From assembly GCA_902577425.1 (NCBI GenBank), contig CACGZD010000001.1, positions 638,414-702,413 of the forward strand: a stretch of 64,000 nucleotides of DNA, in the 5' to 3' direction. Shown here one piece after another: positions 1 through 64,000 of this stretch (positions are counted from its first letter, which is position 1; each line of letters opens with the position of its first letter). The position numbers were made by a program, and so were the translations under genes. Below the pieces are notes generated by a model. The model made no database searches, was not told the DNA's origin, and worked only from the letters and a program-made list of their open reading frames with translations. Source of the stretch: an uncultured Alphaproteobacteria bacterium. GTDB lineage: Bacteria; Pseudomonadota; Alphaproteobacteria; HIMB59; GCA-002718135.

Positions 1-2
1 TA

Positions 3-740
3 GACAGTGAATTAATTAATAAACTAATAAAAGACGCTAACAATATTATAAATTTAAAGACTTCATGGGATGAAAAAATAAGCTCTTTTGAAATGTCAAT
101 TTTTAAATTTAATCAAAAGCTAGCTGACAAAATAATTAATACTAATGAAAAATGCCATTTGATATATTTTTCAGGATTAGGAGTAGATAAAGGTCCATTA
201 TCTTTAAGATCTCAAGCTATCTTGAAAAGTGAGGAATATTATCAAAATAATTTAATCAATTGTTCAATAATTAGGCCAGGAATAATAATTGGAGGAGAAG
301 ATAAGTTTTTAAAAGGTTTAATTCCTTTATTTAAAATGTCTCCCTTTATACCCTTGTTTGGCAATGGATTATCAAAATTTCAGCCAGTATCTATAGAAGA
401 TGTAACTATGGCTATTGAAAAAATAATATTAAGAAATTTAAAGGGAGTAAATGTATTTGAGTTTGTTGGAAATGATATTTTTAATTACAAAGAATTCTAT
501 TCTTTAATTTCTAATTATTTTAATAAAAAAAGATATTTTATTAAAGTTCCATTACGTTTAGTAAAATTAGTTATTTATTTTATAGATAAAACACCTTTTT
601 CTCCTATTAAAAGTGAACAGCTTAAATTATTTGAAAAAGACAATGTTGCTAGCAATCAGCACAAAAACTTAAAAAACTTAGATATAAACCCTCAAGATTT
701 AAAAGAAAAAATAAAAAAAATAATCTTAAAAAACCTATAA
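3..740 (+). CDS. Complex I NDUFA9-like NAD(P)-binding epimerase/SDR protein, 5'-truncated by the window edge
   Basis: The frame is open from position 3, upstream of the track's Met at 93. Motifs SIIRPGIIIGGEDKF, PLFGNGLSKFQPVSIEDV and FEFVG are typical of NDUFA9-like atypical SDRs. Confidence 0.72.
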   Translation, partial: DSELINKLIKDANNIINLKTSWDEKISSFEMSIFKFNQKLADKIINTNEKCHLIYFSGLGVDKGPLSLRSQAILKSEEYYQNNLINCSIIRPGIIIGGEDKFLKGLIPLFKMSPFIPLFGNGLSKFQPVSIEDVTMAIEKIILRNLKGVNVFEFVGNDIFNYKEFYSLISNYFNKKRYFIKVPLRLVKLVIYFIDKTPFSPIKSEQLKLFEKDNVASNQHKNLKNLDINPQDLKEKIKKIILKNL

Positions 741-874
741 AAAACAACAAATAATTCATTAAATTGCATTTATTGTACCATAATGATACTAATTTTTGGT
801 CTTTTTATTTGATTATTGTTTTTTTAGCTATAGATGTCATGTTCTATTAAAAATTAGTACAAAAAAGGGACTAT

Positions 875-2338
875 ATGTTAAAATTTGTTAATTTAAATCA
901 GGAAAACCCTCAAAAATCTAATTCAGATAAACGCTTAAAAAATTTCAATGAGATTTATGCTAGATTTTCTAAAGAGAAAGCAGAAAGTCAATCCTCTAGA
1001 TGTTCTCAATGTGGAATTCCTTATTGCCAGATACATTGTCCCCTCCAAAATAATATACCAGATTGGTTACAATTAACTGCAGAAAATAGATTACAAGAAG
1101 CATTTGAGATTTCTAGTGCTACAAATAATATGCCTGAAGTTTGTGGAAGAATTTGTCCTCAAGATAGATTATGTGAAGGTAATTGTGTCATTGAACAATC
1201 CGGTCATGGATCAGTAACTATTGGATCTATCGAAAAACATATTACTGATGTTGCCTGGGAAAAAGGATGGATAGACAAAATTAATGTTATTAATGAAAAA
1301 GAACAATCGGTAGGTATAATAGGATCAGGTCCTGCTGGATTAGCTGCTGGTGAAGAGCTTAGAAAAAAAGGATATCAAGTTACTATTTACGATCGTTATG
1401 ATAGACCGGGAGGTTTACTCATTTATGGAATACCTAATTTTAAATTAGAGAAAGAAATTGTTATTAGAAGAACGAACCGTTTAAGTGAAAGTGGTATCAA
1501 CTTTGAAATGAATTGTGAAATTGGAACTTCTACTTCATTTGAAAAAATTCAAAAGAAACATGAAGCGATATTAATTGCTACTGGAGTATACAAATCTCGT
1601 GAAATTAATTTAAATCATAATAATTCAAATAATGTTGTTCCAGCATTAGAGTATTTAGTTTCTAGTAACAGAAAAGGATTAAAAGATAATGTTAAAGATT
1701 TTGATAGTGGCAGATTAAATGCTCAAAATAAAAATGTAGTAGTTATTGGTGGTGGTGATACGGCTATGGATTGTGTTAGAACGGCTGTTCGTCAAGGCGC
1801 TAAATCAGTTAAATGCTTATACCGTAGAGATCAAAAAAATATGCCTGGATCTCAACGTGAAGTTGAGAATGCTATAGAAGAGGGTATAGATTTCCAATGG
1901 CTTACTTTACCAGCTGAATACATTGGTTCAGATTTAATTAATAAGTTAAAAATAATTAAAATGACATTAGGCTCTCCAGATGAATCAGGAAGAAGAAAAC
2001 CTGAACCGATTCCGGGTTCAGAAATAAACCTTGATGTTGATTTAATTATTGAGGCTCTTGGTTTTGAACCTGAAAATATTCCAAATATGTTTGATAAACC
2101 TGAGCTCGAAATTACTAAATGGGGTACTATTAAAATTAACTATAAAAATATGATGACTAATTTAAGCGGTGTTTTTGCTGCTGGAGATATTGTTAGAGGA
2201 GCAAGTTTAGTTGTTTGGGGAATTAAGGATGGCAGGGATGCAGCAACAAATATACACAATTATATTCAAGAAAAAAATAAAGCTAACTTAGAGAGTGTGC
2301 TTATAAAACAGGATTTCAGAGAAAATGCAGAAGCTTAA
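875..2338 (+). CDS. gltD: Glutamate synthase small (beta) subunit
   Basis: RCSQCGIPYCQIHCP and CGRICPQDRLCEGNC Fe-S motifs, GSGPAGL and GGGDTAMDC dinucleotide motifs; directly upstream of gltB. Confidence 0.97.
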   Translation: MLKFVNLNQENPQKSNSDKRLKNFNEIYARFSKEKAESQSSRCSQCGIPYCQIHCPLQNNIPDWLQLTAENRLQEAFEISSATNNMPEVCGRICPQDRLCEGNCVIEQSGHGSVTIGSIEKHITDVAWEKGWIDKINVINEKEQSVGIIGSGPAGLAAGEELRKKGYQVTIYDRYDRPGGLLIYGIPNFKLEKEIVIRRTNRLSESGINFEMNCEIGTSTSFEKIQKKHEAILIATGVYKSREINLNHNNSNNVVPALEYLVSSNRKGLKDNVKDFDSGRLNAQNKNVVVIGGGDTAMDCVRTAVRQGAKSVKCLYRRDQKNMPGSQREVENAIEEGIDFQWLTLPAEYIGSDLINKLKIIKMTLGSPDESGRRKPEPIPGSEINLDVDLIIEALGFEPENIPNMFDKPELEITKWGTIKINYKNMMTNLSGVFAAGDIVRGASLVVWGIKDGRDAATNIHNYIQEKNKANLESVLIKQDFRENAEA

Positions 2339-5300
2339 GAAAAACAAAGATTATCTAAAAAATAAAAAAAAACTTATTCAAAATCATGTTTATTCTGAAA
2401 ATGATGAGCACTCTTCATGTGGAGTAGGATTAATTGCTTCAATTTCTGGGTTGCCTTCAAGAAAAATTGTAGAGATGGGTGTTCAGGCATTAAAAGTTTT
2501 ATATCATCGCGGCGCTGTCGATGCTGATGGCAAAACAGGAGATGGCGCAGGAATTCAGCTTGGAATACCTAAAGATTTTTTTAAAGAAAAAATTAATCGC
2601 TCAGGACATAAACTAAATAATCTTCCATTTGCTGTAGGAATGATTTTTTTGCCTCGTACTAATTTTGAAGCACAAGAAAAGGCACGTATTATTATTGAGT
2701 CTGAAATTATTAAAGAAGGTTTTAAAATTTTTGGTTGGAGACATGTTCCTATTAATACTAAAATTATTGGAGAAAAAGCGAAGGCATCACTTCCTGAAAT
2801 TGAGCAGATATTAATTGGAAACGAAATTTTTAAAAATGAACTTGAATTTGATGATAAACTTTATTTAATTCGAAAACGAATAGAAAAAAAAATAAATAGT
2901 TCAAATATTAATGATTTTTATATTTGTTCATTATCATGCCAGTCAATTATTTATAAAGGTATGTTTCTAGCTGAACAGCTTTCAAATTTTTATCCAGATA
3001 TTCAGGATAAAAGATTTATTTCAAATTTTGCAGTCTACCATCAAAGGTATTCGACTAATACTTTTCCTACGTGGTCTTTAGCTCAACCTTTTAGAGTGAT
3101 TGCGCATAATGGTGAAATTAATACTCTAAAAGGAAACAAAAACTGGATGGAAGCACATGAACCCAGAATGTTTCATGCGAGTTATGATAAAGATATAGAT
3201 GACTTAAAGCCAATTATTGATAGAGCAGCTTCTGACTCTGCAGCTCTAGATTCTACTATAGAGCTTCTTGTTAGAACAAAAAGAAGCTTGCCCATGGCAA
3301 AGTTAATGACGATACCTGAAGCATTTGCACATAGAAGAGATTTTCCAAAAAAATTAAAAGATTTATATACCTACGCAAATGCAGTTATGGAATCTTGGGA
3401 TGGCCCAGCTGCTATTTGTGGATGCCATGATCAATGGGCAATTGCTGGAATGGATAGAAATGGTTTAAGGCCTCTAAGATATACATTAACAAATGACTTT
3501 CTTATTGCTGGTTCAGAAACAGGTATGGTTGAAATTGATGAGGCAGAAATTCTCGAAAGAGGTCGTGTAGGTCCAGGCCAAATGATAGCAGTAAATTTTA
3601 AAGAAGGTAAATTTTATAAAGATAAAGAAATAAAAAATAAACTTTCTCAATCTAGACCTTTTGGAGAATGGATTAAAAAAATTAAACATATTGATAAATT
3701 AGTTCAGTCCGTTGATGAAGAATTTAGAGATATTCAAACTTCAGATTTAAGAAGAAGAATGACTTCTTTTGGTTGGACTTCAGAGGATATGGAAATAATT
3801 CTTCATCCAATGATTGCATCACAAAAAGAGGCAGTTGGTTCCATGGGTGATGATACTCCTATTGCTGTTTTATCAGATAATTATAGAGGACTTCATCATT
3901 TTTTTAGACAAAATTTTAGTCAAGTCACAAACCCCCCAATTGATAGTTTGAGAGAAAGAGTTGTTATGAGTCTTAGGACAAGAATAGGCAATTTAAGTAA
4001 TATTCTTGATGAAGATCAATCACAATGTGATCATCTGCAATTAAATTCTCCAGTACTGTCCATAAATCAATTTAAAACTTTACGTCAGTATATGAAAGAT
4101 AAAGTTAAGATTATTGATACAACTATGGATATCCAACAAGAAAATTATCATTTTAAAAAAGAATTAGATAGAATTAATAAAGAAGCTGAAGAAGCTGTAC
4201 GTTCTGGCTATGTACACATTATATTAACTGACAAATCTTTAAGTAAATCTCGAGTAGCTCTACCTATGATTTTGGTTACTAGTTCTGTACATCATTATTT
4301 AATTAAAAAAAGATTAAGAACATTTATTTCATTAAATGTTCAATCTGCAGAATGTTTAGATGTTCATTATTTTGCTGTTTTAATAGGTGTAGGTGCTACT
4401 AGTATCAATGCGTATATGGCTCAACAAGCTATTGCTGAAAGGCATAAGAAAAAATTATTTGGTCAACTTACTTATGAAGAATGTGTAGAAAGATACATTC
4501 AATCTGTAAACAATGGATTACTCAAAATTATGAGCAAAATGGGAATCTCAGTTGTTAGTTCATATAGAGGAGGATGTAATTTTGAAGCAATTGGCTTAAG
4601 CAGAAATCTTATGAGCGAATATTTTCCTTCTATGAGCTCTAAAATATCAGGTATGGGCCTAAAAGGTTTAGAACAAAAATCTTTGTTTGCACATAACAAA
4701 GCATATTCAGATGATGTTATTAATTTACCCATAGGGGGCTTTTATAGATACCGCAAAGATGGAGAAAAACATTCTTTTGAAGGTACTGCAATTCATATTT
4801 TGCAAACAGCAGTAGGAACTAATAATTATTCTTTGTATAAAAAATATTCAAAACAAATTAATGAAAATTATCCTATTAATTTAAGAGATCTTGTTGATTT
4901 CAAATCAGATAAAGATTCTATTAATAATAAATCTGTAAATAATACTTATGAAATAAGAAAACGTTTAGTTGCACCAGGAATTTCCCTTGGTGCCTTAAGT
5001 CCTGAAGCGCACGAAACAATAGCTATTGCCATGAATCGTATAGGAGCAAAATCTGATTCAGGAGAAGGGGGAGAAGATCCTGAAAGATTTATTCTTAGAA
5101 GTAATGGAGATAATCCATCTTCAAAAATTAAACAAATAGCAAGTGGAAGATTTGGTGTAACTGCAGAATATTTAAACAGTTGTAATGAAATTGAAATAAA
5201 AATTGCTCAAGGGGCTAAACCAGGAGAAGGAGGACAACTTCCAGGTGAAAAAGTTACTCCTTTGATTGCAAAATTAAGACATTCAACAGAGGGTGTAACA

Positions 5301-6845
5301 TTAATAAGCCCTCCTCCTCATCATGATATCTATTCAATAGAAGATCTTGCGCAATTAATATATGATTTAAAACAGATTAATCCTAAAGCTAAAGTATGCG
5401 TTAAGCTTGTAGCTCAATCAGGTATAGGTACAGTTGCTGCAGGTGTTGCAAAAGCTAAAGCTGATGTAATTTTAATCTCTGGACATAATGGAGGAACAGG
5501 AGCAAGTCCTCAAAGTAGTATTAAATACGCTGGTTTACCATGGGAAATAGGATTAAGCGAAGTTCATCAAGTGCTTTCTCTAAATAATTTAAGAGATAAA
5601 GTTATTTTAAGAACAGATGGAGGTTTAAAAACTGGAAGAGATATAGTTATAGCAGCTATGTTGGGAGCAGAAGAGTATGGAATAGGTACTGCAAGTCTAG
5701 TTGCTATGGGTTGTATTATGGTAAGACAATGTCATTCTAATACTTGCCCTGTCGGTGTTTGTTCTCAAAATGAAAAGTTAAGAGAGAAGTTTACTGGCAC
5801 CCCTGAAAAAGTTGTAAACCTATTTACTTTCATAGCTGAAGAAACAAAGGAAATTCTTAATTCTTTAGGATATAATAAATTAGATGAAATTGTGGGCAGA
5901 TCAGATTTATTATATCAAATAAATAGAGGTAGTTCTTTTTTAGATGATTTAGATTTAAATCCAATTTTATCACAAATAGAATCAGATATTGGGGAGTATT
6001 CTTATAAAATAGAAAATAGAAATGAAGTTGATGCTAGTTTAGACAATAAAATTATTAAGGATGCAGAATCATTATTTAAAGATAAACAAAAAATTCAACT
6101 TACTTATAATATAAAAAATACTGATAGGGCATTAGGTACCAGATTTTCTTCAGAAGTTACTACAAAAATTGGAACTGACATTTTGAATGATGATCATGTG
6201 AATATAAAATTGATTGGAACTGCAGGTCAATCATTAGGTGCATTTTTATGTAAGGGAATTACTCTTTCTGTTTCAGGAGATGCTAATGACTATGTTGGAA
6301 AAGGACTTTCTGGAGGTAAAATTATTTTGAAACCAAAAAATAGTTCAAAATTAGACACAAAAGATAACGTTATTATAGGAAATACAATTTTATATGGTGC
6401 CACTAATGGCAGTTTATATGCTTCGGGCATTGCAGGAGATAGATTTTGTGTTAGAAATTCAGGAGCTCATGCAATTGTAGAAGGCTGTGGTGATAATGGG
6501 TGTGAGTATATGACTGGGGGCAGCGCTATAATATTAGGCTCAGTTGGCAATAATTTTGCTGCAGGAATGACGGGAGGTATCGCTTTTGTTTATGATAAAG
6601 AAGGCACCTTACCTATGAGAATCAATTTAGGCGATGTAATTTATCAACAGCAAATGACAGAGTATTGGGAAAATTTCTTACATTCTAAAATTATAGAATT
6701 TTATAAAATTACTAATTCTCAAAATGCAAAAAATATAATTGATAACTGGGAAAAAGAAAAATATCTTTTCTGGCAAATATGTCCAAAAGAAATGTTAACA
6801 AAATTTGAAAATCCAATTTTACTAGAAGATGAAAAAATAGCTTAG
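2325..6845 (+). CDS. gltB: Glutamate synthase large (alpha) subunit
   Basis: 1506 aa. CGVG Ntn-amidotransferase start, HQRYSTNT, KIAQGAKPGEGGQLPG, CHSNTCPVGVC 3Fe-4S motif and C-terminal GXGXG repeats. Confidence 0.98.
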   Translation: MQKLKKNKDYLKNKKKLIQNHVYSENDEHSSCGVGLIASISGLPSRKIVEMGVQALKVLYHRGAVDADGKTGDGAGIQLGIPKDFFKEKINRSGHKLNNLPFAVGMIFLPRTNFEAQEKARIIIESEIIKEGFKIFGWRHVPINTKIIGEKAKASLPEIEQILIGNEIFKNELEFDDKLYLIRKRIEKKINSSNINDFYICSLSCQSIIYKGMFLAEQLSNFYPDIQDKRFISNFAVYHQRYSTNTFPTWSLAQPFRVIAHNGEINTLKGNKNWMEAHEPRMFHASYDKDIDDLKPIIDRAASDSAALDSTIELLVRTKRSLPMAKLMTIPEAFAHRRDFPKKLKDLYTYANAVMESWDGPAAICGCHDQWAIAGMDRNGLRPLRYTLTNDFLIAGSETGMVEIDEAEILERGRVGPGQMIAVNFKEGKFYKDKEIKNKLSQSRPFGEWIKKIKHIDKLVQSVDEEFRDIQTSDLRRRMTSFGWTSEDMEIILHPMIASQKEAVGSMGDDTPIAVLSDNYRGLHHFFRQNFSQVTNPPIDSLRERVVMSLRTRIGNLSNILDEDQSQCDHLQLNSPVLSINQFKTLRQYMKDKVKIIDTTMDIQQENYHFKKELDRINKEAEEAVRSGYVHIILTDKSLSKSRVALPMILVTSSVHHYLIKKRLRTFISLNVQSAECLDVHYFAVLIGVGATSINAYMAQQAIAERHKKKLFGQLTYEECVERYIQSVNNGLLKIMSKMGISVVSSYRGGCNFEAIGLSRNLMSEYFPSMSSKISGMGLKGLEQKSLFAHNKAYSDDVINLPIGGFYRYRKDGEKHSFEGTAIHILQTAVGTNNYSLYKKYSKQINENYPINLRDLVDFKSDKDSINNKSVNNTYEIRKRLVAPGISLGALSPEAHETIAIAMNRIGAKSDSGEGGEDPERFILRSNGDNPSSKIKQIASGRFGVTAEYLNSCNEIEIKIAQGAKPGEGGQLPGEKVTPLIAKLRHSTEGVTLISPPPHHDIYSIEDLAQLIYDLKQINPKAKVCVKLVAQSGIGTVAAGVAKAKADVILISGHNGGTGASPQSSIKYAGLPWEIGLSEVHQVLSLNNLRDKVILRTDGGLKTGRDIVIAAMLGAEEYGIGTASLVAMGCIMVRQCHSNTCPVGVCSQNEKLREKFTGTPEKVVNLFTFIAEETKEILNSLGYNKLDEIVGRSDLLYQINRGSSFLDDLDLNPILSQIESDIGEYSYKIENRNEVDASLDNKIIKDAESLFKDKQKIQLTYNIKNTDRALGTRFSSEVTTKIGTDILNDDHVNIKLIGTAGQSLGAFLCKGITLSVSGDANDYVGKGLSGGKIILKPKNSSKLDTKDNVIIGNTILYGATNGSLYASGIAGDRFCVRNSGAHAIVEGCGDNGCEYMTGGSAIILGSVGNNFAAGMTGGIAFVYDKEGTLPMRINLGDVIYQQQMTEYWENFLHSKIIEFYKITNSQNAKNIIDNWEKEKYLFWQICPKEMLTKFENPILLEDEKIA

Positions 6846-7580
6846 CTAAATAAGTTTTCGAATATTATCTAAAGAATTTTTAATATTTATAAGGTCGGTT
6901 GCACTTGAGAGACTATGATCACTAGACTTTAAAAATTTAATTTGAACATTTTTACCACTTAATTTTTTCATTATTTTTATTGGCATTGTATCTTTCACAA
7001 TATTATCTTTATTACCGTGAATTAAAATTACTGGTTTATTAAAATTTATTTTTTTATTTAAAATTTTATTTTTTGTACAATGTATAAAAAATTCTTTTGT
7101 AAGATAATATGCAAAACATTTATATGTATATTTTGTTATTCCTTTAGTTTTGATATCTTGTTTATTTTTTATACTTAAACTATTAAATAGATCCTTTCCA
7201 AAATCTGCAGCAGAAGCTAATCCAATTAGACCAGATATTTTTCTTTTTTTAGATTTAGCAGCTAACAACATTAACCACCCTCCCATACTACTTCCTACGA
7301 GAATTTGAGGTCCCTTGGTAAGGTTATCAATTATGTCAAAAAGATCTTTTTTCCAATCAGAAATTGTAAAATCTTCAAAATTACCAGAAGATTTACCATG
7401 TCCCCTACAATCGAAACGAATAAATGATAGTTTATTTTTTTTTGCATATTTTTCAATAAAGATAGCCTTTTTTCCTTCCATGTTAGAATTTAAACCATGA
7501 ATAAAAACAATACCTGGAGATTTACCTTTGATTCTTTTATATGCTATTTTTTGATTTTTTTTGTTTATAAAGTAACTCAT
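6846..7580 (-). CDS. Alpha/beta hydrolase
   Basis: FIHG oxyanion motif, GSSMGG nucleophile elbow, IHGNKD and C-terminal DHSLS catalytic His. Confidence 0.88.
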   Translation of the reverse strand: MSYFINKKNQKIAYKRIKGKSPGIVFIHGLNSNMEGKKAIFIEKYAKKNKLSFIRFDCRGHGKSSGNFEDFTISDWKKDLFDIIDNLTKGPQILVGSSMGGWLMLLAAKSKKRKISGLIGLASAADFGKDLFNSLSIKNKQDIKTKGITKYTYKCFAYYLTKEFFIHCTKNKILNKKINFNKPVILIHGNKDNIVKDTMPIKIMKKLSGKNVQIKFLKSSDHSLSSATDLINIKNSLDNIRKLI

Positions 7581-7618
7581 TATTTAAATTAATTTTTAGT
7601 TTATAACATAATTTAATT

Positions 7619-8743
7619 ATGAAAATATTTAATTTGATGCAAATAGTACCATCTTTGCAATCAGGAGGAGTTGAGCAAGGAACAGTTGATTTATCAAATT
7701 ATTTAGCTTCACTTAAAATTAGGAATTTTATTATTTCCAATGGAGGTAATTTATTATCATACTTAAATAAGCAATATGTTGATCATAGTATCTTGCCTGT
7801 TCATTCAAAAAATTTTTTTAAAATGCCCTTTACTGCTAAAAAAATTAATAATTTATTAAAGAAATCAGAAATAAATATATTGCATTTAAGATCTCGTGCA
7901 CCTGCTTGGATGATACCATATTTAGATAAAGATAATCTAAAAATAGTCTCTACTTTTCACAATGTTTATGGTCATGAAAATATAATAAAAAAAATATATA
8001 ACAAAAGATTGTCTAAAGTTGATAAAATAGTTGCTATTTCTAGTTATGTTAAAAATGAAATAACAAATTTATATAAAATTAATCCTGAAAAAATAAAAGT
8101 TATAAATAGGGGTATAGACATTAATTTTTTTGATAATGATAATATAAATCAAGAGTTTTTTATAAATTTTTTAAAAAAAAATAATATTTCTCCAGATAAC
8201 AAAATTATTCTATTTCCGGGGCGATTGACAAAATGGAAAGGTCAAATTGAATTTTTAAATATAGTAAATGCTTTAAAAGATAAAAAAATAATTTTTTATT
8301 TTATTGGAGATGATAAAAATACTTCATATAAAAATAAATTTATTAATGAAATAAATAAAAAAAATTTAAACAATATATGTAGAGTTCTTGGAAATCTAAA
8401 TGCTGAAGAGCTTAAAATAATGTACAAATGTTCTGACATCGTAATATCTGCACCTTTAAAGCCTGAAGGCTTTGGTAGGATTATTAGTGAATCTCTTGCA
8501 ATGAAAAAAATAATCTTAGCATACAATTATGGAGGGGCAAAAGATCAAATCGATAAATTAGATGATTTATATAAGATAAATCCAGGCCAACTTAATGAGC
8601 TAAAAAATAAAATTATAAAAGTTTTAGAAATGGATCAAATTACTATTAACAATTTAGGAAATATTGCAAGACAACATGTTTCAAAAAATTATTCAAAAAG
8701 TTTAATGTTGGAGTCTTATTATAATTTTTATCAGGAGCTATAG
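7619..8743 (+). CDS. Glycosyltransferase family 4
   Basis: GGVE N-terminal motif, PGRLTKWKGQ and PEGFGRIISESLAM (EX7E-type). Confidence 0.9.
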   Translation: MKIFNLMQIVPSLQSGGVEQGTVDLSNYLASLKIRNFIISNGGNLLSYLNKQYVDHSILPVHSKNFFKMPFTAKKINNLLKKSEINILHLRSRAPAWMIPYLDKDNLKIVSTFHNVYGHENIIKKIYNKRLSKVDKIVAISSYVKNEITNLYKINPEKIKVINRGIDINFFDNDNINQEFFINFLKKNNISPDNKIILFPGRLTKWKGQIEFLNIVNALKDKKIIFYFIGDDKNTSYKNKFINEINKKNLNNICRVLGNLNAEELKIMYKCSDIVISAPLKPEGFGRIISESLAMKKIILAYNYGGAKDQIDKLDDLYKINPGQLNELKNKIIKVLEMDQITINNLGNIARQHVSKNYSKSLMLESYYNFYQEL

Positions 8744-9670
8744 TTGAAAAAAATTCTTTTAATAAAACATGGATCTTTAGGTGATATTATCACATCTACA
8801 TCGGTCATTAATGATATAAAAAAGCATTTTACTAGAGATCAAATTTATATTTTGACTTCTGATAAATTTAAGGATTTTTTTTATGAATTTAATTTTTTTG
8901 ATAAAATCATTATAGACAATAGAGAAGGTATATCTAAAACTATAGGTGTTATTAAAAAAATATTTAATTTAAAGATAGATCTTATAATTGATCTTCAAAA
9001 TTCAAAAAGAACTTCAGTTTATGCTCTTATTCTTAGAATTTTTTCAAAAATTAAAATTAATGGTACGGGAGTTTTTTCTACTCATAGATATCAATATGAT
9101 AAAACGAATATGCCATCTGTCATTGATGGCTTATCAAATCAAATTGAACTTTTAGGAATTAAAACATTACGTATGCCTCACCTAAATTGGCTTATTAAAG
9201 AGAAATTTGACTTTACTAAAATTAAAAACCAAAATTTCTTTTTAATTAATCCAGGATGTTCAAAAAAAAATTTTAAAAAAAAATGGCCAGCAGTAAATTA
9301 TGCAAAAATTTGTACTTATTTAAGTTCAAAAAATATTTTACCGATAATTATAGGGGCTAATGAAGATAAAGCTGAAATTGAAGAAATTTTGAGTTTAGAA
9401 AAAAATGTATTAAACTTGTTTAACAAATCTCCTCTTAGTATTGTTTTTCAATTATCACAAAAAGCAATTGGAGCTATATCAAATGATACAGGTCCAGCTC
9501 ATTTAATTGCAGCCAGTGGTTGTTCTATACATTTAATACTTTCTGATTTTTCTAATACAAACACAGTTATTCCTCAAGGCACTAATGTGTCTTTTATTAG
9601 AAAAAAAGACATAAAAAAAATTTTAGTTGAAGAAGTTATAGAAGATCTAAATAATAAATTTGATTTATGA
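8744..9670 (+). CDS. Glycosyltransferase family 9 (LPS heptosyltransferase-like)
   Basis: KHGSLGDII, IIDLQNS, KKWP and SNDTGPAHLIAA motifs; TTG start. Confidence 0.88.
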   Translation: MKKILLIKHGSLGDIITSTSVINDIKKHFTRDQIYILTSDKFKDFFYEFNFFDKIIIDNREGISKTIGVIKKIFNLKIDLIIDLQNSKRTSVYALILRIFSKIKINGTGVFSTHRYQYDKTNMPSVIDGLSNQIELLGIKTLRMPHLNWLIKEKFDFTKIKNQNFFLINPGCSKKNFKKKWPAVNYAKICTYLSSKNILPIIIGANEDKAEIEEILSLEKNVLNLFNKSPLSIVFQLSQKAIGAISNDTGPAHLIAASGCSIHLILSDFSNTNTVIPQGTNVSFIRKKDIKKILVEEVIEDLNNKFDL

Positions 9671-10764
9671 AAATTGATATAATACTTCCATATAAAGAAG
9701 TCTTTTCAAGCACAAAAGCATCAGCAGTATCTTTAACTGTAAAAAATTCTTCAGAATTTTCAATTTATAAAAAACAAATAAATGTTTATGGTCAATTTAC
9801 TGATTCACCTTTTAAAAATGTAAAATTTATTGGAATTAAAACTAATAAATTTCTACACTTAGGTAATAATAATTCTGTTTATTTAAACTATATAAAAAAG
9901 CGCGAATCTATAACAAAAAGAATTGTTGAGTTTCATAATCGACCCTATGTTTTTAATAAAGCAATACAATTAGAAAAAAAATATCCAATTACCTTACATT
10001 TTCACAATGATCCTAAAACTATGAGAGGATCAAAAACTGTTGATGAACGAAAAAATATTGCTGAAAATGCAGAGGCCGTATATTTTGTGAGTCATTATAT
10101 AAAAAATTGTTTTATTGATGGCTTAGATAAAGATTATAATAATCTTCATATCATCCCAAATGCAATACAAAGAAACTTAAAACAAAAACCAAATAAGAAT
10201 AAAGAAGTTTTGTTTGTGGGAAGGTTAGTTGAAGAAAAAGGCTGCCATTTGTATGTTAATGCAATAAAATCAATAGTGAAAAAGTATCCCGAATGGAAAT
10301 TTCGCATTATAGGTACCGAAAGAGCAGGTCAAAAATCATTAACATCATCATATGCAAAAAATTTAATTACTGACTTTGAATCTTTAGGTAAAAATACGGA
10401 ATATCTTGGTTTTGTTTCTAATACAGAAGTTACAAATATATTAAAAAAAACATCAATATTAATTGTTCCTTCTATTTGGCAAGAACCATTTGCTTTAACA
10501 GCTTTAGAGGGTGTTTGTAATGGGGCAGCTGTAATTGCTTCTAAGGTTGGGGGAATGCAAGAAATGTTAGAAGATGTAGGAATGTTGGTTAATGATATTG
10601 ATGCAATTAAACTTGAAAAATCAATTTTAAGCTTATTAGAAAATGAAAATTTATTAAATGACTATCATAACAAATCTTGGATAAATTATAAATATAACCA
10701 AAAAGATATTGTTAAAATTCAGGATGAAGTTAGAACAAAGATTTTCAACAAATATAATTATTAA
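9667..10764 (+). CDS. Glycosyltransferase family 4 (LPS core-type)
   Basis: FVGRLVEEKG and PSIWQEPFALTALEG motifs; overlaps the GT9 stop codon. Confidence 0.88.
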   Translation: MKIDIILPYKEVFSSTKASAVSLTVKNSSEFSIYKKQINVYGQFTDSPFKNVKFIGIKTNKFLHLGNNNSVYLNYIKKRESITKRIVEFHNRPYVFNKAIQLEKKYPITLHFHNDPKTMRGSKTVDERKNIAENAEAVYFVSHYIKNCFIDGLDKDYNNLHIIPNAIQRNLKQKPNKNKEVLFVGRLVEEKGCHLYVNAIKSIVKKYPEWKFRIIGTERAGQKSLTSSYAKNLITDFESLGKNTEYLGFVSNTEVTNILKKTSILIVPSIWQEPFALTALEGVCNGAAVIASKVGGMQEMLEDVGMLVNDIDAIKLEKSILSLLENENLLNDYHNKSWINYKYNQKDIVKIQDEVRTKIFNKYNY

Positions 10765-10886
10765 TATTAATAAAATGTTAAATCTAAACTTGAATAATTA
10801 TTTAAAAAGACATATATGTTTATTTAATGTGGTATTCTAATTAATTATGCTTTTAAAAGCAGTTTTCAACAAATTTTAATATAGTC

Positions 10887-11426
10887 TTGAGTTTCCAGTA
10901 TAGAGAAAAAAAAGATTCTGGTCCTAGGACTAATGAGCAAATTACTGCAAGTGAAGTAAGAGTTATTTCTTCTTCTGGTAAACAACTAGGCATTATAAGT
11001 ATTAGGGAAGCATTAAATCACGCAGAAGATGAGGGCTTTGATTTGGTTGAAGTATCTCCTGATGCCAAACCTCCTGTTTGTAAAATTCTGGATTATGGAA
11101 AACTAAAATATCGTGAACAGAAAAGTAAAAAGGAAGCTAAAAAGAAACAAAAAACTATAGAAATAAAAGAAATAAAGATTAGACCTGGTATCAATAAGCA
11201 TGATTATGAGGTTAAAGTTAAAGCATTCCATAAATTTATAAAGGGTGGAAATAAAGTTAAAGTTTCAATGAGATTTAGAGGAAGAGAAATGGAACATCAA
11301 AACCTAGGTTTAGATCTTTTAAAAAGACTTATTGAACAGGTGAAGGAATATGCAAAAGTTGAAGTGCCTCCTAAAAATGAGGGAAAGCAGATAATGATGG
11401 TTTTAGTCCCTTTTAGTGAAAAATAA
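10887..11426 (+). CDS. infC: Translation initiation factor IF-3
   Basis: GPRTNEQI, DLVEVSPDAKPPVCKILDYGK and KVKVSMRFRGRE motifs. There is no ATG start (TTG 10887 or ATA 10881), as is usual for infC. Confidence 0.97.
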   Translation: MSFQYREKKDSGPRTNEQITASEVRVISSSGKQLGIISIREALNHAEDEGFDLVEVSPDAKPPVCKILDYGKLKYREQKSKKEAKKKQKTIEIKEIKIRPGINKHDYEVKVKAFHKFIKGGNKVKVSMRFRGREMEHQNLGLDLLKRLIEQVKEYAKVEVPPKNEGKQIMMVLVPFSEK

Positions 11427-11436
11427 ATAAATTCTA

Positions 11437-11465
11437 TTGATTGAATTCTTTAATTTGTCTATAAG
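11437..11465 (+). promoter_or_regulatory. Putative sigma70 promoter of rpmI-rplT
   Basis: TTGATT (11437-42), a 17-bp spacer and TATAAG (11460-65), followed by a GC-rich leader and AAGGAG RBS before ATG 11530. Confidence 0.5.
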
Positions 11466-11529
11466 CTCGCCAAACTTGCTATGGCCTGCGGGGCAGCCTA
11501 GTAGTTAAATTTTTAATCAAGGAGTTTTA

Positions 11530-11730
11530 ATGCCCAAGCTAAAAACAAAAAGTAGTGTAAAAAAACGCTTTTCAAGAACAGGTTCAGGAAAAATTAAATT
11601 TAAGCCTGCTGGCAAACGTCATGGAATGAGTAAAAGAACAAATAAATTTATACGTAACACAAAAAGATCTAGCATTATGTCACCCGGTGACTCTGCATTA
11701 ATTGATCATATGTTACCTTACAATAAATAG
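11530..11730 (+). CDS. rpmI: 50S ribosomal protein L35
   Basis: [14 protein letters not shown]...GKRHGM; located between infC and rplT. Confidence 0.97.
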
Positions 11731-11739
11731 AGGTAAACT

Positions 11740-12093
11740 ATGGCAAGAGTATCAAGAGGAGTAACCACGCATGCAAGGCACAAAAAAGTAATTAAACGTG
11801 CCAAAGGATATTACGGTAGAAGAAAAAATGTTTTCAGAGTTGCTGTTCAGGCTGTCGAAAGAGCGCAACAATACGCTTATAGAGATAGAAGAAAAAGAAA
11901 AAGTGATTTTAGAGGTCTTTGGATACAACGCATTAATGCAGGTGCAAGAATGCATGGAATGACATATTCTCAGTTTATAAATGGCTTAAAAAAAGCAACT
12001 ATAGAAATTGATAGAAAAAATTTAGCAGAACTAGCAGTAAATCAACCAGATCTTTTTAAAGCTTTAGTAGAAAAAGCTCAATCTGCTAACTAG
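11740..12093 (+). CDS. rplT: 50S ribosomal protein L20
   Basis: MARVSRGV...AKGYYGRR...[23 protein letters not shown]. Confidence 0.98.
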
Positions 12094-12128
12094 TCTTTTA
12101 ACGATAGATAATTTATATATATAAAGAT

Positions 12129-13175
12129 ATGTCTATTAAATTAGATAAGCAAATTATATTAGAGGAATTAAAATTAATTTCTTCAATAGACTCCTTAGAA
12201 GCATTAAGGATAAAGTATTTAGGAAAAAAAGGATTAGTCTCTCTAGAGATGAAATCCTTATCTTCTTTATCCATAGATGAAAAAAAAATTAAAGGTCAGG
12301 AGCTAAATACCTTTAAGTCTTTTTTTGAAAAAGAAATTCAAAATAAAAGAATTGAAATTGAAACCTCTTCCATTAATGAAAAATTGCGAAAAGAAAATAT
12401 TGATGCAACTTTACCACCAAGAAATTTTGAAACGGGCAGACTCCATCCTATAAGTCAAACAACTTACAAGATTATTGAAATATTTGGCAATATGGGTTTT
12501 TCGGTCAAAAGTGGACCTGATATTGAAACAGATTTTAATAATTTTACTGCATTAAATATCCCTGACCATCATCCGGCAAGGGAAATGCAAGATACTTTTT
12601 ATTTAGATAAAAAAGTATTAAGAACTCACACCAGTCCAGTACAAGTAAGAACAATGTTGGAAAGTAAGCCACCAATTAGAATTATTGTTCCAGGAAGAAC
12701 TTATAGAAGTGACTCAGATTCAACGCATACTCCTATGTTTCATCAAGTAGAAGGTTTATTAATAGATGAAAAATCAACCATGTCCCATTTAAAAGGATGT
12801 TTAATAGATTTTTTAAAAGAATTTTTTGAAATTAGTGATCTAAAATATAGATTTCGTCCTAGTTATTTTCCTTTTACTGAACCAAGTGCAGAAATGGATA
12901 TCGCATATACAAAAACAAACAATATTCTTAAGTTTGGAGAAGGTGATGAATGGATGGAGATATTGGGTTGTGGAATGGTAAATCCAATTGTTTTAGAAAA
13001 TTGCAAAATAGATTCCAAAAAATTTCAAGGTTTTGCTTTTGGTATGGGAATTGAAAGATTAGCAATGTTAAAATATGGAATTACAGATATCAGAAGTTTT
13101 TATGAAAGTGATTTTAGATGGATTCAACATTATGGCTTTAATCCTTTGGACTTAAATTCTACATCAGGGTTATAA
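12129..13175 (+). CDS. pheS: Phenylalanine--tRNA ligase alpha subunit
   Basis: HPAREMQDTF, LRTHTSPVQVR, FRPSYFPFTEPS and GFAFGMGIERLAM motifs. Confidence 0.98.
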   Translation: MSIKLDKQIILEELKLISSIDSLEALRIKYLGKKGLVSLEMKSLSSLSIDEKKIKGQELNTFKSFFEKEIQNKRIEIETSSINEKLRKENIDATLPPRNFETGRLHPISQTTYKIIEIFGNMGFSVKSGPDIETDFNNFTALNIPDHHPAREMQDTFYLDKKVLRTHTSPVQVRTMLESKPPIRIIVPGRTYRSDSDSTHTPMFHQVEGLLIDEKSTMSHLKGCLIDFLKEFFEISDLKYRFRPSYFPFTEPSAEMDIAYTKTNNILKFGEGDEWMEILGCGMVNPIVLENCKIDSKKFQGFAFGMGIERLAMLKYGITDIRSFYESDFRWIQHYGFNPLDLNSTSGL

Positions 13176-13176
13176 T

Positions 13177-15579
13177 ATGAAATTTACCCTAAGTTGGCTT
13201 AAAGAGCATTTAGAAACAAAAGCTAAAATTGATATCATTACAGATACTTTAACAAATATTGGTTTAGAAGTTGAAAATATTGAAGATAAAGAAAATGATT
13301 ATAAGCATTTTACTATAGCTAAAGTTATTAGTGCTGACAAACATCCTAATGCTGATAGGTTAAAAGTTTGTAAAGTTGAAACTTCCAAAGGAAATGTTCA
13401 AGTTGTATGTGGAGCTCCAAACGCTAAGTCAGGTATGTTTGGCGTATTTGCTCCTAGTGATACTTATATACCTGGCACTAACATTAATCTTAAAAAATCT
13501 GAAATAAGAGGTGTAGAATCAAATGGAATGTTGCTTTCAGAGCGAGAATTAGGAATATCAGATGAACATGATGGCATAATAGAGTTAACAGGAAAACATA
13601 AAATAGGTGATCCCATTGCTTCTATATATGGATTTGATGATCCTGTAATAGAGATAAATTTAACACCGAATAGATCAGATTGCTTATCAGTTAGAGGAAT
13701 AGCAAGAGATCTGGCAGCTGCAGGTTTAGGTACTTTAAAAGAATTAAAAATTAAAAAGATAAAAGGCAGTTTTAAAAGTAATATAAAGTGGGTAAGGAAA
13801 TTTAAAAAAGATGAAGAGTATTTATGTCCTGGTGTAGCAGGTCGATTATTTAAAAATGTTAAAAATAGTCAAAGTCCTGAATGGTTAAAAAGAAGATTAA
13901 CACTTATTGGATTAAGACCTATCAGTACCTTAGTAGATATCACTAATTATGTAACTTTTGATCTTGGTCGTCCACTCCATGTTTATGATGCTAGTAAATT
14001 AAGTGGCAACTTAGTAATGCGTAAATCTGAAAATAAAGAAAAATGCAAAACCTTAGATGATAAGGAATATATTTTATCTGATGAAATGGTTGTTATAAGT
14101 GATGATAAATCTTTGCACGGTATAGGAGGAGTAATGGGTGGCTTAAATAGTGGTTGCTCAGAAAATACAACTGATGTTTTTTTAGAAGTAGCTCTTTTTG
14201 ATCCAATTAGTGTAACCAAAACTGGTAGAAAATTAAATTTACAGAGTGATGCACGGTACCGATTTGAAAGAGGTTTAGATTATACTTCAATTGATTGGGG
14301 AGTAGATATAGCAACACAAATGATTCTTGATTTATGTGGAGGTGAAACTAGTGAAATTGTTGCTGACAAATTAGATGGTCCAAAATCAAAAACTATTAAT
14401 TTTAATACTACACTTACTAAAACATATGGTGGTATTAATATTTCAGAAGATCAACAAAAAATAATTTTAGAAAAATTAGGTTTTTTAGTTAGTGGTAAAG
14501 ATAAAAAAATTTTTAAAATTACTATACCATCTTTTCGACCTGATATTGCATCATCAGCAGATATAGTTGAAGAAATACTTAGAATTTATGGATTTGATAA
14601 AATTGAACCCACTTCCTTACAAAAAGATGAAGGCAATACAGATGAAATTCTAAGTCCTAAATTAAAAAGTTTTTTTAAATCTAGACGATTAATAGCTAAC
14701 AGAGGTTACTTAGAAACTGTCACTTGGTCTTTTATGGATTCAAAAAATGCTGATTTTTTAAATAATAATTCATCTATAAAAATTAAAAATCCTATAAGTG
14801 TTGAGATGGATGCAATGCGACCTTCTACATTTCCTAACTTATTGAATTCAATAAATTTCAATATTTCAAAATTATTTACTGAAGGCAAAGTATTTGAGGT
14901 AGGTCCAAATTTTCATGGATTAGAAGAAGAAGATCAACAAATGGTTGCAACTGGTATTCATTATGGTTTTGATAGTTCAATTTCTTGGAACAAAAAACAA
15001 AGATCTGTTGATATTTATGATGTGAAAAGTGATGTTTTTTATATTTTAGATCAATTAAATGTTCCAGTAGAGAATTTGCAATATGATAAAATAGATAATA
15101 ATATTTATCATCCAGGTAAATCTACAAAACTGAGATTAGGCAGAAATACAATTGCGACCTTTGGAGAAATAAGTCCTTTATTATTAAATAGATTTAATAT
15201 TAAAACTTTAGTGTGTGGCTTTGAAATATATTTAGATGAACTTGATCAATTTCAAACGAAAAAAACTTCAACTAAAAAAAGTTTTGATAATAATTCTTTA
15301 CAGAAAATTGAAAGAGATTTTGCTTTTCTTTTTCCTTTAAAAATTCAAGCTATAGATATAATTAATGCTGTTAGAAAAATTGATAAAAAAATAATTAAAA
15401 ATGTCATTATCTTTGATGTTTTTGAAGGAAAGAATTTATCTGATAGTAAAAAAAGTATAGCATTCAAGGTTATAATGCAGCCTCAAGAAAAGACATTCAC
15501 AGATGCTGAAATTGAAAACCTATCTACTAATATTATTGATCTTATATCAAAATCATTTGATGGTGAATTAAGACAATAA
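13177..15579 (+). CDS. pheT: Phenylalanine--tRNA ligase beta subunit
   Basis: [34 protein letters not shown], and a C-terminal anticodon-binding domain. Confidence 0.98.
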
Positions 15580-17381
15580 TGACAGAATTAAAAAATTTAA
15601 GAAATTTTTCTATAGTTGCGCATATAGATCATGGCAAGTCTACCTTGGCTGATAGATTAATTCAATTTTGTGGAGGATTATCAGATAGAGAAATGAAAGA
15701 ACAAGTATTGGATTCTATGGAACTTGAGAGAGAGCGAGGTATAACTATAAAAGCTCAAACTGTTAGACTAAAATATCAAGGAGATGATGGTAATAATTAT
15801 ATTTTAAATCTAATGGATACTCCAGGACACGTTGATTTTTCTTATGAAGTATCAAGATCTCTAGCTGCGTGTGAAGGCTCAATATTAATTGTAGATTCTA
15901 CACAAGGAGTAGAAGCCCAAACATTAGCAAATGCTTATCAAGCTATTAATAATGATCATGAAATTGTTCCAGTTTTGAATAAGATTGACTTACCATCTTC
16001 TGAACCCGATAGAATTAAAGATCAAATAGAAGAAATTCTTGGAATAGACTCTCAAGAAGCTGCTTTAGTATCTGCTAAAACAGGTGACGGGATAAAAGAT
16101 TTGTTAGAAAAAATAATAAAGAAACTACCATCACCTTCAGGAAATGAAAGCGACCCATTGAAATGTATGTTGGTAGATAGTTGGTATGATAGTTATCTAG
16201 GAGTTGTAGTTTTAGTAAGAGTCATTGATGGCAAGTTAAGTAAAAATCAAAAAATTCGTTTCATGGCTGCTGGGGTAACTCACACTATAGATAGAGTAGG
16301 AATATTTTCACCTAAAGCAGAAGAAGTAGATTCTTTAGGTCCTGGAGAAATTGGTTTTATTAACTCTGGAATCAAAAGTGTTTCAGATTGTAAAGTTGGA
16401 GATACAATTACTGAGGAGAAAAATCCTGCTAAAGATCCACTACCTGGTTTTAAACCTTCGCAGCCAGTTGTTTTTTGTGGCATGTTTCCTGTAGACTCAG
16501 ATGATTATGAACATTTAAGAGATAGTATGGTGAAATTAGCATTAAATGATTCTAGTTTTTCTTATGAGCCAGAAGTTAGTCCTGCTCTTGGTTATGGCTT
16601 TAGGTGTGGTTTTCTCGGTTTGCTTCATCTAGAGATAATTCGGGACAGATTTGAAATAGAGTTTAATTTAGAATTAGTTACTACGGCACCTTCTGTTGTT
16701 TATAAAGTTAATATGAATGATGGAAGTGTAATTGATTTGCATAACCCTACAGATATGCCTGATCCAGTAAAAATAAACAACATCGAAGAGCCATGGATCA
16801 AAGCTACAATTTTGGTTCCTGATGAATATCTTGGACCAGTATTAGAATTATGCACTTCAAAAAGAGGAATTCAAAAAAATCTTAGTTATGTTGGGACTAG
16901 AGCATTGGTTGAATATAAATTACCTCTCAATGAGGTAGTTTTTGATTTTTATGATCGTCTTAAATCCATAACAAAAGGTTATGCTAGTTTTGACTATGAA
17001 ATGACAGGTTATGAAGTAAATGATTTGGTAAAAGTTTCTATTTTGATTAATGGAGAGCCTGTAGATGCCCTGTCATTAATTGTACATCGAGATAGATCAC
17101 AATCAAGAGGCAGGACTCTTTGTTCTAGATTAAAAGATTTAATTCCAAGACAACAATTTAAAGTTGCAATTCAAGCTGCCATAGGTGGTAAAATTATTGC
17201 GCGTGAGACGGTTGCTTCATTTAGAAAAGATGTTACGCAAAAATTATATGGCGGTGATGTTACAAGAAAGAATAAATTATTAGATAAACAAAAAAAAGGA
17301 AAAAAGAGAATGAAGCAATTTGGTAAAGTAGATATTCCTCAAAATGCTTTTTTAAATGCTCTTAAAATGAATGAAAACTAG
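15579..17381 (+). CDS. lepA: Elongation factor 4 (LepA)
   Basis: [39 protein letters not shown] and KCYGGD-like LYGGDVTRK; normal C-terminus. Confidence 0.98.
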
Positions 17382-17382
17382 T

Positions 17383-17427
17383 CTACGGATCTGGAGGTTA
17401 GGAGTTCGACTCTTCTCGGGCGCGCCA
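17383..17427 (+). pseudogene. 3' half of tRNA-Arg(ACG) (att-like fragment 1); 5' half absent
   Basis: CTACGGA anticodon loop, TCTGG, T-arm AGGAG-TTCGACT-CTTCT and CGGGCGC-GCCA. It starts 1 bp after the lepA stop; there is no D-arm or 5' acceptor strand upstream. Confidence 0.9.
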
Positions 17428-17473
17428 AGTAAAGTGGGAAATTTATCTACTGTTCCGTTTTGAAAATTCCTAT

Positions 17474-17495
17474 TCGGAACACTTACGGACCACTT
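17474..17495. repeat. Tandem 11-bp arm-type repeat (tRNA-distal side of Arg fragment 1)
   Basis: TCGGAACACTTACGGACCACTT is 17/22 identical to the Ser-module motif TCGGCGCACATACGGCGCACTT. An inverted half (TGTTCCG) lies 17 bp upstream. Confidence 0.72.
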
Positions 17496-17557
17496 CGTAT
17501 TCAAAAATTACTTTTTACGTATCAACTTTTCTTACTATTGGTGCTAAGACAGTTGTA

Positions 17558-18718
17558 ATGAAAAAAGAAACTGGCTACTGGTTGTTTAATTGTAATCCTG
17601 CAATATGGGATATTAAATCAAGGCTTCAAAGTAAAATTACAAAGGAAGATTGGGGAATTCCTAATAATAGAGTTAAACAATTTAAAAAAGGACAACTAGG
17701 ATTTATCAGAGTCGCGTTAGACACAAGACCTAAGAGACTTGTAAATAAAAAACTATTATCTGGTTTTTATGCTTTAGTAGAAATTGTAGACGAACCTTTT
17801 TATGGAAAAACAAAAAATCCTAAATTGTTTTTTAAGCCTACCAAATATACCCAAAAAGTTAAAAATGTTGAATTAAAAACACATTGGAGAGTTCCTATAA
17901 ATATTACAGAAAGTTTTTTAAACTCACCAATACTTATTTCAGATTTAAAAAATACTGAATTTAATTTTGATAAAGGAGTATTTCAACCAGGACAAGGAAT
18001 TTCAGTTAGACCAATAGAAAGAAAATCTTTTTTTGAACTTCTTAAAATGACTGGCAAAAAAGATAAATTATGGATTGAAGACATTAAGGAGGCGTTTAAT
18101 AGTCTTGGAAGAGAAGCGTCTTTAAAGGAAATTTATTCTGAAGTAAAAAAAATAAGAAAAAATATAAATCTCAATCAAGACTGGCAAGCAATTGTTCGAA
18201 GAGAAATAGGAGAAAATTCTTCAGATACAAAATATTGGAAAAAAAAATCTGATTTATTTTATAACGTATATGGACTTGGCGAAGGGTATTGGGGTTTAAG
18301 AAGTTTCGCAAATGATCCCAAAATAATTAAAAATTACAAAAAACAATTTGAAAAAAAAGTAAATAACAATTTAAAACTATCTGCTGCAGAACTTAAAAAA
18401 AGAGCAAACAAAAGTTTAAAAGTTAAAGTAAAAAATACTCAAACCAAATATTTTAATAGAGATGATTATGTTGAGGCTTATGTAAAAAAAATTGCAAAAG
18501 GTAAATGTGATTTATGTGAAAAAAATGCGCCTTTTAAAAAGAAAAAAACAAATGAGCCGTACCTAGAGTGTCATCATGTTAAGTGGCTTTCTAAAGGGGG
18601 AAAAGATATTATTGAAAATGCAGTAGCTCTTTGCCCCAATTGTCATAGAAAAATGCACTCATTAAGCCTTAACAAAGATATTAAAAAACTATTTGAAAAA
18701 ATAAATACTCGGCAATAA
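17558..18718 (+). CDS. EVE-domain + winged-helix + McrA-like HNH endonuclease (putative modification-dependent, type IV restriction enzyme)
   Basis: N-terminal YWLFNCNPAIWD...WGI...KGQLGF (EVE-like), central WIEDIKEAFNSLGREASLKEIY...GYWGLR (wHTH-like), and C-terminal CDLC...EPYLECHHVKWLSKGGKDIIENAVALCPNCHRKMH (McrA-type HNH). Confidence 0.8.
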   Translation: MKKETGYWLFNCNPAIWDIKSRLQSKITKEDWGIPNNRVKQFKKGQLGFIRVALDTRPKRLVNKKLLSGFYALVEIVDEPFYGKTKNPKLFFKPTKYTQKVKNVELKTHWRVPINITESFLNSPILISDLKNTEFNFDKGVFQPGQGISVRPIERKSFFELLKMTGKKDKLWIEDIKEAFNSLGREASLKEIYSEVKKIRKNINLNQDWQAIVRREIGENSSDTKYWKKKSDLFYNVYGLGEGYWGLRSFANDPKIIKNYKKQFEKKVNNNLKLSAAELKKRANKSLKVKVKNTQTKYFNRDDYVEAYVKKIAKGKCDLCEKNAPFKKKKTNEPYLECHHVKWLSKGGKDIIENAVALCPNCHRKMHSLSLNKDIKKLFEKINTRQ

Positions 18719-18729
18719 TTTTTTATATC

Positions 18730-18753
18730 CCAGTGCAAATTCGTAACACTTCA
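18730..18753. repeat. Orphan arm-type repeat between the HNH and YdjM-like genes
   Basis: GTGCAAATTCGTAACACTTCA (18733-53) is 18/21 identical to 19985-20005; no tRNA fragment follows it. Confidence 0.65.
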
Positions 18754-18754
18754 C

Positions 18755-19957
18755 TCAGAAATTCAAAGCAAAAATTAGATAGGGTGTGTCATAAGCTGGG
18801 CAATTAGTTACAATTTCAATTGATTTTTTTGCAAGTTTGTACTTACTAACTTCCCCATTACACATGCTTTTATTATCTTCTTTGTGATCAATTATTTTGA
18901 TTTTATTCTCTATAAAAGAAAAAACTGAATAAGTATTATGTCTAATATGAGCTGAACCTTGAGGTTGAGAGAAAGTAGAAATTAAATAATTATTTTCATT
19001 AAGTTTTAATAAAATTTCAGTATCCAATTGCTCTATCTCATTTTGCCAATCAATCTCATATATTGATTTATTAACAATATTATAAAGTTTAGACCTATCA
19101 AAGGATTTTAAGTCAATTTCTTGGTTATTGCTAAAGCAACAATCATAATTGTGAACCATATATGTTATAATTTTAGGATCAAAATTATTAATAGTTATGT
19201 TTTGGTTTGGACCAATCGTAGAATAATCTTTAAATTTTTGATAATCGTTAAATAATGTTACTCCATAATAAACGAAAAACAATACTATTAATAAAATTGA
19301 TAAATAAAAAATAAATTTAAAAAATTTGTAAACACCAGAAAAAAAACTATTTACTTTACGCTTTGCTATTTGAAGATTTTGAGTTGATTTTTCAGTGACA
19401 CTACTCAACTTTGGGAAATAGCTAAATATTTTTTTTTCACCAAAATAATCTACTGTTAATACTGCTATTGGTATCATTCGTATATCTTCTCCTTTAAGAA
19501 AGTATAAAAGAATACATATTCCCGCAGTAAGGTAGAAGTGATATGGATAAAACGAAAAACTATTTTCTTTAATTATTTTTAAGCAAAAATAACCACACGC
19601 TATTACATTTGCAAATATCCAAATAGGACTAAGCGGACCTATCCAACCAATAAATGGAACGCTGATTAAAGCATAACCTTTCCATGATTTGGGAAACAGA
19701 TCTGCAGATAGGTGGACCATAAATGCGAAATATATTGCAGCAATAATTAAAGGATATTGTTTTGAAGAGTATTTTTTTGAATAATAATCAATTAAAAAAG
19801 GTATAAAAATGCTGTGTGTTACAATTGAGCGATGAAGTAATAATTTTCCTGTAGCTAAATCCCAATCAGGTATACTTACAGTTACTAGTGCAATAAAAAA
19901 GAAAAATATACTTGAGCCAGTTTTTTTACCAAAGTTCTTTTCTAAATACTCAATCAT
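18755..19957 (-). CDS. YdjM-like membrane metal-dependent hydrolase with a C-terminal soluble domain
   Basis: IPDWD, HRSIVTHS and HLSADL motifs in a multi-TM N-terminal half, then a basic linker, one TM helix and a hydrophilic C-terminus. Confidence 0.65.
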   Translation of the reverse strand: MIEYLEKNFGKKTGSSIFFFFIALVTVSIPDWDLATGKLLLHRSIVTHSIFIPFLIDYYSKKYSSKQYPLIIAAIYFAFMVHLSADLFPKSWKGYALISVPFIGWIGPLSPIWIFANVIACGYFCLKIIKENSFSFYPYHFYLTAGICILLYFLKGEDIRMIPIAVLTVDYFGEKKIFSYFPKLSSVTEKSTQNLQIAKRKVNSFFSGVYKFFKFIFYLSILLIVLFFVYYGVTLFNDYQKFKDYSTIGPNQNITINNFDPKIITYMVHNYDCCFSNNQEIDLKSFDRSKLYNIVNKSIYEIDWQNEIEQLDTEILLKLNENNYLISTFSQPQGSAHIRHNTYSVFSFIENKIKIIDHKEDNKSMCNGEVSKYKLAKKSIEIVTNCPAYDTPYLIFALNF

Positions 19958-19981
19958 TTTATAAACTTATAACTAAACTTT

Positions 19982-20005
19982 GTGGTGCAAATTTGGAACA
20001 CTACA
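19982..20005. repeat. Tandem 11-bp arm-type repeat (upstream of Arg fragment 2)
   Basis: TGGTGCAAATT-TGGAACACTAC shows an 11-bp period. The second CAC (19999) is 86 bp before the anticodon loop at 20085. Confidence 0.68.
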
Positions 20006-20084
20006 GAATCATTTTTTTTCACTTAACGAATGATTTTTCCCGTAATTCCGTATATGTAATACAATCTGGTGCACGGGACACGGA

Positions 20085-20129
20085 CTACGGATCTGGAGGT
20101 TAGGAATTCGACTCTTCTCGGGCGCGCCA
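20085..20129 (+). pseudogene. 3' half of tRNA-Arg(ACG) (att-like fragment 2), decaying
   Basis: Same as 17383-17427 except that G53 is changed to A (AGGAA-TTCG), breaking the invariant G53-C61 pair; no 5' half. Confidence 0.9.
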
Positions 20130-20175
20130 TATAAACTGTCAAAAACTTAATTTTAAAAAATTATTAATTAAAAAA

Positions 20176-20197
20176 AAGTGTGCCGTTTGTGCACTTT
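20176..20197. repeat. Arm-type repeat after Arg fragment 2 (largely inverted)
   Basis: The reverse complement of 20176-94 is GTGCACAAACGGCACACTT, 16/19 identical to GCGCACATACGGCGCACTT. The following ~35 bp resemble those after 17495. Confidence 0.68.
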
Positions 20198-20243
20198 CGT
20201 ATTTAGAAATACTATTTTGGATTCAACATTCCTCTTAGAAGAA

Positions 20244-20990
20244 TTATTTTATTTTTTTATTAAAAACCACAGGCATTTTGCCTTTCCACTGAATCCAAAG
20301 GTTAGGTTGTTCAATGCACTCACACATAAAATGAGCGACGTTTGCTCGCGTAGTAGTAAGTCCATTAAAAATAGTTTGAGGAGGTGTCGTTACTACTTCA
20401 TAGTTCGAAATTTCAGCATTAATGAGTCCGTCTGGTCGGACCACTACCCATTCAATAAATTCATTTTCTGAACCAATGTTATCTCTCAAAAAAGCAGCGG
20501 AGGCTTCATTATCATAATGTGGTGGTATGAGGTTGCGTAACAGAGATAAAATAACTTTTTCGCTCGTGGTTACTCTCTCACCAGGATTGCGATTACCTAC
20601 GGTGTTCATTAATAAAAATTTTGTTTTATCTAGAGAATGAGTAGCCTTAATAGCTACACATAGACGTTTGACTGCTTCCAGAACAAGCGTTCTGGGTTTG
20701 CCAAATATTCCTTTAAAACTCATTGTGTGACCTAAGCAGGAAGCCACAGCAGCACAACCTTTTACGGCTTCCAACATTTGTTCGTCACTCAGATCAAGCA
20801 AACTTGCTTTTATGATTTTAAGCTTTGGATTTTCAAGAAGTTCTTGTGGAAATTTATCGAGTGACCGAACAATAATTCGAAGGTTATAGCCGCGGACAAG
20901 AAGCTGTTTTACAAGAGGGAAACCAGTATTTCCTGTGGCTCCAACCACTAAAACTGTTTTAAAATTTGAATTGGTTTTTTCGGTTGTCAT
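20244..20990 (-). CDS. NAD(P)H-binding atypical SDR (BVR-B/flavin reductase-like)
   Basis: VLVVGATGNTG, VASCLG, WVVVRPDGL and TTRANVAHFM motifs. Confidence 0.85.
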   Translation of the reverse strand: MTTEKTNSNFKTVLVVGATGNTGFPLVKQLLVRGYNLRIIVRSLDKFPQELLENPKLKIIKASLLDLSDEQMLEAVKGCAAVASCLGHTMSFKGIFGKPRTLVLEAVKRLCVAIKATHSLDKTKFLLMNTVGNRNPGERVTTSEKVILSLLRNLIPPHYDNEASAAFLRDNIGSENEFIEWVVVRPDGLINAEISNYEVVTTPPQTIFNGLTTTRANVAHFMCECIEQPNLWIQWKGKMPVVFNKKIK

Positions 20991-21006
20991 TTACCGGGCA
21001 TATAGA

Positions 21007-21609
21007 CTAACTCAAATTTATATTAAAACTTATTACAATTCTATCTTCATTTGATCTATTTACATCAACAGAGTGATGTAAGTAGCTAGGAAACAGTACT
21101 AACAAGCCTTCTTCAGGTTTTATTGAAACAATATTAGTATTTAAGTTATTAGGATTGTCTACTTTAGGGTGAAAATAAACTGGTTCACTTCTTGGATCAT
21201 GAAAAACAATATTGCCACAATTTTCAGGGGCTTTAACATAGTAGGCTGCACTTATATAATTGTTACTATGTATATGTCTTGCATTAGTGGCATCATTTCT
21301 ATTTATGATAGACCACATACTGGTAATTTTAACTTTTTGATTTTTTAAATCCCATCCCATATCTACAAGTGTTTCGTTTATGTAAGGGCCAATAGAGTTA
21401 ATATAATCTTTTATATTGTCAGCATTCATATCAAAGTCTTGAGAGTGCCATCCTTTTGAATTAGATTTTTGAACTCCTTTAGGATTTTGAGACTCTAAAC
21501 TTTTTATATATTCTAATATCTTTTTATTAACTTCTTGATGGTTTTTCACTCGTGAAACCCAAACAGGAGTTGAAAAAAAAAGTTTTAATTCTGACACTCT
21601 ATCTGTCAT
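21007..21609 (-). CDS. Putative 2OG-Fe(II) oxygenase, TIGR02466-like
   Basis: GWHS, HIHSNNYISAAYYV, IVFHDPR, GLLVLFPSYLHHSV and RIVISFN motifs. Confidence 0.85.
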   Translation of the reverse strand: MTDRVSELKLFFSTPVWVSRVKNHQEVNKKILEYIKSLESQNPKGVQKSNSKGWHSQDFDMNADNIKDYINSIGPYINETLVDMGWDLKNQKVKITSMWSIINRNDATNARHIHSNNYISAAYYVKAPENCGNIVFHDPRSEPVYFHPKVDNPNNLNTNIVSIKPEEGLLVLFPSYLHHSVDVNRSNEDRIVISFNINLS

Positions 21610-21667
21610 ACGTTTTAACTACCTTAACTTTTTGAATTTTGCTAGAAAATTCTACAGACTTATTGCA

Positions 21668-23638
21668 TTACTTAGTACTATCAATACAAACAATTGCATA
21701 AGGTAATAATTCCAGTTTAAGAGATCCATTAGCAGTTACGTGTTTTTTAAAGTTTTGAGCACGAAAAGTTTCAGGTGATTTCATTGCTTCCTCAATATTA
21801 CTTTCATTGAGATGTCGAATATTAACTGAACTACCTAAATTTTTTACTGTTAATTGTTGTACTTCTGAAACTAGATTAGCTAAAATAATTCTTATCTGAC
21901 CTTCTTTGTTTATAGCTAATCCATTTATTTTTAAAGGATTGCTTGATGAGGTTGAAATAATCTCTCCATCTGCAAATTCTCCTACATCAGCAAAAACATG
22001 ATAAAGAGGAAAAACAGATTCTTTAAATGAATAAAATTTTTCTGGAATAGGTGAACCATACTGAGTTTCCATTACACCTCGCCATCCTGTTGTTTCATAA
22101 TATGTCAAACTATGAGCCTCACTTTCACATAAATATTTTAAGCTGCCAACTGTCCAGCCTGCACCAAATAGAGACATCTGTCTCACATCTACTTGAGATG
22201 GAAGCTGGTTAGATTTCAATTCTGTTTCAGGAGAAGTAGCAAAGGGATTAAAACGCATTTTTAATGTAATAGGTGAAACCGCAATAAATTTATTATTAGA
22301 AAATTGACGAGCACTTTTTACTGTTTCCGGTTGAGCTGAAAGCGTTTCTATTAGTGAAAGATTATCAAAAGCATGTACCTGCGGATTGATAGAATAAGAT
22401 ACTAAATCCATATCTTCAAAAGAGGCAGTGGAACGATTCAGATCAGTAAATAAAACATTTGTACCAGAACCTATTTTGATATTATGATCATATTTTTGTA
22501 AATATTTTTTAGCTAATAATATCCATTTTTTAGAAGTTGTTATTTCTTCTTTATGGAAAATGAGCCAAGTTAAAATAGGAGGTTTAATCTTTTTTAATAA
22601 TTCAAGAAAAGCCATCAGTTCAGACTCAGCATCATTTGAAAGAAACAACGCTACTTCTAAATTAATTCCTAATTTGTGAGCATCCCTAGATGATTGTTCG
22701 AATTTTGCTTCATAATTAGGATCATATAAATTTAAATTAATTCTTTGATGAGATAGATTTAAAACTTTTAGTCGCTCCAACTCTTTTTCATTGAGTGGAT
22801 AATCATGACTAGCTTCATCCAATCCAATTTTTGGTAGTTTTCGTATTGCTTTTTCTTTTATTAAAAAAGTAAGCTCATCATTAGCTTTAAAAGATTTTAA
22901 TTCATGATCTTGATTTTTTAAAGTTAAAGAAAAGTTTTGAGAAATTTTTGTACCTGCTTTAACTTCTACTGGAGAAGGTTTGCTAAGTGGAGTACCGTAG
23001 GTTTTAAAAGAGGCATCTGTCCAGTTTCGTTGATCTTCCATTTCAAAATTTTCACCTTCAAAACGAACTTCTGCTAGTAAATTTTGTTTTACTTGATAGA
23101 CAAGTGCTCGCATATTAGAAAATGGTTCAACAGGTGAAGGCTTGTCATTAATGATAAGTTGCGGTGCTATAAATTTTGGAAATGTAGTTTGTTCAATTGT
23201 TCCATCCACATGTTCAATTTTACACTCTGTACTGGCATATTCCATTGGATGCAAAATACAAAAACCAATGCGGTTTCGCCAAAATGTGGAGCGCGCTTCA
23301 CCATCCATACTAAAGGTGATAGCACCATTAGCTTTACCAATAATTTTTCCTTGCCAGCAGAAATCAATGTCACTTTGAATATTATTGACAGTATATGTGA
23401 TAATAAAAGAATCATCTTTTATATCCATCTTCACATTTGATAAAACAGGTTTTACAGTGTCCCAATTACGATCACGCACAGCAACATAGATACGACGGAT
23501 TATTTCCTTATCACCATATTTAATATAGCGAAGATCTCCTGCTTCATAAAATAAATTTAATGGTCCAGCTTTAAGGTCTATCTGTTTGGGTAATGATTCA
23601 TCTTTTCCATAATATTGAACGTTTTTAGATAATTTCAT
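21668..23638 (-). CDS. apnL: D-apionate lactonase-like protein
   Basis: AGPL, GDLRYIKYG, VRDRNW, NRIGFCILHP and FEMEDQRNWTDASFKTY match my recollection of the ApnL family; adjacent to the ApsD-like gene. Confidence 0.7.
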   Translation of the reverse strand: MKLSKNVQYYGKDESLPKQIDLKAGPLNLFYEAGDLRYIKYGDKEIIRRIYVAVRDRNWDTVKPVLSNVKMDIKDDSFIITYTVNNIQSDIDFCWQGKIIGKANGAITFSMDGEARSTFWRNRIGFCILHPMEYASTECKIEHVDGTIEQTTFPKFIAPQLIINDKPSPVEPFSNMRALVYQVKQNLLAEVRFEGENFEMEDQRNWTDASFKTYGTPLSKPSPVEVKAGTKISQNFSLTLKNQDHELKSFKANDELTFLIKEKAIRKLPKIGLDEASHDYPLNEKELERLKVLNLSHQRINLNLYDPNYEAKFEQSSRDAHKLGINLEVALFLSNDAESELMAFLELLKKIKPPILTWLIFHKEEITTSKKWILLAKKYLQKYDHNIKIGSGTNVLFTDLNRSTASFEDMDLVSYSINPQVHAFDNLSLIETLSAQPETVKSARQFSNNKFIAVSPITLKMRFNPFATSPETELKSNQLPSQVDVRQMSLFGAGWTVGSLKYLCESEAHSLTYYETTGWRGVMETQYGSPIPEKFYSFKESVFPLYHVFADVGEFADGEIISTSSSNPLKINGLAINKEGQIRIILANLVSEVQQLTVKNLGSSVNIRHLNESNIEEAMKSPETFRAQNFKKHVTANGSLKLELLPYAIVCIDSTK

Positions 23639-23658
23639 TTTTTTGTAACTTTAAGCAT

Positions 23659-24696
23659 CTAATTGCCCATTGTTACAAGTGAACCACCTTTTGCAGCTGA
23701 TTGATAAGCTGCCTCTACTAGTTTCAATGTTTTTAAATTATCATCAACTGAGGTTTCAGGTTTAAGATTTTGTGGAACTGTGTCTATCCAATGACGACAT
23801 GTATTTTTAACGCTATCTTGAACTACATGCCAAGGTTTTTCACACCAGTCATCAACACTTGGTTCAGCATTTATTGTTTCAACTTTTTCACCAGATCTTT
23901 TTATCATTTGGTACCCTGCTCCTAGCGTTACTGCACCATTTGTTCCTTCAACAGAGACAAGAGTTTCAGGGAAAAGATCTGGGACTTGCTTAGATCCATA
24001 AGTACATTCAACAATTGCAGTCCGCTCTTTTGAAAATCCTAACATCATTGTAGCCATATCTTCACCAGCAATATCTGAACGAGTTTTTTGAGTTCGGCAA
24101 CATATAGAAGTAGCTTCTCCAAATAAAAAACGTGCGGTATCTAGAACATGAACTCCCAAGTCCATTAGCACTAGTTGATCTACTTCCTTAAGATAAGGTT
24201 GATTTGTATAAATATCGAAAGAAGTACGAAAACTTATCTTACAAAAAAGATGTTGACCAATGTTATCATTTGCAATGAAATTCTTTAGATCTCTTATAGG
24301 TTGTTGAAACCTGAAATTTTCATGAACCATCATGGGTGTTTTAGTTGTTTCAGCAAGATCAACAATTTTAGTTGCTTCTTTTAATGAGGGAGCCATAGGT
24401 TTTTGAATAATGGCAGAAATATTTAGAGAGGCTGCTAGTTTTGCAAGATGATAATGGGATGGCGCAGTTGTGACAATATCAACAACATCAGGTCGAACTT
24501 TTTTTAACATCAATTCAGCATCAGTGAAATATGGAGTGCCTTTCGAAATATTACTTGCATTAATAGCCTTCTCTTCATCTAGATCACAAACGCCAACTAG
24601 ATCTACGTCTTTAAAGTTGCTCCATGAAAGAATATGATTTGTTGCAAAAAATCCACAACCTATAACAGCTACTTTACTTTTATTTTTATTTATCAT
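23659..24696 (-). CDS. apsD: D-apiose dehydrogenase-like Gfo/Idh/MocA oxidoreductase
   Basis: IGCGFFA, QKP, HENFRFQ, SFR..FD.Y..QPYL, DLGVHVLD, FPETL, PWH and DNLKT..LVEAAY, as in ApsD. Confidence 0.72.
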   Translation of the reverse strand: MINKNKSKVAVIGCGFFATNHILSWSNFKDVDLVGVCDLDEEKAINASNISKGTPYFTDAELMLKKVRPDVVDIVTTAPSHYHLAKLAASLNISAIIQKPMAPSLKEATKIVDLAETTKTPMMVHENFRFQQPIRDLKNFIANDNIGQHLFCKISFRTSFDIYTNQPYLKEVDQLVLMDLGVHVLDTARFLFGEATSICCRTQKTRSDIAGEDMATMMLGFSKERTAIVECTYGSKQVPDLFPETLVSVEGTNGAVTLGAGYQMIKRSGEKVETINAEPSVDDWCEKPWHVVQDSVKNTCRHWIDTVPQNLKPETSVDDNLKTLKLVEAAYQSAAKGGSLVTMGN

Positions 24697-24744
24697 TTTT
24701 ATTTTATATATAACCTAATCATATTTTTATATTTTCTTATCCAA

Positions 24745-25563
24745 TTATGATTTAGCATCTCCATCTGCAGGATCCAAACTAGTAGCTGGTATCCGATCAC
24801 ATCCAACTTCTTCTAAGGACTGATGCAGAGATCGCATTAATAGTCCACTATCTGGTCCTAAAGCTAACATTCGAAAACCTTGATCACGTCGTTCAGTTAA
24901 ATTTTTAACACTAGTAGATATAACACCACAATGTTTTCCAGCAGCGTTAATTATGTCTTTTAATTCTAATATTTGTTCGGCTACACCAGGACCTTCCCAT
25001 TGTCCTCGATATCCTGCACTTGCTGAGAAATCAGCTGGACCAAAGAAAAATAGATCTATTCCATCTACTTTACACATGTTGGCTACATTAGGAATGGCAT
25101 TGATACTTTCAATCAAAGGTATAACTAGTACATTTTCATTTGCTTCATTAGTATGTTCACTTAAACACTGACCCCATACTGTTGCTCGTTCTCCTCCTAT
25201 TCCTCGTCGTCCTTCAGGTGGATAATGGCAATCACGAACGGCCTCTTCTACTTCTTCTACCTTTTCCATCCAAGGAACTATTATTCCATCAGCTCCAATA
25301 TCAAGAGCACGTTTTGACAAGGAAGTACTTCGTTCAGCAATACGGACAAGAACAACAGTATCACTTCGTAAAGCTGCCCTAATATGGGAATTTATGTCTC
25401 TCCAATCCAAATGACCATGTTCTGCATCAATTACAACCCAATCTAAACCGAGAGAAACGGCCATTTCAGTAATTGACGCTGATTCAAGAGTAACCCATAA
25501 TCCGTATATAGGCTCATTTTTTTTAAGCTTTTGCCTTAGTTTTTGAAGAGCTTTAACTTTCAT
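24745..25563 (-). CDS. HpcH/HpaI class II aldolase
   Basis: DWVVIDAEHG, ALDIGADGIIVP, YPPEGRRG, PLIES and FFGPADFSAS motifs. Confidence 0.9.
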   Translation of the reverse strand: MKVKALQKLRQKLKKNEPIYGLWVTLESASITEMAVSLGLDWVVIDAEHGHLDWRDINSHIRAALRSDTVVLVRIAERSTSLSKRALDIGADGIIVPWMEKVEEVEEAVRDCHYPPEGRRGIGGERATVWGQCLSEHTNEANENVLVIPLIESINAIPNVANMCKVDGIDLFFFGPADFSASAGYRGQWEGPGVAEQILELKDIINAAGKHCGVISTSVKNLTERRDQGFRMLALGPDSGLLMRSLHQSLEEVGCDRIPATSLDPADGDAKS

Positions 25564-25721
25564 TTTTTTTCAATTTATACATTATAGTCATTCTAATTAA
25601 AAACTATTAGCACTTGATAATAATTTTTAATACGATTATCATTCTTTTGATATGACAAATATGAGTATAATTTTATCATATTTATTTATCAAAACAAATT
25701 TTTAATACGTAGGAGGGAATA

Positions 25722-26756
25722 ATGGTATTAAGAAAAATAATAGCTGCTGGGTTTTTGAGTGTAGCAACACTTTTTAGTTTGTCTATATCAAGCATAGCTT
25801 CAGCCGGTCAGATAGTAGTTGGCTACGCTGCACCTTCTCTTGATGGTGCACAGAAGCAAATATTTGATGGCTTTAGGATTCCAGCAGAAGCAAAAGGTTG
25901 GAAAGTAGTTTCTGTAACATCTGGAGGAGATGCTCAAAAACAAATTAATGACGTTAATGACTTTATAACTCAAGGAGTTGATGCAATTGTAGCGGTTCCT
26001 GATGATAGTGCTGGAATTTGTGTTGCAGTAGCAGCAGCGGAAGAAGCTGGAATACCTTTTTATACAATTGATAGATCTGCAGTTGGTTGCCAAATGGAAA
26101 TGACTGTCCTAGCTGATAACAATCTAGGCGGAAATCAATCTGGTAATGCTGTTGTTGCGCATTTAACAAAAAAATATGGAGAACCTAAAGGAACAGTTTT
26201 GCATATTACTGGTAACTTAGCACAAAACGTTGCACAGTTAAGAAAAGCAGGATTTGATGAAATTATAAATCAACATTCTAACATTGAACACATTACCAAA
26301 GATGGTGAATGGCAAGTTGAAAAAGGAGTTCAAATAGTTCGTGACGTTTTATCAGTTCGCGATGTTGATGCAATTTATTTACATTCTGACTGTGCTTACT
26401 CTGAGAGTACTGTTCAAACTCTAAAAGAGATGGATCAATATGCACCTAGAGGCGAAGATGGTCATATCTTTATTGCAGCAATCGATGGTTGTAGCTCTGC
26501 TTTAAATTTAATCCGAGAAGGATCAACTGACCAAGCTTCAGGTCAACCAATTCCAGACTTTGGAAGTATGGTTGTTGTATATATTGAAAAGAAATTGAAT
26601 GGTGAACCAATTGAGGAAGGTCAAGTTGTTCAAGAAGGAGCATTATGGTCTCCAGCTCAACTTGTAATGACTGATGTTGGCTTTCAGCTTTTCTTAAGTA
26701 CAACTGATATTTCTATAGACAATGTGGACAATCCTGGACTTTGGGGTAACCAATAG
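25722..26756 (+). CDS. Sugar ABC transporter substrate-binding protein (RbsB-like)
   Basis: Signal peptide; QINDVNDFITQGVDAI, AGIPFYTIDR and ADNNLGG motifs; AGGAGG RBS. Confidence 0.9.
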   Translation: MVLRKIIAAGFLSVATLFSLSISSIASAGQIVVGYAAPSLDGAQKQIFDGFRIPAEAKGWKVVSVTSGGDAQKQINDVNDFITQGVDAIVAVPDDSAGICVAVAAAEEAGIPFYTIDRSAVGCQMEMTVLADNNLGGNQSGNAVVAHLTKKYGEPKGTVLHITGNLAQNVAQLRKAGFDEIINQHSNIEHITKDGEWQVEKGVQIVRDVLSVRDVDAIYLHSDCAYSESTVQTLKEMDQYAPRGEDGHIFIAAIDGCSSALNLIREGSTDQASGQPIPDFGSMVVVYIEKKLNGEPIEEGQVVQEGALWSPAQLVMTDVGFQLFLSTTDISIDNVDNPGLWGNQ

Positions 26757-26799
26757 TTGGATTGAACACTACGTTTGTTGATGTTATAAAAAAATAAAT

Positions 26800-26830
26800 T
26801 TTGGAGGGGTTAATTTTTATCCCCTCCAAA
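26800..26830 (+). terminator. Stem-loop between the SBP and ATPase genes (terminator or mRNA-stabilising hairpin)
   Basis: TTTGGAGGGG-N11-CCCCTCCAAA, a perfect 10-bp stem. Confidence 0.7.
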
Positions 26831-26890
26831 CTCGTAATTCAAAGATTATAAATATAATATAAGTATGATAAAAAGATTTTGGTTGGAATT

Positions 26891-27631
26891 ATGAAAATTC
26901 TTGAATTAAAAAATATTTCGAAAAGCTTTGGCGCAATCCATGCTTTAGAAAATGTAGATTTAGATATTACTCCAGGAGAAGCGCTTGGTCTAATGGGTGA
27001 TAATGGAGCTGGCAAATCAACACTTGTGAAAATTGTTGCTGGAAATTTTTCTCCTACAAATGGAGAAATTTTTGTTGCAGGAAAAAAAACGTCAATTTCT
27101 AATCCACTTGAAGCTAGAAATCATGGTATCGAAATCGTGTATCAAGATCTTAAATTGTGTAATAATTTAACAGCCTCTGCGAATGTTTTTTTAGGTCGGG
27201 AAATAAATTCAGGTTTTGGTGTTTTTTCACGGCTAAAACACACTGCTATGAATGATCGAGCTGCAGAATTATTTGGAGAATTACAATCCGAAACACGTCC
27301 AAATGATGTAGTAGAACGAATGTCTGGCGGCCAACGACAAGCAGTCGCGCTTGCACGAACACGTTTGTCTGATCCAAAGATTGTTTTGTTAGATGAGCCT
27401 ACTGCAGCAATTTCAATTCGCCAAGTAGCAGGAATTCTTGCAAGAATTAAACAACTTAAAGAAACTGGTCATGCTGTAATTTTGGTAAGTCACCGAATGA
27501 TGGATGTTTTTGAAGTATGTGATCGTGTCGCCGTTCTACGAAGAGGGAATAAAATTGCTGATAAACCAATCGCTAACACAAACCCAGAAGAGGTTACTGG
27601 ATTAATAACCGGAGCTTTAGAAAAAGCATGA
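26891..27631 (+). CDS. Sugar ABC transporter ATP-binding protein (single NBD)
   Basis: GDNGAGKST, MSGGQRQ and LLDEPT motifs; ATG at 26891 preferred over TTG 26879. Confidence 0.92.
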   Translation: MKILELKNISKSFGAIHALENVDLDITPGEALGLMGDNGAGKSTLVKIVAGNFSPTNGEIFVAGKKTSISNPLEARNHGIEIVYQDLKLCNNLTASANVFLGREINSGFGVFSRLKHTAMNDRAAELFGELQSETRPNDVVERMSGGQRQAVALARTRLSDPKIVLLDEPTAAISIRQVAGILARIKQLKETGHAVILVSHRMMDVFEVCDRVAVLRRGNKIADKPIANTNPEEVTGLITGALEKA

Positions 27632-27652
27632 ATTATTCATTAGAGGAAAGTT

Positions 27653-28687
27653 ATGTTTTCATATAATCGTTTATTATTTCTGATTGATCATTTAATTTGG
27701 GGTATTTTAGTACTTGTATTTGTGTTTTTCATATTTCAATCTGAATATTTTCTTACTGAAAGAAATATTTCTAATATTTTAACAGCAGCAGCAGTATTAG
27801 GTGTCTTGGTAGCGGGTCAAACTTTTGTTTTAATAAGTGGCAACTTCGATTTATCGACAGAGTCCACATTAGGATTGGCAGCTTTAGTTGGTATCTGGTT
27901 GATTGTACCTGCAGGTCCGACAACGTTTGGTGGTGGAATTTATATGAATCCCTACCTATCAATTATTTGTAGCTTATCAATGGGAGCTTTAATTGGTTAT
28001 ATTATTGGTTGCTTAATAACATATGGTAACATGCATAATTTCATCGTTACTCTAGCAGCTCTTCTTGTTATTAGAGGTTTAATGATGGCTTTTACAGAGG
28101 GTGCACCAGTAAGTGGTTTTAATAATCCAAGTGCAGATGTTTTCTACTGGCTTGGTCATGAAAAAGCTTTTAAAGTCCCAGGTCTTGGTAAGATTTCCGT
28201 TGCTGTTCTTGCAACAGGATTAGTTTATATTGTTTGTCATTTAATTTTAAAACATCACAAATTTGGTCGAGAACTATATGCAATTGGTGGTAACCGTGAT
28301 GCTGCAGAAGCATTAGGTATAAATGTCAATAGAAGAATTAGGCAAGTGTATATGCTTAGTGGACTACTAGCTGCCCTAGGTGGTTGGATGTTAGCAGGAA
28401 GAGTAGTATCCATACAAAGCAATCTTGGTGAAACTTTTATATTTACTGTTTTTGCTGGGGCTGTCATTGGTGGTGTAAGTCTTCAAGGCGGTAGAGGAAC
28501 AATGTTAGGTGCTTTAGGTGGAGTTTTATTACTTTCTACAATTGATCGGGGATTAAATTTAATGCAAGTTTCTGTTTTTTGGATAAAAGTCATTCAAGGA
28601 TCAGTAATTCTAGTAGCTATGCTTATTGACGCACAACGTGTCCGTCTTAAAGAACTTAGTATCATTGCAACCAGTGAAAAAAAATAA
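27653..28687 (+). CDS. Sugar ABC transporter permease (RbsC-like)
   Basis: GNFDLS, FIVTL, FGRELYAIGGNRDAAEALGI and AVIGGVSLQGGRG motifs. Confidence 0.92.
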   Translation: MFSYNRLLFLIDHLIWGILVLVFVFFIFQSEYFLTERNISNILTAAAVLGVLVAGQTFVLISGNFDLSTESTLGLAALVGIWLIVPAGPTTFGGGIYMNPYLSIICSLSMGALIGYIIGCLITYGNMHNFIVTLAALLVIRGLMMAFTEGAPVSGFNNPSADVFYWLGHEKAFKVPGLGKISVAVLATGLVYIVCHLILKHHKFGRELYAIGGNRDAAEALGINVNRRIRQVYMLSGLLAALGGWMLAGRVVSIQSNLGETFIFTVFAGAVIGGVSLQGGRGTMLGALGGVLLLSTIDRGLNLMQVSVFWIKVIQGSVILVAMLIDAQRVRLKELSIIATSEKK

Positions 28688-28705
28688 TTAATTGAATTTT
28701 AATAA

Positions 28706-28795
28706 GGAGAGATGTGAGAGCGGTTTAATCAGCACGCTTGGAAAGCGTGTATAGTGGAAACACTATCGAGGGTTCGAATCCCTCTCTCTCCGCCA
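28706..28795 (+). tRNA. tRNA-Ser(GGA), intact, 90 nt
   Basis: Acceptor GGAGAGA/TCTCTCC, D stem TGA/TCA, anticodon arm CACGC-TTGGAAA-GCGTG, long variable arm TAGTG-GAAA-CACTA, T arm GAGGG-TTCGAAT-CCCTC, and encoded GCCA. Confidence 0.96.
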
Positions 28796-28839
28796 TAAAT
28801 TAGGATTTTCCTTTAACGATTTTTCAACAAAAAAGTGTT

Positions 28840-28861
28840 TCGACGCACATACGGCGCACTT
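28840..28861. repeat. Tandem 11-bp arm-type repeat, GGCG type
   Basis: TCGACGCACATACGGCGCACTT is 21/22 identical to 30760-81; the second CAC is 62 bp after the tRNA CCA. Confidence 0.85.
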
Positions 28862-28899
28862 ACGAGCCTATTTTTCATCTTAATCCCGTATCGGTATTG

Positions 28900-28918
28900 T
28901 GGTAGGATAATCGTGATG
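28900..28918 (+). promoter_or_regulatory. Putative extended -10 promoter with leaderless start
   Basis: TG-G-TAGGAT-N7-ATG, 18/19 identical to 43015-43033; no Shine-Dalgarno sequence. Confidence 0.5.
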
Positions 28919-29344
28919 AAAAAATTATTTTTTTTAATAGCTTTATTATTTTTGTTTTCTTCATACGCTAACGCTAAAGTGGTAAAACTTTTATGTGAGC
29001 CAAGAGAATACTACATTTATGATCACAATCAATCATCTGGAACTTATACTAAGCGTTTTGAACCTAATATTTTGGATTTAATTATTTCCATAAGTGAAAA
29101 AAAATTAACCATGTATTATGATGATGCAGAAGATAGTTTTAGTAGAACAAAAATTAATGCCGACCCAACATCATTTCTTATGAAATTTCAGAATGAAAAA
29201 TATGGAGTAGTGGTTGGCTTTCTTTTTCATAGAAAATCAGGAAGATTAAATAAGTTTAAAAGTGGAGGTCAATATGGAGGTGATAATAATATTTTTTCTG
29301 AGACATATTATAATTGTGAAAAATATTTAGAGCCCGTTTTTTAA
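28916..29344 (+). CDS. Secreted hypothetical protein
   Basis: ATG 28916 begins a clear signal peptide, MKKLFFLIALLFLFSSYANA. The track's upstream GTG start would run through the arm repeat. Confidence 0.7.
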   Translation: MKKLFFLIALLFLFSSYANAKVVKLLCEPREYYIYDHNQSSGTYTKRFEPNILDLIISISEKKLTMYYDDAEDSFSRTKINADPTSFLMKFQNEKYGVVVGFLFHRKSGRLNKFKSGGQYGGDNNIFSETYYNCEKYLEPVF

Positions 29345-29351
29345 AAATTAT

Positions 29352-29981
29352 ATGACCAATAAAGTTAAATTAAAATATGACTATATAATGAAATTAGAAT
29401 ACGTTGGTGAAGTCAAGGACGGCTTGCCCCATGGATATGGTACTTTCAATATATATGGAGAATTATCATTTAAAGAATTAAGTAAGACACAAAATTATAA
29501 AGAAACAAAGAAGGGTGAATACGAATATTTATCTCATCATAAATCTACCACACATTATCTTCAGGCACTTATAGAGGTGTCTTTAACAAAAAGTAAGCCA
29601 AAGGATTTTGATAAAGATTGTTTGGAAATTTCTATTAAAGGGGGCTTTAAAGAAGGTCTTTGGGAGGGACGTTTTTTTAGGATTGATTATGATTTTTTAA
29701 ATGGAAAAGAAAGTGACAATGAAGAAACTGAAGATTTTGAAGTATATTCTGAAGCATCGATTTTTGAAAATAATATTATGGTTGAAGGAAGAATAGATTT
29801 TGATGATGGTTATTATTTTGGTGAAGTCATATTGAATGAATCCTATAATAAAGATTTTGAAAAAGCCACTGGAGATCTTTATTTACCTCATGGAGAAGGT
29901 GATTACATTTATCATGATCCGAATAAAGGCAAATGGTTTAGAGGAATTTGGGAAAATGGAAAATTAAAAAAAACAAATTAA
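29352..29981 (+). CDS. Acidic protein with MORN-like repeats
   Basis: YVGEVKDGLPHGYGTF, YFGEV...PHGEGDY and WFRGIWENGK motifs. Confidence 0.65.
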   Translation: MTNKVKLKYDYIMKLEYVGEVKDGLPHGYGTFNIYGELSFKELSKTQNYKETKKGEYEYLSHHKSTTHYLQALIEVSLTKSKPKDFDKDCLEISIKGGFKEGLWEGRFFRIDYDFLNGKESDNEETEDFEVYSEASIFENNIMVEGRIDFDDGYYFGEVILNESYNKDFEKATGDLYLPHGEGDYIYHDPNKGKWFRGIWENGKLKKTN

Positions 29982-30542
29982 ATGACTAAAAAAGAAAAAA
30001 TAAAAACAAAGGATTGGACTTACAATGGTGAGGTTAAAAATGGGGAACCTCATGGAGATGGAATAATGAAATTTAAAAATGGAGAAAAGTTAGAGGGTTG
30101 TTGGAAAAATGGTAACCCTATAAAAGCATATAAATATATTCTTTATTCAAATGAAAAAAAAGATATGAGATATGAATACGAAGGTACGTTAGGTTGGGGA
30201 AAAGGCGGCGTATTAAATGGAAAAGGAATTTTTAAAATTATAGATAAAGTTTCAAAACCCAAAGGTTATACTTATCTAAAAGGAAACTTTGTAGGAGCCT
30301 TATTGGAAGGCAAGGGAATAAGAATTTTGTATTATGATAAAAACTATAGCCGAGCAATAAATCTTTACAAAGGTGAATTCAAGAACGGTTTTCAACATGG
30401 AAAAGGTATAGAGTGGTTTTACCCAAATAAATATTTCTCTGAAGGAATATTTAAAAATAATAAATTTAAAGGTTCAAAACAAAAACCACTTACAAAAAAG
30501 GTTTTTAAATTAATATTAGATGCAAATAATATTAACAAATAA
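29982..30542 (+). CDS. Basic MORN-repeat protein
   Basis: YNGEVKNGEPHGDGIM, LEGCWKNG, YEGT..NGKGIF and YKGEFKNGFQHGKGI motifs; TAAATG-coupled to the upstream gene. Confidence 0.75.
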   Translation: MTKKEKIKTKDWTYNGEVKNGEPHGDGIMKFKNGEKLEGCWKNGNPIKAYKYILYSNEKKDMRYEYEGTLGWGKGGVLNGKGIFKIIDKVSKPKGYTYLKGNFVGALLEGKGIRILYYDKNYSRAINLYKGEFKNGFQHGKGIEWFYPNKYFSEGIFKNNKFKGSKQKPLTKKVFKLILDANNINK

Positions 30543-30563
30543 CTAAAACAAATGAAATAATTC

Positions 30564-30643
30564 TTGTCTCACATATGTCTCACTCGCGCACCCGGTATTT
30601 ACATTTTTACGTTTAATTTTTCCTAGAAACCTTACACTTTGTA
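30564..30643. repeat. Right-end arm of Ser module 1: GTCT-type tandem repeat plus a conserved ~60-bp spacer
   Basis: TTGTCTCACATATGTCTCACTC followed by CACCCGGTATTTACATTTTTACGTTTAATTTTTCCTAGAAACC..., near-identical at 42761-42840 and 43798-43877. Confidence 0.85.
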
Positions 30644-30715
30644 TTTAATCAGCACGCTTGGAAAGCGTGTATAGTAGCAATACTATCGAGGGTTCGAATC
30701 CCTCTCTCTCCGCCA
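30644..30715 (+). pseudogene. 72-bp 3' copy of tRNA-Ser(GGA), from the D-loop to CCA
   Basis: Starts at TTTAATCAGC with no 5' acceptor strand. The variable arm is TAGTA-GCAA-TACTA, a compensatory variant. Confidence 0.92.
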
Positions 30716-30759
30716 TAAATTAAGATTTCTCTTTAAAGATTTTTTAACAAAAAAGTGTT

Positions 30760-30781
30760 TCGGCGCACATACGGCGCACTT
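30760..30781. repeat. Tandem 11-bp arm-type repeat, GGCG type
   Basis: TCGGCGCACATACGGCGCACTT, identical to 42761-82; the second CAC is 62 bp after CCA. Confidence 0.88.
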
Positions 30782-30825
30782 ACACATTCTTTTTCATCTT
30801 TGAAAAGTATGTTATTTATATTTTC

Positions 30826-30849
30826 TTAATTGGTTTTTTCGGGTGTCAT
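30826..30849 (-). pseudogene. 7-codon stub (MTPEKTN*) matching the start of the 20244-20990 gene
   Basis: 30828-30852 is 24/25 identical to 20969-20993, which encodes MTTEKTN. Confidence 0.5.
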
Positions 30850-30862
30850 TTATGGTTATCTT

Positions 30863-32185
30863 CTAGTTTTTAATTTTTTTTGCTGCTTTTGCATATTCTA
30901 TATTTCTTCCGCCATAACGTCTTAGACGTATGTTGCATTGTTCGGCATGACCAAGAAAACCTTCTAAATATGAAAGTCTAGAGCCATACTCACCTATTAA
31001 GGTCGCAGCTTCATCTGTTAAAACTTTTTGATATGTGTGTGTTTTGATAAATTTACCCACCCATAATCCGCCAGTATAACGTCCGGCTTTTTTAGTAGGT
31101 AGGGTATGGTTTGTTCCAATCACTTTGTCACCATTTGCAACATTGGTTCTTGGGCCAAGAAATAATGCACCGTAAGATTTCATATTTTCCAAAAACCAAT
31201 CATCTTTTTTTGTCATCACTTGCACATGTTCCGAGGCAATTTCATTTGCTTTATCAAGCATTTCTTCGTACGAATCACAAAGTATAACTGCACCGTAATC
31301 TCTCCAACTTATACTTGCTGTTTCTTTAGTTGGTAAAATTTGAAGAATTCTTTCAATCTCTAATAGAGTAGACTCTGCTAAATTTTTTGAATTTGTAATT
31401 AGAACTGCGGGTGAATTATATCCATGTTCAGCTTGCCCTAAAAGATCAGTAGCACATAATTCTCCATCTACAGTATTATCTGCAATAACCATTGTTTCCG
31501 TTGGGCCAGCAAATAAATCAATCCCCACTTTTCCAAATAATTGTCTTTTAGCTTCAGCAACATAAGCGTTACCAGGACCAACAAGCATATCAACTGGTTT
31601 TATTGTTTCAGTTCCTATTGCCATTGCACCTATACCTTGCATACCACCTAATACATATATCTCATGGGCTCCACCTAAATGCATAGCCGCAATTACTGCT
31701 GGATTAGGTTTGCTTTGAAATGGAGATGTAGTAGCTACTATTCTAGGGACATCTGCAACAGATGCTGTTACTACAGACATGTGTGCGGATGCTACCATAG
31801 GAAATTTTCCTGCAGGAACATAACAGCCAACTGATTGTACTGGAATATTTTTGTGACCTAATATCACTCCAGGTAGTGTTTCAACTTCTAATTCCTTTAA
31901 TGTTGCAAGTTGTGCTTCTGCAAATTGTCTTATTTGTTTTTGCGCAAATTTGATGTCCTCAATGTCATCTTCAGATACCTTACTAATTAAATTTTGAATC
32001 TCGGAATCTGTTAACCTAAAACTTGTTGGGGAATAATTATCAAATTTCTCTGACAATTCTCTAACATATTGGTCACCTTGTTGTTCTATTTTTTTTAATG
32101 TTTCTTCAACAATGTTTTTAACTTTATCATTCTCAGCTGATCGTTCTTGTTCAGCAATTCCTTTTTTCAAATATTGAATAGTCAT
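30863..32185 (-). CDS. HisD-family dehydrogenase, sulfopropanediol 3-dehydrogenase (HpsN)-like
   Basis: VGCYVPAGK, GPGNAYVAEAKR, AGPTE, DLLGQAEH, SEH and GTNHTLP motifs. The MTIQYLKKG N-terminus and GRYTGGLWVGKF are HpsN-clade-like; there are no his genes nearby. Confidence 0.75.
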   Translation of the reverse strand: MTIQYLKKGIAEQERSAENDKVKNIVEETLKKIEQQGDQYVRELSEKFDNYSPTSFRLTDSEIQNLISKVSEDDIEDIKFAQKQIRQFAEAQLATLKELEVETLPGVILGHKNIPVQSVGCYVPAGKFPMVASAHMSVVTASVADVPRIVATTSPFQSKPNPAVIAAMHLGGAHEIYVLGGMQGIGAMAIGTETIKPVDMLVGPGNAYVAEAKRQLFGKVGIDLFAGPTETMVIADNTVDGELCATDLLGQAEHGYNSPAVLITNSKNLAESTLLEIERILQILPTKETASISWRDYGAVILCDSYEEMLDKANEIASEHVQVMTKKDDWFLENMKSYGALFLGPRTNVANGDKVIGTNHTLPTKKAGRYTGGLWVGKFIKTHTYQKVLTDEAATLIGEYGSRLSYLEGFLGHAEQCNIRLRRYGGRNIEYAKAAKKIKN

Positions 32186-32188
32186 AAG

Positions 32189-33283
32189 TTATTTTTTATG
32201 TATTAAATCAAATATATCAACGTCTATCTGGTTAAGTATGTGTGCAATATCAATGGGCACCCAGTTTTCTCTTATTAATCCTTCGTGATGTAAATAAAAA
32301 TCCATAACTCTCATTGTTACTGATTTGCCTGTGCCTTCATATCCAAGCCATTCTTTTGAACCATGCTTACACTCTATGCTGTGCCAACCTGATGTCATCG
32401 AAAAATTGCCATCTGCAATTTCAATATAGTGTCCTATTTTCCAATAGTCTCTTTCCTTAAATGTTAGTCGAAATGGTAATTGATGATGATCAACATATCC
32501 TTTTAGTCCTCTTGCAGTACCTATACCACTAGGACCATACCACATCATTTTAGGATGCCAGAAATCTTTTTGTGCATGATTTAATAATTTCTCTCTTATA
32601 TATTCATAATTAGATCCAGGATCAGTTTCAGGTTTGATGTTTAAACTTCTTTGCATTGTTAAAGCTTGCTCCATAGATTTAATTGATAATTCATTATCCA
32701 TATTTTCAAATGTTGTACCATCACCGGTTATTGGTCCTGGCCACATACCTTCCGCGCCTAGAGATTTATTTACTGGCCAAAATCCAGCCTGACGAATAAA
32801 ATCTAAAGTATCAATTAAAATGTGAGATTGAATAATTTTATTATCTTTGATTTCATGCGCTTCACATATTCTAAGATGAATTGTTTTGGCATGAGCAGGA
32901 ACATTAAGCCATGGATTTACAAAAGTCCCTGTTAAATGAGCTACTGTAGAAACAAAAATTTTATCTTGAAAAGATCCTCCAAGAATTAGATTATCCCTTC
33001 TTTCAAGATCAGGAAATGCACTTATAAGTGGTTTCCATAATTTTTCTGTTATTTTAGAAATTCCTTTTAAGTCATTAAGTGGATGGAATGCTCTTATTAC
33101 CGCATCATCATGATACGCATCACTAATATTTTTATTAATATTTTCTAAATTGGATTCAGCTATATTTTTTAGAAGAATTCTAATTTTTTTTTTATTTGCT
33201 AAATTTATCTTTGGATCTAAATTAATGACTTCAGTACTTCCCTCTTTTTTTATTCCAGTATTAAAATTTTCAATGTTTGTCAT
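32189..33283 (-). CDS. Tandem SnoaL-like / ester cyclase (NTF2-fold) protein
   Basis: FPDLERRD, WYGPSGIGTARG and RVMDFY...IRENWV motifs; paralogous to 40892-41965. Confidence 0.75.
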   Translation of the reverse strand: MTNIENFNTGIKKEGSTEVINLDPKINLANKKKIRILLKNIAESNLENINKNISDAYHDDAVIRAFHPLNDLKGISKITEKLWKPLISAFPDLERRDNLILGGSFQDKIFVSTVAHLTGTFVNPWLNVPAHAKTIHLRICEAHEIKDNKIIQSHILIDTLDFIRQAGFWPVNKSLGAEGMWPGPITGDGTTFENMDNELSIKSMEQALTMQRSLNIKPETDPGSNYEYIREKLLNHAQKDFWHPKMMWYGPSGIGTARGLKGYVDHHQLPFRLTFKERDYWKIGHYIEIADGNFSMTSGWHSIECKHGSKEWLGYEGTGKSVTMRVMDFYLHHEGLIRENWVPIDIAHILNQIDVDIFDLIHKK

Positions 33284-33332
33284 AATTATTTAAATTTTAG
33301 TTACTCACAATTAGGCAAATTTTAAATTGATT

Positions 33333-33370
33333 TATTCAATATTTTGAATATTATTCATTAAAAATGAATA
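33333..33370. promoter_or_regulatory. Candidate operator array in a divergent promoter
   Basis: TATTCA/TGAATA half-sites at 33333, 33345, 33352 and 33365, including the palindrome TGAATA-T-TATTCA; a similar array lies at 37526-37563. Confidence 0.4.
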
Positions 33371-33389
33371 AAATATAATTTTTCCTAAA

Positions 33390-34358
33390 ATGTCAATAGA
33401 TATAGAAAAACGTCTAGCAAGATTTAATGATCTTATTCCCAGTAAGATCCCTTTTGTAGAAGGTAAGTTAAAAGGTCATCAGGATAGAAAAAATTATTCA
33501 ATTGTCGGACCAGGGGTAAGTGAAGATTCTAAGCAAAATGTAAAAATTGCTGAAGCTCACGGATTTAATATCGGGGCTGTAAGTGCTGCCCCAATGAATG
33601 GTTCAGGATTGCATAGTCATACAACTGCCGAGGTGTTTATTATACATGCTGGTTCATGGCGTTTTTATTGGGGAGTAAATGGCGAAGAGGGCGAAGTAAT
33701 TCTTAGCAAAGGAGATGTAGCATCATTTCCTACTAATATGTTTAGAGGATTTCAAAATGTTAGTGATGAAGAAGCCCTTATGTTTGTTGCGCTAGGTGAA
33801 GATGATCCAGGTGTTATTACGTGGACTCCAAGATTATTGAAAGAAGCAAATGAATCAGGAATGTTATTAATGGAAGATCGTTCATTGGTTGATCTTAATA
33901 AGCAAAAAGTGCCTGAGGGTAAGTTAGTAACAAAACCTCTTGAAGATAAGGAACTGGAAAGCTTTGACCATTATACCTCAGATGAAATTGAGAAATTTGT
34001 TATTCGTTATAATGATAATAAAAATTATGTTGATGATGAACATTATAATTCAAATTCAATAATTAATTATTTAGATTCATTTGAAATACATGGAAAAAAA
34101 ATTGAACCTAAAATTCCTCACAAAACAGGCTTTGGATTGACTCTATTAAAAGGTGTTTCAGCCCATATGCATGCGTATTCTATTAATTCATCTGAAGTTT
34201 ATAATTGTTTAAATGGCAAGTGGGAAGTCACATGTAATGATGAGAAAGTTATTCTCGAACCACGTGATAGTTTCTCTGCTCCAAAGAATTCTACAAGAAG
34301 TGTAAAACAGATAAGCAATGATGAGGGTAGTTTATTTATCGTTAGGCAATCAAATTAA
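33390..34358 (+). CDS. Bicupin-domain protein
   Basis: GSGLHSHTTAEVFIIHAGSWRF cupin motif 1, GDVASFPTNMFRGF motif 2, and a second degenerate cupin domain. Confidence 0.8.
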   Translation: MSIDIEKRLARFNDLIPSKIPFVEGKLKGHQDRKNYSIVGPGVSEDSKQNVKIAEAHGFNIGAVSAAPMNGSGLHSHTTAEVFIIHAGSWRFYWGVNGEEGEVILSKGDVASFPTNMFRGFQNVSDEEALMFVALGEDDPGVITWTPRLLKEANESGMLLMEDRSLVDLNKQKVPEGKLVTKPLEDKELESFDHYTSDEIEKFVIRYNDNKNYVDDEHYNSNSIINYLDSFEIHGKKIEPKIPHKTGFGLTLLKGVSAHMHAYSINSSEVYNCLNGKWEVTCNDEKVILEPRDSFSAPKNSTRSVKQISNDEGSLFIVRQSN

Positions 34359-34370
34359 TTTATTAAAAAT

Positions 34371-35342
34371 ATGAAGGGTTTTGATAAAAAATTTAAAGAT
34401 CTGCCTGATTATATTCTTAAGATTACCTATCAGATTTGGGAGGATAAAGATGTTGAGTCAATTAGGGAGTATTATGCAAAGGGAATTCCGGTAAGATCTC
34501 CTGATGGAGTTATCTACGGACCTGATAAAGTAGTAAAAGCAACTTATGCTACGCTTGACGAATTTCCAGATCGGCAACTTCTTGGAGAGGATGTTATTTT
34601 TATAGGTAATGAAAATGATGGTTATTTATCTTCGCATCGTATTTTAACAAAAGCGACTCATCTAAATGATGGAGTTTACGGAAAAGCCACAGGAATTAAA
34701 ATATCTTACAGAGTTATAGCAGATTGTGCTTGTAAAAATAATCAAGTTTATGATGAATGGTTGGTTAGAGATCAGGGAGCAATAGTCAGACAGTTAAATT
34801 TAGATCCAAAAACCTATGCTAAAACATTAATTGATAAGCAAGGCGGTGTAACAAAATGCTCTATACCTTTTAATCAAAATACACCTCTAGATTTAAAATA
34901 TACCCAGTTAAGTTTGCCTAAAAATAACACTGGTTATGAATATGCTGAAATATTAAAAACTATATTTCAAAAGGATTTGGATAGTATTGAAAAATTTTAT
35001 GACAGATCTATTAATCAAGAACAACCTAGTGGTCTTAAAGCGTATGGAGTAGACGAGGTTAAATCTTTTTGGTCATCAATTTTTTCTTCCTTTCCTGAAG
35101 CGACATTTAAAATTGAACATGTCAGTTATCTGGATGAGCCTGCAGCATATAGAAAAGCAGCGATAAGATGGTCTTTAAATGGTATCCACTCTGGTCCTGG
35201 GTATTTTGGCAATCCTAGTCAAACAGAAGTTTATGTAATGGGAATTTCTCATGCAGAATTTGGTCCCAGAGGTATAAAAAATGAGTGGGTTTTATTTGAT
35301 GAAACTGCAATATGGAAACAAATTTTAATGAAAACTGGTTAA
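34371..35342 (+). CDS. Tandem SnoaL-like / ester cyclase protein
   Basis: TLDEFPDRQLLGEDVI, DEWLVRDQGAI, SFPEATFKIEH, RWSL.G.HSG.G.FG and EWVLFDE motifs. Confidence 0.75.
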   Translation: MKGFDKKFKDLPDYILKITYQIWEDKDVESIREYYAKGIPVRSPDGVIYGPDKVVKATYATLDEFPDRQLLGEDVIFIGNENDGYLSSHRILTKATHLNDGVYGKATGIKISYRVIADCACKNNQVYDEWLVRDQGAIVRQLNLDPKTYAKTLIDKQGGVTKCSIPFNQNTPLDLKYTQLSLPKNNTGYEYAEILKTIFQKDLDSIEKFYDRSINQEQPSGLKAYGVDEVKSFWSSIFSSFPEATFKIEHVSYLDEPAAYRKAAIRWSLNGIHSGPGYFGNPSQTEVYVMGISHAEFGPRGIKNEWVLFDETAIWKQILMKTG

Positions 35343-35355
35343 GGATAGATAAACA

Positions 35356-36486
35356 TTGAATACGAAAATTTTAACAACCCATGTTGGAAGTTTACCACGT
35401 TCAAAAACATTATCTGAATTTCTTTTTGCTAAAGATAAGGGAGAAAGTTTTAATTTAAATGAGTTTGATGAAGTAGTATCTCAAAATGTGCATGAAATTG
35501 TAAAAAAACAATTAGATATTGGTATTGATTTTATCAGTGATGGGGAAATGAGTAAAATCAGTTATGCTACCTATGTCAAAGAGAGAATAAATGGCTTTTC
35601 TGGAGAAAGTGAAAGAAGAGCTCCTGCTGATTTGGATGCATTTCCCGAATATAAAGAAAAAATTGCCAAAAGTGGTGGAACGCCTACTTATACCCGTCCC
35701 TGTTGTACTGGAGAGCTGTCACTTAAAAAAAATAGTGACCTTTTAAAAGATATAAATAATTTTACATCTGCTCTTAAATCAAACAACCATAAAAACGGCT
35801 TTATGAACTCTGCTTCACCAGGGGTTATAAATGTTTTTTTACCAAACAAATATTATAAAAATGATGATGAGTATCTTGAAAAACTATCTTCAATAATGTC
35901 TGATGAATATGAAACAATTACATCAAAAAATTTATATTTACAAATTGATTGTCCTGATTTGGCTTTAGCTAGGCATATGAATTTCAAAGATATGGATGAA
36001 AAAAGTTTTTTACATCGCGCTGAAAAACAAATTGAAGCTCTCAATGCTTCTCTCGCAGCAGTTCCACAGGATCAAATTAGAATTCATATTTGCTGGGGTA
36101 ATTATGAAGGGCCTCATACTTTTGATGTTGCTTTGGAAAAAATTTTACCAATTGTTCTAAAAGCTAAAACTAAATACCTGTTAATTGAGTCTTCAAATCC
36201 AAGACATGCTCATGAATGGAAGGTGTTTGAGAATATTAAATTACCAAAAGATAAAGTTATTGTTCCAGGGGTTATTGATTCGACATCAAATTTTGTTGAA
36301 CATCCTGAAGTTGTTTCAGATCGACTTAGACAATTTGCAAGTGTTGTTCCAAAAGATCAGATTATGGCAGGTACAGATTGTGGTTTTAGTACATTTGCTG
36401 GATTTGGAAAAGTTGACGAGAAAATTTGTTATGAAAAATTAGGCTCCCTAGTTAAAGGTGCTAAAATAGCCTCAAATATAATTTGA
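35356..36486 (+). CDS. Cobalamin-independent methionine synthase II family / epoxyalkane:CoM transferase-like Zn enzyme
   Basis: TTHVGSLPR, SDGE, QIDCPDL, HICWGNY, IE..NPRH and TDCGF motifs (Zn ligands H-x-C...E...C); single barrel. Confidence 0.85.
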   Translation: MNTKILTTHVGSLPRSKTLSEFLFAKDKGESFNLNEFDEVVSQNVHEIVKKQLDIGIDFISDGEMSKISYATYVKERINGFSGESERRAPADLDAFPEYKEKIAKSGGTPTYTRPCCTGELSLKKNSDLLKDINNFTSALKSNNHKNGFMNSASPGVINVFLPNKYYKNDDEYLEKLSSIMSDEYETITSKNLYLQIDCPDLALARHMNFKDMDEKSFLHRAEKQIEALNASLAAVPQDQIRIHICWGNYEGPHTFDVALEKILPIVLKAKTKYLLIESSNPRHAHEWKVFENIKLPKDKVIVPGVIDSTSNFVEHPEVVSDRLRQFASVVPKDQIMAGTDCGFSTFAGFGKVDEKICYEKLGSLVKGAKIASNII

Positions 36487-36499
36487 ATTGTTAATTTTT

Positions 36500-37501
36500 T
36501 TATCTAGTTGTATTTCGATAAATAAATTTGCCCTGTATTACATGATTAACAGGCTCAAATTCTGGATCCTTTATATTATCATCTATAATTTGGGTAACAA
36601 GCTTTGACATTTGTCTAATAGGTTGTCTAATTGTTGTTAAATTATATGAATACCAATTTGCTGTTGATATGTCATCATATCCAATTACCTCTATTTCTTT
36701 TGGGATATTTAATTTTGTATTTTCTTTAATATAATCAATGCAACCAAAAGCCATAGTATCGTCAGCACAAAACAATGCTGTAATATTTTTTTTTAAAAGT
36801 TTTTTTGCTGACTCGAAACCTCCTTCATATGTAAAATTTCCTTTTTCATGAAAAAATTTAATTTTGTTTAAATTTTTAAAATGGTTTTTAAAACCTTTAC
36901 ATCTTTCATTACTTACAAAGGATCCAGTTGGTCCTTCAACCATTCCTATATTAATATGTCCATTGGTAATGAAATGTTCTGCCGCTGCTTCTCCCCCATA
37001 TCTGTGATCACAAGCTACAGAACTCAATGTGGGTATTTTCCAATTTCTATTAAAAGCGATAAGTTGAATTTGTTTGGATAAACAATTTTCTACAAATGCA
37101 TCCGTAGGCTTTGTAGCCGAAACAATCGCAACTAATCTCTCTTTTAGGTAAGGTTGAATTAAGTTGTTATCAAGTTCTTCACCATCATCGGTTGTAATTA
37201 AAAGTATCCTGTACCCACTCATTCGAAGAGCCTCATGTAATTCAGTTAGGACTTCAGGATAATATCTATTGGTGATATAGGGTAATATTACGCCCACTAG
37301 CCCACCATCCACTGATGAAGAAAAAGAATGCTGAATAGTTTGATGTTTATAGCCCAATTTTTTAGCAGCTTCGATGACGCGTAATTTTGTCCGATTTGAG
37401 ATACTGGCTCCTTTGGTGAAGCACCGAGAGACTGCTGACTGGGATACACCAGCTAATGTGGCCACATTCTGGGATGTTGGATTCTTTAATTTAGTTTTCA
37501 T
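36500..37501 (-). CDS. LacI-family transcriptional regulator
   Basis: VATLAGVSQSAVSR HTH, followed by a periplasmic-binding-fold domain (ALFCADD, VIGYDD, LTTIRQP). Confidence 0.9.
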   Translation of the reverse strand: MKTKLKNPTSQNVATLAGVSQSAVSRCFTKGASISNRTKLRVIEAAKKLGYKHQTIQHSFSSSVDGGLVGVILPYITNRYYPEVLTELHEALRMSGYRILLITTDDGEELDNNLIQPYLKERLVAIVSATKPTDAFVENCLSKQIQLIAFNRNWKIPTLSSVACDHRYGGEAAAEHFITNGHINIGMVEGPTGSFVSNERCKGFKNHFKNLNKIKFFHEKGNFTYEGGFESAKKLLKKNITALFCADDTMAFGCIDYIKENTKLNIPKEIEVIGYDDISTANWYSYNLTTIRQPIRQMSKLVTQIIDDNIKDPEFEPVNHVIQGKFIYRNTTR

Positions 37502-37525
37502 TTATGCCTTTATCCACCGAAATAT

Positions 37526-37563
37526 TATTCATTACATTGCATATTTATTCAAAACAATGCAAT
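37526..37563. promoter_or_regulatory. Candidate operator array between lacI and the SBP gene
   Basis: TATTCA (37526), TGCATA (37538), TATTCA (37546) and TGCAAT (37558); spacing parallels 33333-33370. Confidence 0.4.
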
Positions 37564-37641
37564 ATATTTATTATAAATATTTATAATATTAATTCTCTTA
37601 ATATAACAATTTATTTTAAGGGTAATTAATAAGGAGGAAAA

Positions 37642-38883
37642 ATGTTATTTAAAAAACTAATATTAGTTGGATTTATTTCCCTATTTTTCAGCTCATCTTT
37701 GTATGCAGCTGATTGTGGACCGAATGGGCAATCAATCCGAATTCTAGCAAGTGATTTTCCAGCAATTCACGCAATAGCAAATTCTGCTGAAAGTAATTGT
37801 GCAGGATCTGCTTCTGAATTCAATCGAAATCATACTACCGAAGCACGTCAAATAATGAATGCTGCTCAAACACCAAATCCAGCAGAGTATACTTCAGTTA
37901 TTGTAGCTAACTCTACCCTAGTTCAATTAATGAACGATGGACTTGTTAGACCATTAGATGATTTAGTTGAAAAATATGGTGGTCACTTAAAATCTAACCA
38001 ACTGATAACTATTGATGGAAAAATAATGGCAATAGCGTTTATGGCAAATTCTCAGCACATGTATTATAGAACAGATATTTTAGAAAAATCTGGGGTTGAT
38101 GGAATACCAGCAACTTATGATGAAGTAATATCTGCTGCTGAAAAGATACGTGCAGCTGGTATCATGGAGCATCCACTTGTAATGAATCTCAAAGTCGGAT
38201 GGAATGTTGGTGAAGTATTTAACACTATATACCTAGCACATGGTGGAGAATTCTTTAAGCCTGGTAGTGCTGAAGCATCTATTAATAATGCCAAAGGTGT
38301 TGCTGCTCTAGAAACAATGAAAGCTCTTGTAGAGTATGCTCACCCTGATCATTTAACGCAGGCATCTGATGATACGCAAGGATTATGGGAAGCTGGTCAA
38401 GCGGCAATTGGCTTTATGTGGGGTTCTCGTGGAGGAGTTATACTAGATAATGAAGGTTCTTCAGCTGAAGTGACTTCAAATACTGTTTTATCTGCAGCTC
38501 CAACTGTTACTGGTGGCTCAATACCAGGAGCAACTCTATGGTGGGATGGAATAACTATAGCTACTAACGTGTCTGACAGTGAAGCAGAAGCAACGTTTGC
38601 AGCACTTGTAAGTGGTATGACTTCAGAAATGGTTGCTGCTAATAATGATGATGCAATTTGGTTAATTGATGGTTTTAAACCTGGTCCAGCTGCAGCAGGA
38701 GTTTCTGCAACTGCTCAAGGCGGTGCTAAATCTTACCCGATGTTTGCTCAAATGGGATTATTGCACAATGCATTAGGTGCAGAGCTAGTTGATTTTTTAA
38801 AGGGATCTGAGAGCGCTGAACAAGCACTTAGTGATGTAGAGGCTGTTTACGAAACAGCTGCTAAAGACGCAGGTTATCTGTAG
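37642..38883 (+). CDS. Carbohydrate ABC transporter substrate-binding protein (family 1)
   Basis: Signal peptide, YYRTDILEKSG.D.IPATYDE motif, and AAGGAGG RBS. Confidence 0.88.
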   Translation: MLFKKLILVGFISLFFSSSLYAADCGPNGQSIRILASDFPAIHAIANSAESNCAGSASEFNRNHTTEARQIMNAAQTPNPAEYTSVIVANSTLVQLMNDGLVRPLDDLVEKYGGHLKSNQLITIDGKIMAIAFMANSQHMYYRTDILEKSGVDGIPATYDEVISAAEKIRAAGIMEHPLVMNLKVGWNVGEVFNTIYLAHGGEFFKPGSAEASINNAKGVAALETMKALVEYAHPDHLTQASDDTQGLWEAGQAAIGFMWGSRGGVILDNEGSSAEVTSNTVLSAAPTVTGGSIPGATLWWDGITIATNVSDSEAEATFAALVSGMTSEMVAANNDDAIWLIDGFKPGPAAAGVSATAQGGAKSYPMFAQMGLLHNALGAELVDFLKGSESAEQALSDVEAVYETAAKDAGYL

Positions 38884-38905
38884 TCAATATAAATAAATCA
38901 GTAAA

Positions 38906-38933
38906 AAGGGGTTTTCAAATTTGAAAACCCCTT
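38906..38933 (+). terminator. Perfect 28-bp palindrome after the SBP gene (hairpin)
   Basis: AAGGGGTTTTCAAATTTGAAAACCCCTT equals its own reverse complement. Confidence 0.7.
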
Positions 38934-38963
38934 GTATCTTTCTATGTAATTTAAAATCGCATA

Positions 38964-39998
38964 ATGAAGCACAGCACATTCTTATTATTTTCTCTTCCTT
39001 CATTAAGTGTAATGTTTTTATTTATTGCAATACCTATAGTTTCTGTTTTTATTCAATCTCTGCATATTGAGCATAAACAAGTAATAATTGTTACAGAAAA
39101 TTGTGATCCTTTTGGATGTGAGACAACAACAGCTGTGGATACTGAAGCTTCCGCAAAGTTAAAAGAAAAAGCACCTCTTGGTAAATTTAATGGATTTAAA
39201 ACATATTCAAACAGAATGCATTTTGCATTTGATGAAGTAGGAGAAGCTTGGAAGAGCTCGGATAGTTTTACAGTTTTTACTAAAAAATTATATAATTACC
39301 CCCTATATAGAGCGCTCAGTTTCACTCTTACTTACACCTTCGTAGTTACTCCTTTTGTCTTATTTCTTGGTTTTTTAGTTGCCGTTGGAGTTAATAATCT
39401 TCCAAAGATGTTTAAAGGTCCAACAATTTTTGCATCTCTTCTTCCAATGATAGTTACACCTCTTGTTGGTTCATTGATACTTTTCTGGATGGTTGACGGT
39501 GATGGTGTGATTGGGGCTACACTCCAAAAAATATTTAATGATAATTCTCTTAGCTTGAAAGCATCACCTGTGCTTACCTGGATTATGTTGATGGTATACG
39601 GTATTTGGCATTTGATGCCTTTTAGTTTTATTGTTTTTTATGCAGGTCTTCAAACGGTTCCTCAAGAAACAATAGAGGCGGCAACAATAGATGGCGCATC
39701 AAAATTTCAAAGAATACGCCATGTTGTTATTCCTCATTTAATGCCACTTGCTATTTTCATCACTTTAATACTTTTGATGGATAATTTTAGAGTTTTTGAA
39801 CCAATCATAGGTTTTAGAGCAGAAGCGCACGCCACCTCAATATCGTGGTTAATATGGAATCATTTGCGAGAAAGTGCTTACCCTCTCTATAACGCCGCAG
39901 GTGCTACATCTATGGTTACTATTTTTGGTGTAGCAATTTTACTCTTGCCCGTACTAATTCGAACATGGCGAGATTTTAAAGAAAAAAATAAAGGTTAG
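38964..39998 (+). CDS. Carbohydrate ABC transporter permease (MalF-like)
   Basis: EAATIDGASKFQRIRHV EAA motif; multiple TM segments. Confidence 0.9.
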   Translation: MKHSTFLLFSLPSLSVMFLFIAIPIVSVFIQSLHIEHKQVIIVTENCDPFGCETTTAVDTEASAKLKEKAPLGKFNGFKTYSNRMHFAFDEVGEAWKSSDSFTVFTKKLYNYPLYRALSFTLTYTFVVTPFVLFLGFLVAVGVNNLPKMFKGPTIFASLLPMIVTPLVGSLILFWMVDGDGVIGATLQKIFNDNSLSLKASPVLTWIMLMVYGIWHLMPFSFIVFYAGLQTVPQETIEAATIDGASKFQRIRHVVIPHLMPLAIFITLILLMDNFRVFEPIIGFRAEAHATSISWLIWNHLRESAYPLYNAAGATSMVTIFGVAILLLPVLIRTWRDFKEKNKG

Positions 39999-40004
39999 GA
40001 ATTT

Positions 40005-40886
40005 GTGAATACAAAAATTGAAAATAAATTAACCCCAGTTCGTATTATTGCTTTTATATTTGTGGCTCTGTGGTTGGTTATTGCTATGTTTCCTTTTATT
40101 TGGACATTGTGGGGATCTTTCAAAGTACAAGCTGATTTTTTTTCAAAAGCTGATTGGTTAAATGCAATATTTGGCTTTCATACTGAAAAACAAACAGGCG
40201 GTTTTTTTACTATGGATGGATATTATGGCTCTTGGATTGAAGAAGAATTTTGGCGTGCCGTTATTAATACAAGCATAGTAGTATTTTTTACAGTTTTAAT
40301 TTCTCTTACTTTTGGAACTTTAGGTGGTTATGCTCTTGCAAGGTCTACTTATCGCTACGCCTTCTGGATTTTAATGGCAGGTCTTATCTTTCGTGCGATG
40401 CCTCATATGACTTTGATTTCAGGATATCTTCAACCTTTTTTTGCATGGAATGTTTGGGGAATTTTGCCTACAACAATAATTGTGCTTGTTGCAATTAATC
40501 AGCCTTTTACTCTGTGGATGCTACATTCATTTTTTTTAAACATACCAAAAGATTTAGATGAAAGCGCTATGTGCGATGGTTGTAATAGATTTCAAGCATT
40601 TAGATATGTGATCATTCCTATAATGTGGCCAGGGGTAATCACTACTGGATTATTTAGCTTCCTTCTTGCTTACAATGATTTTACAGTTACATCCATGTTG
40701 CTTTCAGATGAAAATGAAACAATGATTCCAGCAATTGCAAGTTTTCTAGGTACTGTCCAAGAAGAAGGTAAAGTAATGTATGCTGTAGCAGCCGTTGTTT
40801 CAGCAACTGCTCCATTATTCTTTTTTGTACTGTTTTTTCAAAGACAGATTGTTAGTGGATTAACAGCTGGAGCAGTAAAAGGTTAA
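40005..40886 (+). CDS. Carbohydrate ABC transporter permease (MalG-like)
   Basis: IPKDLDESAMCDGC EAA motif and FQRQIVSGLTAGAVKG C-terminus; GTG start. Confidence 0.9.
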   Translation: MNTKIENKLTPVRIIAFIFVALWLVIAMFPFIWTLWGSFKVQADFFSKADWLNAIFGFHTEKQTGGFFTMDGYYGSWIEEEFWRAVINTSIVVFFTVLISLTFGTLGGYALARSTYRYAFWILMAGLIFRAMPHMTLISGYLQPFFAWNVWGILPTTIIVLVAINQPFTLWMLHSFFLNIPKDLDESAMCDGCNRFQAFRYVIIPIMWPGVITTGLFSFLLAYNDFTVTSMLLSDENETMIPAIASFLGTVQEEGKVMYAVAAVVSATAPLFFFVLFFQRQIVSGLTAGAVKG

Positions 40887-40891
40887 AAGTA

Positions 40892-41965
40892 ATGAAATCA
40901 GAGCAATTAAAAAAATACTTTGAAGATTATCAAATAGCTACTCAAAATTTTAATAAAAATTCAATAAATAATTCTCTAACTAAATACTTCTCAGAACATT
41001 CTGTGTTTCAATTCTGTTATCCCTTTGGAACGTTTAATGGATTAGATAATTTTTTATCTAATTGTATCAATCCTCTTTTAGAAAGTATTCCAGATCTTGA
41101 AAGAAGAGATATGATTGTTATGGCAGGCACAACACCTGAAGATAAACACTGGGTAGGTACTATGGGTAATTATATGGGAACATTTTTAAAATCATTTTTA
41201 GATATTCCACCAACTGGTAATTTAGTTCATATGCGTTATCATGAGTTTTTCCAAATCGAAAATAATCAGATTATAGAAATGCAATCAATATGGGATCTAC
41301 CTGAACTGATGATCCAGGCCAATGCATGGCCAATGAGTCCTCAGCTAGGATCTTTTTTATGTACACCATCTCCGATGACCGGAGACGGTTTAAAAATAAA
41401 AGGCGATGGATCAAAAAATTTTGATCTTGTGATTAATATGCTTCAAGACATGGTTTTACACCCTAGTAATCCAGATCCACAAGTTATGAATTTAGATAAG
41501 TATTGGCACCCCAGATTTAATTGGTATGGACCAGCTGGAATTGGAACTGGAAGAGGTATAGCAGGATTTCGCCATTGGCATCAAATACCCTTCTTACGTG
41601 CAATGCCGGATAGAAAGGGAGGTTCATCAAATGATAGCTTAAAAAATGAGGGATTGAAGGATATGCAAACTCATTGGATATATGAAGGAGATTATGTCTG
41701 TGAAACTGGTTGGCCAAATATGCGATCTACAATATCACAAGATGGATGGATGGGTATTGCTCCTTCAAACCAGATTATAGAAATGCGGAGTTTAGATTTT
41801 TGGAGAGTTGAAAATAATCTTATAAGGGAGAATTGGGTTTTAGTAGATCTTCTGGATGTTTATCAGCAAATTGGCGTTAATGTTTTTGATAGAATAAAAG
41901 AATTTAACAAAGCAAGAAATGTTGGTGATATTAACATTTCTCAAGGACTTGATTTAATTAAATAA
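40892..41965 (+). CDS. Tandem SnoaL-like / ester cyclase protein
   Basis: IPDLERRD, WYGPAGIGTGRG, HQIPF and RSLDFWR...IRENWV motifs; paralog of 32189-33283. Confidence 0.75.
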   Translation: MKSEQLKKYFEDYQIATQNFNKNSINNSLTKYFSEHSVFQFCYPFGTFNGLDNFLSNCINPLLESIPDLERRDMIVMAGTTPEDKHWVGTMGNYMGTFLKSFLDIPPTGNLVHMRYHEFFQIENNQIIEMQSIWDLPELMIQANAWPMSPQLGSFLCTPSPMTGDGLKIKGDGSKNFDLVINMLQDMVLHPSNPDPQVMNLDKYWHPRFNWYGPAGIGTGRGIAGFRHWHQIPFLRAMPDRKGGSSNDSLKNEGLKDMQTHWIYEGDYVCETGWPNMRSTISQDGWMGIAPSNQIIEMRSLDFWRVENNLIRENWVLVDLLDVYQQIGVNVFDRIKEFNKARNVGDINISQGLDLIK

Positions 41966-41982
41966 ATATTGATATAGAAGAA

Positions 41983-42750
41983 ATGTATTTACAAAAATTT
42001 GAAGTCAAAAACAAAACTGCATTAGTAACGGGAGCAGGAAAAGGTTTGGGAAAAGCATGTGCTATTGCTTTGGCTGAGGCAGGAGCCAATCTCATTATAT
42101 TAAGTCGTACCAAAACTGACTTAACAAAAGTTGAAAAACAAATAATAAAATTAAATAGAAAATGTCGATCAATCGTATGTGATGTAACAAATTATGAAGA
42201 TGTAAAAAAAACTTTTTCCTCCATATCTAAGTTAGATATTCTTGTTAATAATGCTGGAACTAATAGACCTGAATATTTTACAAAAATTAAAAAAAAAGAT
42301 ATGGATGATGTTGTTGATTTGAATATTAAAGCCGCATTTCATATTGCACAATTGGCTTCAAAAATAATGCTAAGATCCAAAAATCGAAAGAAAGTTGGGG
42401 CTTCCATAATAAATATGTCTTCTCAATTAGGAAAAGTAGGAGCTCCACGCCGAAGTGTTTACAATATGACGAAATTTGGAATTGAAGGATTAACCAAAGG
42501 AATGGCTGTGGATTTAGCTAAACATAATATTCGTGTCAATTCAGTTTGTCCCACATTTGTTAAAACGCCAATGGTTGAAAAGTTTTTTAAAGATAAAGAA
42601 TTTATGAAATCTGTATTAAAAAACATTCCTTTAGGCAGAATAGGTTCAGAAAGCGATATTGCTACAGCTGTAGTGTATCTAGCCTCCAATGCATCATCAA
42701 TGATTACTGGCTCATCATTAGTAATAGATGGTGGTTGGACAGCAAAATAA
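41983..42750 (+). CDS. SDR oxidoreductase, HpsO-like
   Basis: TGAGKGLG, NNAGTNRP, YNMTK, CPTFVKTP and DGGWTA motifs. Confidence 0.8.
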   Translation: MYLQKFEVKNKTALVTGAGKGLGKACAIALAEAGANLIILSRTKTDLTKVEKQIIKLNRKCRSIVCDVTNYEDVKKTFSSISKLDILVNNAGTNRPEYFTKIKKKDMDDVVDLNIKAAFHIAQLASKIMLRSKNRKKVGASIINMSSQLGKVGAPRRSVYNMTKFGIEGLTKGMAVDLAKHNIRVNSVCPTFVKTPMVEKFFKDKEFMKSVLKNIPLGRIGSESDIATAVVYLASNASSMITGSSLVIDGGWTAK

Positions 42751-42760
42751 TTAAAATTTC

Positions 42761-42840
42761 TCGGCGCACATACGGCGCACTTAGACACCCGGTATTTACA
42801 TTTTCACGTTTAATTTTTCCTAGAAACTCTAGACATTGTA
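42761..42840. repeat. Right-end arm of Ser module 2 (GGCG tandem repeat plus conserved spacer)
   Basis: The 22-bp motif starts 10 bp after the SDR stop; the second CAC is 63 bp before the tRNA fragment. Confidence 0.88.
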
Positions 42841-42912
42841 TTTAATCAGCACGCTTGGAAAGCGTGTATAGTGGCAACACTATCGAGGGTTCGAATCCCT
42901 CTCTCTCCGCCA
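42841..42912 (+). pseudogene. 72-bp 3' copy of tRNA-Ser(GGA)
   Basis: TTTAATCAGC...CCGCCA; variable arm TAGTG-GCAA-CACTA. Confidence 0.92.
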
Positions 42913-42956
42913 TAAATTAAAATTTTTCTATAACGATATTTCAATAAATATGTGTT

Positions 42957-42978
42957 TTGTCTCACATAGGTCTCACTC
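42957..42978. repeat. Tandem 11-bp arm-type repeat, GTCT type
   Basis: TTGTCTCACATAGGTCTCACTC is 21/22 identical to 30564-85; the second CAC is 62 bp after CCA. Confidence 0.85.
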
Positions 42979-43014
42979 ACGAGCCTATTTTTGATCAACA
43001 TTTCTTTTCATTAA

Positions 43015-43033
43015 TGGTAGGATAATTGTGATG
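43015..43033 (+). promoter_or_regulatory. Putative extended -10 promoter with leaderless start
   Basis: TG-G-TAGGAT-N7-ATG, matching 28900-28918. Confidence 0.5.
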
Positions 43034-43792
43034 TCAAAATTACTCCTCTTTTTTGTATTAGTTTTTTATTCATTTTCAAATTCATATGCTAAACCACCCT
43101 ATTGGGGTACAATATTTGATTTTCCTGATATTATTAATTCTAACGATCCAACAACATTTCAAGAATTAATTTATGTTGGTCAAGATCATCGTGAAATGTT
43201 TGATCGAAGAAAAGGAGGGCGTTGGATAACAAAAAAAGTTTTTTTGTTTAATGCAATTTACGAAGATAGATCAATTGAAATTCAAGTTAATCCCGAGTTT
43301 AATAATTATGAAAATGCTCTTGAAGAAGCTCTTACATATTCTAAAGTAATTGGACGGCTTCCAAATTTTTTACTTACTAATGTTAAAACCATTTGGATTC
43401 ACAAAGGAAATAATGACTATGGGGGTGGCAATCAAAACCTACTTATTCATATCGGGAGGAGCGTAGAATATATTTCAAAAAAAATCCTTGAAGAGACATT
43501 TATTCATGAAGCTGGTCATACTTCGCTTGATTGGGATTGGGGAGGTGTAATTAATAAATCTCAATGGTACAAAGCTGCAAAAAAAGATAAAGAATATATT
43601 TCTGAATACGCAAAACAATATCCAAAAAGTGAAGATGTTGCTGAAAGTATAGTAGCATGGATTGCTGTGCGGTATCGCTTAGATAGAATTTCTAATGGAA
43701 ATGCAGAAATAATTTTAAAAACTATACCTAATCGATTAAAATTCTTTGATGAACAAAATTTTGATATGTATCCATTGGTGCCTCGTGAATAA
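43031..43792 (+). CDS. Secreted zinc-metallopeptidase-like protein
   Basis: Signal peptide MSKLLLFFVLVFYSFSNSYA, HEAGH (HExxH) motif, and downstream SEYA...EDVAES. Confidence 0.65.
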   Translation: MSKLLLFFVLVFYSFSNSYAKPPYWGTIFDFPDIINSNDPTTFQELIYVGQDHREMFDRRKGGRWITKKVFLFNAIYEDRSIEIQVNPEFNNYENALEEALTYSKVIGRLPNFLLTNVKTIWIHKGNNDYGGGNQNLLIHIGRSVEYISKKILEETFIHEAGHTSLDWDWGGVINKSQWYKAAKKDKEYISEYAKQYPKSEDVAESIVAWIAVRYRLDRISNGNAEIILKTIPNRLKFFDEQNFDMYPLVPRE

Positions 43793-43797
43793 TTTTA

Positions 43798-43877
43798 TGG
43801 TAGCACATAGGTTGCACTAGCGCACCCTGTATTTACATTTTCATGTTTAATTTTTCCTAGAAACCCTACACTTTGTT
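43798..43877. repeat. Right-end arm of Ser module 3
   Basis: TGGTAGCACATAGGTTGCACTA begins 5 bp after the stop codon; the second CAC is 63 bp before the tRNA fragment. Confidence 0.82.
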
Positions 43878-43949
43878 TTTAATCAGCACGCTTGGAAAGC
43901 GTGTATAGTGGCAACACTATCGAGGGTTCGAATCCCTCTCTCTCCACCA
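43878..43949 (+). pseudogene. 72-bp 3' copy of tRNA-Ser(GGA), terminal copy
   Basis: Ends TCTCC-A-CCA (discriminator G to A) and is not followed by an arm repeat. Confidence 0.92.
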
Positions 43950-44035
43950 TAAATTAAATATTTAAAAATAAATATTCACTAACAATAAATTGAAAAAATA
44001 AAATAAAAATATAAAGTTTATTTTAGTAAATTAAT

Positions 44036-44839
44036 ATGAATAAATTAAATGTAATTTTGTTAGTAGGAGGCAAAAATACAAGATTAAAAAATTTCAATAA
44101 GCAAAAATTTTCTGTTCCAAAGGCTCTTCAAAAAATAAATTCTAATAACCTTATTTTGCATGTTATAAAAAATTTTACTAATAATGAATTTAATAATTTT
44201 ATATTACCAATAGGGCATTATAAAGAAAGTTTTGAAAACTTTTTTAAAAATAAAAAGAAGATTAATGGAAAAAAATGTTCAATTTTTTTTGATTATAAAA
44301 AATATTTAAAATCAATAAATGATGCCAAAAATACTATTAACATATTACTTTTTAATTCTGGATTAAACTCAAATAAGGCAAAGAGAGCTTTAATGGTTAT
44401 TAACAAACTTAAATTAAATGAATTTGCTATATCTTATGGAGATGGAGTAGGAGATATTAAAATTAATGATTTATATAAAAAACACATTAAATCAAAATGT
44501 ATTGCTTCTTGTGCAGCAGTAAAGCCTAATTCACAATATGGCCATTTTATTTTTAAAAAGAAAACAAATAAAACAAATATTTATACTAATGATGTAATAG
44601 ATTTTATAGAAAAACCAATAATAGACGATTGGGTAAATATAGGCTATTTTTTTTTCAAAAAAAAATCAATAAATTATTTTTTAAAGTATTATAAGGATGA
44701 TTTAGAAATGGGAATTATTAAAAGAATTGCTAATAATAATAAGTTACTAATTCAGAAGCATTATGGTTTTTGGAAATCAGTAGATACTCAAAAGGATGTA
44801 AAAGAATTATCAAAAATATTAAAAAATGATAAAAAATAA
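44036..44839 (+). CDS. Sugar-1-phosphate nucleotidyltransferase (RfbF-like)
   Basis: LLVGGKNTRL, PK, SYGDG, F.EKP, WVNIGYF and GFWKSVDTQKD motifs. Confidence 0.75.
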   Translation: MNKLNVILLVGGKNTRLKNFNKQKFSVPKALQKINSNNLILHVIKNFTNNEFNNFILPIGHYKESFENFFKNKKKINGKKCSIFFDYKKYLKSINDAKNTINILLFNSGLNSNKAKRALMVINKLKLNEFAISYGDGVGDIKINDLYKKHIKSKCIASCAAVKPNSQYGHFIFKKKTNKTNIYTNDVIDFIEKPIIDDWVNIGYFFFKKKSINYFLKYYKDDLEMGIIKRIANNNKLLIQKHYGFWKSVDTQKDVKELSKILKNDKK

Positions 44840-45800
44840 ATTATTTCTTGTTACAGGATGTTATGGATTTGTTGCGCAACATTTAATCCATAATTTATTA
44901 CTAAATAACAATAGAGTTATTGGAATTTATAATAAAAAATATCAACTTAAGATTTTTAATAATAAAAACTATATTAATAAAAAAAAATTAATTGTAAAAA
45001 AAGTTGATATAAGAGATAAAAAATCTTTAATTAACCTTTTTAAAAAATATAAATTTGACTATTGTTATCATCTTGCAGCTATTTCTCAAGTTTTGACATC
45101 AAATCAAAGTCCAGAAGAAACTTATGAAATAAATGTTTTTGGCACTATAAATTTACTAGAATCTTCTAAATTATATAGACCCAAGATTAAATTTATTTTT
45201 AGTTCAAGCGATAAGGCTTATGGAAGTTCCAAAAAATTACCATATAAAGAAGATTTTCCCTTAAATGGATTAAATCCATATGATGCCTCTAAAGCTTGCG
45301 CAGATATTATTTCCAGATCTTATGCGAAAGCATTTAATTTACAAGTTTGTGTAACAAGATTTGTAAATATTTATGGACCAGGAGATGTAAATTGGGATCG
45401 TATAATTCCAGGCACAATTAAAAGTTTAATAAATAATAAAAAACCAATTTTGAGATCTAATGGAAGATTCTTAAGAGATTATTTATTTATTGATGATGTC
45501 ATAGATGGTTACATTATGTTGGGTAAAGCAATGCAGAATAAAAAAGTAAAAGGCATTGCTATTAATTTTGGTTCAGGTAAACCAATTACAGTACTAAATT
45601 TAGTTAAAAAAATGTTAAAAATTAATAATAATAATAGTAAATTCTATATAATAAAAAATAAAGTTAAAAATGAAATAAAAGATCAATATTCAGGATATCA
45701 ACTTGCTAAGGAAACTATTCATTGGAAACCAAAAATATCACTAGAAGAAGGTTTAGTTAAAACTTTTTCTTGGTATAAAAAAAGAATTAAAAAAAATTGA
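44826..45800 (+). CDS. NAD-dependent nucleotide-sugar epimerase/dehydratase (RfbG-like)
   Basis: TGCYGFVA, HLAA, SSDKAYG, YDASK and RFVNIYGPGD motifs. Confidence 0.85.
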   Translation: MIKNKLFLVTGCYGFVAQHLIHNLLLNNNRVIGIYNKKYQLKIFNNKNYINKKKLIVKKVDIRDKKSLINLFKKYKFDYCYHLAAISQVLTSNQSPEETYEINVFGTINLLESSKLYRPKIKFIFSSSDKAYGSSKKLPYKEDFPLNGLNPYDASKACADIISRSYAKAFNLQVCVTRFVNIYGPGDVNWDRIIPGTIKSLINNKKPILRSNGRFLRDYLFIDDVIDGYIMLGKAMQNKKVKGIAINFGSGKPITVLNLVKKMLKINNNNSKFYIIKNKVKNEIKDQYSGYQLAKETIHWKPKISLEEGLVKTFSWYKKRIKKN

Positions 45801-46492
45801 AATTATCAATAATTATTTGTGTTTTTAATGAAGCATCAACCATAGAGGAAATCTATAAAAGAGTTCGAAATGTTAAATTAATTAAAAAAATTGAAAAAGA
45901 GATTATAATTGTTGATAATAACTCAGATGATGGAACTTTGGAAAAATTAAAAAAAATTAAAAAAGATTTAGATACACTTATTATTTTTCAAAATCAAAAT
46001 CATGGAAAGGGAAATTCTATAATTGAAGGCTTAAAACATGCCAAAGGAGAGTATGTGATATTTCAGGATGCAGACTTAGAGTATGATCCTGAAAATTATA
46101 ATAAATTATTAGAAAAAATCATTGATAATAATTTAGATGCGGTATTTGGATCTAGAATCAAAAGCAATGTTAATTATCATGTTTATTATTTAAATAAGCT
46201 AGCTGTAGTTTTTTTTACAAAAATGATCAATATATTTTATAACACTAATTTTAGTGACACTGCCACTAACCATAAATTAATCAAAACTGAAATTTTAAGA
46301 AATTTAAAGCTTAAATCAAAAAGTTTCGCTTTAGATTTTGAAATAGCTATCAAACTTGGTAAAACAAAATGTAAATGTGCTGAAGTTCCTATAGAATATT
46401 CTCCAAGAAAATACAATCAGGGTAAAAAAATTAATTTTATTGATGCTTTTAAAAGTCTATTTGTAATATTTTATTTTTTATTTAAAAATTAA
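45797..46492 (+). CDS. Glycosyltransferase family 2 (DPM1/ArnC-like)
   Basis: SIIICVFNE, VDNNSDDGT, NHGKG, QDADLEYDP and GSR motifs. Confidence 0.88.
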   Translation: MKLSIIICVFNEASTIEEIYKRVRNVKLIKKIEKEIIIVDNNSDDGTLEKLKKIKKDLDTLIIFQNQNHGKGNSIIEGLKHAKGEYVIFQDADLEYDPENYNKLLEKIIDNNLDAVFGSRIKSNVNYHVYYLNKLAVVFFTKMINIFYNTNFSDTATNHKLIKTEILRNLKLKSKSFALDFEIAIKLGKTKCKCAEVPIEYSPRKYNQGKKINFIDAFKSLFVIFYFLFKN

Positions 46493-46533
46493 AATATTTT
46501 TTGATAATAATATATAGAAGGTGACTAGATAGT

Positions 46534-47328
46534 ATGATTTATGATTTAGAGTTGTTCTATAAAAAATATCAAAAGAACGGTTTTGTGTTTCCAATCAAAG
46601 TTATTGATTTGGAAAATGCAACACAATGCAGAATAAAATTAGAAGATGTAGAGAAAAAAATTGGAACATTACATTATAAATCAAAAGTTCATACAATTCT
46701 TCCCTGGGTATATAAACTAGCTACTCATAATAATATTTTAGATCTAGTTGAAAAAATTCTTGGTCCCAATATACTTTTTCATAATGCAACTTTTATTATT
46801 AAGGAAGCCAACACTCCTTCACATGTCAGTTGGCACCAAGATTTAACATATTGGGGATTTAGTCATGATGATCAAGTATCTGTTTGGCTGGCTCTTTCAC
46901 CAGCTAATGAATTAAGCGGAGCTATGCAAATGATTCCAGAAAGTCATACATCTGGAATGATTGAACATATTACAACAAAAGATAAAAATAATGTTCTTTT
47001 ACAAGGACAAAAAGTTGTAGGAGTAAATGAAAAGAAAGCAACTCTTTGCCCACTTTTACCAGGAGAAGCTTCATTTCATCATGGATGGACGCTTCACAGA
47101 TCCAAACCAAATAGAAGTTCTGATCGTCGTATTGGTCTAAATTTTCAATATTTAGCAACTCATGTTAAACAAACTAAACACAATAATGATAGTGCAATAT
47201 GTGTTCGAGGTTTTGATCAGTATAATAATTTTAAAAAAGATCAACTTGCTACACAAGATCTAGATCCTATTGCTTTAGAAAAATTTATTATTTTAGATGA
47301 GCTATATAAAAATACAGCTGGAAGCTAA
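46534..47328 (+). CDS. Phytanoyl-CoA dioxygenase (PhyH) family Fe/2OG enzyme
   Basis: WHQDLTYWG, VWLAL, GAMQMIPESH, HHGWTLHRS and RRIG motifs. Confidence 0.9.
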   Translation: MIYDLELFYKKYQKNGFVFPIKVIDLENATQCRIKLEDVEKKIGTLHYKSKVHTILPWVYKLATHNNILDLVEKILGPNILFHNATFIIKEANTPSHVSWHQDLTYWGFSHDDQVSVWLALSPANELSGAMQMIPESHTSGMIEHITTKDKNNVLLQGQKVVGVNEKKATLCPLLPGEASFHHGWTLHRSKPNRSSDRRIGLNFQYLATHVKQTKHNNDSAICVRGFDQYNNFKKDQLATQDLDPIALEKFIILDELYKNTAGS

Positions 47329-47520
47329 ATTTTTTTCAATATTCTTTATGTGTGTTAAAATCTTTTTCTAAAATATTTATTTATTTTAGTATGATTTTCT
47401 TCTTTAATAATATTTAAATGAAAAAACTACAATCTAAAATTTACCAATAAAGATCTAAACACTATAAGTTTAAGTTTCAATATTTCCATATAAATTTTAA
47501 GAAAATATAAAGGAGTAAAA

Positions 47521-47814
47521 ATGATTTATGTAATAGTTAAGCTGCCATGTCATGAAAAGGGAGCTGCAAAATTTATTGATTGGGCTAAAAGTGAAGATGG
47601 ATTTTCTGTGACAAGAGCATACAAGGGATTTAAGCATATAGAACTTTTAGTTGATGAAAATAAAAAAACAATTTGGTTATATGAGCAATGGGATTCAAAA
47701 GAAGATCATCAAGCATATCTGAGTTTTAGAATGGATAATGGTTTTGAAGATTTTGTAAAAGAAATAGTGGAAGATGAATTTACACTTTCATATCTTATGA
47801 ATGTAGGTGTTTGA
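47521..47814 (+). CDS. Antibiotic biosynthesis monooxygenase (ABM)-like small protein
   Basis: TRAYKGF...LYEQWDSKEDHQAYL dimeric alpha/beta-barrel signature; AAGGAG RBS. Confidence 0.75.
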   Translation: MIYVIVKLPCHEKGAAKFIDWAKSEDGFSVTRAYKGFKHIELLVDENKKTIWLYEQWDSKEDHQAYLSFRMDNGFEDFVKEIVEDEFTLSYLMNVGV

Positions 47815-47832
47815 TTAAAGAAAGTAAATCTT

Positions 47833-48114
47833 ATGAAATTTTTAATAACTTTTAAAATAAAGCATGGTTTTAATAGATGGTTAAAATTGGTGGATGATCT
47901 GCAACCGTATATGGATAAATATAAATATACAATGATATTTGCGTGCACTAACAATGATGAAACTCAAGTTTGGGATATGGGTGAAGCTAATAATCCTGAC
48001 TTAGTAAATGAATTTTTGGGTGATCAAGAAGTGGTTAATATGAGAAAAGAAGCTGGAGTAGATTTAGAGAGTTCAGAGGTCATATCTACAATTAGTAAAC
48101 ATAAAATTTGGTGA
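47833..48114 (+). CDS. Small hypothetical protein (DUF3764-like)
   Basis: 93-aa ORF with coding-like composition and ferredoxin-like patterning; family guess from memory. Confidence 0.5.
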   Translation: MKFLITFKIKHGFNRWLKLVDDLQPYMDKYKYTMIFACTNNDETQVWDMGEANNPDLVNEFLGDQEVVNMRKEAGVDLESSEVISTISKHKIW

Positions 48115-48261
48115 TATCAAAAAAGAGATAGTTAAAGAATATATTTATTTTAAGCTTTATCATTTTTTAGCAATTAGCTTAGGTATTTATTGTGTGGTTG
48201 ATCTACCGCTAGATTTAAGACTTAACTTTTACCAATAGATGGTATTATAATGATCTGATAA

Positions 48262-48435
48262 ATGAGTAAAAAAGATAAAGATATACTAGATAAATTCTTT
48301 AATTTTTTAAAAAAGGAAGTATCTCCTCCAATCAAAAAAGATTTTACATGGTTGGGTCAGATAATAAACGAAGATTTAGAAAAGCTAACAAAAGAAAAAA
48401 AAGAATCAAAAAAAAGGAAAAACAAATCAAATTAA
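48262..48435 (+). CDS. Small lysine-rich hypothetical protein (57 aa), not in the ORF track
   Basis: ATG 48262 to TAA 48435 encodes MSKKDKDILDKFFNFLKKEV...; TATAAT lies at 48246-51 and the ORF fills the gap before mutT. Confidence 0.4.
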   Translation: MSKKDKDILDKFFNFLKKEVSPPIKKDFTWLGQIINEDLEKLTKEKKESKKRKNKSN

Positions 48436-48447
48436 CTTAAAATTAAT

Positions 48448-48825
48448 ATGAAATCAACTAATGTAGTTGCAGCAATTATTAAAAAAGATAACCAATATTT
48501 AATTGTTCAAAGAAATAAGAATAAACACTTGGGATTAAAATGGGAGTTCCCTGGCGGGAAAGTTGATGAAAATGAAAGTTTTGAAAGTGCTTTAAAAAGA
48601 GAAATTCAGGAAGAATTGAATATAGAAATAAATATTTACAAAAAAATTGCAGAAGAAGCATATGAAGATGAAAAAATAGATATTATTTTACATTATTACT
48701 TATGTTCACAAAAAAATGGAAATATTACACTTAATGAGCATGAAAGTTTAGCTTGGGTAGAAAAAAAAGATTTTGAAAAATATGATTTTGCTGAAGGTGA
48801 TGGTAATATACTTTCATTATTATGA
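48448..48825 (+). CDS. mutT: MutT-like NUDIX hydrolase (8-oxo-dGTP diphosphatase)
   Basis: WEFPGGKVDENESFESALKREIQEEL Nudix box. Confidence 0.82.
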   Translation: MKSTNVVAAIIKKDNQYLIVQRNKNKHLGLKWEFPGGKVDENESFESALKREIQEELNIEINIYKKIAEEAYEDEKIDIILHYYLCSQKNGNITLNEHESLAWVEKKDFEKYDFAEGDGNILSLL

Positions 48826-49397
48826 TAAAAAAATTTTTGTTTTTTAGGTTGTATTTTTTTATAATAATTCTATTTAGTTATTCATTTGCAATGGCTTACG
48901 AGGAACCTTCTTTTAAAATAGTTCATCAAACGGATAAATATGAAATTCGTCACTACAAAGAGAGATTAGCTGTTCAATCAACTTATACCAATCAAAATAG
49001 TAGTTTTCGAAATCTTTTTAATTATATTTCTGGGGCAAATAAAGAATCAATAAAAATAAAAATGACTACACCTGTTACACAACATGAGAACAATTCAGAA
49101 ATAGTAATGCAGTTCTATCTTCCTTCTATATTTACTACAAAAACAGCACCTATCCCTAGCGATCCTAGAGTTAAGCTTATAAATATAGAAGAAGGATATT
49201 ATGCTGTGATTAGATATTCTGGAAATGCAAGAAATAAAAATTTTGATAAACACGCTCAAATTCTAAGATCATCTCTTATAGAAGATAAAGTAGAAATTTT
49301 AGGTCCATCTATAAAGGCAATATATAATGGGCCTTTTACTCTACCAATAATGCGCCGCAATGAAGCTATGTTTAAAGTAGAATGGAAAAAATTGTAA
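48822..49397 (+). CDS. SOUL heme-binding family protein
   Basis: YEEP, YEIRHY, FRNLFNYISGAN, IKMTTPV, MQFYLP and P..RRNE motifs. Confidence 0.88.
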   Translation: MIKKFLFFRLYFFIIILFSYSFAMAYEEPSFKIVHQTDKYEIRHYKERLAVQSTYTNQNSSFRNLFNYISGANKESIKIKMTTPVTQHENNSEIVMQFYLPSIFTTKTAPIPSDPRVKLINIEEGYYAVIRYSGNARNKNFDKHAQILRSSLIEDKVEILGPSIKAIYNGPFTLPIMRRNEAMFKVEWKKL

Positions 49398-49418
49398 GTA
49401 AATTACTAATTACATAAA

Positions 49419-50168
49419 TTGAACAAAATTGATTTAAAATCATTAGCCAAGAGACAGTGGCAAGATTATCAACAAAATAATCCAGGTACTTTTTTTTCAA
49501 CAGAAAATAATACACTTAGTTTAGAAGAGGCATATAAAGTTCAAAAAGAATATACAAAAATCAGATGTAGCTTAGGTGATGAAATAGCAGGGTATAAAGT
49601 TGGGTGTACAGGCTCTAAAATTATTAAACAATTTGGAATAGCTGGACCTATATATGGTCGATTATTTAGAAATGAAATTTATTTTTCTGGAATTAAACTA
49701 AAAAAAAATAATTTTAAAAATCTAGCTGTTGAGGCTGAGATGGCAGTTGAGATTGGAAAAGATTTAAAAATAAAAAAAGCATTTCCAGTTATTGAACTTC
49801 ATAATTTTATTTTTAGATCTAAAAGAAAAACGCTTATGGAATTGATTGTTAATAATGCCTTAAATGCTGGCTTAGTTTTATCTGATAAAAAGATAGCAAA
49901 GCCAATTAATCAATGGGATAGTGCGAAGCACCTTATATTAAAAGTAAATGATAAAATCGTTGAATTTGGTAGTCCTTGGGCTATGAAAGGTGGTGCAAAT
50001 GAATCAGTTAAGTGGCTTCAAGCAAACTTAAATTTACATGGTTTATCAATAAAACAAAGTAATATTATTTTAACAGGAACCTCACTTTCATTATATCATG
50101 TAAATGTTGGTGATTTTATATCTGTTTTTGTAGATAAAGATGAATTAGTAAATTGCAAAATTGAATAA
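49419..50168 (+). CDS. 2-keto-4-pentenoate hydratase-like (FAH superfamily)
   Basis: LEEAYKVQ, GYKVG, PIYGRLF, VEAE and IILTGT motifs; TTG start. Confidence 0.78.
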   Translation: MNKIDLKSLAKRQWQDYQQNNPGTFFSTENNTLSLEEAYKVQKEYTKIRCSLGDEIAGYKVGCTGSKIIKQFGIAGPIYGRLFRNEIYFSGIKLKKNNFKNLAVEAEMAVEIGKDLKIKKAFPVIELHNFIFRSKRKTLMELIVNNALNAGLVLSDKKIAKPINQWDSAKHLILKVNDKIVEFGSPWAMKGGANESVKWLQANLNLHGLSIKQSNIILTGTSLSLYHVNVGDFISVFVDKDELVNCKIE

Positions 50169-50198
50169 TGTTTTTTTTTATAATAAGAGTAATTATTT

Positions 50199-51071
50199 AT
50201 GAGTAAAATTAAAGTTGGTTTTATCGGTGTAGGCTTAATGGGTTTGCCAATGGTAAAGAATATAGCAAAAAGTAATTATCCTTTAGCAATCTGGAATAGA
50301 TCTAAAAAAAATTTAAAAAAAATTAAAAATAAAAAAATTAACATTTGTAAAAATCTGATTGATATACCTTCTAAGTCTGAGGTGATTATAATGATGTTAT
50401 CTAATGACAAAGTTTGCTTAGATATTTCTAAACAGATAACCAAAAAAATAAAAAAAGGACAAATACTAATTGATATGAGCTCTACTAAGCAAAAAACAGC
50501 AATTGAGATTGAAAAAAAAGTTAAAAGAAAGGGAGGATATTTTCTAGATGCACCTGTTTCTGGTGGAACATTAGCTGCTAAAAGTGGACAATTAGCAATA
50601 ATGGTAGGCGGTCAAAAAAAAATATTTTCAAAAACTAAAAATTTATTAAAAAGTATGGGTGACCCAACATATTTAGGAAAAACAGGTTCTGGACAAATTG
50701 CAAAACTTGCAAATCAAACAATAGTAGGGATAACTATTGGAGCTGTTGCAGAGGCAATAATTATGGCTGAGGCTGCCGGTGTAGATGCAAAAGCTCTTAG
50801 ACAAGCTATAAAAAATGGATTTGCAGGAAGTAAAATTTTAGAAATTCATGGTCAAAGAATGATAAATAAAAATTTTCAGGCGGGTGGAAAATGTTCTACA
50901 CAATTAAAAGATATGAATAATATTATTGAAACAGCAAAAAATTATAATGTTAATTTACCGATATCAAAAACAATAAAAAAACTTTATGAACAAACAGTTG
51001 CAAAAGGTCACGCCGATTTGGATCATAGCGCGCTCTATTTATTATTAAAAAATTTAAAAAAAATTAAATAA
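50199..51071 (+). CDS. 3-hydroxyisobutyrate dehydrogenase / 2-hydroxy-3-oxopropionate reductase family
   Basis: GFIGVGLMG, DMSS, FLDAPVSGG, LAIMVGG and GSGQIAKLANQ motifs. Confidence 0.9.
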   Translation: MSKIKVGFIGVGLMGLPMVKNIAKSNYPLAIWNRSKKNLKKIKNKKINICKNLIDIPSKSEVIIMMLSNDKVCLDISKQITKKIKKGQILIDMSSTKQKTAIEIEKKVKRKGGYFLDAPVSGGTLAAKSGQLAIMVGGQKKIFSKTKNLLKSMGDPTYLGKTGSGQIAKLANQTIVGITIGAVAEAIIMAEAAGVDAKALRQAIKNGFAGSKILEIHGQRMINKNFQAGGKCSTQLKDMNNIIETAKNYNVNLPISKTIKKLYEQTVAKGHADLDHSALYLLLKNLKKIK

Positions 51072-51076
51072 CAAAA

Positions 51077-52369
51077 ATGTATCTTCATTCAAAATTACAA
51101 AATCATAAAGAAATGATTAATGTTGCATTAATTGGATGTGGAAAATTTATTTCAATGTTTTTATCTCAATATAATCAACTTAAAAAAATTAACATAGATT
51201 CAATTGTAGATATAGATATTGAAAAAGCAAAATTAAATTGCATCAATAGTGGCTTAAATAAAGAAACTATTAAAAAAATTAATTTTGTAAATTCTTTAGA
51301 TAACACTCTAGATAGAAATATTGAAATATACATAGAGGCCACTGGCAATCCTATTATAGGGACACAACATGCTTCAAAGGTAATTCAAGCAAACAAAAAT
51401 ATAATTATGGTTAATGTAGAAGCTGATGTTTTGTGTGGAAAATATTTATCAGATTTAGCAAATAAGCATAATATAAATTATTCTATGGCTTATGGTGATC
51501 AACCTTCTTTAATTTTAGAACAAATAGAATGGGCGAGATTAAATGGTTTCTTAGTAACTTGTGCAGGTAAAGGTACAAAATATCATTCTAGTTTTGAGTA
51601 CTCAACTCCTGATAATGTTTGGGATAACTATGGCTTGACTCAGAAAGAAGCAAAAGAAGCAGGCATGAATCCAAAAATGTTTAATTCTTTTGTGACAGGC
51701 GACAAAAGTTCAATCGAAATGGCTGCAGTTGCAAATGCATCGGGATTAAAATGTCCCAGTAATGGATTAACTTATCCTTCAGTAGGAGTTCTAGATATTG
51801 CAAATAAGTTAATTCCAAAAGATAAAGGAGGATTAATTGATTATGAAGGACAAGTAGAAGTAATTTCAAGTATTGATGAAAATAAAAAGCAAATACCTAA
51901 TGATTTAAGATGGGGTGTTTATATAGTTATTAAAGCTCAAAATAATTATACAAAAAAATGTTTTAAAGAATACGGAATGATTACTGATAAATCTGGAAAT
52001 TATTCATCTATATGGCGGCCTTATCACTATATTGGTTTAGAGCTAGCACAGTCTATATATTCAATTTCTTTAGATAAAAAATCAACAGGCGCAACAAAGT
52101 TTTTTAATGCAGAAGTAATTGCAGTTGCAAAAAAAAATTTAAATATTGGAGATATTCTTGATGGAGAAGGTGGTTTTGCTGCAAGAGGTAAATTAATTTC
52201 TTCTAAAGATAGCGTAGATAATAATTTTTTACCACTTGGTTTATCTGATGGAGCAACAATAAAAAAAGAAATTAAAAAAGATAACTTTATAAAAATTAGT
52301 GATGTTAATATTAATTGGAATCCTGAAGTATTAAAAGCAAGAAATTATCAGACTAATTTGATTAAATAA
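51077..52369 (+). CDS. NAD(P)-dependent oxidoreductase with a C-terminal SAF domain
   Basis: LIGCGKF, EATG, MVNVEAD, GDQP, AGKG, DKSSIEM, RPYH and AKKNL..GD.LDGEGG motifs. Confidence 0.82.
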   Translation: MYLHSKLQNHKEMINVALIGCGKFISMFLSQYNQLKKINIDSIVDIDIEKAKLNCINSGLNKETIKKINFVNSLDNTLDRNIEIYIEATGNPIIGTQHASKVIQANKNIIMVNVEADVLCGKYLSDLANKHNINYSMAYGDQPSLILEQIEWARLNGFLVTCAGKGTKYHSSFEYSTPDNVWDNYGLTQKEAKEAGMNPKMFNSFVTGDKSSIEMAAVANASGLKCPSNGLTYPSVGVLDIANKLIPKDKGGLIDYEGQVEVISSIDENKKQIPNDLRWGVYIVIKAQNNYTKKCFKEYGMITDKSGNYSSIWRPYHYIGLELAQSIYSISLDKKSTGATKFFNAEVIAVAKKNLNIGDILDGEGGFAARGKLISSKDSVDNNFLPLGLSDGATIKKEIKKDNFIKISDVNINWNPEVLKARNYQTNLIK

Positions 52370-52384
52370 AATTTTTAATTTAAA

Positions 52385-52807
52385 CTAAATTATTATAATA
52401 ATTAAAATTAAACTAATCAATATTGTAAGAGGCAATCTTAAAAAATAAAAAACTTTCTTATTTGTTAAATTTGCAAATATTAAAATAAAATCAAAAAATA
52501 ATTGTGAAATTAAAAGAATAATAGACAATAAAAATAATGTTTTAATATTATATGAATATAAATTTAGGATTATTATAATGAGAGAACAAACAGTTGGTAT
52601 AAAACCATAGATAATGAGATGATTTGGAACTTTTTTTTGAAGATCCCAGTTTATAGAACCAATAAAAACACAAATAATTAATGTATAATATAAAATAAAA
52701 CTAAGAAGAATTTCTTCTTTAATGTTTAAAAATAAATATTTATCAATTAATAAATAGATATATGGAATTAATCCAAGGTATGAAATTATATACTGCAAAT
52801 TTTTCAC
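52385..52807 (-). CDS. DUF3429-family membrane protein
   Basis: LGLIP, Y...I..FIGSINW and LR..LT motifs; four TM segments. Confidence 0.7.
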   Translation of the reverse strand: MKNLQYIISYLGLIPYIYLLIDKYLFLNIKEEILLSFILYYTLIICVFIGSINWDLQKKVPNHLIIYGFIPTVCSLIIIILNLYSYNIKTLFLLSIILLISQLFFDFILIFANLTNKKVFYFLRLPLTILISLILIIIII

Positions 52808-52820
52808 AATTTTTTTTATT

Positions 52821-54416
52821 TTAAATTACAGCTGTTAATAGTTCTTTTGTATAGTTACTTTTAGGCAAACTAAAAACATCCTCAGCAGAACCTTCTTCTA
52901 CAATTTTACCTTTTTTAAGTACAATTATATAATCAGATACTGAACGAATAACTCTAATATCATGACTTATGAATATATAGCTTAATTCATATTTTTTTTG
53001 TAATTTAATTAAAAGTTTAATAATTTGATTTTGTATACTCACATCTAGCGCTGAGGTTGGTTCATCTAATATTAAAAGTTTAGGTTTTAGAATTATTGCT
53101 CTTGCTATAGCTATTCTTTGTCTTTGTCCCCCAGAAAACTCATGAGGAAAGCGATTTCTAACATCATCATAATTTAATCCAACTTCATTTAATATATCTA
53201 TTATCATTTTCTGCTTTTCTTTAATTGGAACTTCTTTCATATGAATATCTAGACCCTCTTTTACTATTTCTTCTACTGTCATTCTTGGACTTAAAGAACT
53301 AAATGGATCTTGAAAAATAATTTGCATATCTTTTCTGATTTTAATGAGATCTTTGCTTTTTAATTTTGATATATCTAAATCATTAAATAGGATCTTACCC
53401 TTAAACGAAATTAATTTTAAAAGTGCCAGAATTAAAGAAGTTTTTCCTGATCCAGATTCTCCTACTATTCCTAATGTTTGGTTATAAAATAAGTCTATAT
53501 TTATTGAATTTACGGCCTTAACATAGTCTATAGTTCTTTTAAAAATTCCTTTTTTTATGGGATACCAAACTTTCATATCTTGAATTTTTAAAATAGTTTT
53601 CTTAGAAATTATTTTTTTTTCTTTATCTATATTTTTATTACCTATTAATTCTTTTGTATAAGCATGCTGAGGATTATTAAATATATTTGATTTCGTATTT
53701 TGCTCTATAATATTTCCATCTTTCATTATACAAATATAATCAGCAATGTTTTTTACTACTGCTAAATCATGACTTATAAATAAAATTGCCATTTCCAAAT
53801 TTTCTTGTAATTTTTTTAACAATCTCAAAATTTGTAGTTGAATAGTGACATCTAAAGCAGTTGTAGGTTCATCAGCAATTAATAAATCAGGGTTATTTGC
53901 AATACTCATTGCAATCATAACTCTCTGTCTTTGCCCCCCAGATAATTCATGGGAATATGATTTTAATCTATTAGATAAATTTTCTAGTCCAACACTTTTT
54001 AATAATTCTTTAGTTTTAGTAGAGGCTTCAGCATAGGATATTTTTGAATGAATCATTAATATTTCATTAATTTGTTTTTCAATTGTGTGTAGAGGATTTA
54101 AGCTCGACATAGGTTCTTGAAATATTGTAGAAATATTATTACCTCTAATATTTTGCATTTCTTTATTTGATATTTGGAGTAAATTTTTATTTTGATAAGT
54201 GATTTCACCAGATTCATGATAAGCTGAAGGATATGGTAATAATTTTAAAATACTTAAAGCTGTCACTGTTTTTCCAGATCCTGATTCACCAACTAAAGCA
54301 ACTGTTTTGCCTTTAGGGATATCAAAAGATATTGAATGAACAACATTATTCTTTTTATTATTTGTTTGAAAACCTACGCTTAAATTTTTAACTGAAATAA
54401 TATTTGTCATAATCAA
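52821..54416 (-). CDS. yejF: Peptide ABC transporter ATP-binding protein (double NBD)
   Basis: Two GESGSGK(T/S) and (L/F)SGGQRQR sets; follows yejE. Confidence 0.88.
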   Translation of the reverse strand: MIMTNIISVKNLSVGFQTNNKKNNVVHSISFDIPKGKTVALVGESGSGKTVTALSILKLLPYPSAYHESGEITYQNKNLLQISNKEMQNIRGNNISTIFQEPMSSLNPLHTIEKQINEILMIHSKISYAEASTKTKELLKSVGLENLSNRLKSYSHELSGGQRQRVMIAMSIANNPDLLIADEPTTALDVTIQLQILRLLKKLQENLEMAILFISHDLAVVKNIADYICIMKDGNIIEQNTKSNIFNNPQHAYTKELIGNKNIDKEKKIISKKTILKIQDMKVWYPIKKGIFKRTIDYVKAVNSINIDLFYNQTLGIVGESGSGKTSLILALLKLISFKGKILFNDLDISKLKSKDLIKIRKDMQIIFQDPFSSLSPRMTVEEIVKEGLDIHMKEVPIKEKQKMIIDILNEVGLNYDDVRNRFPHEFSGGQRQRIAIARAIILKPKLLILDEPTSALDVSIQNQIIKLLIKLQKKYELSYIFISHDIRVIRSVSDYIIVLKKGKIVEEGSAEDVFSLPKSNYTKELLTAVI

Positions 54417-55441
54417 CTAAATGTCTTTCTGGGATCTAAGGCATCTCTTATTGCTTCACCAACAAAGACTAAAAGACCAAGCATTAAGCCAAGAGTAAAA
54501 AAGCTGGTTAATCCAAGCCATGGAGCTTGTAAATTATTTCTTCCTTGATTGACCATTTCACCTAATGAAGCTGAGCCAGGTGGCAAACCAAAACCTAAAA
54601 AATCTAATCCAGATAACGCTGTGACTGAGGCACTAAGACTAAAAGGTAAAAAAGTGATAGTCGCAACAGTTGCATTTGGTAGCAAATGCCTTAACATAAT
54701 TGTATTATTTGAAACTCCTAAAGCTTTAGCTGCTCTTACATAATCCAAGTTTCTTGCACGCAGAAATTCTGCTCTAACTACACCAACATATCCCATCCAA
54801 CTAAAAAGAAGTAAAATTATTAAAAGCCACCAAAAATTTGGCTGCACTATACTTGCTAATATTATTAAAACATAAAGTGTAGGTATTGCAGACCAAATTT
54901 CCATAAATCTTTGAAAAAATAAATCTGTCTTCCCACCAAAATATCCTTGGACTGCTCCAGCAGAAACTCCAATAATCATTGAAAAAAAAGTAAGAGTAAA
55001 ACCAAATAATATTGAAATTCTAAATCCATAAATTAATCTTGCCAATACATCTCTAGCTTGATCATCTGTGCCAAGCCAATTTTTTTTTGATGGGGGTGCA
55101 GGAGCAGGAACTTCTAAATCTCTAATAATAGTATTATATGTATAAGGTATGATAGGCATCACTAACCAACCTTTATTTTCAATTAATTCTATTACATAAG
55201 GGTCTCTGTAATCAGCTTCTGTCTCAAAATCTCCTCCAAAATTTGTTTCTGGATATTCTACAAAAATTGGAAAATATAAATTATTATTATATTTAATTAT
55301 CAAAGGTTTATCATTTGCTATAAAATCTGCAAAAATTGATATAAAAAATAAAAAACTAAATATCCAAAAAGAATACCAACCTCTTTTATTTAATTTAAAA
55401 TTATTTAATCTTCTTCTATTAAGAGGAGAAATTTTCATCAA
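54413..55441 (-). CDS. yejE: Peptide ABC transporter permease
   Basis: NRRRLNNFK..KRG..S, LGTDDQARDV and VRAEFLRAR motifs. Confidence 0.9.
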   Translation of the reverse strand: MMKISPLNRRRLNNFKLNKRGWYSFWIFSFLFFISIFADFIANDKPLIIKYNNNLYFPIFVEYPETNFGGDFETEADYRDPYVIELIENKGWLVMPIIPYTYNTIIRDLEVPAPAPPSKKNWLGTDDQARDVLARLIYGFRISILFGFTLTFFSMIIGVSAGAVQGYFGGKTDLFFQRFMEIWSAIPTLYVLIILASIVQPNFWWLLIILLLFSWMGYVGVVRAEFLRARNLDYVRAAKALGVSNNTIMLRHLLPNATVATITFLPFSLSASVTALSGLDFLGFGLPPGSASLGEMVNQGRNNLQAPWLGLTSFFTLGLMLGLLVFVGEAIRDALDPRKTFS

Positions 55442-56544
55442 TATTCTCTTGTTTCAAAATCTATTCTAGGATCAATTATTGAATACATAATATCTCCAAG
55501 TATTCCCATGATTAAACCAAGAAGTGAAAAGAAATATAAAGTGGCAAATATAACAGGGTAATCTCTAGTTAAAGCTGCTTCATATCCCAGTAACCCTAAT
55601 CCATCCAATGAAAAAATAACTTCAATAAATAGAGAGCTGGAAAAAAGTATTCCTATAAAAGCAGATGGAAAACCTGCAATTACTATTAGCATAGCATTTC
55701 GAAATACATGTCCATATAATACTTTTCTTTCAGGCAAACCTTTAGCTCTAGCAGTCATCACATATTGTTGATTTATTTGATCAAGAAAAGAATTTTTAGT
55801 TAAAAAAGTTAAACCTGCAAAACCGCTGACTACCATAGCTAGCAACGGAAGAGTTAAATGCCAAAAATAATCTTTTATCTTTAATAAAAAACTAAGATCT
55901 TCAAAATTTTCAGAAACTAATCCTCGAAGAGGAAAAATATCATAATACCTACCACCTGCAAAAAATACAATTAGTATAACTGCAAATAAAAAATTTGGAA
56001 TGGCATAACCAATAGTAATAATTGTACTAGATGTTATATCAAATTGACTACCATCCTTTATTGCTTTTCTAATGCCTAGAGGTATAGAAATTAAATACAC
56101 AAGAAGAGTGGTCCATAGCCCTAAAGATATAGAAACTGGCATTTTATCTAAAACTAAATCTATAACCTTTTGATCTCTAAAAAAACTTTCACCAAAATCA
56201 AAAGTTAAATAATTTATTATCATTTCAAAAAAACGTTTGTGAGCAGGCTTATCCATCCCATACATTTTTTCAATTTCTTTAATTATGTCTGGATCAAGTC
56301 CCTGTGCACCTCTGTATTTTGAATCAAAAGTAGAAGATTCAGAATAATCAAATGAGTTAAGATTCTCACCTTCATCTGTCCCTGAAAATCTAGCAGTAGA
56401 TTCAACAGCTGTTCCAGTCATCTGAGCAATCATTTGTTCCACAGGTCCTCCAGGAACAATTTGAACAACGGCAAAATTAATTATCATAATTCCTAGAAGA
56501 GTAGGAATAACTAAAAGCAACCGTCTAAAGATGTATGCGGTCAT
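55438..56544 (-). CDS. yejB: Peptide ABC transporter permease
   Basis: PGGPVEQMIA, YRGAQGLDP, FDFGESFF and TARAKGL motifs. Confidence 0.9.
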   Translation of the reverse strand: MTAYIFRRLLLVIPTLLGIMIINFAVVQIVPGGPVEQMIAQMTGTAVESTARFSGTDEGENLNSFDYSESSTFDSKYRGAQGLDPDIIKEIEKMYGMDKPAHKRFFEMIINYLTFDFGESFFRDQKVIDLVLDKMPVSISLGLWTTLLVYLISIPLGIRKAIKDGSQFDITSSTIITIGYAIPNFLFAVILIVFFAGGRYYDIFPLRGLVSENFEDLSFLLKIKDYFWHLTLPLLAMVVSGFAGLTFLTKNSFLDQINQQYVMTARAKGLPERKVLYGHVFRNAMLIVIAGFPSAFIGILFSSSLFIEVIFSLDGLGLLGYEAALTRDYPVIFATLYFFSLLGLIMGILGDIMYSIIDPRIDFETREY

Positions 56545-56594
56545 AGATTTTAATTATATCATTTTTTATGATTAAAAGATGATTATTCTATTAA

Positions 56595-58421
56595 CTATTC
56601 TAAAGAATTTTTTGTTTGACGAATATTTTTTTCTTTTTCAGGATCTATCCACCAAGTATTTGTGCCAAGAGAATATTTAGGTCTTATTTCAGGTTTATCA
56701 AATATATCCCAATATAAGGTTCTATATGAAGAAATATGCCATTGTGGAATTACATAATGCCCCCATAGTAAAACTCTGTCTAAAGCTCTTGTTGATTGAA
56801 TAAGCTCTTCTCTATTTTTAGCAGAAATAACTTTTTCAATTAATAAATCTATAACTTCATTTTCTATTCCAATGATATTTCTAGAGCCATTAGTTTTAGC
56901 AGCATCTGAACCCCAAAAATTTCTTTGTTCATTTCCTGGTGATAATGATTGAGAAAATGTACTAACAATCATATCAAAATCAAATGAATCTATTCTATTT
57001 TGATATTGAGCACTATCAATCGTTCTAACACTTACTTCAATTCCAAGTTTTTTTAAGTTGTCTACAAACGGCAGAACAATTCTTTCAAAAGCAGGAGATA
57101 CTAAAAGTATCTCAAAAACAAACTTTTTCCCTGTACTATTGTTTACTAAGTTTCCTTCTTTTAAAATCCATCCTGATTGTTTTAATAACTCAGTAGCTTT
57201 TTGTAATTCTTTTCTTATAAAACCAGATCCATCAGTTTCTGGTACTTTAAACTCAGTTTTAAACATTTGTTGAGGTAGTTGATCCATATACGAATGTAGT
57301 AAATCTAATTCTTTTCCTGACGGTAGTCCTGATGATGCTAGTTCAGAATTTTCAAAAAAACTATTAGTTCTTTTATAAGCATCATAAAATAAGTTTTTAT
57401 TAGTCCATTCAAAATCAAATGCGTATGATAATGCTTCTCTTACTTTTTTATCTTTAAAAATTTCTCTTCGCGTATTGTAAACAAAAGCTTGCATACCTTG
57501 AGGGTTTTCGTGGCTAATTAAATCTTTTTTAATTAAATTATTTTTTACAGCGGGAATTTCATAACTTGTAGCCCACTCTTTTGAAGAATTTTCTGAAAAA
57601 AAGTCTATGTCCCCTGATTTAAAAGCTTCACGCTCAATTGATCTGTCTTTATAGTATTCATATTGAATAATACCAAAATTTTCAGTACCTTTTTTTATAG
57701 GTATGTTTTTCCCCCAGTAATTATTATCTAGTTCATAAGTAATTGATCTTCCTGCATCAAAATCTTTAATTCTATATGGGCCACTACCAATTGGAATTTC
57801 TAAGGTAGTTTCTTCAAAATTTTTATTCTCCCAATAATGTTTTGGTAATACTGGTAACTGACCTACAATTAGAGCTAATTCTAAATTGGTATTTCCTTTA
57901 AAATTAAACCTAACTTTATTCTCACTTTCTTTAATTGCCTCAACTACATCTCCATAATAATATTTATAAAAAGGATGACCTTTTTCCATTAGAGTGTTGA
58001 AAGTCCAAATTACATCTTCTGGTGTAATTTTTTTTCCATCATGCCAAATTGCTTCTTCTCGAATAGTATATGCTACCCATGAACGATCTTTTGGCCATTC
58101 AATACTTTCTGCAATCAGGCCATATTCTGTAAAAGCTTCATCACTTGAACTTGTAGTTAGAGTTTCATATAAATTTCCAATTCCAGCAGCTGCAGTTCCT
58201 TTTAAAATAAAAGGGTTAAAAGAATCATAAGATCCAGTGCTACTGAAAGTTACCTTTCCACCTTTTAGGGCATTTGGATTAACATAATCAACATACTTGA
58301 AATCATTAGGATATTTTGGATTTCCATGCATAGCTATTGCATGCGAATTATTAATTTCTGCTTTAACAGATAATGTTAATAATAAGAAACAGGCAAAAAA
58401 AAGTATTTTTATAAAATTCAT
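56595..58421 (-). CDS. yejA: Peptide ABC transporter substrate-binding protein
   Basis: HAIAMHG.PKY..DF..DYVNP.A.KGG, FDSFNPFILKG, GSGPY and SLSPGNEQR..WGS motifs. Confidence 0.9.
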   Translation of the reverse strand: MNFIKILFFACFLLLTLSVKAEINNSHAIAMHGNPKYPNDFKYVDYVNPNALKGGKVTFSSTGSYDSFNPFILKGTAAAGIGNLYETLTTSSSDEAFTEYGLIAESIEWPKDRSWVAYTIREEAIWHDGKKITPEDVIWTFNTLMEKGHPFYKYYYGDVVEAIKESENKVRFNFKGNTNLELALIVGQLPVLPKHYWENKNFEETTLEIPIGSGPYRIKDFDAGRSITYELDNNYWGKNIPIKKGTENFGIIQYEYYKDRSIEREAFKSGDIDFFSENSSKEWATSYEIPAVKNNLIKKDLISHENPQGMQAFVYNTRREIFKDKKVREALSYAFDFEWTNKNLFYDAYKRTNSFFENSELASSGLPSGKELDLLHSYMDQLPQQMFKTEFKVPETDGSGFIRKELQKATELLKQSGWILKEGNLVNNSTGKKFVFEILLVSPAFERIVLPFVDNLKKLGIEVSVRTIDSAQYQNRIDSFDFDMIVSTFSQSLSPGNEQRNFWGSDAAKTNGSRNIIGIENEVIDLLIEKVISAKNREELIQSTRALDRVLLWGHYVIPQWHISSYRTLYWDIFDKPEIRPKYSLGTNTWWIDPEKEKNIRQTKNSLE

Positions 58422-58452
58422 TATTTAAATATAATTAAAAAATATAAAATTG

Positions 58453-59229
58453 CTAATTATTAATGATATCAATTACTTGATTATGTAAAGATTTATTTGC
58501 AGTCGCAAGAATACTGCCATCTGAATTAATAGTTATAGGTTGACCATATTTATTAGTTACTATCCCACCAGCGCCTTCAATTACTGGAATTAATGCCATA
58601 TAATCATGCGCTTTTAATGTATCTTCTAATACTATATCTATTAATCCTGATGCAATCATTCCGTACATATAACAATCTCCCCCTAATCTATAATATTTTG
58701 TTTGTTTAATTATTTTATCACAACTTTTTTTAAAGTGATCATTTTCCAAATATAAACCAGTAGTACAAAAATAACTGTTGTTTACTAAATTAGTATTGGA
58801 TGTTTTAACTACTTCATCATTCATAGTTGTTTTTTCATTTATTATGCCAACCCATCTTTCATTATGCATTGGACAATTAATTATACCAATTATAGGTTGG
58901 TTATTATGGATAAGAGCAATTAAAGTTCCAAAATCTTTATGTCCAGCAATAAAACTTCTCGTTCCATCTATTGGGTCAATTACCCAAAGAAATTCTGAGT
59001 CAATATTTTGAGAATCAAACTCTTCCCCAAGTATTCCATGACTAGGATATTTTTTGTTTATTAACTCTCTAATTTTTAATTCAACTTCTTTATCAGCTAA
59101 AGTGACAGGACTTTTATCTTCTTTACTTTCTATATTTAGAGAAGTTCTAAAATATTTTTTTATCAACCTTTCTGATTCATCAGCAAGATGTTTGGAAAAG
59201 CTTATAAGTTCATCTAAATTTGAAAGCAC
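58453..59229 (-). CDS. hisN: Histidinol-phosphate phosphatase (inositol monophosphatase family)
   Basis: SPVTLAD, GEE, WVIDPIDGT, GGDCY.Y and D..ALIPVIEGAGG motifs. Confidence 0.8.
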   Translation of the reverse strand: MLSNLDELISFSKHLADESERLIKKYFRTSLNIESKEDKSPVTLADKEVELKIRELINKKYPSHGILGEEFDSQNIDSEFLWVIDPIDGTRSFIAGHKDFGTLIALIHNNQPIIGIINCPMHNERWVGIINEKTTMNDEVVKTSNTNLVNNSYFCTTGLYLENDHFKKSCDKIIKQTKYYRLGGDCYMYGMIASGLIDIVLEDTLKAHDYMALIPVIEGAGGIVTNKYGQPITINSDGSILATANKSLHNQVIDIINN

Positions 59230-59250
59230 GAATAATTAATAACTTATATT

Positions 59251-59796
59251 TTATGGAAGTGGTACAGGATTATCAGATTGTTCTCTCATGAATAAGATTA
59301 GATTGGCTCTATCTTCAGCTTTTTTAAGTCCAGCAAAATTCATTTTAGTACCTTTAATATAATCTTTAGGCTTATATAGAAATTTAGAAAGTTCTTCATA
59401 CCCCCATACACCTCCAAATTCTGCTAAAGCACTAGAATAAGCAAAGCCATCTACATTTGCTTTTGGCCTATTAATAATATTCCATAAATTTGGCCCCACT
59501 TTATTTTTACCATCTTTTGTATAACTATGACAAGATCCACATTTCTTATAAGTTTTTTCTCCTTTTTCTAATGAAGCACTGGCAAGTAATGTTAAGATAG
59601 ATTCTATTTCTATTTCTGAAGTATCTTTATTTTCTTCTGTTGAAGTAGATTCTGTGCTTTCAACATTATAGGCAGTTTTAGTATTTGAGTCTTTTTTTGG
59701 ATTAACTAAAAAATCTCCAATATTAGTGATTAAAAACACTATAAGAACTGCCATAATTATAGCAGCAAGAATTTTATTAACTTCAAGACCAGACAT
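59251..59796 (-). CDS. cycM: Membrane-anchored cytochrome c (CycM/c2-type)
   Basis: N-terminal TM anchor, CGSCH heme motif, VGPNL and GTKMNFAG motifs. Confidence 0.85.
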   Translation of the reverse strand: MSGLEVNKILAAIIMAVLIVFLITNIGDFLVNPKKDSNTKTAYNVESTESTSTEENKDTSEIEIESILTLLASASLEKGEKTYKKCGSCHSYTKDGKNKVGPNLWNIINRPKANVDGFAYSSALAEFGGVWGYEELSKFLYKPKDYIKGTKMNFAGLKKAEDRANLILFMREQSDNPVPLP

Positions 59797-59888
59797 GTGT
59801 AAGAACCATATATAGTTTTTTTTATAAAATGAATAGAGCTCAAATCATTCAAATAATTTTTTTAATAGTTTAATTGTCGCATAAACAT

Positions 59889-60617
59889 ATGAAAACAATA
59901 ATTATTATTCCAGCAAGAATGGCTTCACAAAGATTTCCTAATAAACCTATGGCTTTAATTGACGGAATACCAATGATTCAAAGGGTATGGGAAAAAGCAA
60001 AATTAGCCAATATTGGAGAAGTGGTCGTTGCATGTTGTGAAAAAGTAGTTTTTGATAAAATTAATTCTATTGGTGGTGCAGCAATAATGACAAACCCTGA
60101 TTTGCCTAGTGGAACTGATCGAGTTTATGAAATTATTAATAACCATCCAAATGCTAATCAATTTGAATGTATAATTAATTTACAAGGAGATATGCCTTTA
60201 GTTAATCCTAATGATATTCAAAAAGTCAGCATACCTTTAATGCAAGGTTTTGATATTGGCACCTTAGTTACCCATATATCTAAAGAAGAGGAAAAAAATA
60301 TTAATATTACTAAGGTTAAGGTAAACTGGATAAAAAGAGATAATATTGGGGAAGCAATAGATTTTTATAAAAAACCAAAAAAAGTTTTAAAAAATATTTA
60401 TCACCATATTGGAATATATAGTTTTAGAATTAATAGTTTAAAAAAGTTTATAGGTTTAAAACCGTCAGAAAATGAATTATTTCATAAGCTTGAACAATGG
60501 CGTGCACTTGATTCTAATATGACTATCGGTACAAAATATATAGATGAATCATATTTTGGTGTTGATACAGAAGAAGATTTGCTTAAAGCAGAAAATATTA
60601 TAAAGGATAAAAAATGA
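59889..60617 (+). CDS. kdsB: 3-deoxy-manno-octulosonate cytidylyltransferase
   Basis: IIPARMASQRFPNKP, SGTDR, NLQGD, HIGIY and LEQWRAL motifs; ATG 59889 preferred. Confidence 0.92.
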   Translation: MKTIIIIPARMASQRFPNKPMALIDGIPMIQRVWEKAKLANIGEVVVACCEKVVFDKINSIGGAAIMTNPDLPSGTDRVYEIINNHPNANQFECIINLQGDMPLVNPNDIQKVSIPLMQGFDIGTLVTHISKEEEKNINITKVKVNWIKRDNIGEAIDFYKKPKKVLKNIYHHIGIYSFRINSLKKFIGLKPSENELFHKLEQWRALDSNMTIGTKYIDESYFGVDTEEDLLKAENIIKDKK

Positions 60618-61456
60618 ATACAAATTTCAAATTTTCTTTTCAAGGAGTTAATGGAGCTTATAGTGAATTAGCGGGTATTGATCTTTATCCAAATTATAAT
60701 TCAATTCCATGCAAAACTTTTGAAGAAATGTTTGAAAAAGTTAGAGATCAGGAAGCTGAAATTGCTATTGTTCCTATAGAGAACTCTAGAGCTGGTAGAG
60801 TAGGTGATACACAAAGATTAATACCTGACTCAAAATTGAAAATTATCGGAGAATATTTTTTAGAAGTAAATCATTGTCTTTTAGGTGTTCCTGGTTCAAC
60901 AATGAAAGAAATAAAAAGAGTACATAGTCATGAACAAGCGATTGCTCAATGTAGAAATAATTTAATTAAACAAAACAAAGATATGATAGTAGCCGCTGAT
61001 ACTGCAGGAGCAGCTAAAATGGTTTCAGAATTAAATCAGAAAGAGGATGCAGCAATAGCTTCTGAACTTGCAGCAAAAACTTATTCTTTAGACATATTGC
61101 AAAATAATTTTCAAGACTCTGAAAAAAATGTAACTCGTTTTTTAATTATGTCTAATAATCTTAATACTCCAGATAGTAATGATGACGATTTAATGACCAC
61201 CTTAGTTTTTGAATTAAAAAGTATTCCAGCTGCTTTGTACAAAGCCCTAGGAGGACTAGCAAGTAATGGGGTAAATATGACAAAATTAGAAAGCTATATA
61301 AATCCCCAGGGTTTTGATGTTGCTCAATTTTATACTGATATTGAGGGACATCCAGAGAATCAAAAGGTTAAATTAGCTTTAGAAGAAATGAAGTATTACT
61401 GTAAGCATGTTGATATATTAGGTGTTTATAAAATGTCAAATTTTAGAAAAAAATAA
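60614..61456 (+). CDS. pheA: Prephenate dehydratase
   Basis: FQGVNGAYS, PIENSRAG, HSHEQA, DTAGAA, NVTRF and NMTKLES (ACT domain) motifs. Confidence 0.93.
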   Translation: MNTNFKFSFQGVNGAYSELAGIDLYPNYNSIPCKTFEEMFEKVRDQEAEIAIVPIENSRAGRVGDTQRLIPDSKLKIIGEYFLEVNHCLLGVPGSTMKEIKRVHSHEQAIAQCRNNLIKQNKDMIVAADTAGAAKMVSELNQKEDAAIASELAAKTYSLDILQNNFQDSEKNVTRFLIMSNNLNTPDSNDDDLMTTLVFELKSIPAALYKALGGLASNGVNMTKLESYINPQGFDVAQFYTDIEGHPENQKVKLALEEMKYYCKHVDILGVYKMSNFRKK

Positions 61457-61509
61457 TAAAATAGTTGTAACTGAGAGTAGGTCTTTTTTAGCAATAATGT
61501 TATATTGAA

Positions 61510-61605
61510 GCTGGAAGGTATTGAGGGCAAATAACTTGCTAATCCAGTCAGATCTGAAAAGAAGCAGCTGTAACAAGCTTATTTGGGTCTCTTTTGCCTT
61601 CCATT
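61510..61605 (+). ncRNA. ffs: Signal recognition particle RNA (4.5S)
   Basis: Terminal stem TGGAAGG/CCTTCCA and helix-8 motif TCAGATCT-GAAA-AGAAGCAGC (a covariant of CAGGTCC-GGAA-GGAAGCAGC); canonical position upstream of dnaX. Confidence 0.88.
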
Positions 61606-61636
61606 AAAAAATTTGCAAATGAAAGATTAATTATTA

Positions 61637-63313
61637 ATGAATAATGAATATAAGGTTTTAGCGAGAAAATACCGCCCTCAAAAATTTAACGATTTAATTG
61701 GACAAGAAGTATTAGTAAAGACTTTAACAAATTCAATATTACAAAACCGTATCGCTCATGCTTATATTTTAACAGGTGTTAGAGGCGTAGGAAAAACAAC
61801 TACTGCAAGATTAATAGCAATGAGTTTGAATTGTGAAAACCGATCTGAAAAAACCTGTGAACCTTGTGGTAAATGTAACTCATGTTTAGCAGTTCTTGAA
61901 GATAATAATCTTGATGTTCTTGAAATGGACGCTGCAAGTAAAACAGGCGTCGATGATATTCGTGAAATAATTGATAATATTAAATATAAGCCTGTTAATA
62001 GCAAATATAAAATTTTTATTATTGATGAAGTTCACATGCTATCAAAAAGTGCATTTAACGCACTTTTAAAAACTTTAGAAGAACCTCCTGAACATATAAA
62101 ATTTATATTTGCTACTACAGAAGTTAAAAAGATACCTATAACTATTATTTCTCGCTGCCAGAGGTTTGATTTATTAAGAATTCAGATAAAAGATTTAAGT
62201 GAGCAGTTATCAAAAATATCAATAGAGGAAAAAATAAAAATAGATCAAGAAGCTCTTAATTTAATTGTTCGTTCTGCTGATGGTTCTATGCGAGATGGTT
62301 TAAGCCTACTCGATCAAGCTATAGCAAATGAAAATGAAAATATAACAGCTATGTCAATTATTAAAATGTTAGGTTTAGCAAATAGAGAGGGAGTATTTGA
62401 CCTTTTAGAGTCAATTTTTAATGGAGATGCTCCACAAGCTATAAAAATCTATCATTCTATTTATGAAGCTGGCGCAGATGTTGTTATGATTTTTGATGAA
62501 ATGTTGAATATTGTTCATTTTATTACTCAGATGAAAATTGCACCTGAATTAAAAAATGAACTTTATATTCCAGAGTTAGAGAGAACAAGAGGTCAAGAAA
62601 TATCCTCCAAAATTTCAATGACATCTTTAGGTATGGTTTGGCAGGTTTTATTTAAAGGATATGAAGAATTACAATCAGGTTATCATCTATATCAACATGG
62701 AGAGATGATAATATTGAGGTTAATACATTTATATGATGGGCCAAATCCTGATGACTTAATAAAAAAATATTCTACATCTAATGTAGAAGAAAATACTGTA
62801 TTGAACAAAAAAAAAGATGAATTAAATATAGGTGAAAAAAATCAAGCAAATATAATTAAGAATATCGAACAAAAATCAACAAATATTAAGGGAATAATAT
62901 CTATTAAGTCTTACAGACATTTTGTAGAATTATTTTATAAAAATAAAGAAGCTATTTTGCATACTAATTTATACAACAATGTTAAACTAATTTCATTTAA
63001 AGAAGGAGAAATAGAAATTAATTCTAGTTCTATTTCTGATAAACACTTTAACAGAACTATAGCAAAATTAATTTCTAAGTGGACAGGAAGAATTTGGCAA
63101 GTAAGTAGCAGCACAAGCAACCTTGGTCAAAGCTTATATGAGGAAGATTTAATTCAAGAACAAAAAGAAATTGAGCAGATGAAAGATGACCCAGAAGTTA
63201 AAAAACTACTAGATTCTTTTCCAGGAATTAAAATTCACTCAATTACTAATATTAAAGAGACTATTGCAGAACAAGAAGAAAAAATTCAAACTAGTACAAA
63301 AAAGGAGAAGTAA
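61637..63313 (+). CDS. dnaX: DNA polymerase III subunits gamma/tau
   Basis: LARKYRP, GVRGVGKTT, Zn-binding Cys motif, EMDAAS, IIDEVHML and SRC motifs. Confidence 0.97.
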   Translation: MNNEYKVLARKYRPQKFNDLIGQEVLVKTLTNSILQNRIAHAYILTGVRGVGKTTTARLIAMSLNCENRSEKTCEPCGKCNSCLAVLEDNNLDVLEMDAASKTGVDDIREIIDNIKYKPVNSKYKIFIIDEVHMLSKSAFNALLKTLEEPPEHIKFIFATTEVKKIPITIISRCQRFDLLRIQIKDLSEQLSKISIEEKIKIDQEALNLIVRSADGSMRDGLSLLDQAIANENENITAMSIIKMLGLANREGVFDLLESIFNGDAPQAIKIYHSIYEAGADVVMIFDEMLNIVHFITQMKIAPELKNELYIPELERTRGQEISSKISMTSLGMVWQVLFKGYEELQSGYHLYQHGEMIILRLIHLYDGPNPDDLIKKYSTSNVEENTVLNKKKDELNIGEKNQANIIKNIEQKSTNIKGIISIKSYRHFVELFYKNKEAILHTNLYNNVKLISFKEGEIEINSSSISDKHFNRTIAKLISKWTGRIWQVSSSTSNLGQSLYEEDLIQEQKEIEQMKDDPEVKKLLDSFPGIKIHSITNIKETIAEQEEKIQTSTKKEK

Positions 63314-63636
63314 TGGTAAATATAGGAAATATGATGAAACAAGCACAGCAGCTTCAAAAAAAAATGTCTGAGGCACAAGAAAAATTAAATTCCATAGAGG
63401 TTGAGGGTGTTTCAGGAGGAGGCTTAGTAAAAGTTACAGCAACTGCAAAAGGTGAAATTAAAAAAATATTACTTGATGAATCTTTATTAAAAAAAGAAGA
63501 TAAAGAAATGACTGAAGATTTGATAGTTGCTGCTATTAATGATGCAAAACAAAAAGGTGAAGTTGCTTCACAAGAAGAAATGAAATCTTTAACTGGAGGA
63601 TTACCTTTACCACCTGGAATGAAGTTGCCTTTTTAA
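63313..63636 (+). CDS. ybaB: YbaB/EbfC nucleoid-associated protein
   Basis: MMKQAQQLQ, GVSGGGLVKV and EDLIVAAINDA motifs; between dnaX and recR. Confidence 0.93.
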   Translation: MVNIGNMMKQAQQLQKKMSEAQEKLNSIEVEGVSGGGLVKVTATAKGEIKKILLDESLLKKEDKEMTEDLIVAAINDAKQKGEVASQEEMKSLTGGLPLPPGMKLPF

Positions 63637-63643
63637 TATATTG

Positions 63644-64000
63644 ATGAATAGTTCTGAGATAGATATATTGATAAACGAAATATCAAAACTCCCTGGATTG
63701 GGAAGACGATCAGCTCAGCGTATTGCTATTTACTTATTAAAAAACAAAAGCGCTAAACTTTCACCTTTAATTAAAACACTTACTGATGCCCAAACAAACA
63801 TCGTAGATTGTCATAAATGTGGAAATATTGATATGATTGATCCTTGTAACTTATGCCAAAATAACAAAAGAGATGATAATACTATCCTAGTAGTAGAAGA
63901 TGTATCTGACCTATGGACTTTTGAAAGAACAGGTTTTTATAAAGGTAAATATCACGTATTAGGAGGATCTTTGTCAGCAATGAACGGTTTAGGTATTAAT
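63644..64000 (+). CDS. recR: Recombination mediator RecR, 3'-truncated by the window edge
   Basis: My translation: MNSSEIDILINEISKLPGLGRRSAQRIA...CHKCGNIDMIDPCNLC...VVEDVSDL..FERTG.YKGKYHVLGG. Confidence 0.95.
   Translation, partial: MNSSEIDILINEISKLPGLGRRSAQRIAIYLLKNKSAKLSPLIKTLTDAQTNIVDCHKCGNIDMIDPCNLCQNNKRDDNTILVVEDVSDLWTFERTGFYKGKYHVLGGSLSAMNGLGIN

Follow-up and report, generated by a model that had tools for sequence, protein, structure and literature searches.

How does one half of a tRNA gene come to stand directly behind the stop codon of a housekeeping gene? In the DNA analysed here, a stretch of 64,000 nt (the window), the 3' half of tRNA-Arg(ACG) follows lepA with one base between them. 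We suggest that this half tRNA is probably an orphan attL at a secondary, non-tRNA locus, produced by an off-target integrase-mediated insertion and followed by the tandem accretion of integrase-less cassettes. The host population is marine and very probably SAR11-type.

A tRNA-Arg 3' half at the end of lepA

The preliminary description, made from the letters alone, placed a tRNA-Arg(ACG) 3' half directly after the lepA stop codon and saw no 5' half in the window, and both observations were confirmed (Table 1). The lepA product has 600 aa with the full LepA_C domain and a TAG stop at 17379-17381, and the sequence 5' of the first Arg core is lepA coding sequence. ARAGORN and Rfam call no complete cloverleaf for tRNA-Arg(ACG) at 17383-17427 or at 20085-20129; their sole tRNA in the window is tRNA-Ser(GGA) at 28706-28795. 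A search of the window for the 5' strand GCGCCCGTAGCTCA returned only a chance match with three mismatches, and no further Arg-type arms were detected elsewhere in the window.

The second Arg core carries one mismatch (G to A at 20106, in the T stem); the two cores are 45-nt direct repeats, matching at 44/45 positions and lying 2702 nt apart, and a second core copy was matched in 0 of 100 shuffles. Of the Arg att array proposed earlier, the second core exists, but the array has two members only, and the larger array of the window is that of the tRNA-Ser. The leftmost att had been expected to be the intact gene; here the left end abuts the lepA stop and no intact tRNA gene is regenerated.

Table 1. 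Features of the lepA/TIGR02466 region, in window coordinates
Feature	Coordinates	Strand	Description
lepA (elongation factor 4), complete	15579..17381	+	Pfam GTP_EFTU and LepA_C; left chromosomal flank of the insertion
Single T	17382..17382	.	Counterpart of the 1-nt lepA/TIGR02466 stop-codon spacer in uninterrupted relatives
tRNA-Arg(ACG) 3' half, probable orphan attL core	17383..17427	+	45/45 identity to the intact gene at 58 metagenome loci
Core: anticodon loop	17383..17389	+	CTACGGA, with ACG
Core: 3' anticodon stem	17390..17394	+	TCTGG
Core: variable loop	17395..17399	+	AGGTT
Core: T arm	17400..17416	+	AGGAG TTCGACT CTTCT
Core: acceptor 3' strand	17417..17423	+	CGGGCGC
Core: discriminator	17424..17424	+	G
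Core: CCA	17425..17427	+	CCA
Cassette A, P' arm	17428..17557	+	Inverted repeat GTTCCG...CGGAAC; tandem word GGAACACTTACGGACCAC
Cassette A, cargo 1, EVE-domain + HNH nuclease	17558..18718	+	Pfam EVE 2e-8, HNH 3e-9; PADLOC mREase_IV 9.6e-22
Cassette A, cargo 2, predicted membrane protein	18755..19957	-	400 aa; no family match
Cassette A, P arm	19958..20084	+	Conserved part 19982-20084; ends ...AATCTGGTGCACGGGACACGGA beside the core
Second Arg core	20085..20129	+	Putative attR of cassette A and older attL of the NAD-binding unit
P' arm B	20130..20243	+	TATAAACTGTCAAAAACTTAATTT...GTGTGCCGTTTGTGCAC; flank directly after the lepA-core junction in L001/L003 (no cassette A)
NAD(P)-binding (NmrA-like) gene	20244..20990	-	Pfam NAD_binding_10; probable older cargo of the insertion
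16-nt remnant	20991..21006	.	TTACCGGGCATATAGA; separates the start codon of the NAD-binding gene from the TIGR02466 stop
TIGR02466 / 2OG-Fe(II) oxygenase gene	21007..21609	-	Pfam 2OG-FeII_Oxy_5; native convergent lepA neighbour, right chromosomal flank

Placed on the coding strand right after the stop codon, and conserved in the species, the half tRNA might instead act as RNA within the lepA transcript (3' UTR structure, processing signal or terminator). This reading appears very unlikely: the region 17340-17440 folds more weakly than its shuffles (z = +1.6; 190 of 200 shuffles fold at least as well), it has no terminator-like site and no Rfam match, the same 45 nt recur at 20085 without an upstream gene on that strand, and two contigs of the same species (L008/L009) retain only 14-15 nt of the core.

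The junction is present in independent assemblies

The lepA-core junction (...AACTAG-TCTACGGATCTGGAG) was detected in 9/9 independent ENA marine metagenome contigs encoding identical LepA, from different studies. Five of the nine (L002-L004, L008 and L009) run on into unique DNA past the core or scar, while L001 extends only 10 nt past the core. Logan contigs of further runs also carry the junction, spanning 17340-17396, and no contig has a 5' tRNA half after lepA. The sequencing runs that matched were all metagenomes, with at most 46% of the words, and none was a pure-culture or source run.

The preliminary description had raised the possibility of a misassembly, with an intact tRNA-Arg really standing after lepA. 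Such an artefact would be a chimera, joined where a piece of tRNA is repeated. The 45-nt core is indeed a high-copy metagenome repeat, with depth to ~1000x in its bin, and three contigs stop exactly after ...CTGGAG. Against this, the identical junction recurs in nine assemblies from different projects, five of which reach unique DNA, and in the Logan contigs of additional runs. The half-tRNA junction is therefore neither chance nor misassembly, and we give the artefact practically no weight.

The uninterrupted site in related bacteria

A comparison of the lepA downstream flank in relatives, as proposed earlier, revealed an empty lepA/TIGR02466 site. In five related loci (L221-L225; 5/5) lepA and TIGR02466 adjoin with their stops 1 nt apart and no tRNA sequence, the stop-spacer-stop reading TGA-T-TTA in L225, TAA-T-TTA in L221-L223 and TAG-A-TTA in L224. 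L225 has a TIGR02466 81% identical to that of the window and a LepA C-terminus (...ALKMNEN, then stop) identical over the 58 residues present on the contig, while TIGR02466 of L221-L224 is 73-74% identical. The TIGR02466 identities (74-81%) fit orthology when set against PheT (68-70%), PheS (79%) and LepA (89-90%). L225 is the closest clean empty site and represents a different lineage, with nucleotide identity from ~80% (TIGR02466) to 89% (lepA end). A near-identical variant without the tRNA piece was found in one Logan contig only, at 2.7x (17380 joined to 21022).

Because the stops of the relatives are one base apart, 17382-21006 is a 3.6 kb insertion exactly between two stops. On these comparisons, a tRNA gene appears never to have stood at this locus. 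In more distant SAGs lepA is followed by tRNA-Ser or, mostly, by a minus-strand gene end, never by Arg, and the genome-contig search returned distant relatives only (PheT 59% identical), with tRNA-Ser directly after lepA. These relatives suggested that an 11 kb insertion might have parted lepA from tRNA-Ser, an idea that was dropped once TIGR02466 was recognised as the native lepA neighbour.

The preliminary description had proposed off-target integration at a core-like sequence at the lepA end. The off-target integration is supported, but the core likeness is weak: the pre-insertion site matches the true core at 3/5 positions (CTAGT vs CCAGA), with a shared overlap of CTA at most, and the corresponding bases of L225 are TTGATTTA. 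In a spacer of 1 nt, selection by itself would leave only those insertions that fell precisely between both stops, so that the integrase need not have chosen this target.

The genuine tRNA-Arg target and its integrases

Intact tRNA-Arg(ACG) genes with an identical 3' half, confirmed by ARAGORN, were detected at 58 marine metagenome loci, and lepA is upstream of the gene in 0/58. The preliminary description expected an intact copy elsewhere; these loci support it at the population level, and we infer that the functional tRNA-Arg(ACG) gene of this genome lies elsewhere.

It had alternatively been suggested that the 5' half was deleted or rearranged away, from a native tRNA-Arg(ACG) gene after lepA and with a breakpoint in the anticodon loop. 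Such a loss now looks quite improbable, with lepA upstream in none of the intact loci, the five relatives joining lepA to TIGR02466 across 1 nt without any tRNA, and the distant SAGs never carrying Arg after lepA; moreover, contigs of the same species hold an attR-type junction at TIGR02466 that a simple deletion would not predict. In its favour, L165 has a block homologous to window 21668-27631 downstream of an intact tRNA-Arg and an Arg-att cassette, so that DNA from the right-hand side of the window can adjoin a genuine tRNA-Arg in another lineage. The tycheposon study, which reportedly describes integrase-driven rearrangements at tRNA sites, also counts for it. However, the native lepA partner TIGR02466 intervenes between the Arg cores and the L165-like block, and the L165-based rearrangement model was dropped for this reason and for the empty sites.

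Related metagenome loci show an element family predicted to integrate into the single tRNA-Arg(ACG) gene with a tyrosine integrase. Several of the loci with an intact tRNA-Arg(ACG) have a tyrosine integrase gene ~140 nt downstream. In L134, where the Arg core lies that far upstream of the gene, the product matches PF00589 at 2e-25, and homologs are encoded in L135, L152, L097, L136, L112 and L124. In the related full elements the PF00589 integrase is 332 aa long, and some of them also carry a DUF5906/VapE-type primase-helicase. The attP layout is a P arm of ~100 nt, a 45-nt core identical to the tRNA stretch that opens with the anticodon loop and closes with CCA, and ~110 nt of P' arm. In the window, PF00589 was detected in 0 of the 51 ORFs scanned (lepA-upstream ORFs such as 2325..6845 lie outside this set), and tblastn of the L134 integrase against the window gave no match. 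Pattern scans of IMG/VR and blastn against GenBank phages yielded no phage or viral contig with the core. Pelagiphage HTVC120P has been reported to use tRNA-Arg with 5'-end complementation and is therefore not an obvious match for the Arg core.

Cassette A and the polymorphism of the site

The 2702-bp unit that we call cassette A is bounded by the 45-bp core repeats and has complete P and P' arms. With the core included, its P' arm has 82% identity with L125 across 168 nt and 77% with L152/L112, in all of which it follows Arg cores. In L152 the word GGAACACTTACGGACCAC lies immediately 5' of the tyrosine integrase gene, and the word TTCGGAACACTTACGGA(T/C)CAC is common to the L152 P' arm and window 17478-17500. 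The P arm (plus core) shows 81-95% identity to L121, L094, L091, L160, L118 and L165, and 88% to L226. The first cargo gene encodes a candidate type IV (modification-dependent) restriction enzyme. The second was considered as an integrase and rejected, being membrane-protein-like with no Pfam, PHROG or PADLOC match. Exact-protein look-ups of the EVE-HNH, TIGR02466 and 656-aa proteins gave no match.

The presence or absence of cassette A is precise at the repeats: L001/L003 have one core and then the flank from 20130 onwards (in L003 with 97.5% identity to the window over 320 nt), while L002/L004 have other DNA after the core. The site thus occurs in the species without cassette A (L001/L003), with it (the window), with other DNA (L002/L004) and as a 27-nt scar. 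In Logan contigs, the depth rises at 19980 from ~3x to 65-200x across X1-X4, and cassette A stands at ~3x vs 50-80x over 20120-21000. The new hotspot accreting cassettes that was envisaged in the preliminary description is supported by this polymorphism, both for the 2.7 kb cassette and for other post-core DNA; nothing observed here points to the portability that was also suggested for it.

The NAD-binding unit and the right junction

The P' arm B flank was also found after intact tRNA-Arg genes in L113, L123, L143 and L156 (87-90% identity). Neither L008/L009 nor the empty sites L221-L225 have the NAD(P)-binding gene that lies next to it, and the arrangement of the window is matched by L210 with 99% identity.

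Two side observations concern this neighbourhood. An abundant contig with the NAD-binding gene, 78x in X1, departs from the window after 21019 and lies outside the account given here; unitigs over those stretches of lepA that lie outside the shared high depth, which we read as lineage-specific, stand at ~10-16x. The homologs of window 21668-27631 in L165, which keep their order at 76-93% aa identity, lie on the right-hand side of a genuine tRNA-Arg array, a synteny that is not predicted by the off-target insertion.

No attR is recognisable within the window itself, and the evidence for one comes from other contigs of the species. In L226 (TIGR02466 97% identical) the P arm, core and scar start match window 20007-20104 at 88%, in the order P arm, CTACGGATCTGGAG, TTTGGGTAACGGA and TTA, the TIGR02466 stop. 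L008/L009 read lepA-T-CTACGGATCTGGAG-CTTGGGTA(A/T)CGGA-CTA, the leftover expected of a deletion between TCTGGAG in the core and TCTGGAG near the P-arm end, and the 17396 to 21005 joint is present in two Logan runs. Judged by these contigs, the species has kept an attR-type junction, in which the TIGR02466 stop directly adjoins the end of a P arm. The remnant TTACCGGGCATATAGA of the window occupies the position of CTTGGGTAACGGA in L008/L009 and of TTTGGGTAACGGA in L226; it may be a decayed P-arm end, the likeness being weak (~7/13).

The element-side breakpoints are the first base of the anticodon loop on the left and ...ACGGA-(C/T)TA on the right (L008, L009, L226). L168 has another orphan scar, built in the same way, between convergent genes of housekeeping context (cupin/methyltransferase site), and this independent scar has the same element-side right breakpoint, ...CACGGGACACGGA-CTA.

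Proposed origin of the orphan core

In the founding event that we propose, an element would have recombined with the 1-nt lepA/TIGR02466 stop spacer and not with a tRNA gene, its own breakpoints lying where the anticodon loop begins. The crossover may be written as attP ...ACGGA-CTA-CGGATCTGG... with the site ...AACTAGT-(C/T)TA-ACT..., and the products would be attL, lepA-TAG-T-CTACGGATCTGG...CCA-P', and attR, P arm...ACGGA-(C/T)TA-TIGR02466. Since the chromosomal partner would not have been a tRNA gene, no 5' half would ever have been joined to the 3' half carried by the element.

The orphan core probably stayed usable as an attachment site, as the presence and absence of cassettes suggests. 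The NAD-binding unit lies beside the orphan core, and cassette A would have been inserted later into that core, with a duplication of the 45 bp. Elsewhere in the species, cells carry different post-core DNA or the 27-nt scar of an internal deletion. With no integrase in the window, the enzyme would have to act in trans.

The same structure might have arisen without an integrase, by illegitimate or homology-assisted recombination of imported tRNA-Arg-island DNA, the anticodon-loop position being a coincidence or a fragment end. We regard this as unlikely, although more probable than the other alternatives: no integrase was found in the window, the empty site resembles the core weakly, selection in the 1-nt spacer would narrow any mechanism to this position, and the other continuation of the abundant NAD-binding contig after 21019 hints that flanking DNA co-travels. 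Yet on the element side both breakpoints fall where core and overlap meet (on the left at the anticodon loop's first base, on the right at ...ACGGA-(C/T)TA, the P-arm end), the right one is repeated in the independent L168 scar, and 45-bp core repeats with complete P/P' arms enclose the 2.7 kb insertion that came later. Off-target integrase-mediated insertion is the reading that we retain.

Discussion

The odd join of a half tRNA and a housekeeping gene is explained here as a probable fossil of site-specific recombination, and not by the loss of an essential gene or by faulty assembly. The locus provides natural population data on the founding of a new gene-cassette hotspot in one of the most streamlined and abundant bacteria of the ocean, apparently by one off-target insertion in a 1-nt spacer that was afterwards reused by integrase-less defence and metabolic cassettes. 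For annotators, orphan tRNA fragments can flag active island borders away from tRNA genes. The question about SAR11 islands is also sharpened, namely which enzyme moves cassettes without integrases: integrases of the L134/L152 type are candidates, and their substrates can now be named.

The site resembles the tRNA-targeting islands and satellites (P4-like, Islander-type, tycheposons, VEIMEs). As in these, the core corresponds to the 3' part of a tRNA, beginning with the anticodon loop and ending in CCA, each unit is bounded by direct core repeats, and related full elements (L134, L152, L097) carry the integrase just downstream of attL, some with the DUF5906/VapE-type primase-helicase. Tandem accretion with inward displacement of older units is also shared, tandem integration being known to move older elements inward (bioRxiv 10.1101/2020.12.28.424599). 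The window differs in that its leftmost site is an orphan core in a 1-nt spacer and not a tRNA gene, and in that its units lack integrase and replication genes; compared with a tycheposon, they have neither the recombinase nor the hallmark replication genes.

Secondary (pseudo-attB) integration sites are known for phage lambda. For Salmonella genomic island 1, a secondary chromosomal site with tandem integration has been reported (PMC2297512). The likeness to pseudo-attB integration includes the non-canonical locus, element-side junctions at the crossover region, poor similarity to the real attB and subsequent tandem arrays. In contrast to these systems, the orphan site here is present in every examined contig with identical LepA, in a natural free-living population, and the lepA-side site has been reused by several different cassettes in a streamlined genome without a resident integrase.

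CIMEs, att-flanked DNA without its own recombination genes, belong to the ICE families of Streptococcus thermophilus. Cassette A (17428-20084) appears similar in having complete P/P' arms and core repeats and no integrase; its arms are homologous to those of integrase-bearing elements, and it could be mobile only with an integrase in trans. It differs in that no conjugative partner is evident, the partners here resembling small phage-satellite-like elements.

SAR11 flexible islands have been described as having no canonical mobile genetic elements, only one island-associated integrase, and tRNA genes at their borders, with cassette insertions in these integrase-poor islands marked by partial tRNA repeats (PMC11796062). 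The tRNA-Ser array of the window is exactly of that type, whereas the Arg site has partial repeats only, with no full tRNA, and lies off a tRNA locus.

A broader and more tentative reading, which we consider possible but hold at well below even chance, is that SAR11-type cells, mostly without resident integrases, run an integron-like gene-capture system through trans-acting satellite or phage integrases that would shuttle cassettes between the tRNA-Arg gene and orphan cores. The cassettes would be small and integrase-less, each with a 45-bp tRNA-derived core and family-specific P/P' arm words; the integrases would come from transient satellites or phages, and the orphan cores would be those at lepA/TIGR02466 and at the L168 site. 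Integron gene cassettes differ from this arrangement, since the window has no integrase and its sites are tRNA-derived cores with long arms and not attC-type imperfect palindromes. If the reading is true, off-target events would found new, heritable and population-wide cassette hotspots.

The lepA-TIGR02466 site

We detected the 3' half of tRNA-Arg(ACG) one base past the lepA stop codon. The sequence at 17383-17427 reads CTACGGA-TCTGG-AGGTT-AGGAG-TTCGACT-CTTCT-CGGGCGC-G-CCA, and its parts are those of tRNA-Arg(ACG), in the order anticodon loop (ACG), 3' anticodon stem, variable loop, T arm, 3' acceptor strand, discriminator base and CCA. The preliminary description of a half tRNA lacking its 5' half was correct: no Arg 5' half was present across the window, where tRNA-Ser(GGA) is the sole tRNA called (ARAGORN, Rfam).

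Coordinates of the features at the lepA end and further downstream in the window
Feature	Position	Remarks
lepA	15579..17381	complete 600-aa ORF, stop TAG
First Arg core	17383-17427	45 nt
EVE + HNH protein, 386 aa	17558-18718	between the two cores; PADLOC mREase_IV 9.6e-22
400-aa predicted membrane protein		between the two cores; no family match
Second Arg core	20085-20129	45 nt, one mismatch, 2702 nt downstream of the first
Second P' arm	20130-20243	after the second core; same arm behind intact tRNA-Arg in L113, L123, L143, L156
TIGR02466 / 2OG-Fe(II) oxygenase gene	21007..21609	minus strand
Intact tRNA-Ser(GGA)	28706-28795
Partial tRNA-Ser copies	30644-30715; 42841-42912; 43878-43949	each the last 72 nt
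Bacterial small SRP RNA	61512-61606	Rfam RF00169, 53 bits; just upstream of dnaX

Flanking the genes between the two cores (cassette A) are stretches of about 130 nt, behind the first core, and about 105 nt, ahead of the second, each with homologs at the Arg-core flanks of many metagenome loci (L numbers). They are the P' and P arms, the conserved flanks after and before a core. The EVE + HNH protein is a candidate type IV (modification-dependent) restriction enzyme, carried as cassette cargo. Past the second P' arm follow an NmrA-like NAD-binding gene, 16 nt and the TIGR02466 stop. The scan of window ORFs detected no integrase.

In L221-L225, lepA and the TIGR02466 gene lie tail-to-tail with their stops one base apart (TGA-T-TTA, TAA-T-TTA or TAG-A-TTA). 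The TIGR02466 protein is 73-74% identical to that of the window in four contigs from related lineages (L221-L224) and 81% in one closer lineage (L225), which fits orthology as judged against the neighbouring proteins (PheT 68-70%, PheS 79%, LepA 89-90%). This arrangement, with the LepA and TIGR02466 C-termini both unaltered in the window, means that 17382-21006 is a 3.6 kb insertion exactly between two convergent stop codons. An alternative raised earlier, that the 5' half had been deleted or rearranged away, finds no support in L221-L225, which have no tRNA at the site, or in the more distant relatives compared, where lepA is followed by tRNA-Ser or, mostly, the end of a minus-strand gene and never by tRNA-Arg. 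The locus after lepA appears never to have held a tRNA gene. A 2.7x Logan contig of metagenome run X3, the counterpart of 17380-21022, joins the lepA end to TIGR02466 via AGATTTTTTAAGCGTAAC with the tRNA-derived bases absent, and may be the empty site of a close relative. The empty site resembles the Arg core poorly; selection within the 1-nt spacer may explain the exact insertion position.

Population variants and scars

Nine marine metagenome contigs of different projects, including TARA, encode an identical LepA protein. They represent one species-like population, as their lepA DNA is 97-98% identical to the window. The lepA end is ...AACTAG followed by TCTACGGATCTGGAG in 9/9; the orphan core is present in all contigs examined with identical LepA. 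Misassembly of the junction was excluded by these contigs together with Logan contigs covering it in four further runs. The host is a marine alphaproteobacterium of low GC (about 29%), inferred to be SAR11-type; the nearest genomes in the collection searched come from GORG single cells and are labelled uncultured Alphaproteobacteria.

Same-species contigs show four states at the site. Cassette A is absent from L001 and L003, with the 20130+ flank directly behind the lepA core, and L002 and L004 carry other DNA behind the core. L008 and L009 read lepA-T-CTACGGATCTGGAG-CTTGGGTA(A/T)CGGA-CTA and then TIGR02466, a 27-nt scar whose joint was also found in two runs. L226 has a full P arm (88% over the P arm stretch and core against window 20007-20104), then CTACGGATCTGGAG-TTTGGGTAACGGA-TTA and TIGR02466. 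Thirteen nucleotides, (C/T)TTGGGTAACGGA, agree with the end of the P arm nearest the core (CTTGGGTGAGAGA in L226, CACGGGACACGGA in the window); the 16-nt remnant before the TIGR02466 stop in the window resembles such an end only weakly. The scar would be the expected leftover of a deletion between the core TCTGGAG and TCTGG(A/T)G close to where the P arm ends, and the scar and L226 junctions together point to lepA-T-[core-P'...cargo...P arm-ACGGA]-(C/T)TA-TIGR02466 as the original product. On the element side, the breaks fall where the anticodon loop begins. We would expect crossover there at tRNA sites of this class, reportedly in line with what K. P. Williams described for integration-site sublocations.

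An independent second orphan Arg scar of the same build, CCAGA-CTACGGA-TCTGG-AGGTTAGGAGTTC + AACCTAATA + CACGGGACACGGA-CTA, was detected at L168:1906-1970, between cupin-like and convergent methyltransferase-like genes (both named by eye) in a hemB-hisI-ribA context. The cupin ORF gains PDYGSGG* by read-through into the core.

tRNA-Arg loci and integrases

The JGI metagenome scan, in which a pairing 5' anticodon stem was required before the Arg core, gave 82 matches in 80 loci. ARAGORN confirmed intact tRNA-Arg(ACG) in 58 matches (GCGCCCGTAGCTCAATTGGATAGAGCG-CCAGA-CTACGGA-..., 3' half identical to that of the window), with lepA upstream in 0/58 loci; the 5' half is absent in 19, which are attR-type sites behind P arms, or orphan sites. 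The genuine tRNA-Arg(ACG) is thus present elsewhere in the population.

L134 encodes a PF00589 tyrosine integrase (E = 2e-25) starting about 140 nt past the Arg core. Homologs (50-67% identity) occupy the same position in L135, L152, L097, L136, L112 and L124, behind intact tRNA-Arg in three of these (L097, L136, L112). A P' arm word reads TTCGGAACACTTACGGATCAC in L152 versus TTCGGAACACTTACGGACCAC at window 17478-17500. The P' arms of L094, L097, L105, L134, L135, L147 and window 17440-17500 show an inverted repeat and, behind it, a tandem 7-mer spaced by 4 nt, and their words differ (GGAACAC, GTTGCAC, TGTCAC, GTATCAC, ACAACAC). One arm architecture with different words suggests several integrase specificities on one common tRNA-Arg core. 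A large homologous protein is common to L132, L134 and L135 (DUF5906/VapE-like matches from the L135 copy), a feature reminiscent of satellite-like elements described in Pelagibacter (PMC9618062).

L125 carries the cassette A type of P' arm, followed by an ORF resembling the N-terminus of McrB-type restriction proteins (by eye only). The 7.4 kb contig L118 (1-7385) is densely packed with integrase-less cassettes: single-gene units lie between its Arg-core/arm sites, of which there are at least six (at about 11, 750, 2292, 3850, 4560 and 5480).

Other arrays and cargo

Each partial tRNA-Ser copy has conserved arms carrying the tandem word GTCGCACATAnGTCGCAC, the upstream arm about 95 nt and the downstream arm about 70 nt long. 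Together with the intact gene that they follow, the three copies bound cassettes of 1.9, 12.2 and 1.0 kb. These contain small unknown proteins (one of them a MORN-repeat protein), a metabolic block of the sugar/ABC/SnoaL kind, and an unknown protein of 254 aa. This is a second cassette array, canonical and anchored at a tRNA, and its arm words follow the same build as in the Arg system. Behind the arrays, 43000-53000 resembles a hypervariable region of O-chain/LPS type (GC down to 21-27%; nucleotidyl-transferase, epimerase/dehydratase, glycosyltransferase and PhyH genes). It includes a NUDIX gene (48448-48825) with no Arg arm nearby; homologs (about 78%, translated comparison, 128 codons) directly follow tRNA-Arg att sites as the leading cargo gene in L123, L151, L157, L163 and L165.

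L165:114-9281 carries homologs of window 21668-27631 in the same order (76-93% aa identity; 656-aa unknown protein, GFO/IDH/MocA oxidoreductase, HpcH aldolase, sugar ABC transporter) right of a genuine tRNA-Arg array, with a GNAT-like (by eye)/NUDIX cassette and a partial Arg core in between.

Discussion

In the order we propose, an off-target insertion would have founded the orphan core. The NAD-binding unit would derive from this first element or from one that came after it, its own P arm having since decayed. Cassette A would then have entered the lepA-side core, duplicating 45 bp and pushing the older unit inward. Logan contig depths fit this order: cassette A is at about 3x, the scar joint at 13x and, in run X1, lepA unitigs outside the shared high depth, read as lineage-specific, at about 10-16x. 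Against these unitigs, the most abundant contig with the NAD-binding gene (window 20221-21019; X1-X3) reaches 78x in X1. It departs from the window after 21019, continuing CACTTCAACCAATTACC.... The unit, together with the 13 nt of TIGR02466 end that it carries, seems to be located mostly elsewhere. The proposed order accounts for neither this divergence nor the L165 synteny.

Secondary attachment sites are a classical phenomenon. Partial tRNA repeats mark cassette insertion in the integrase-poor SAR11 islands (PMC11796062), and tandem accretion at tRNA sites is described for marine elements (10.1101/2020.12.28.424599). What is new is this instance, an orphan tRNA-derived core between two housekeeping genes, reused by integrase-less cassettes.

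Follow-up and report, generated by a model that had tools for sequence, protein, structure and literature searches.

Paired 11-bp sites at fixed distances from tRNA 3' ends, putative integrase arm-type sites, border cargo cassettes in two arrays of a marine alphaproteobacterium

A 64,000-nt stretch of contig CACGZD010000001.1 from an uncultured HIMB59 alphaproteobacterium, hereafter the window, carries ten sites that each consist of two 11-bp units. A sequence-only reading had located these sites at the ends of cassettes next to tRNA sequences, and on re-measurement in the window all ten lie where it had placed them.

One array starts in an intact tRNA-Ser(GGA) gene (28706..28795, + strand; ARAGORN; Rfam RF00005, 53.2 bits), its attB-bearing head, which ARAGORN and Rfam identify as the sole tRNA gene in the window. 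It is followed on the + strand by three tRNA-Ser 3' fragments: fragment 1 (30644..30715), which runs from the D-loop TTTAATCAG to the CCA and forms the core of the junction between cassettes E1 and E2; fragment 2 (42841..42912), the core of the E2-E3 junction; and fragment 3 (43878..43949), which ends in CCACCA and constitutes the terminal attR. No motif is found left of the tRNA-Ser gene, and past fragment 3 there is unrelated DNA with no motif. This anatomy of an intact tRNA-Ser gene, three 3' fragments and no outer motifs is the prediction of attP x attB integration. Compensatory changes in the variable-arm stems of these fragments fit a history in which each fragment was once the working 3' end of the gene. 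The second array adjoins lepA and contains two 45-nt, 5'-truncated tRNA-Arg(ACG)-like copies on the + strand that start at the anticodon loop (CU-ACG-GA) and score 17.5 bits, less than the gathering score, against positions 31-71 of the tRNA model. The first (17383..17427) abuts the lepA stop codon (17381) and the second (20085..20129; repeat family D4) is the core of the junction between cassettes A and B. Because this site lacks a tRNA gene, the earlier description of cassette ends at "two different tRNAs" is overstated.

The spacing of the sites relative to these sequences is nearly invariant and agrees with the distances first reported. From the CCA to the second CAC we measured 62 nt in all three cases on the Ser side (intact tRNA-Ser, 28795; fragments, 30715 and 42912) and 64 and 63 nt to the start of the second CAC after the Arg-like fragments (17427 and 20129), and every Ser fragment (30644, 42841, 43878) begins 63 nt past a second CAC. 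Arm-to-arm spans over the internal junctions are 196, 196 and 194; the third had been given as 193. Every internal junction has the same layout of motif, ~63 nt, tRNA 3' fragment, ~46 nt and motif, and conservation ends exactly at the outer edges of both motifs, which bears out the proposal that each internal junction is a complete attP-like unit.

Enrichment at junctions is clear for the tandem form only. In the window the single unit GGNNCACWT has 12 matches vs 6.4 expected, with at least 12 in 3 of 100 shuffles, an enrichment that is not clear. The tandem CACWT-N6-CACT has 7 matches vs 0.66 expected, a count reached in 0 of 100 shuffles, and all seven lie on the + strand at cassette junctions. 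A PWM built from these 7 tandem sites, for which the scan is circular, gave no further window match at 12 bits or more (null 0.38). A tRNA-independent probe of public metagenomes lends separate support, as 12 of its 21 matches lie 46-47 nt past a tRNA-Ser or Arg(ACG) 3' end. Additionally, the second CAC lies 61-63 nt past the CCA in 20 of 20 junctions from 12 sources, these being the junctions where a downstream tandem pair was found. Ten P' arms from the window and other genomes, none chosen through its own motif, have an information content of 1.13 bits per motif position, against 0.59 for the spacer and 0.37 for the cargo downstream. The spacer diverges almost completely while the motif stays at 61-63 nt, and at least six different cargos diverge directly past CACTT.

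The cassettes themselves carry cargo. Cassette A (17428..20129, 2.7 kb; Pfam, PADLOC) has two convergent genes and no integrase: an HNH nuclease resembling type IV restriction enzymes (17558-18718, +; Pfam, PADLOC) and a 400-aa protein (18755-19957, -) that falls in no Pfam family. Its P'-arm units are CGGAACACTTA and CGGACCACTTC (17475..17497, +), and its P-arm site (19982..20004, +), with one good unit GGAACACTA, lies 86 nt before Arg fragment 2. A tandem site between the convergent genes (18730..18752, +) shares GTGCAAATTYGKAACACT with site 19982 and is probably a relic P arm from a former two-cassette arrangement. Cassette B (20130..21004) comprises a P' arm and an NmrA-like NAD(P)-binding gene (20244-20990, -), with no recognisable att site at its right end; its P'-arm site (20176..20198, assigned to neither strand) pairs an inverted unit AAGTGTGCC with a direct unit TTGTGCACTTT. 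The sites at 18730, 19982 and 20176 retain a single good unit each and count as degenerate. In the Ser array, cassette E1 (28796..30715, 1.9 kb) contains three small ORFs, one with a MORN repeat (Pfam), between P'-arm units CGACGCACATA and CGGCGCACTTA (28841..28863, +) and P-arm units TGTCTCACATA and TGTCTCACTCG (30565..30587, +). Cassette E2 (30716..42912, 12.2 kb) encodes histidinol-dehydrogenase-like, cupin, Meth_synt_2, LacI regulator, SDR and three SnoaL-like proteins together with sugar ABC transporter components (Pfam); its P'-arm units are CGGCGCACATA and CGGCGCACTTA (30761..30783, +), and its P-arm units (42762..42784, +) have the same GGCGCAC variant as its P' arm. Cassette E3 (42913..43949, 1.0 kb) has one 254-aa ORF with no Pfam family and, judged from its sequence, a hydrophobic, signal-peptide-like N-terminus, flanked by P'-arm units TGTCTCACATA and GGTCTCACTCA (42958..42980, +) and P-arm units GGTAGCACATA and GGTTGCACTAG (43799..43821, +). 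E1, E2 and E3 are likewise free of integrase genes. No recombinase of any kind was detected in the window by tblastn with three integrases or by Pfam on 60 ORFs, which cover the largest ORFs but for six with the sizes and order of core genes (a 1506-aa ORF, infC, rplT, pheS, dnaX and ybaB).

Outside the window, in contrast, like units adjoin integrase genes. These encode tyrosine integrases of ~337 aa (PF00589) with a start codon 22-35 nt past two tandem 11-bp units, and the units follow tRNA ends (Met, Gly, Phe, Arg(TCT) and Arg(ACG)) or a disrupted tRNA-Leu-like stretch. The family comprises 5433 representative clusters at E<=0.001 (135 proteins by word-indexed search), contrary to the earlier statement that the elements have no protein marker; P0122, which is full-length (337 aa), hits PF00589 with an E of 5e-25. 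At locus L141 a site identical to the P' arm of cassette A, TTCGGAACACTTACGGACCACTT, is followed by 24 nt and then the ATG of an integrase N-terminal stub. At L158 a tRNA-Met fragment, a 46-nt spacer and the Ser-type variant GGTTGCACATAGGTTGCACTT precede a near-complete integrase (aa 4-336 of P0122). Other units occur in the same layout at tRNA-Gly (ACGCTCCACTT/ACGATCCAATA), tRNA Arg-TCT (TTCGGATAATA/TACGGATAATT), tRNA-Phe (TTCGGATATCA/TTCGGATAACT) and the disrupted Leu-like stretch (GACGCCCCTAC twice). Unit sequence varies with integrase subfamily, and like N-termini pair with like units (L156 with L157; L158b with L159). In the tRNA-Gly element of L151, the P arm ACGCTCCTCTT/ACGCTCCAATT lies 65 nt before the Gly fragment and is of the same unit type as the P' arm.

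Two cassettes also show signs of movement. At locus L003, which encodes an identical LepA, cassette A is cleanly absent from fragment to fragment, a difference from the window of exactly one such unit; the P'-arm site of cassette B is found there directly past the lepA fragment. The region corresponding to window positions 17397-21004 is missing from L008 and L009. E2 is 99.8% identical in L129, where the flanking ABC operon is only 75.8% identical, and 98.4-99.8% identical across other genomes and metagenomes. Such identity across lineages whose flanks are ~76% identical indicates that E2 was transferred recently. Taken together, these observations make arm-type sites the best reading. We therefore consider it reasonably likely, on sequence grounds, that the tandem units are arm-type sites for the N-terminal domain of a heterobivalent tyrosine integrase, as first proposed; the integrase starts 22-35 nt past like units at L141 and L158 lend this strong circumstantial support.

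Several features bear on this reading less favorably, among them the lack of a recombinase hit in the window, the lack of an integrase at tRNA-Ser(GGA) junctions in the loci found and the absence of attP and integrase from IMG/VR. It is the distance from the CCA that is constant. The presumed crossover, in the anticodon loop, is ~14 nt more distant in tRNA-Ser, with its long variable arm, than in the Arg fragment, and this counts against arm-type sites. Unit variants are alike on both arms in 4 of 6 elements examined; their difference between the arms of E1 and E3 also counts against. The two units within a site co-vary at their N positions, which could reflect slippage or gene conversion instead of recognition. 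In an AF2 model (pLDDT 82.8) the integrase N-terminus forms three strands and a helix (aa 4-52) followed by a helical domain, and Arm-DNA-bind_4 matches aa 24-52 in 4 of 14 proteins, all sub-threshold; the case for an arm-binding fold is weak. A Foldseek comparison with the PDB had no match at E<=0.001, and a PDB sequence search returned no integrase, only two eS1 ribosomal-protein chains at E about 0.07.

Four other explanations were weighed. The motif could be a passive relic, the ~220-bp junction having been copied with its cassettes by interstrain homologous recombination, so that the arrays are fossils of elements that once bore an integrase and the units are now functionless. The lack of an integrase in the window fits this, as do the integrase genes of assembled genomes, nearly all truncated and usually to an N-terminal stub, and the single unit in L124 at a site where L129 carries two; loss of cassette A could likewise be plain recombination between 45-nt repeats. 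We nonetheless regard a relic as unlikely given a motif held in place beside a diverged spacer, conservation that stops at motif edges in at least six unrelated cassettes, and the recent transfer of E2. Somewhat less likely still is that the units bind an accessory protein (an excisionase/recombination directionality factor or a nucleoid-type bending protein) and not the integrase. Lambda Xis does bind tandem direct repeats (X1, X1.5, X2), and the units lie near the integrase start, where a regulator could act. However, sites of the Xis type normally occupy one arm only and direct-orientation units occur here on both, the loci seen have no small Xis-like gene alongside the integrase, and unit sequence tracks the integrase N-terminus. 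That the units are a promoter or operator for the integrase or the first cargo gene seems very improbable: P' units do precede the integrase ATG beside a conserved YTTTC-AGAAAG inverted repeat, and in E1 and E3 they precede the first cassette ORF, but identically oriented units also occur at cassette right ends, past stop codons and facing the tRNA fragment (42761 after stop 42750), and the gene adjoining the P' arm in E2 and cassette B points toward the arm. Arm-type sites that overlap an int promoter would be compatible with the favored reading as well. Least credible is a crossover by some recombinase at the units with the tRNA fragment as passenger, for which the exact start and stop of unique cargo at the units speaks, since the Ser array has its start inside an intact tRNA gene and its end at a tRNA fragment with no unit beyond, L003 differs by one fragment-to-fragment unit and the Ser fragments carry compensatory stem changes.

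Under the arm-type reading, site-specific recombination would have placed the cassettes of the two tandem arrays at the anticodon-arm region of a tRNA sequence, a real tRNA-Ser(GGA) gene in one case and a tRNA-Arg(ACG)-like half-site behind lepA in the other. Each cassette retains a minimal attachment site, the P' arm at the left end and the P arm at the right, such that an internal junction (P arm, tRNA 3' fragment, P' arm) forms a ~218-bp attP-like site. An integrase encoded outside the window, from the family at the matching position in related genomes, may bind the units through its N-domain and, supplied in trans, may still excise and insert cassettes; recombination of two neighboring junctions would release a circle of cargo with one attP. 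Neither attP nor integrase is present in IMG/VR, and thus no free element was seen. Closely related integrases may serve the Arg and Ser arrays, as further proposed, on the basis of motif similarity only, because no integrase adjoins a tRNA-Ser(GGA) junction in any locus found.

Heterobivalent tyrosine integrases with well-known attP sites include lambda Int, HP1, mycobacteriophage L5 and Tn916 Int (11-bp DR2 repeats). Common to these and the present sites are a core shared with a tRNA gene between two arms of ~60-120 bp, short direct repeats on the arms unrelated to the core, a total site of about 220-240 bp, an extra N-terminal integrase domain ahead of the core-binding and catalytic domains, and an int gene adjoining the P' arm. 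In contrast, no integrated unit in the window carries int, both arms bear strictly paired repeats with an 11-bp period, and no accessory-protein sites were identified. The likeness to lambda and Tn916 is a textbook comparison, as the PDB searches by sequence and fold matched no integrase. CIMEs are cis-mobilisable, att-flanked elements without recombination genes that accrete in tandem with ICEs in Streptococcus; the present cassettes are similarly cargo-only, lie in tandem at a tRNA-type site with functional-looking att sites, and might be mobilised in trans by the integrase of a related element, but no ICE or conjugation genes occur here. In integron arrays, too, cargo-only cassettes are lined up in tandem at one site, and a tyrosine recombinase encoded outside the cassettes reshuffles them, although here there is no IntI, attI or attC hairpin and the sites are duplex and attP-like around a tRNA fragment.

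A further parallel is offered by the tycheposons of Prochlorococcus, tyrosine-recombinase elements of a streamlined marine bacterium with a few tRNA targets, whose metabolic or defence cargo forms tandem stacks split by partial tRNAs, with fragmented integrases and extra partial tRNAs left behind (Hackl et al., bioRxiv 10.1101/2020.12.28.424599). Our arrays share the tandem cargo at tRNAs and the partial tRNAs, and integrase genes at the related loci are likewise fragmented. The host differs, and no replication module (primase or helicase) was seen adjoining these integrases; arm sites go unmentioned in the tycheposon paper, which has 0 occurrences of "arm". In the sections drawn on here, a study of SAR11 flexible genomic islands describes four with a partial repeat of the neighboring tRNA, read as cassette insertion, with no canonical mobile elements and only one integrase reported (PMC11796062, Microbiome 2025), and one of Pelagibacter vesicles and virus-like particles describes 585 mobilised regions with tyrosine recombinases, often near tRNAs (PMC11876622, Nat Commun 2025). 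These concern the same organism group and the same phenomenon; beyond those sections, the present work adds the arms, tandem 11-bp units, fixed spacing and integrase-less cassettes tied to a specific integrase family. What emerges is a probable case of known machinery, now localised in a SAR11-like marine bacterium of a kind considered to hold almost no mobile DNA.

Each of the ten sites reported by the sequence-only reading is present in the window at 17474, 18730, 19982, 20176, 28840, 30564, 30760, 42761, 42957 or 43798 as a pair of 11-bp units around GGNNCACWT, and their spacing from the tRNA sequences is as had been claimed. The second CAC lies 62, 62 and 62 nt after the Ser CCA, 64 and 63 nt after the CCA of the Arg-like fragments, and 63 nt before each of the three Ser fragments, with arm-to-arm distances of 196, 196 and 194 nt. 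Taken singly, the 9-mer is not clearly enriched in the window (12 matches against 6.4 expected). The tandem CACWT-N6-CACT occurs seven times against 0.66 expected, a count reached in 0 of 100 shuffles, and all seven matches are on the + strand and at junctions; no further sequence in the window resembles these seven strong sites. The sites at 18730, 19982 and 20176 are degenerate, with one good unit apiece. At 20176 one unit is inverted and one direct, while GTGCAAATTYGKAACACT is common to 18730 and 19982, a likeness read directly from the site sequences, both of which MAFFT left unaligned. We conclude that the motif is real and non-random.

The sites had been assigned to two different tRNAs, of which the Ser target stands. 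ARAGORN and Rfam detect one tRNA gene in the window, tRNA-Ser(GGA) at 28706–28795; three extra copies of its 3' portion, each running from TTTAATCAG in the D-loop as far as CCA, end at 30715, 42912 and 43949. Gene and fragments agree exactly over the stretch from TTTAATCAG through CCA+TAAATTA, the core being duplicated at the insert ends. The other target is a 45-nt repeat at 17383–17427 and 20085–20129 that starts exactly at an anticodon loop, CU-ACG-GA, its first copy lying directly 3' of the lepA stop codon. This Arg-like repeat aligns with positions 31–71 of the tRNA model, its 5' part missing, and scores 17.5 bits, which is under the Rfam gathering score; the match appears only when the scanned stretch starts at the fragment (none was reported from a 3-kb stretch). 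Because neither program finds an intact tRNA-Arg gene in the window, the targets are properly described as a single tRNA gene plus a tRNA-like half-site. An ordinary bacterial small SRP RNA at 61512–61606 (RF00169, 53.3 bits) is unrelated to the cassettes. The window has a G+C content of ~30% and its nearest public relatives are AG-4xx single-cell genomes, labelled uncultured Alphaproteobacteria, and ocean metagenomes; from composition, gene content and these matches we infer that the organism is SAR11-like.

Three inserts follow tRNA-Ser, namely E1 (28796–30715), E2 (30716–42912) and E3 (42913–43949), and two follow lepA, cassette A (17428–20129) and cassette B (20130 to ~21004). When the four Ser copies are aligned, the internal junctions are conserved over ~218 nt, from the first upstream unit to the last downstream unit; on the outer sides, left of the intact tRNA-Ser and right of the last fragment, the sequence is unrelated and motif-free. 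These array ends led us to reject the units themselves as the place of crossover. The pattern is as expected for repeated integration of attP-bearing circles into a tRNA gene. Circles carrying a P arm, a tRNA 3' part and a P' arm would insert repeatedly into the gene, leaving every insert with a P' arm of its own at the left end and a P arm of its own at the right. A distinct variable-arm stem, bearing compensatory changes, is present in each Ser fragment, as if every fragment had once completed a working gene.

The cassette genes are metabolic, transport, defence-like or of no recognised function, and Pfam and tblastn searches revealed no recombinase in the cassettes or elsewhere in the window. 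A, E1, E2 and E3 thus have att sites on both sides and no recombinase of their own, like the integrase-less elements between att sites known as CIMEs. The junctions have the same architecture as lambda-type attP sites and the DR2 repeats of Tn916, with repeated sequences unlike the core on both arms at a fixed distance; a PF00589 integrase beside the site, also typical of lambda-type systems, is missing from the window and present in related loci (see below).

Several features of the cargo deserve mention. Cassette A encodes a 386-aa protein (17558–18718) with a C-terminal HNH domain that resembles type IV methyl-directed restriction proteins (PADLOC PDLC03656, E 1e-21) and is probably anti-phage cargo. 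The first ORFs of E1 (28835–29344) and E3 (43028–43792) have similar signal-peptide-like N-termini, and the DNA right after the P' units is alike in both (ACGAGCCTATTTTT...GGTAGGATAAT), so the left ends of these two cassettes may descend from one ancestor. Window 43950–52800, which separates the last Ser fragment from an ABC-transporter operon, has a very low GC of 0.19–0.29 and carries sugar-nucleotide, glycosyltransferase, PhyH, NUDIX, SOUL and dehydrogenase genes. In the related locus L129 the last fragment is ~500 bp from the ABC operon, and in L128 PhyH and NUDIX genes directly follow that locus's last fragment. The flexible island thus extends past the recognisable att sites.

Conservation outside the window was assessed on genomes retrieved with a P-arm word that contains no motif. 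The spacers and cargos of the retrieved junctions are quite different from those of the window, and the two units are retained with the second CAC 61–63 nt after CCA (L124 has one unit only). The units themselves vary between genomes (GGCTACAC twice; GGTCACAC/GGTAACAC; GGCACAC twice; GGTCTCAC twice). Across ten P' arms picked independently of their own motif, the motif carries 1.13 bits of information per position, compared with 0.59 for the spacer and 0.37 for the sequence further downstream. A tRNA-independent probe, TTCGGNNCACNTACGGNNCACTT, gave 21 matches in public metagenomes, of which 12 lie 46–47 nt after the 3' end of a SAR11 tRNA-Ser or tRNA-Arg(ACG), a Ser P arm accounting for a further one; the cargos that begin immediately after CACTT are of at least six kinds. 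Equal frequency away from tRNA fragments, which would have refuted the sequence-only reading, is therefore not what is seen. A 14-base motif probe had 114 matches in IMG/VR, which is approximately chance level, the sole informative one being the high-GC virus L026. There, at 8899–9110, GGTYCACTT repeats at 11-bp spacing lie 42 nt after a tRNA fragment and adjoin a PF00589 integrase. Similar clusters occur on the contigs L140, L144 and L148 (GC 0.60–0.66 for all four), so arm repeats of a similar CCACTT type also occur well beyond SAR11.

The element family had been described as lacking a protein marker. This proved wrong, as a tyrosine-integrase family is found at the equivalent place in related loci. 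In locus L141, 24 nt downstream of a site identical to the Arg type, an ORF opens with MATIFKRKWKNKTTYRC; its product falls into a family comprising 135 short proteins in the database (46–146 aa), which are either cut by a contig end or encoded by a broken gene. Because a profile of these proteins reaches full-length relatives of 325–350 aa, the closest being P0122 (337 aa, E 1e-44), which has a PF00589 catalytic domain, they represent N-terminal parts of tyrosine integrases. Their context is uniform: after a tRNA end and a spacer of 20–46 nt come two tandem 11-bp units, then a YTTTC-AGAAAG inverted repeat accompanied by GAG(T)G, and finally ATG. In L141 and L151–L165 the conserved inverted repeat with GAG(T)G stands just upstream of the integrase ATG. 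The integrase-less cassettes lack this element, which might serve as an operator or as a translation signal.

Units and integrase N-termini were compared between target tRNAs. Behind the tRNA-Arg(ACG) fragment of L141 the units are TTCGGAACACTT/ACGGACCACTT and the N-terminus is MATIFKRKWKNK. The contig L158 has a first element at tRNA-Met with units GAGGACCACTT twice and N-terminus MSSIYKRKHKHG, and a second at a tRNA-Met fragment with units GGTTGCACAT/AGGTTGCACTT and a near-complete integrase, which at 5901–6927 covers aa 4–336 of P0122 in two frames on what is a long-read contig at 2x coverage. L159, with a truncated tRNA, has GGTTGCGCAT/AGGTTGCAATT and MASIIKRKRN. At tRNA-Gly(GCC), the loci L151, L152, L164 and L165 pair ACGCTCCACTT/ACGATCCAATA with MATIQKRKYLNK and L160 pairs TACGCTCCATT/TACGATCCAGT with MASIIKRKYNTK, while at a tRNA-Gly fragment L161–163 pair TACGCACCACG/TACGCACCATT with MANILKRKFKTQ. 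The remaining combinations are TTCGGATAATA/TACGGATAATT with MAYILKQKWKNK at tRNA-Arg(TCT) (L156), TTCGGATATCA/TTCGGATAACT with MAYILKRKWKNK at tRNA-Phe (L157), and GACGCCCCTAC/GACGCCCTACA with MAYIRRRKFRFK at a disrupted tRNA-Leu(CAA)-like stretch (L153, L154). Like N-termini pair with like units despite a different target tRNA, as in L156 and L157. Furthermore, the tRNA-Gly element of L151 has a P arm, ACGCTCCTCTT/ACGCTCCAATT, 65 nt before its Gly fragment, of the same unit type as its P' arm. This pairing and the matching arms are what recognition of arm-type sites by the integrase N-domain predicts.

Lambda-type integrases carry an N-terminal arm-binding domain made of a three-stranded sheet and a helix. 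For the N-terminus of the family found here, an AF2 model (pLDDT 82.8) predicts strands at 4–11, 14–21 and 29–33, a helix at 36–52, a flexible linker and a helical domain. Pfam Arm-DNA-bind_4 gives E values of 0.0025–0.22 against this N-terminus, all sub-threshold; Foldseek and sequence searches found no integrase match in the PDB, and NCBIfam gave no match. At the Arg(ACG) type, the integrase behind the identical site is only a 56-aa stub (L141), and no integrase was found beside a tRNA-Ser(GGA) junction, including the single-cell-genome loci L124–L129. In assembled genomes and longer contigs, the family members P0001–P0120 are almost always N-terminal stubs of 56–143 aa with a frameshifted tail. 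Decay of the integrase gene appears to set in at the 3' side, with the P' arm and gene start persisting.

The best-supported reading of the units is that they are putative arm-type sites. Crossover probably takes place in the anticodon arm, because the complete stem-loop is present in the Gly and Met fragments and the anticodon loop is where the Arg fragment begins. The 62–64 nt spacing is constant from CCA and not from the anticodon loop, which is ~14 nt further off in tRNA-Ser. Within the Ser family, integrase specificity might be set by the N positions of the units, but the unit variants of E1 and of E3 differ between the cassette's own two arms. Variable positions are common to both units of one site, a co-variation that may come from slippage instead of recognition; a single unit stands in L124 at the place where L129 has a pair. 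The Ser P arm, Ser fragment and Arg fragment have 0 matches in IMG/VR, relatives of the integrase N-terminal profile are likewise absent there, and GenBank phages match the tRNA part only; these arm-bearing elements are therefore not known pelagiphages. Pelagiphages of the HTVC019P type use other tRNAs, with cores mid-gene or at the 5' end. The IMG/VR searches yielded no free or viral form of the elements. Integron cassettes were dismissed, as neither IntI with attI nor any attC hairpin is present, and each junction consists of a tRNA fragment between duplex arms.

Comparison with related genomes bears on cassette mobility. In L003, a metagenome contig with an identical LepA, lepA and the fragment are followed by the DNA that follows the second fragment in the window, and cassette A is cleanly absent. 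Two other contigs with the same LepA (L002, L004) have a different right flank, and in L008 and L009, also with identical LepA, window 17397–21004 is missing altogether. The order there is lepA, TCTACGGATCTGGAG, ~11 further nt and a 2OG-oxygenase gene region, which could be either an empty pseudo-attB mimicking the anticodon arm only or a deletion product. E2 is 98.4–99.8% identical across several single-cell genomes and metagenomes (L129 1–2300 and 3700–8000, L128, L124, L130, L137, L147), whereas the chromosomal ABC-transporter operon beside the L129 array is 75.8% identical to window 52902–56507. This difference is a hallmark of recent horizontal spread across diverged lineages. The neighbours of E2 also vary: it directly follows an intact tRNA in L150, and other cassettes stand behind it in L124, L128 and L129. 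An NmrA-like gene of cassette B (20230–20993) is 97% identical to an insert in the E2 left end of the GOS contig L150, and the window's E2 retains ~25 nt of that insert (30828–30853). Either the NmrA-like module would be common to Arg- and Ser-type elements or the Sanger contig L150 would be chimeric.

The cassettes resemble the tycheposons of Prochlorococcus in tRNA-gene integration and in tandem stacks split by partial tRNAs; no primase or helicase, the replication module that in tycheposons accompanies a tyrosine recombinase of their own clade, was seen in the related loci inspected. In SAR11, partial tRNA repeats are reported to mark cassette insertions and integrases to be near-absent (PMC11796062); vesicles and virus-like particles are reported to contain numerous regions with tyrosine recombinases close to tRNAs (PMC11876622), and according to a 2026 preprint the main hypervariable region of SAR11 arises by insertion anchored at a tRNA, as a proposal. 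The available portions of these three sources and of the tycheposon paper contain no description of the arms, the tandem units or the integrase-family pairing.

We tentatively consider it possible, rather than probable, that SAR11 populations share an integron-like pool of cassettes without integrases, each made up of cargo and a minimal attP ending exactly at the arm units. The units would be kept by selection since rare, short-lived integrase-bearing relatives would move cassettes in trans at tRNA anticodon-arm sites, and this would be the main route for metabolic and defence genes between diverged SAR11 lineages. A tyrosine integrase acting on arm-type sites is a classical mechanism and introduces no new principle; the advance concerns SAR11 genome dynamics and metagenome annotation. 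SAR11 is the ocean's most abundant bacterial group and is usually called nearly free of mobile elements, while its flexible islands turn over fast. With its ~218-bp attachment site, a short DNA probe that locates cassette ends whatever the cargo, and a partner integrase family, the locus provides a sequence-level handle on the turnover of SAR11 islands. This makes it testable which cassettes can still be mobilised, which integrase is responsible and whether cargo-only cassettes move in trans.

Follow-up and report, generated by a model that had tools for sequence, protein, structure and literature searches.

A tRNA-less arm repeat beside a 400-aa gene as the probable remnant of a collapsed junction in a tRNA-Arg cassette array

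Introduction

How does a cargo gene in a tRNA-Arg cassette array come to be bounded on one side by an arm repeat without a tRNA fragment? The question is posed by a piece of alphaproteobacterial chromosome that is AT-rich (~30% GC) and contains pheT and lepA; the whole 64-kb stretch analyzed is referred to as the window. An earlier note on this DNA had described a gene for a 400-aa protein between 21-bp direct repeats and had suggested that genes are added or swapped by recombination at such arm repeats, as a second level of exchange besides that at the tRNA core. The repeats are present as described, at 18733-18753 (GTGCAAATTCGTAACACTTCA) and 19985-20005 (GTGCAAATTTGGAACACTACA), and are identical at 18 of 21 positions; the right one is longer than first stated, as in every canonical copy it continues 3 nt leftward (GTG, 19982-19984). 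With up to 3 mismatches allowed, a degenerate pattern for the two repeats matches 2 sites of the 64 kb and none in 100 shuffles. Also in agreement with that description, the left copy starts 14 nt after the end of the ORF for an HNH endonuclease (18718) and is followed after 1 nt by the stop codon of the 400-aa gene. It is accompanied by neither spacer nor tRNA fragment, the sole tRNA-Arg 3' fragments in the window being located at 17383-17427 and 20085-20129.

The Cassettes of the tRNA-Arg Array

The stop codon of lepA is at 17379-17381, and a tRNA-Arg copy (core 0) starts 1 nt after it (Table 1). The best match to lepA in the genome collection comes from a SAR11-type single-cell genome, with 86% identity over the 199-aa C-terminal query. 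The single scan of that collection was performed with this C-terminus; lepA was too conserved, and the informative loci were L010, L030, and L039 (L numbers designate related loci). ARAGORN and Rfam detected no full tRNA at the positions of cores 0 and 1, and no full tRNA-Arg is present within the 64-kb window; a full-tRNA feature is encountered at the neighboring tRNA-Ser array (28706) and not at the Arg array.

Table 1. Features of the window between lepA and the cassette that follows core 1.
Feature	Position	Strand	Description
Core 0: tRNA-Arg(ACG) 3' fragment, 45 nt	17383..17427	+	Identity block from anticodon loop to CCA, without 5' half; recurs at 20085-20129
R-arm region of HNH cassette	17452..17511	+	Inverted half-site GTTCCG (17452-17457), direct half-sites, and flank TTCGTATTCAAAAATTAC
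Cargo 1: HNH endonuclease, 386 aa, resembling McrA/type IV methyl-directed restriction enzymes	17558..18718	+	Pfam PF01844 (E = 3e-9); PADLOC mREase_IV (E = 1e-21)
Left arm copy, read as hybrid arm	18733..18765	+	Half-sites of L-arm type and flank of R-arm type that holds the cargo 2 stop codon
Cargo 2: predicted membrane protein, 400 aa, no family match	18755..19957	-	ORF; stop codon 18755-18757
Canonical L arm of cargo 2 cassette (GTGGTGCAAATTTGGAACACTACA)	19982..20005	+	Conserved with downstream spacer in related loci
Spacer, L arm to core	20006..20084	+	Conserved; short inverted repeat AATCATT ... AATGATT; module found in at least 15 related junctions
Core 1: tRNA-Arg 3' fragment, 45 nt	20085..20129	+	Right boundary of the putative fused HNH and cargo 2 cassette
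R arm (GTGTGCCGTTTGTGCAC) and flank of next cassette	20178..20212	+	Homologous to R modules of L133, L139, L158, and L190 (86-90% identity)

Cargo 1, homologs of which carry the name 5-methylcytosine-specific restriction enzyme A, has no close homolog in the collections searched, and the homologs with 57-62% identity occur in unrelated contexts. In front of it, the R arm starts 47 nt past the end of core 0 and contains the direct half-sites CGGAACAC (17475-17482) and CGGACCAC (17486-17493), which were detected as a direct repeat with a period of 11.

Cargo 2, the 400-aa gene, had been labeled YdjM-like in the earlier note. This label is not supported: Pfam, NCBIfam, and PADLOC gave no match, searches at a relaxed E-value included, and the YdjM family (Pfam PF04307) was not hit, there being no Pfam match at E-values up to 10 for either the N-terminal domain or the full protein and none in NCBIfam. 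The protein contains a motif of the HRSxxTHS type, and its homologs are few. A homolog of its N-terminal domain is encoded in L003/L004 just 3' of a tyrosine-integrase gene, with which it overlaps by 8 nt. Exact-sequence look-up of the HNH and the 400-aa protein gave no match.

The left arm copy has half-sites of the L-arm type (GTGCAAAT and TCGTAACAC, 18733-18749), followed by a flank of the R-arm type (TTCAC TCAGAAATTC). On the other side of cargo 2, the L arm and spacer are conserved in L001, L118, and L213-L218, with variants in L102, L109, L111, L139, L142, L153, and L206. Beyond core 1, homology to the R module of the next cassette stops at ~20212-20232, where its cargo starts. Among the ORFs of window positions 17.5-45 kb, none matched PF00589, the family expected of a tyrosine integrase.

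Junction Modules in Related Loci

Related loci were collected by searching metagenomes for the T-arm and acceptor part of the Arg fragment, which gave 120 loci with 129 copies. Full tRNA-Arg genes account for 75 of these copies, and the sequence of core 0 matches their 3' part; in the copies of fragment type, the identity with the tRNA starts at the anticodon loop. The 45-nt block of identity with the 3' part of the tRNA constitutes the core, in which the crossover takes place.

A junction consists of, in this order, an L arm, a spacer of ~80 nt, the 45-nt tRNA-Arg 3' core, a linker of ~45 nt with an inverted half-site, and an R arm. The R arm is composed of two 8-nt half-sites, 11 nt apart, and starts 44-48 nt after the end of the core in each of the 19 Arg cases in which a core was detected, whilst the inverted third half-site is found ~18 nt upstream of it. 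Half-site sequences vary between elements, and both half-sites of one R arm change together, as they do in the arms of the Ser array; those of Arg-type L arms are weakly similar to each other. Upstream of fragment-type cores, the L arm has the consensus G(G)TGCAAATyTGnAACACT, after which the conserved spacer follows. The TGCAAAT half-site is present in none of the detected R arms. Apart from the left copies discussed here, L arms of this type were found 20 times, in 12 loci, and every one of them is followed by spacer sequence. Three seemingly core-less R arms were rejected, since each of them adjoins tRNA-Gly, tRNA-Gln, or a mutated Arg core.

The same architecture is found at tRNA-Ser in the window (28706-44017) and at tRNA-Gly, tRNA-Gln, and tRNA-Met in related loci. 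In the Ser array, cargo ORFs end close to arms, as had been noticed before: the ORF ends at 43792, 42750, and 30542 are accompanied by period-11 arms that start at 43799, 42761, and 30564, respectively. The idea that an L arm with its flank constitutes a pseudo-core, mimicking the core-proximal part of an attP site, was put to a test, in which 23 of 2000 shuffles reached the observed score for the Arg type; it was dropped because the Ser type gave no support.

In many related loci, the R arm is followed, 23-26 nt on, by the start of a 332-340-aa protein that matches the Phage_integrase family (PF00589). These integrase-bearing loci adjoin full tRNA-Arg genes, and seven distinct integrase-arm pairs were distinguished. 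The integrase is, thus, encoded on sister elements with an R-arm architecture like that of the window. Because the R arm is located at such a short distance upstream of the integrase start codon, the arms are considered putative binding sites of the N-terminal domain of the integrase, and their geometry, together with what is known of lambda-type attP sites, points in the same direction. The R arm of the HNH cassette recurs directly upstream of the integrase gene in L207, which is regarded as a candidate for the cognate integrase because the two arms differ by only 1 nt; an R arm of this type is also present in L164, upstream of a different cargo. Neither GenBank phages nor IMG/VR contained a counterpart of the junction units, and no phage attP was found.

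These comparisons show that the segment 17383-20129 of the window is part of an array in which attP-like junctions alternate with cargo cassettes that lack an integrase. Its structure is like that of a series of site-specific integrations at tRNA-Arg(ACG).

Where Exchange Takes Place

An all-against-all comparison of the 120 loci yielded 109 internal homology breakpoints. Of these, 20 are located no more than 6 nt from either edge of a tRNA core, and it is at these edges that the breakpoints concentrate. Breakpoints at core edges are the trace that site-specific recombination at the tRNA core should leave. L213 and L214, both of which contain the 400-aa gene, diverge exactly where the right-hand core ends.

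Allelic States of the 400-aa Gene

The canonical state of the gene is represented by L213-L218, six contigs in which an 86%-identical ortholog forms an ordinary cassette with complete junctions on both sides. Going leftward from its stop codon, all six contigs have an R arm (TGTATCACTTATGTATCGC), a linker, and an Arg core, and in the four that extend far enough (L213, L214, L215, and L217) these are accompanied by the entire spacer and an L arm (GTGCAAATTTGTAACACT). The sequence TTCGCTT separates the R arm from the stop codon, which is part of the conserved flank of that arm (TCAGAAAT). Upstream of the start codon, 27 nt and the L arm are identical to those of the window, and the spacer is nearly so.

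In the window, the stop codon of the HNH gene is followed by 14 nt, GTGCAAATTCGTAACAC, TTCAC, and the stop codon of cargo 2. A comparable state is found in L001 and L219, where the stop codon of a gene for a trypsin-like protease is followed by 19 nt, GTTGCAAATCTGTTACAC, TTCAT, and the stop codon of the ortholog. These are two independent assemblies, in which the unit is 98 and 92% identical, respectively, to that of the window; the protease encoded upstream in L001 yielded neither a useful homolog nor a useful context. The homology between the window and L001/L219, as well as that between the window and L213, breaks at 18754/18755. In the arm, L001 differs from the window at 4 of 21 positions and at the next base; the rest of the unit differs by 2.4%. 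The joint between the HNH gene and the arm was seen only in the window contig. An intact junction was seen only with the 86% ortholog and in no contig of the window's own lineage, i.e., next to a gene that is at least 90% identical.

The left copies combine features of both kinds of arm. Positions 18733-18750 of the window are identical to the canonical L arm of L109. In a multiple alignment, the left copies of the window and L001 match L arms leftward and, rightward, the flank that follows the R arm of the L213 ortholog, and it is for this reason that they are read as hybrids. The flank aligns with the flank in L213 (TTCGCTT TCAGAAATTT) across a gap of 13 nt, which is located where the R-arm half-site would be. 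The left copies of the window and of L001/L219 carry the TGCAAAT half-site, their two half-sites are weakly similar, and they are located at the typical distance from the upstream cargo stop codon. No inverted third half-site was detected upstream of the left copy. A short-word BLAST of the flank against all junction modules gave nothing significant, and the flank is explained only by the L213 ortholog.

L213 is the one case in which L and R arm are both visible, and good identity between them extends over ~8-11 nt. Such a stretch is short for homologous recombination.

Origin of the Arm-Only Joint

Since the 86% ortholog has a full junction to the left of its stop codon, the arm-only state is most simply read as a loss, and hence as derived. 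The left copy at 18733 probably is the remnant of a collapsed junction, by which the HNH cassette and the cassette of the 400-aa gene were fused through recombination between an L and an R arm. An ancestral junction would have separated the two cassettes, with the HNH cassette's L arm and its neighbor's R arm as similar direct repeats ~190 nt apart. A crossover, or a slip during replication, between these arms would have removed the spacer, core, linker, and R-arm half-sites (~190 nt). What remains would be one hybrid arm, with the L-type half-sites upstream and an R-type flank that contains the stop codon of the 400-aa gene. As a result, one 2.7-kb cassette, extending from the core at 17383 to that at 20085, would contain both the HNH gene and the 400-aa gene, which presumably can only be moved together. 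The L and R arms have a half-site in common, e.g., TTTGTAACACT vs. TTTGTATCACT in L213, and slippage or short-homology recombination between the arm repeats is the favored mechanism.

The allelic series shows at least two instances of arm-to-arm recombination at the left joint of cargo 2, because the joint recurs in L001/L219 with another L-arm variant and another upstream gene. Either two collapses took place at the same short homology, or a single collapse was followed by a swap of the upstream module through a crossover in the arm. Under either history, the arm has acted as a recombination substrate.

Eroded junctions are frequent in these arrays, so that a loss at the left copy is plausible. 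L139 and L102 have retained the L arm and ~55 nt of the spacer without the core, at a junction that is intact in L206. At a second junction of L139, only the last 35 nt of the spacer are kept, and the right junction of L219 is cut within the spacer. L220, a single-cell genome with 94-95% identity to the window, lacks the equivalent of window positions 20102-21004, a deletion that begins within the core and ends at a distance of 2 nt from the following stop codon.

The second level of exchange that had been proposed would imply that the gene with one arm is a mobile sub-unit, which is inserted or swapped between arm repeats in a regular fashion, beside the exchange at the tRNA core. The direct arm copies that flank the gene fit this proposal, as do the proximity of cargo stop codons to arms and the junction of the gene unit, at the same nucleotide, to two arms and two upstream genes. 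Indeed, with respect to recombination at the arm repeat, the earlier note was right insofar as the arm is a real joint. The idea of gene addition at the arms fared less well, as the ortholog forms a canonical cassette and has an entire junction to its left, all other L arms of this type precede a spacer, and the breakpoints cluster at the core edges. Furthermore, the flank of the left copy is of the R-arm type and orthologous to the junction of the ortholog, which is not what insertion at an L arm would yield. It is also established that tyrosine recombinases of the lambda integrase type cleave at core sites and not at arm sites. A mobile sub-unit is, all in all, an unlikely explanation. As the breakpoints sit at core edges and every other such L arm is followed by a spacer, recombination at the arm reads as real but rare, i.e., as junction collapse and not as a second tier of cassette exchange.

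A loss could also have come about by streamlining, in the form of an unguided deletion that ended by chance at the arm and the stop codon, with the upstream gene being replaced later by another event. Erosion at arbitrary points, as in the spacers of L139/L102 and L219 and in the deletion in L220, is in line with such a course. However, the same joint is found with two L-arm variants and two upstream genes, and random endpoints are insufficient to account for it, because either these 22 nt must have been hit again or an identical deletion must have recurred; an unguided deletion is, therefore, given a small chance. Far less credible still is that the repeat merely reflects chance similarity or an assembly artifact. 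Although the DNA is AT-rich and the joint between the HNH gene and the arm is known from one assembly only, the shuffled sequences contained no match, the motif recurs as L arm in more than 15 junctions, an equivalent joint is present in the two independent assemblies L001 and L219, and L220 confirms the right side of the locus. A target-site duplication of a transposon was rejected, since the alleles have different left copies, a duplication of 21 bp would be too long, and no transposase is present.

With the collapse of a junction as the preferred reading, it may be asked whether the integrase takes part. Possibly, arm-to-arm recombination is recurrent and assisted by the integrase, with the intasome bringing the L and R arms together, which would make it a true second level of modular exchange after all, but we consider this rather improbable. 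If true, recombination of this kind would fuse, split, and re-pair neighboring cassettes, giving rise to multi-gene cassettes in SAR11 islands.

Implications for SAR11 Islands

SAR11 genomes are thought to be devoid of classical mobile elements, although the turnover of their islands is fast. The locus described here and its relatives show units of this turnover, i.e., tiny integrase-less cassettes between complete tRNA-derived att modules, along with integrase-bearing sister elements. The loss of an att core between neighbors would offer one route from single-gene to multi-gene cassettes. For annotation, an arm without a core would then have to be taken as the mark of a fused cassette rather than as a new kind of insertion.

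Comparison with Known Systems

In attP sites of the lambda type, the core is flanked by arm-type sites, which are bound by the N-terminal domain of the integrase. The junctions described here are similar in that a core has short repeated sites on both sides, at helical-turn spacing, and in that the integrase gene adjoins one arm. Unlike in lambda-type sites, the half-site sequences differ greatly between sister elements, and the binding of the arms is putative. More generally, of the features of tRNA-targeting elements, direct repeats of the 3' part of the tRNA and exchange at the edges of the identity block were found, but an integrase of their own was not.

CIMEs (cis-mobilizable elements) and the accretion of integrative elements at one att site have been described for the ICESt1/ICESt3 family of Streptococcus. 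Like CIMEs, the cassettes are flanked by att sites, lack an integrase and excisionase of their own, and lie in tandem beside a site that is used by integrase-bearing relatives, by which they are presumably mobilized in trans. The window sequence displays the bounding att sites and the absence of recombination genes that are typical of CIMEs. However, CIMEs are decayed ICEs of many kb, whereas the units in the window are single-gene cassettes in a genome without conjugation genes.

In integrons, the loss of an attC site between two cassettes fuses them into one unit. The array resembles those of integrons in its promoter-less, tightly packed single-gene cassettes that are parted by recombination sites, and in the fusion of two of them that the loss of a site would bring about. 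In contrast to integrons, the sites are tRNA-derived with direct-repeat arms instead of attC hairpins, and both an IntI-type integrase and an attI or Pc platform are absent; it is the sister elements that encode the integrase. Accordingly, neither the attC hairpin nor the IntI with attI that characterize integron gene cassettes was found in the window. A comparison of integron arrays with SAR11 islands is contained in "Pelagibacter, resolved" (bioRxiv 10.64898/2026.04.03.716430), which also reports a tRNA-anchored hypervariable region in SAR11, and partial tRNA repeats have been reported in SAR11 genomic islands (Microbiome 2025, PMC11796062). In the available parts of these two sources, junction modules, arms, integrase-bearing sister elements, and collapsed junctions are not described.

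The tycheposons of Prochlorococcus are tandem tRNA-targeting elements that are separated by partial tRNAs and leave degenerate remnants in islands (Hackl et al., bioRxiv 10.1101/2020.12.28.424599). The array shares with them integration at a tRNA, tandem elements that are parted only by partial tRNA copies, degenerated remnants with extra partial tRNAs, cargo genes for defense and metabolism, and a streamlined marine host genome without classical mobile elements. In contrast, the host is SAR11-like and not Prochlorococcus, the cassettes in the window contain one to few genes and no recombinase or replication module, and every junction constitutes an entire attP-like module, arms included. Neither a recombinase of the tycheposon family nor replication or packaging hallmark genes of these elements were found in the window. 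As a whole, the array belongs to a broadly known kind of mobile-element array, to which are added here the very small size of the units, the complete attP-like junctions with variable arms, and the collapse of a junction documented by an allelic series.

Genomic Position of the Arg-Type Array

The stop codon of lepA is separated by a single nucleotide from the first tRNA-Arg fragment of the array (Table), and a full tRNA-Arg is not found anywhere in the 64-kb window. In two other alphaproteobacterial genomes, lepA lies directly 5' of tRNA-Ser(GGA). Because of this gene order, the 11.3 kb present in the window between these two genes, which comprises Arg-type cassettes and an 8.5-kb sugar-transport and oxidoreductase block, sits between ancestral neighbours.

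Part of this region is absent from L220, a single-cell genome that is 94–95% identical to the window. The missing segment includes the R arm, an NAD(P)-binding gene, and two-thirds of core 1 (the second tRNA-Arg 3' fragment), counted from its 3' end. One endpoint of the deletion is located within core 1; the other is close to a 2OG-Fe(II) oxygenase gene, at 2 nt from its stop codon.

Coordinates of the features discussed, in the window and in related loci
Feature	Window	Related locus
lepA stop codon, 1 nt and first tRNA-Arg fragment	17379-17427
Segment between lepA and tRNA-Ser(GGA)	17383-28705
Region with R arm and leader	17428-17557	L164 1766-2370
R arm	17475-17493	L207, at 221
Segment missing from L220	20102-21004	corresponds to L220 1685-1692
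NAD(P)-binding gene	20244-20990
tRNA-Ser array	28636-44017
tRNA-Ser(GGA) region compared	28706-28795	L039 10597-10694; L030
Further tRNA-Ser junction units	30556, 42753, 43790
Small SRP RNA gene	61512-61606
243-aa homolog locus		L003 112-1783; L004 218-2026
HNH homolog		L091 1-1300
Contig with five Arg cores		L139 1-7385
Cut right junction (window orientation)		L219 1700-1933

Relatives of the Cargo Genes and Their Arms

The predicted 400-aa membrane protein encoded between the direct arm repeats has a 243-aa homolog in the related loci L003 and L004, which is 74% identical to its N-terminal membrane domain. The gene for this homolog begins inside the gene for a 315-aa tyrosine integrase, 8 nt upstream of the integrase stop codon. 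Upstream of the integrase gene, beside tRNA-Met, lies an arm-like direct repeat, GTGTCACACTCCTGTCAC; another integrase gene is located on the opposite side of this tRNA. The family of the 400-aa protein may be an accessory gene of such integrase-bearing elements.

The R arm of the HNH cassette also has relatives. That of L207, CGGAACACTTACGGATCAC, matches the window arm at all but one base and is directly followed by an integrase gene (340 aa), whose product is a candidate cognate integrase for the window cassettes. The R-arm type and ~55 nt of conserved leader are shared with L164, and the cargo behind them is unrelated: the window has HNH at this place, and L164 another, possibly defense-related, gene. 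In integrase-bearing elements, the position of this leader is that of the integrase upstream region. A homolog of HNH itself, 62% identical and with a frameshift close to its start, is found in L091. The direct repeat on its two sides is of another kind and consists of an arm-like GTTAACAC...TAACC motif and, after it, TTTGGGGGAATGRTGGT; no tRNA fragment is visible around the gene within positions 1-1300.

Eroded and Possibly Mosaic Junctions

The 7.4-kb contig L139 contains five Arg cores and spacers of three different types. Two of its junctions are eroded, an integrase leader remains without the integrase gene, and one L arm has a tRNA-Met fragment on its upstream side. The contig is a compact catalogue of possible junction states. 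In L219, the right junction of the unit encoding the 400-aa protein is cut in the spacer, after GAATGATTTTT, and fused there to an arm of another type, GCGACACTCTTACGACAC. A sequence resembling the 5' part of tRNA-Leu(CAA), which is not called by ARAGORN, lies about 70 nt beyond this arm, at the contig end. This arrangement suggests mosaics between junctions of different tRNAs.

The tRNA-Ser Array

The second array in the window starts with a full tRNA-Ser(GGA) and contains three more junction units, delimiting cassettes of about 1.7, 12, and 0.8 kb. Elsewhere in the window, a gene for the bacterial small SRP RNA matches Rfam RF00169 with 53 bits. The arms of the tRNA-Ser array are of two types, GCGCAC and TCTCAC, which do not segregate with the side of the junction. 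The L arm is lacking in the first unit and the R arm in the last, a pattern that would be expected of attL and attR.
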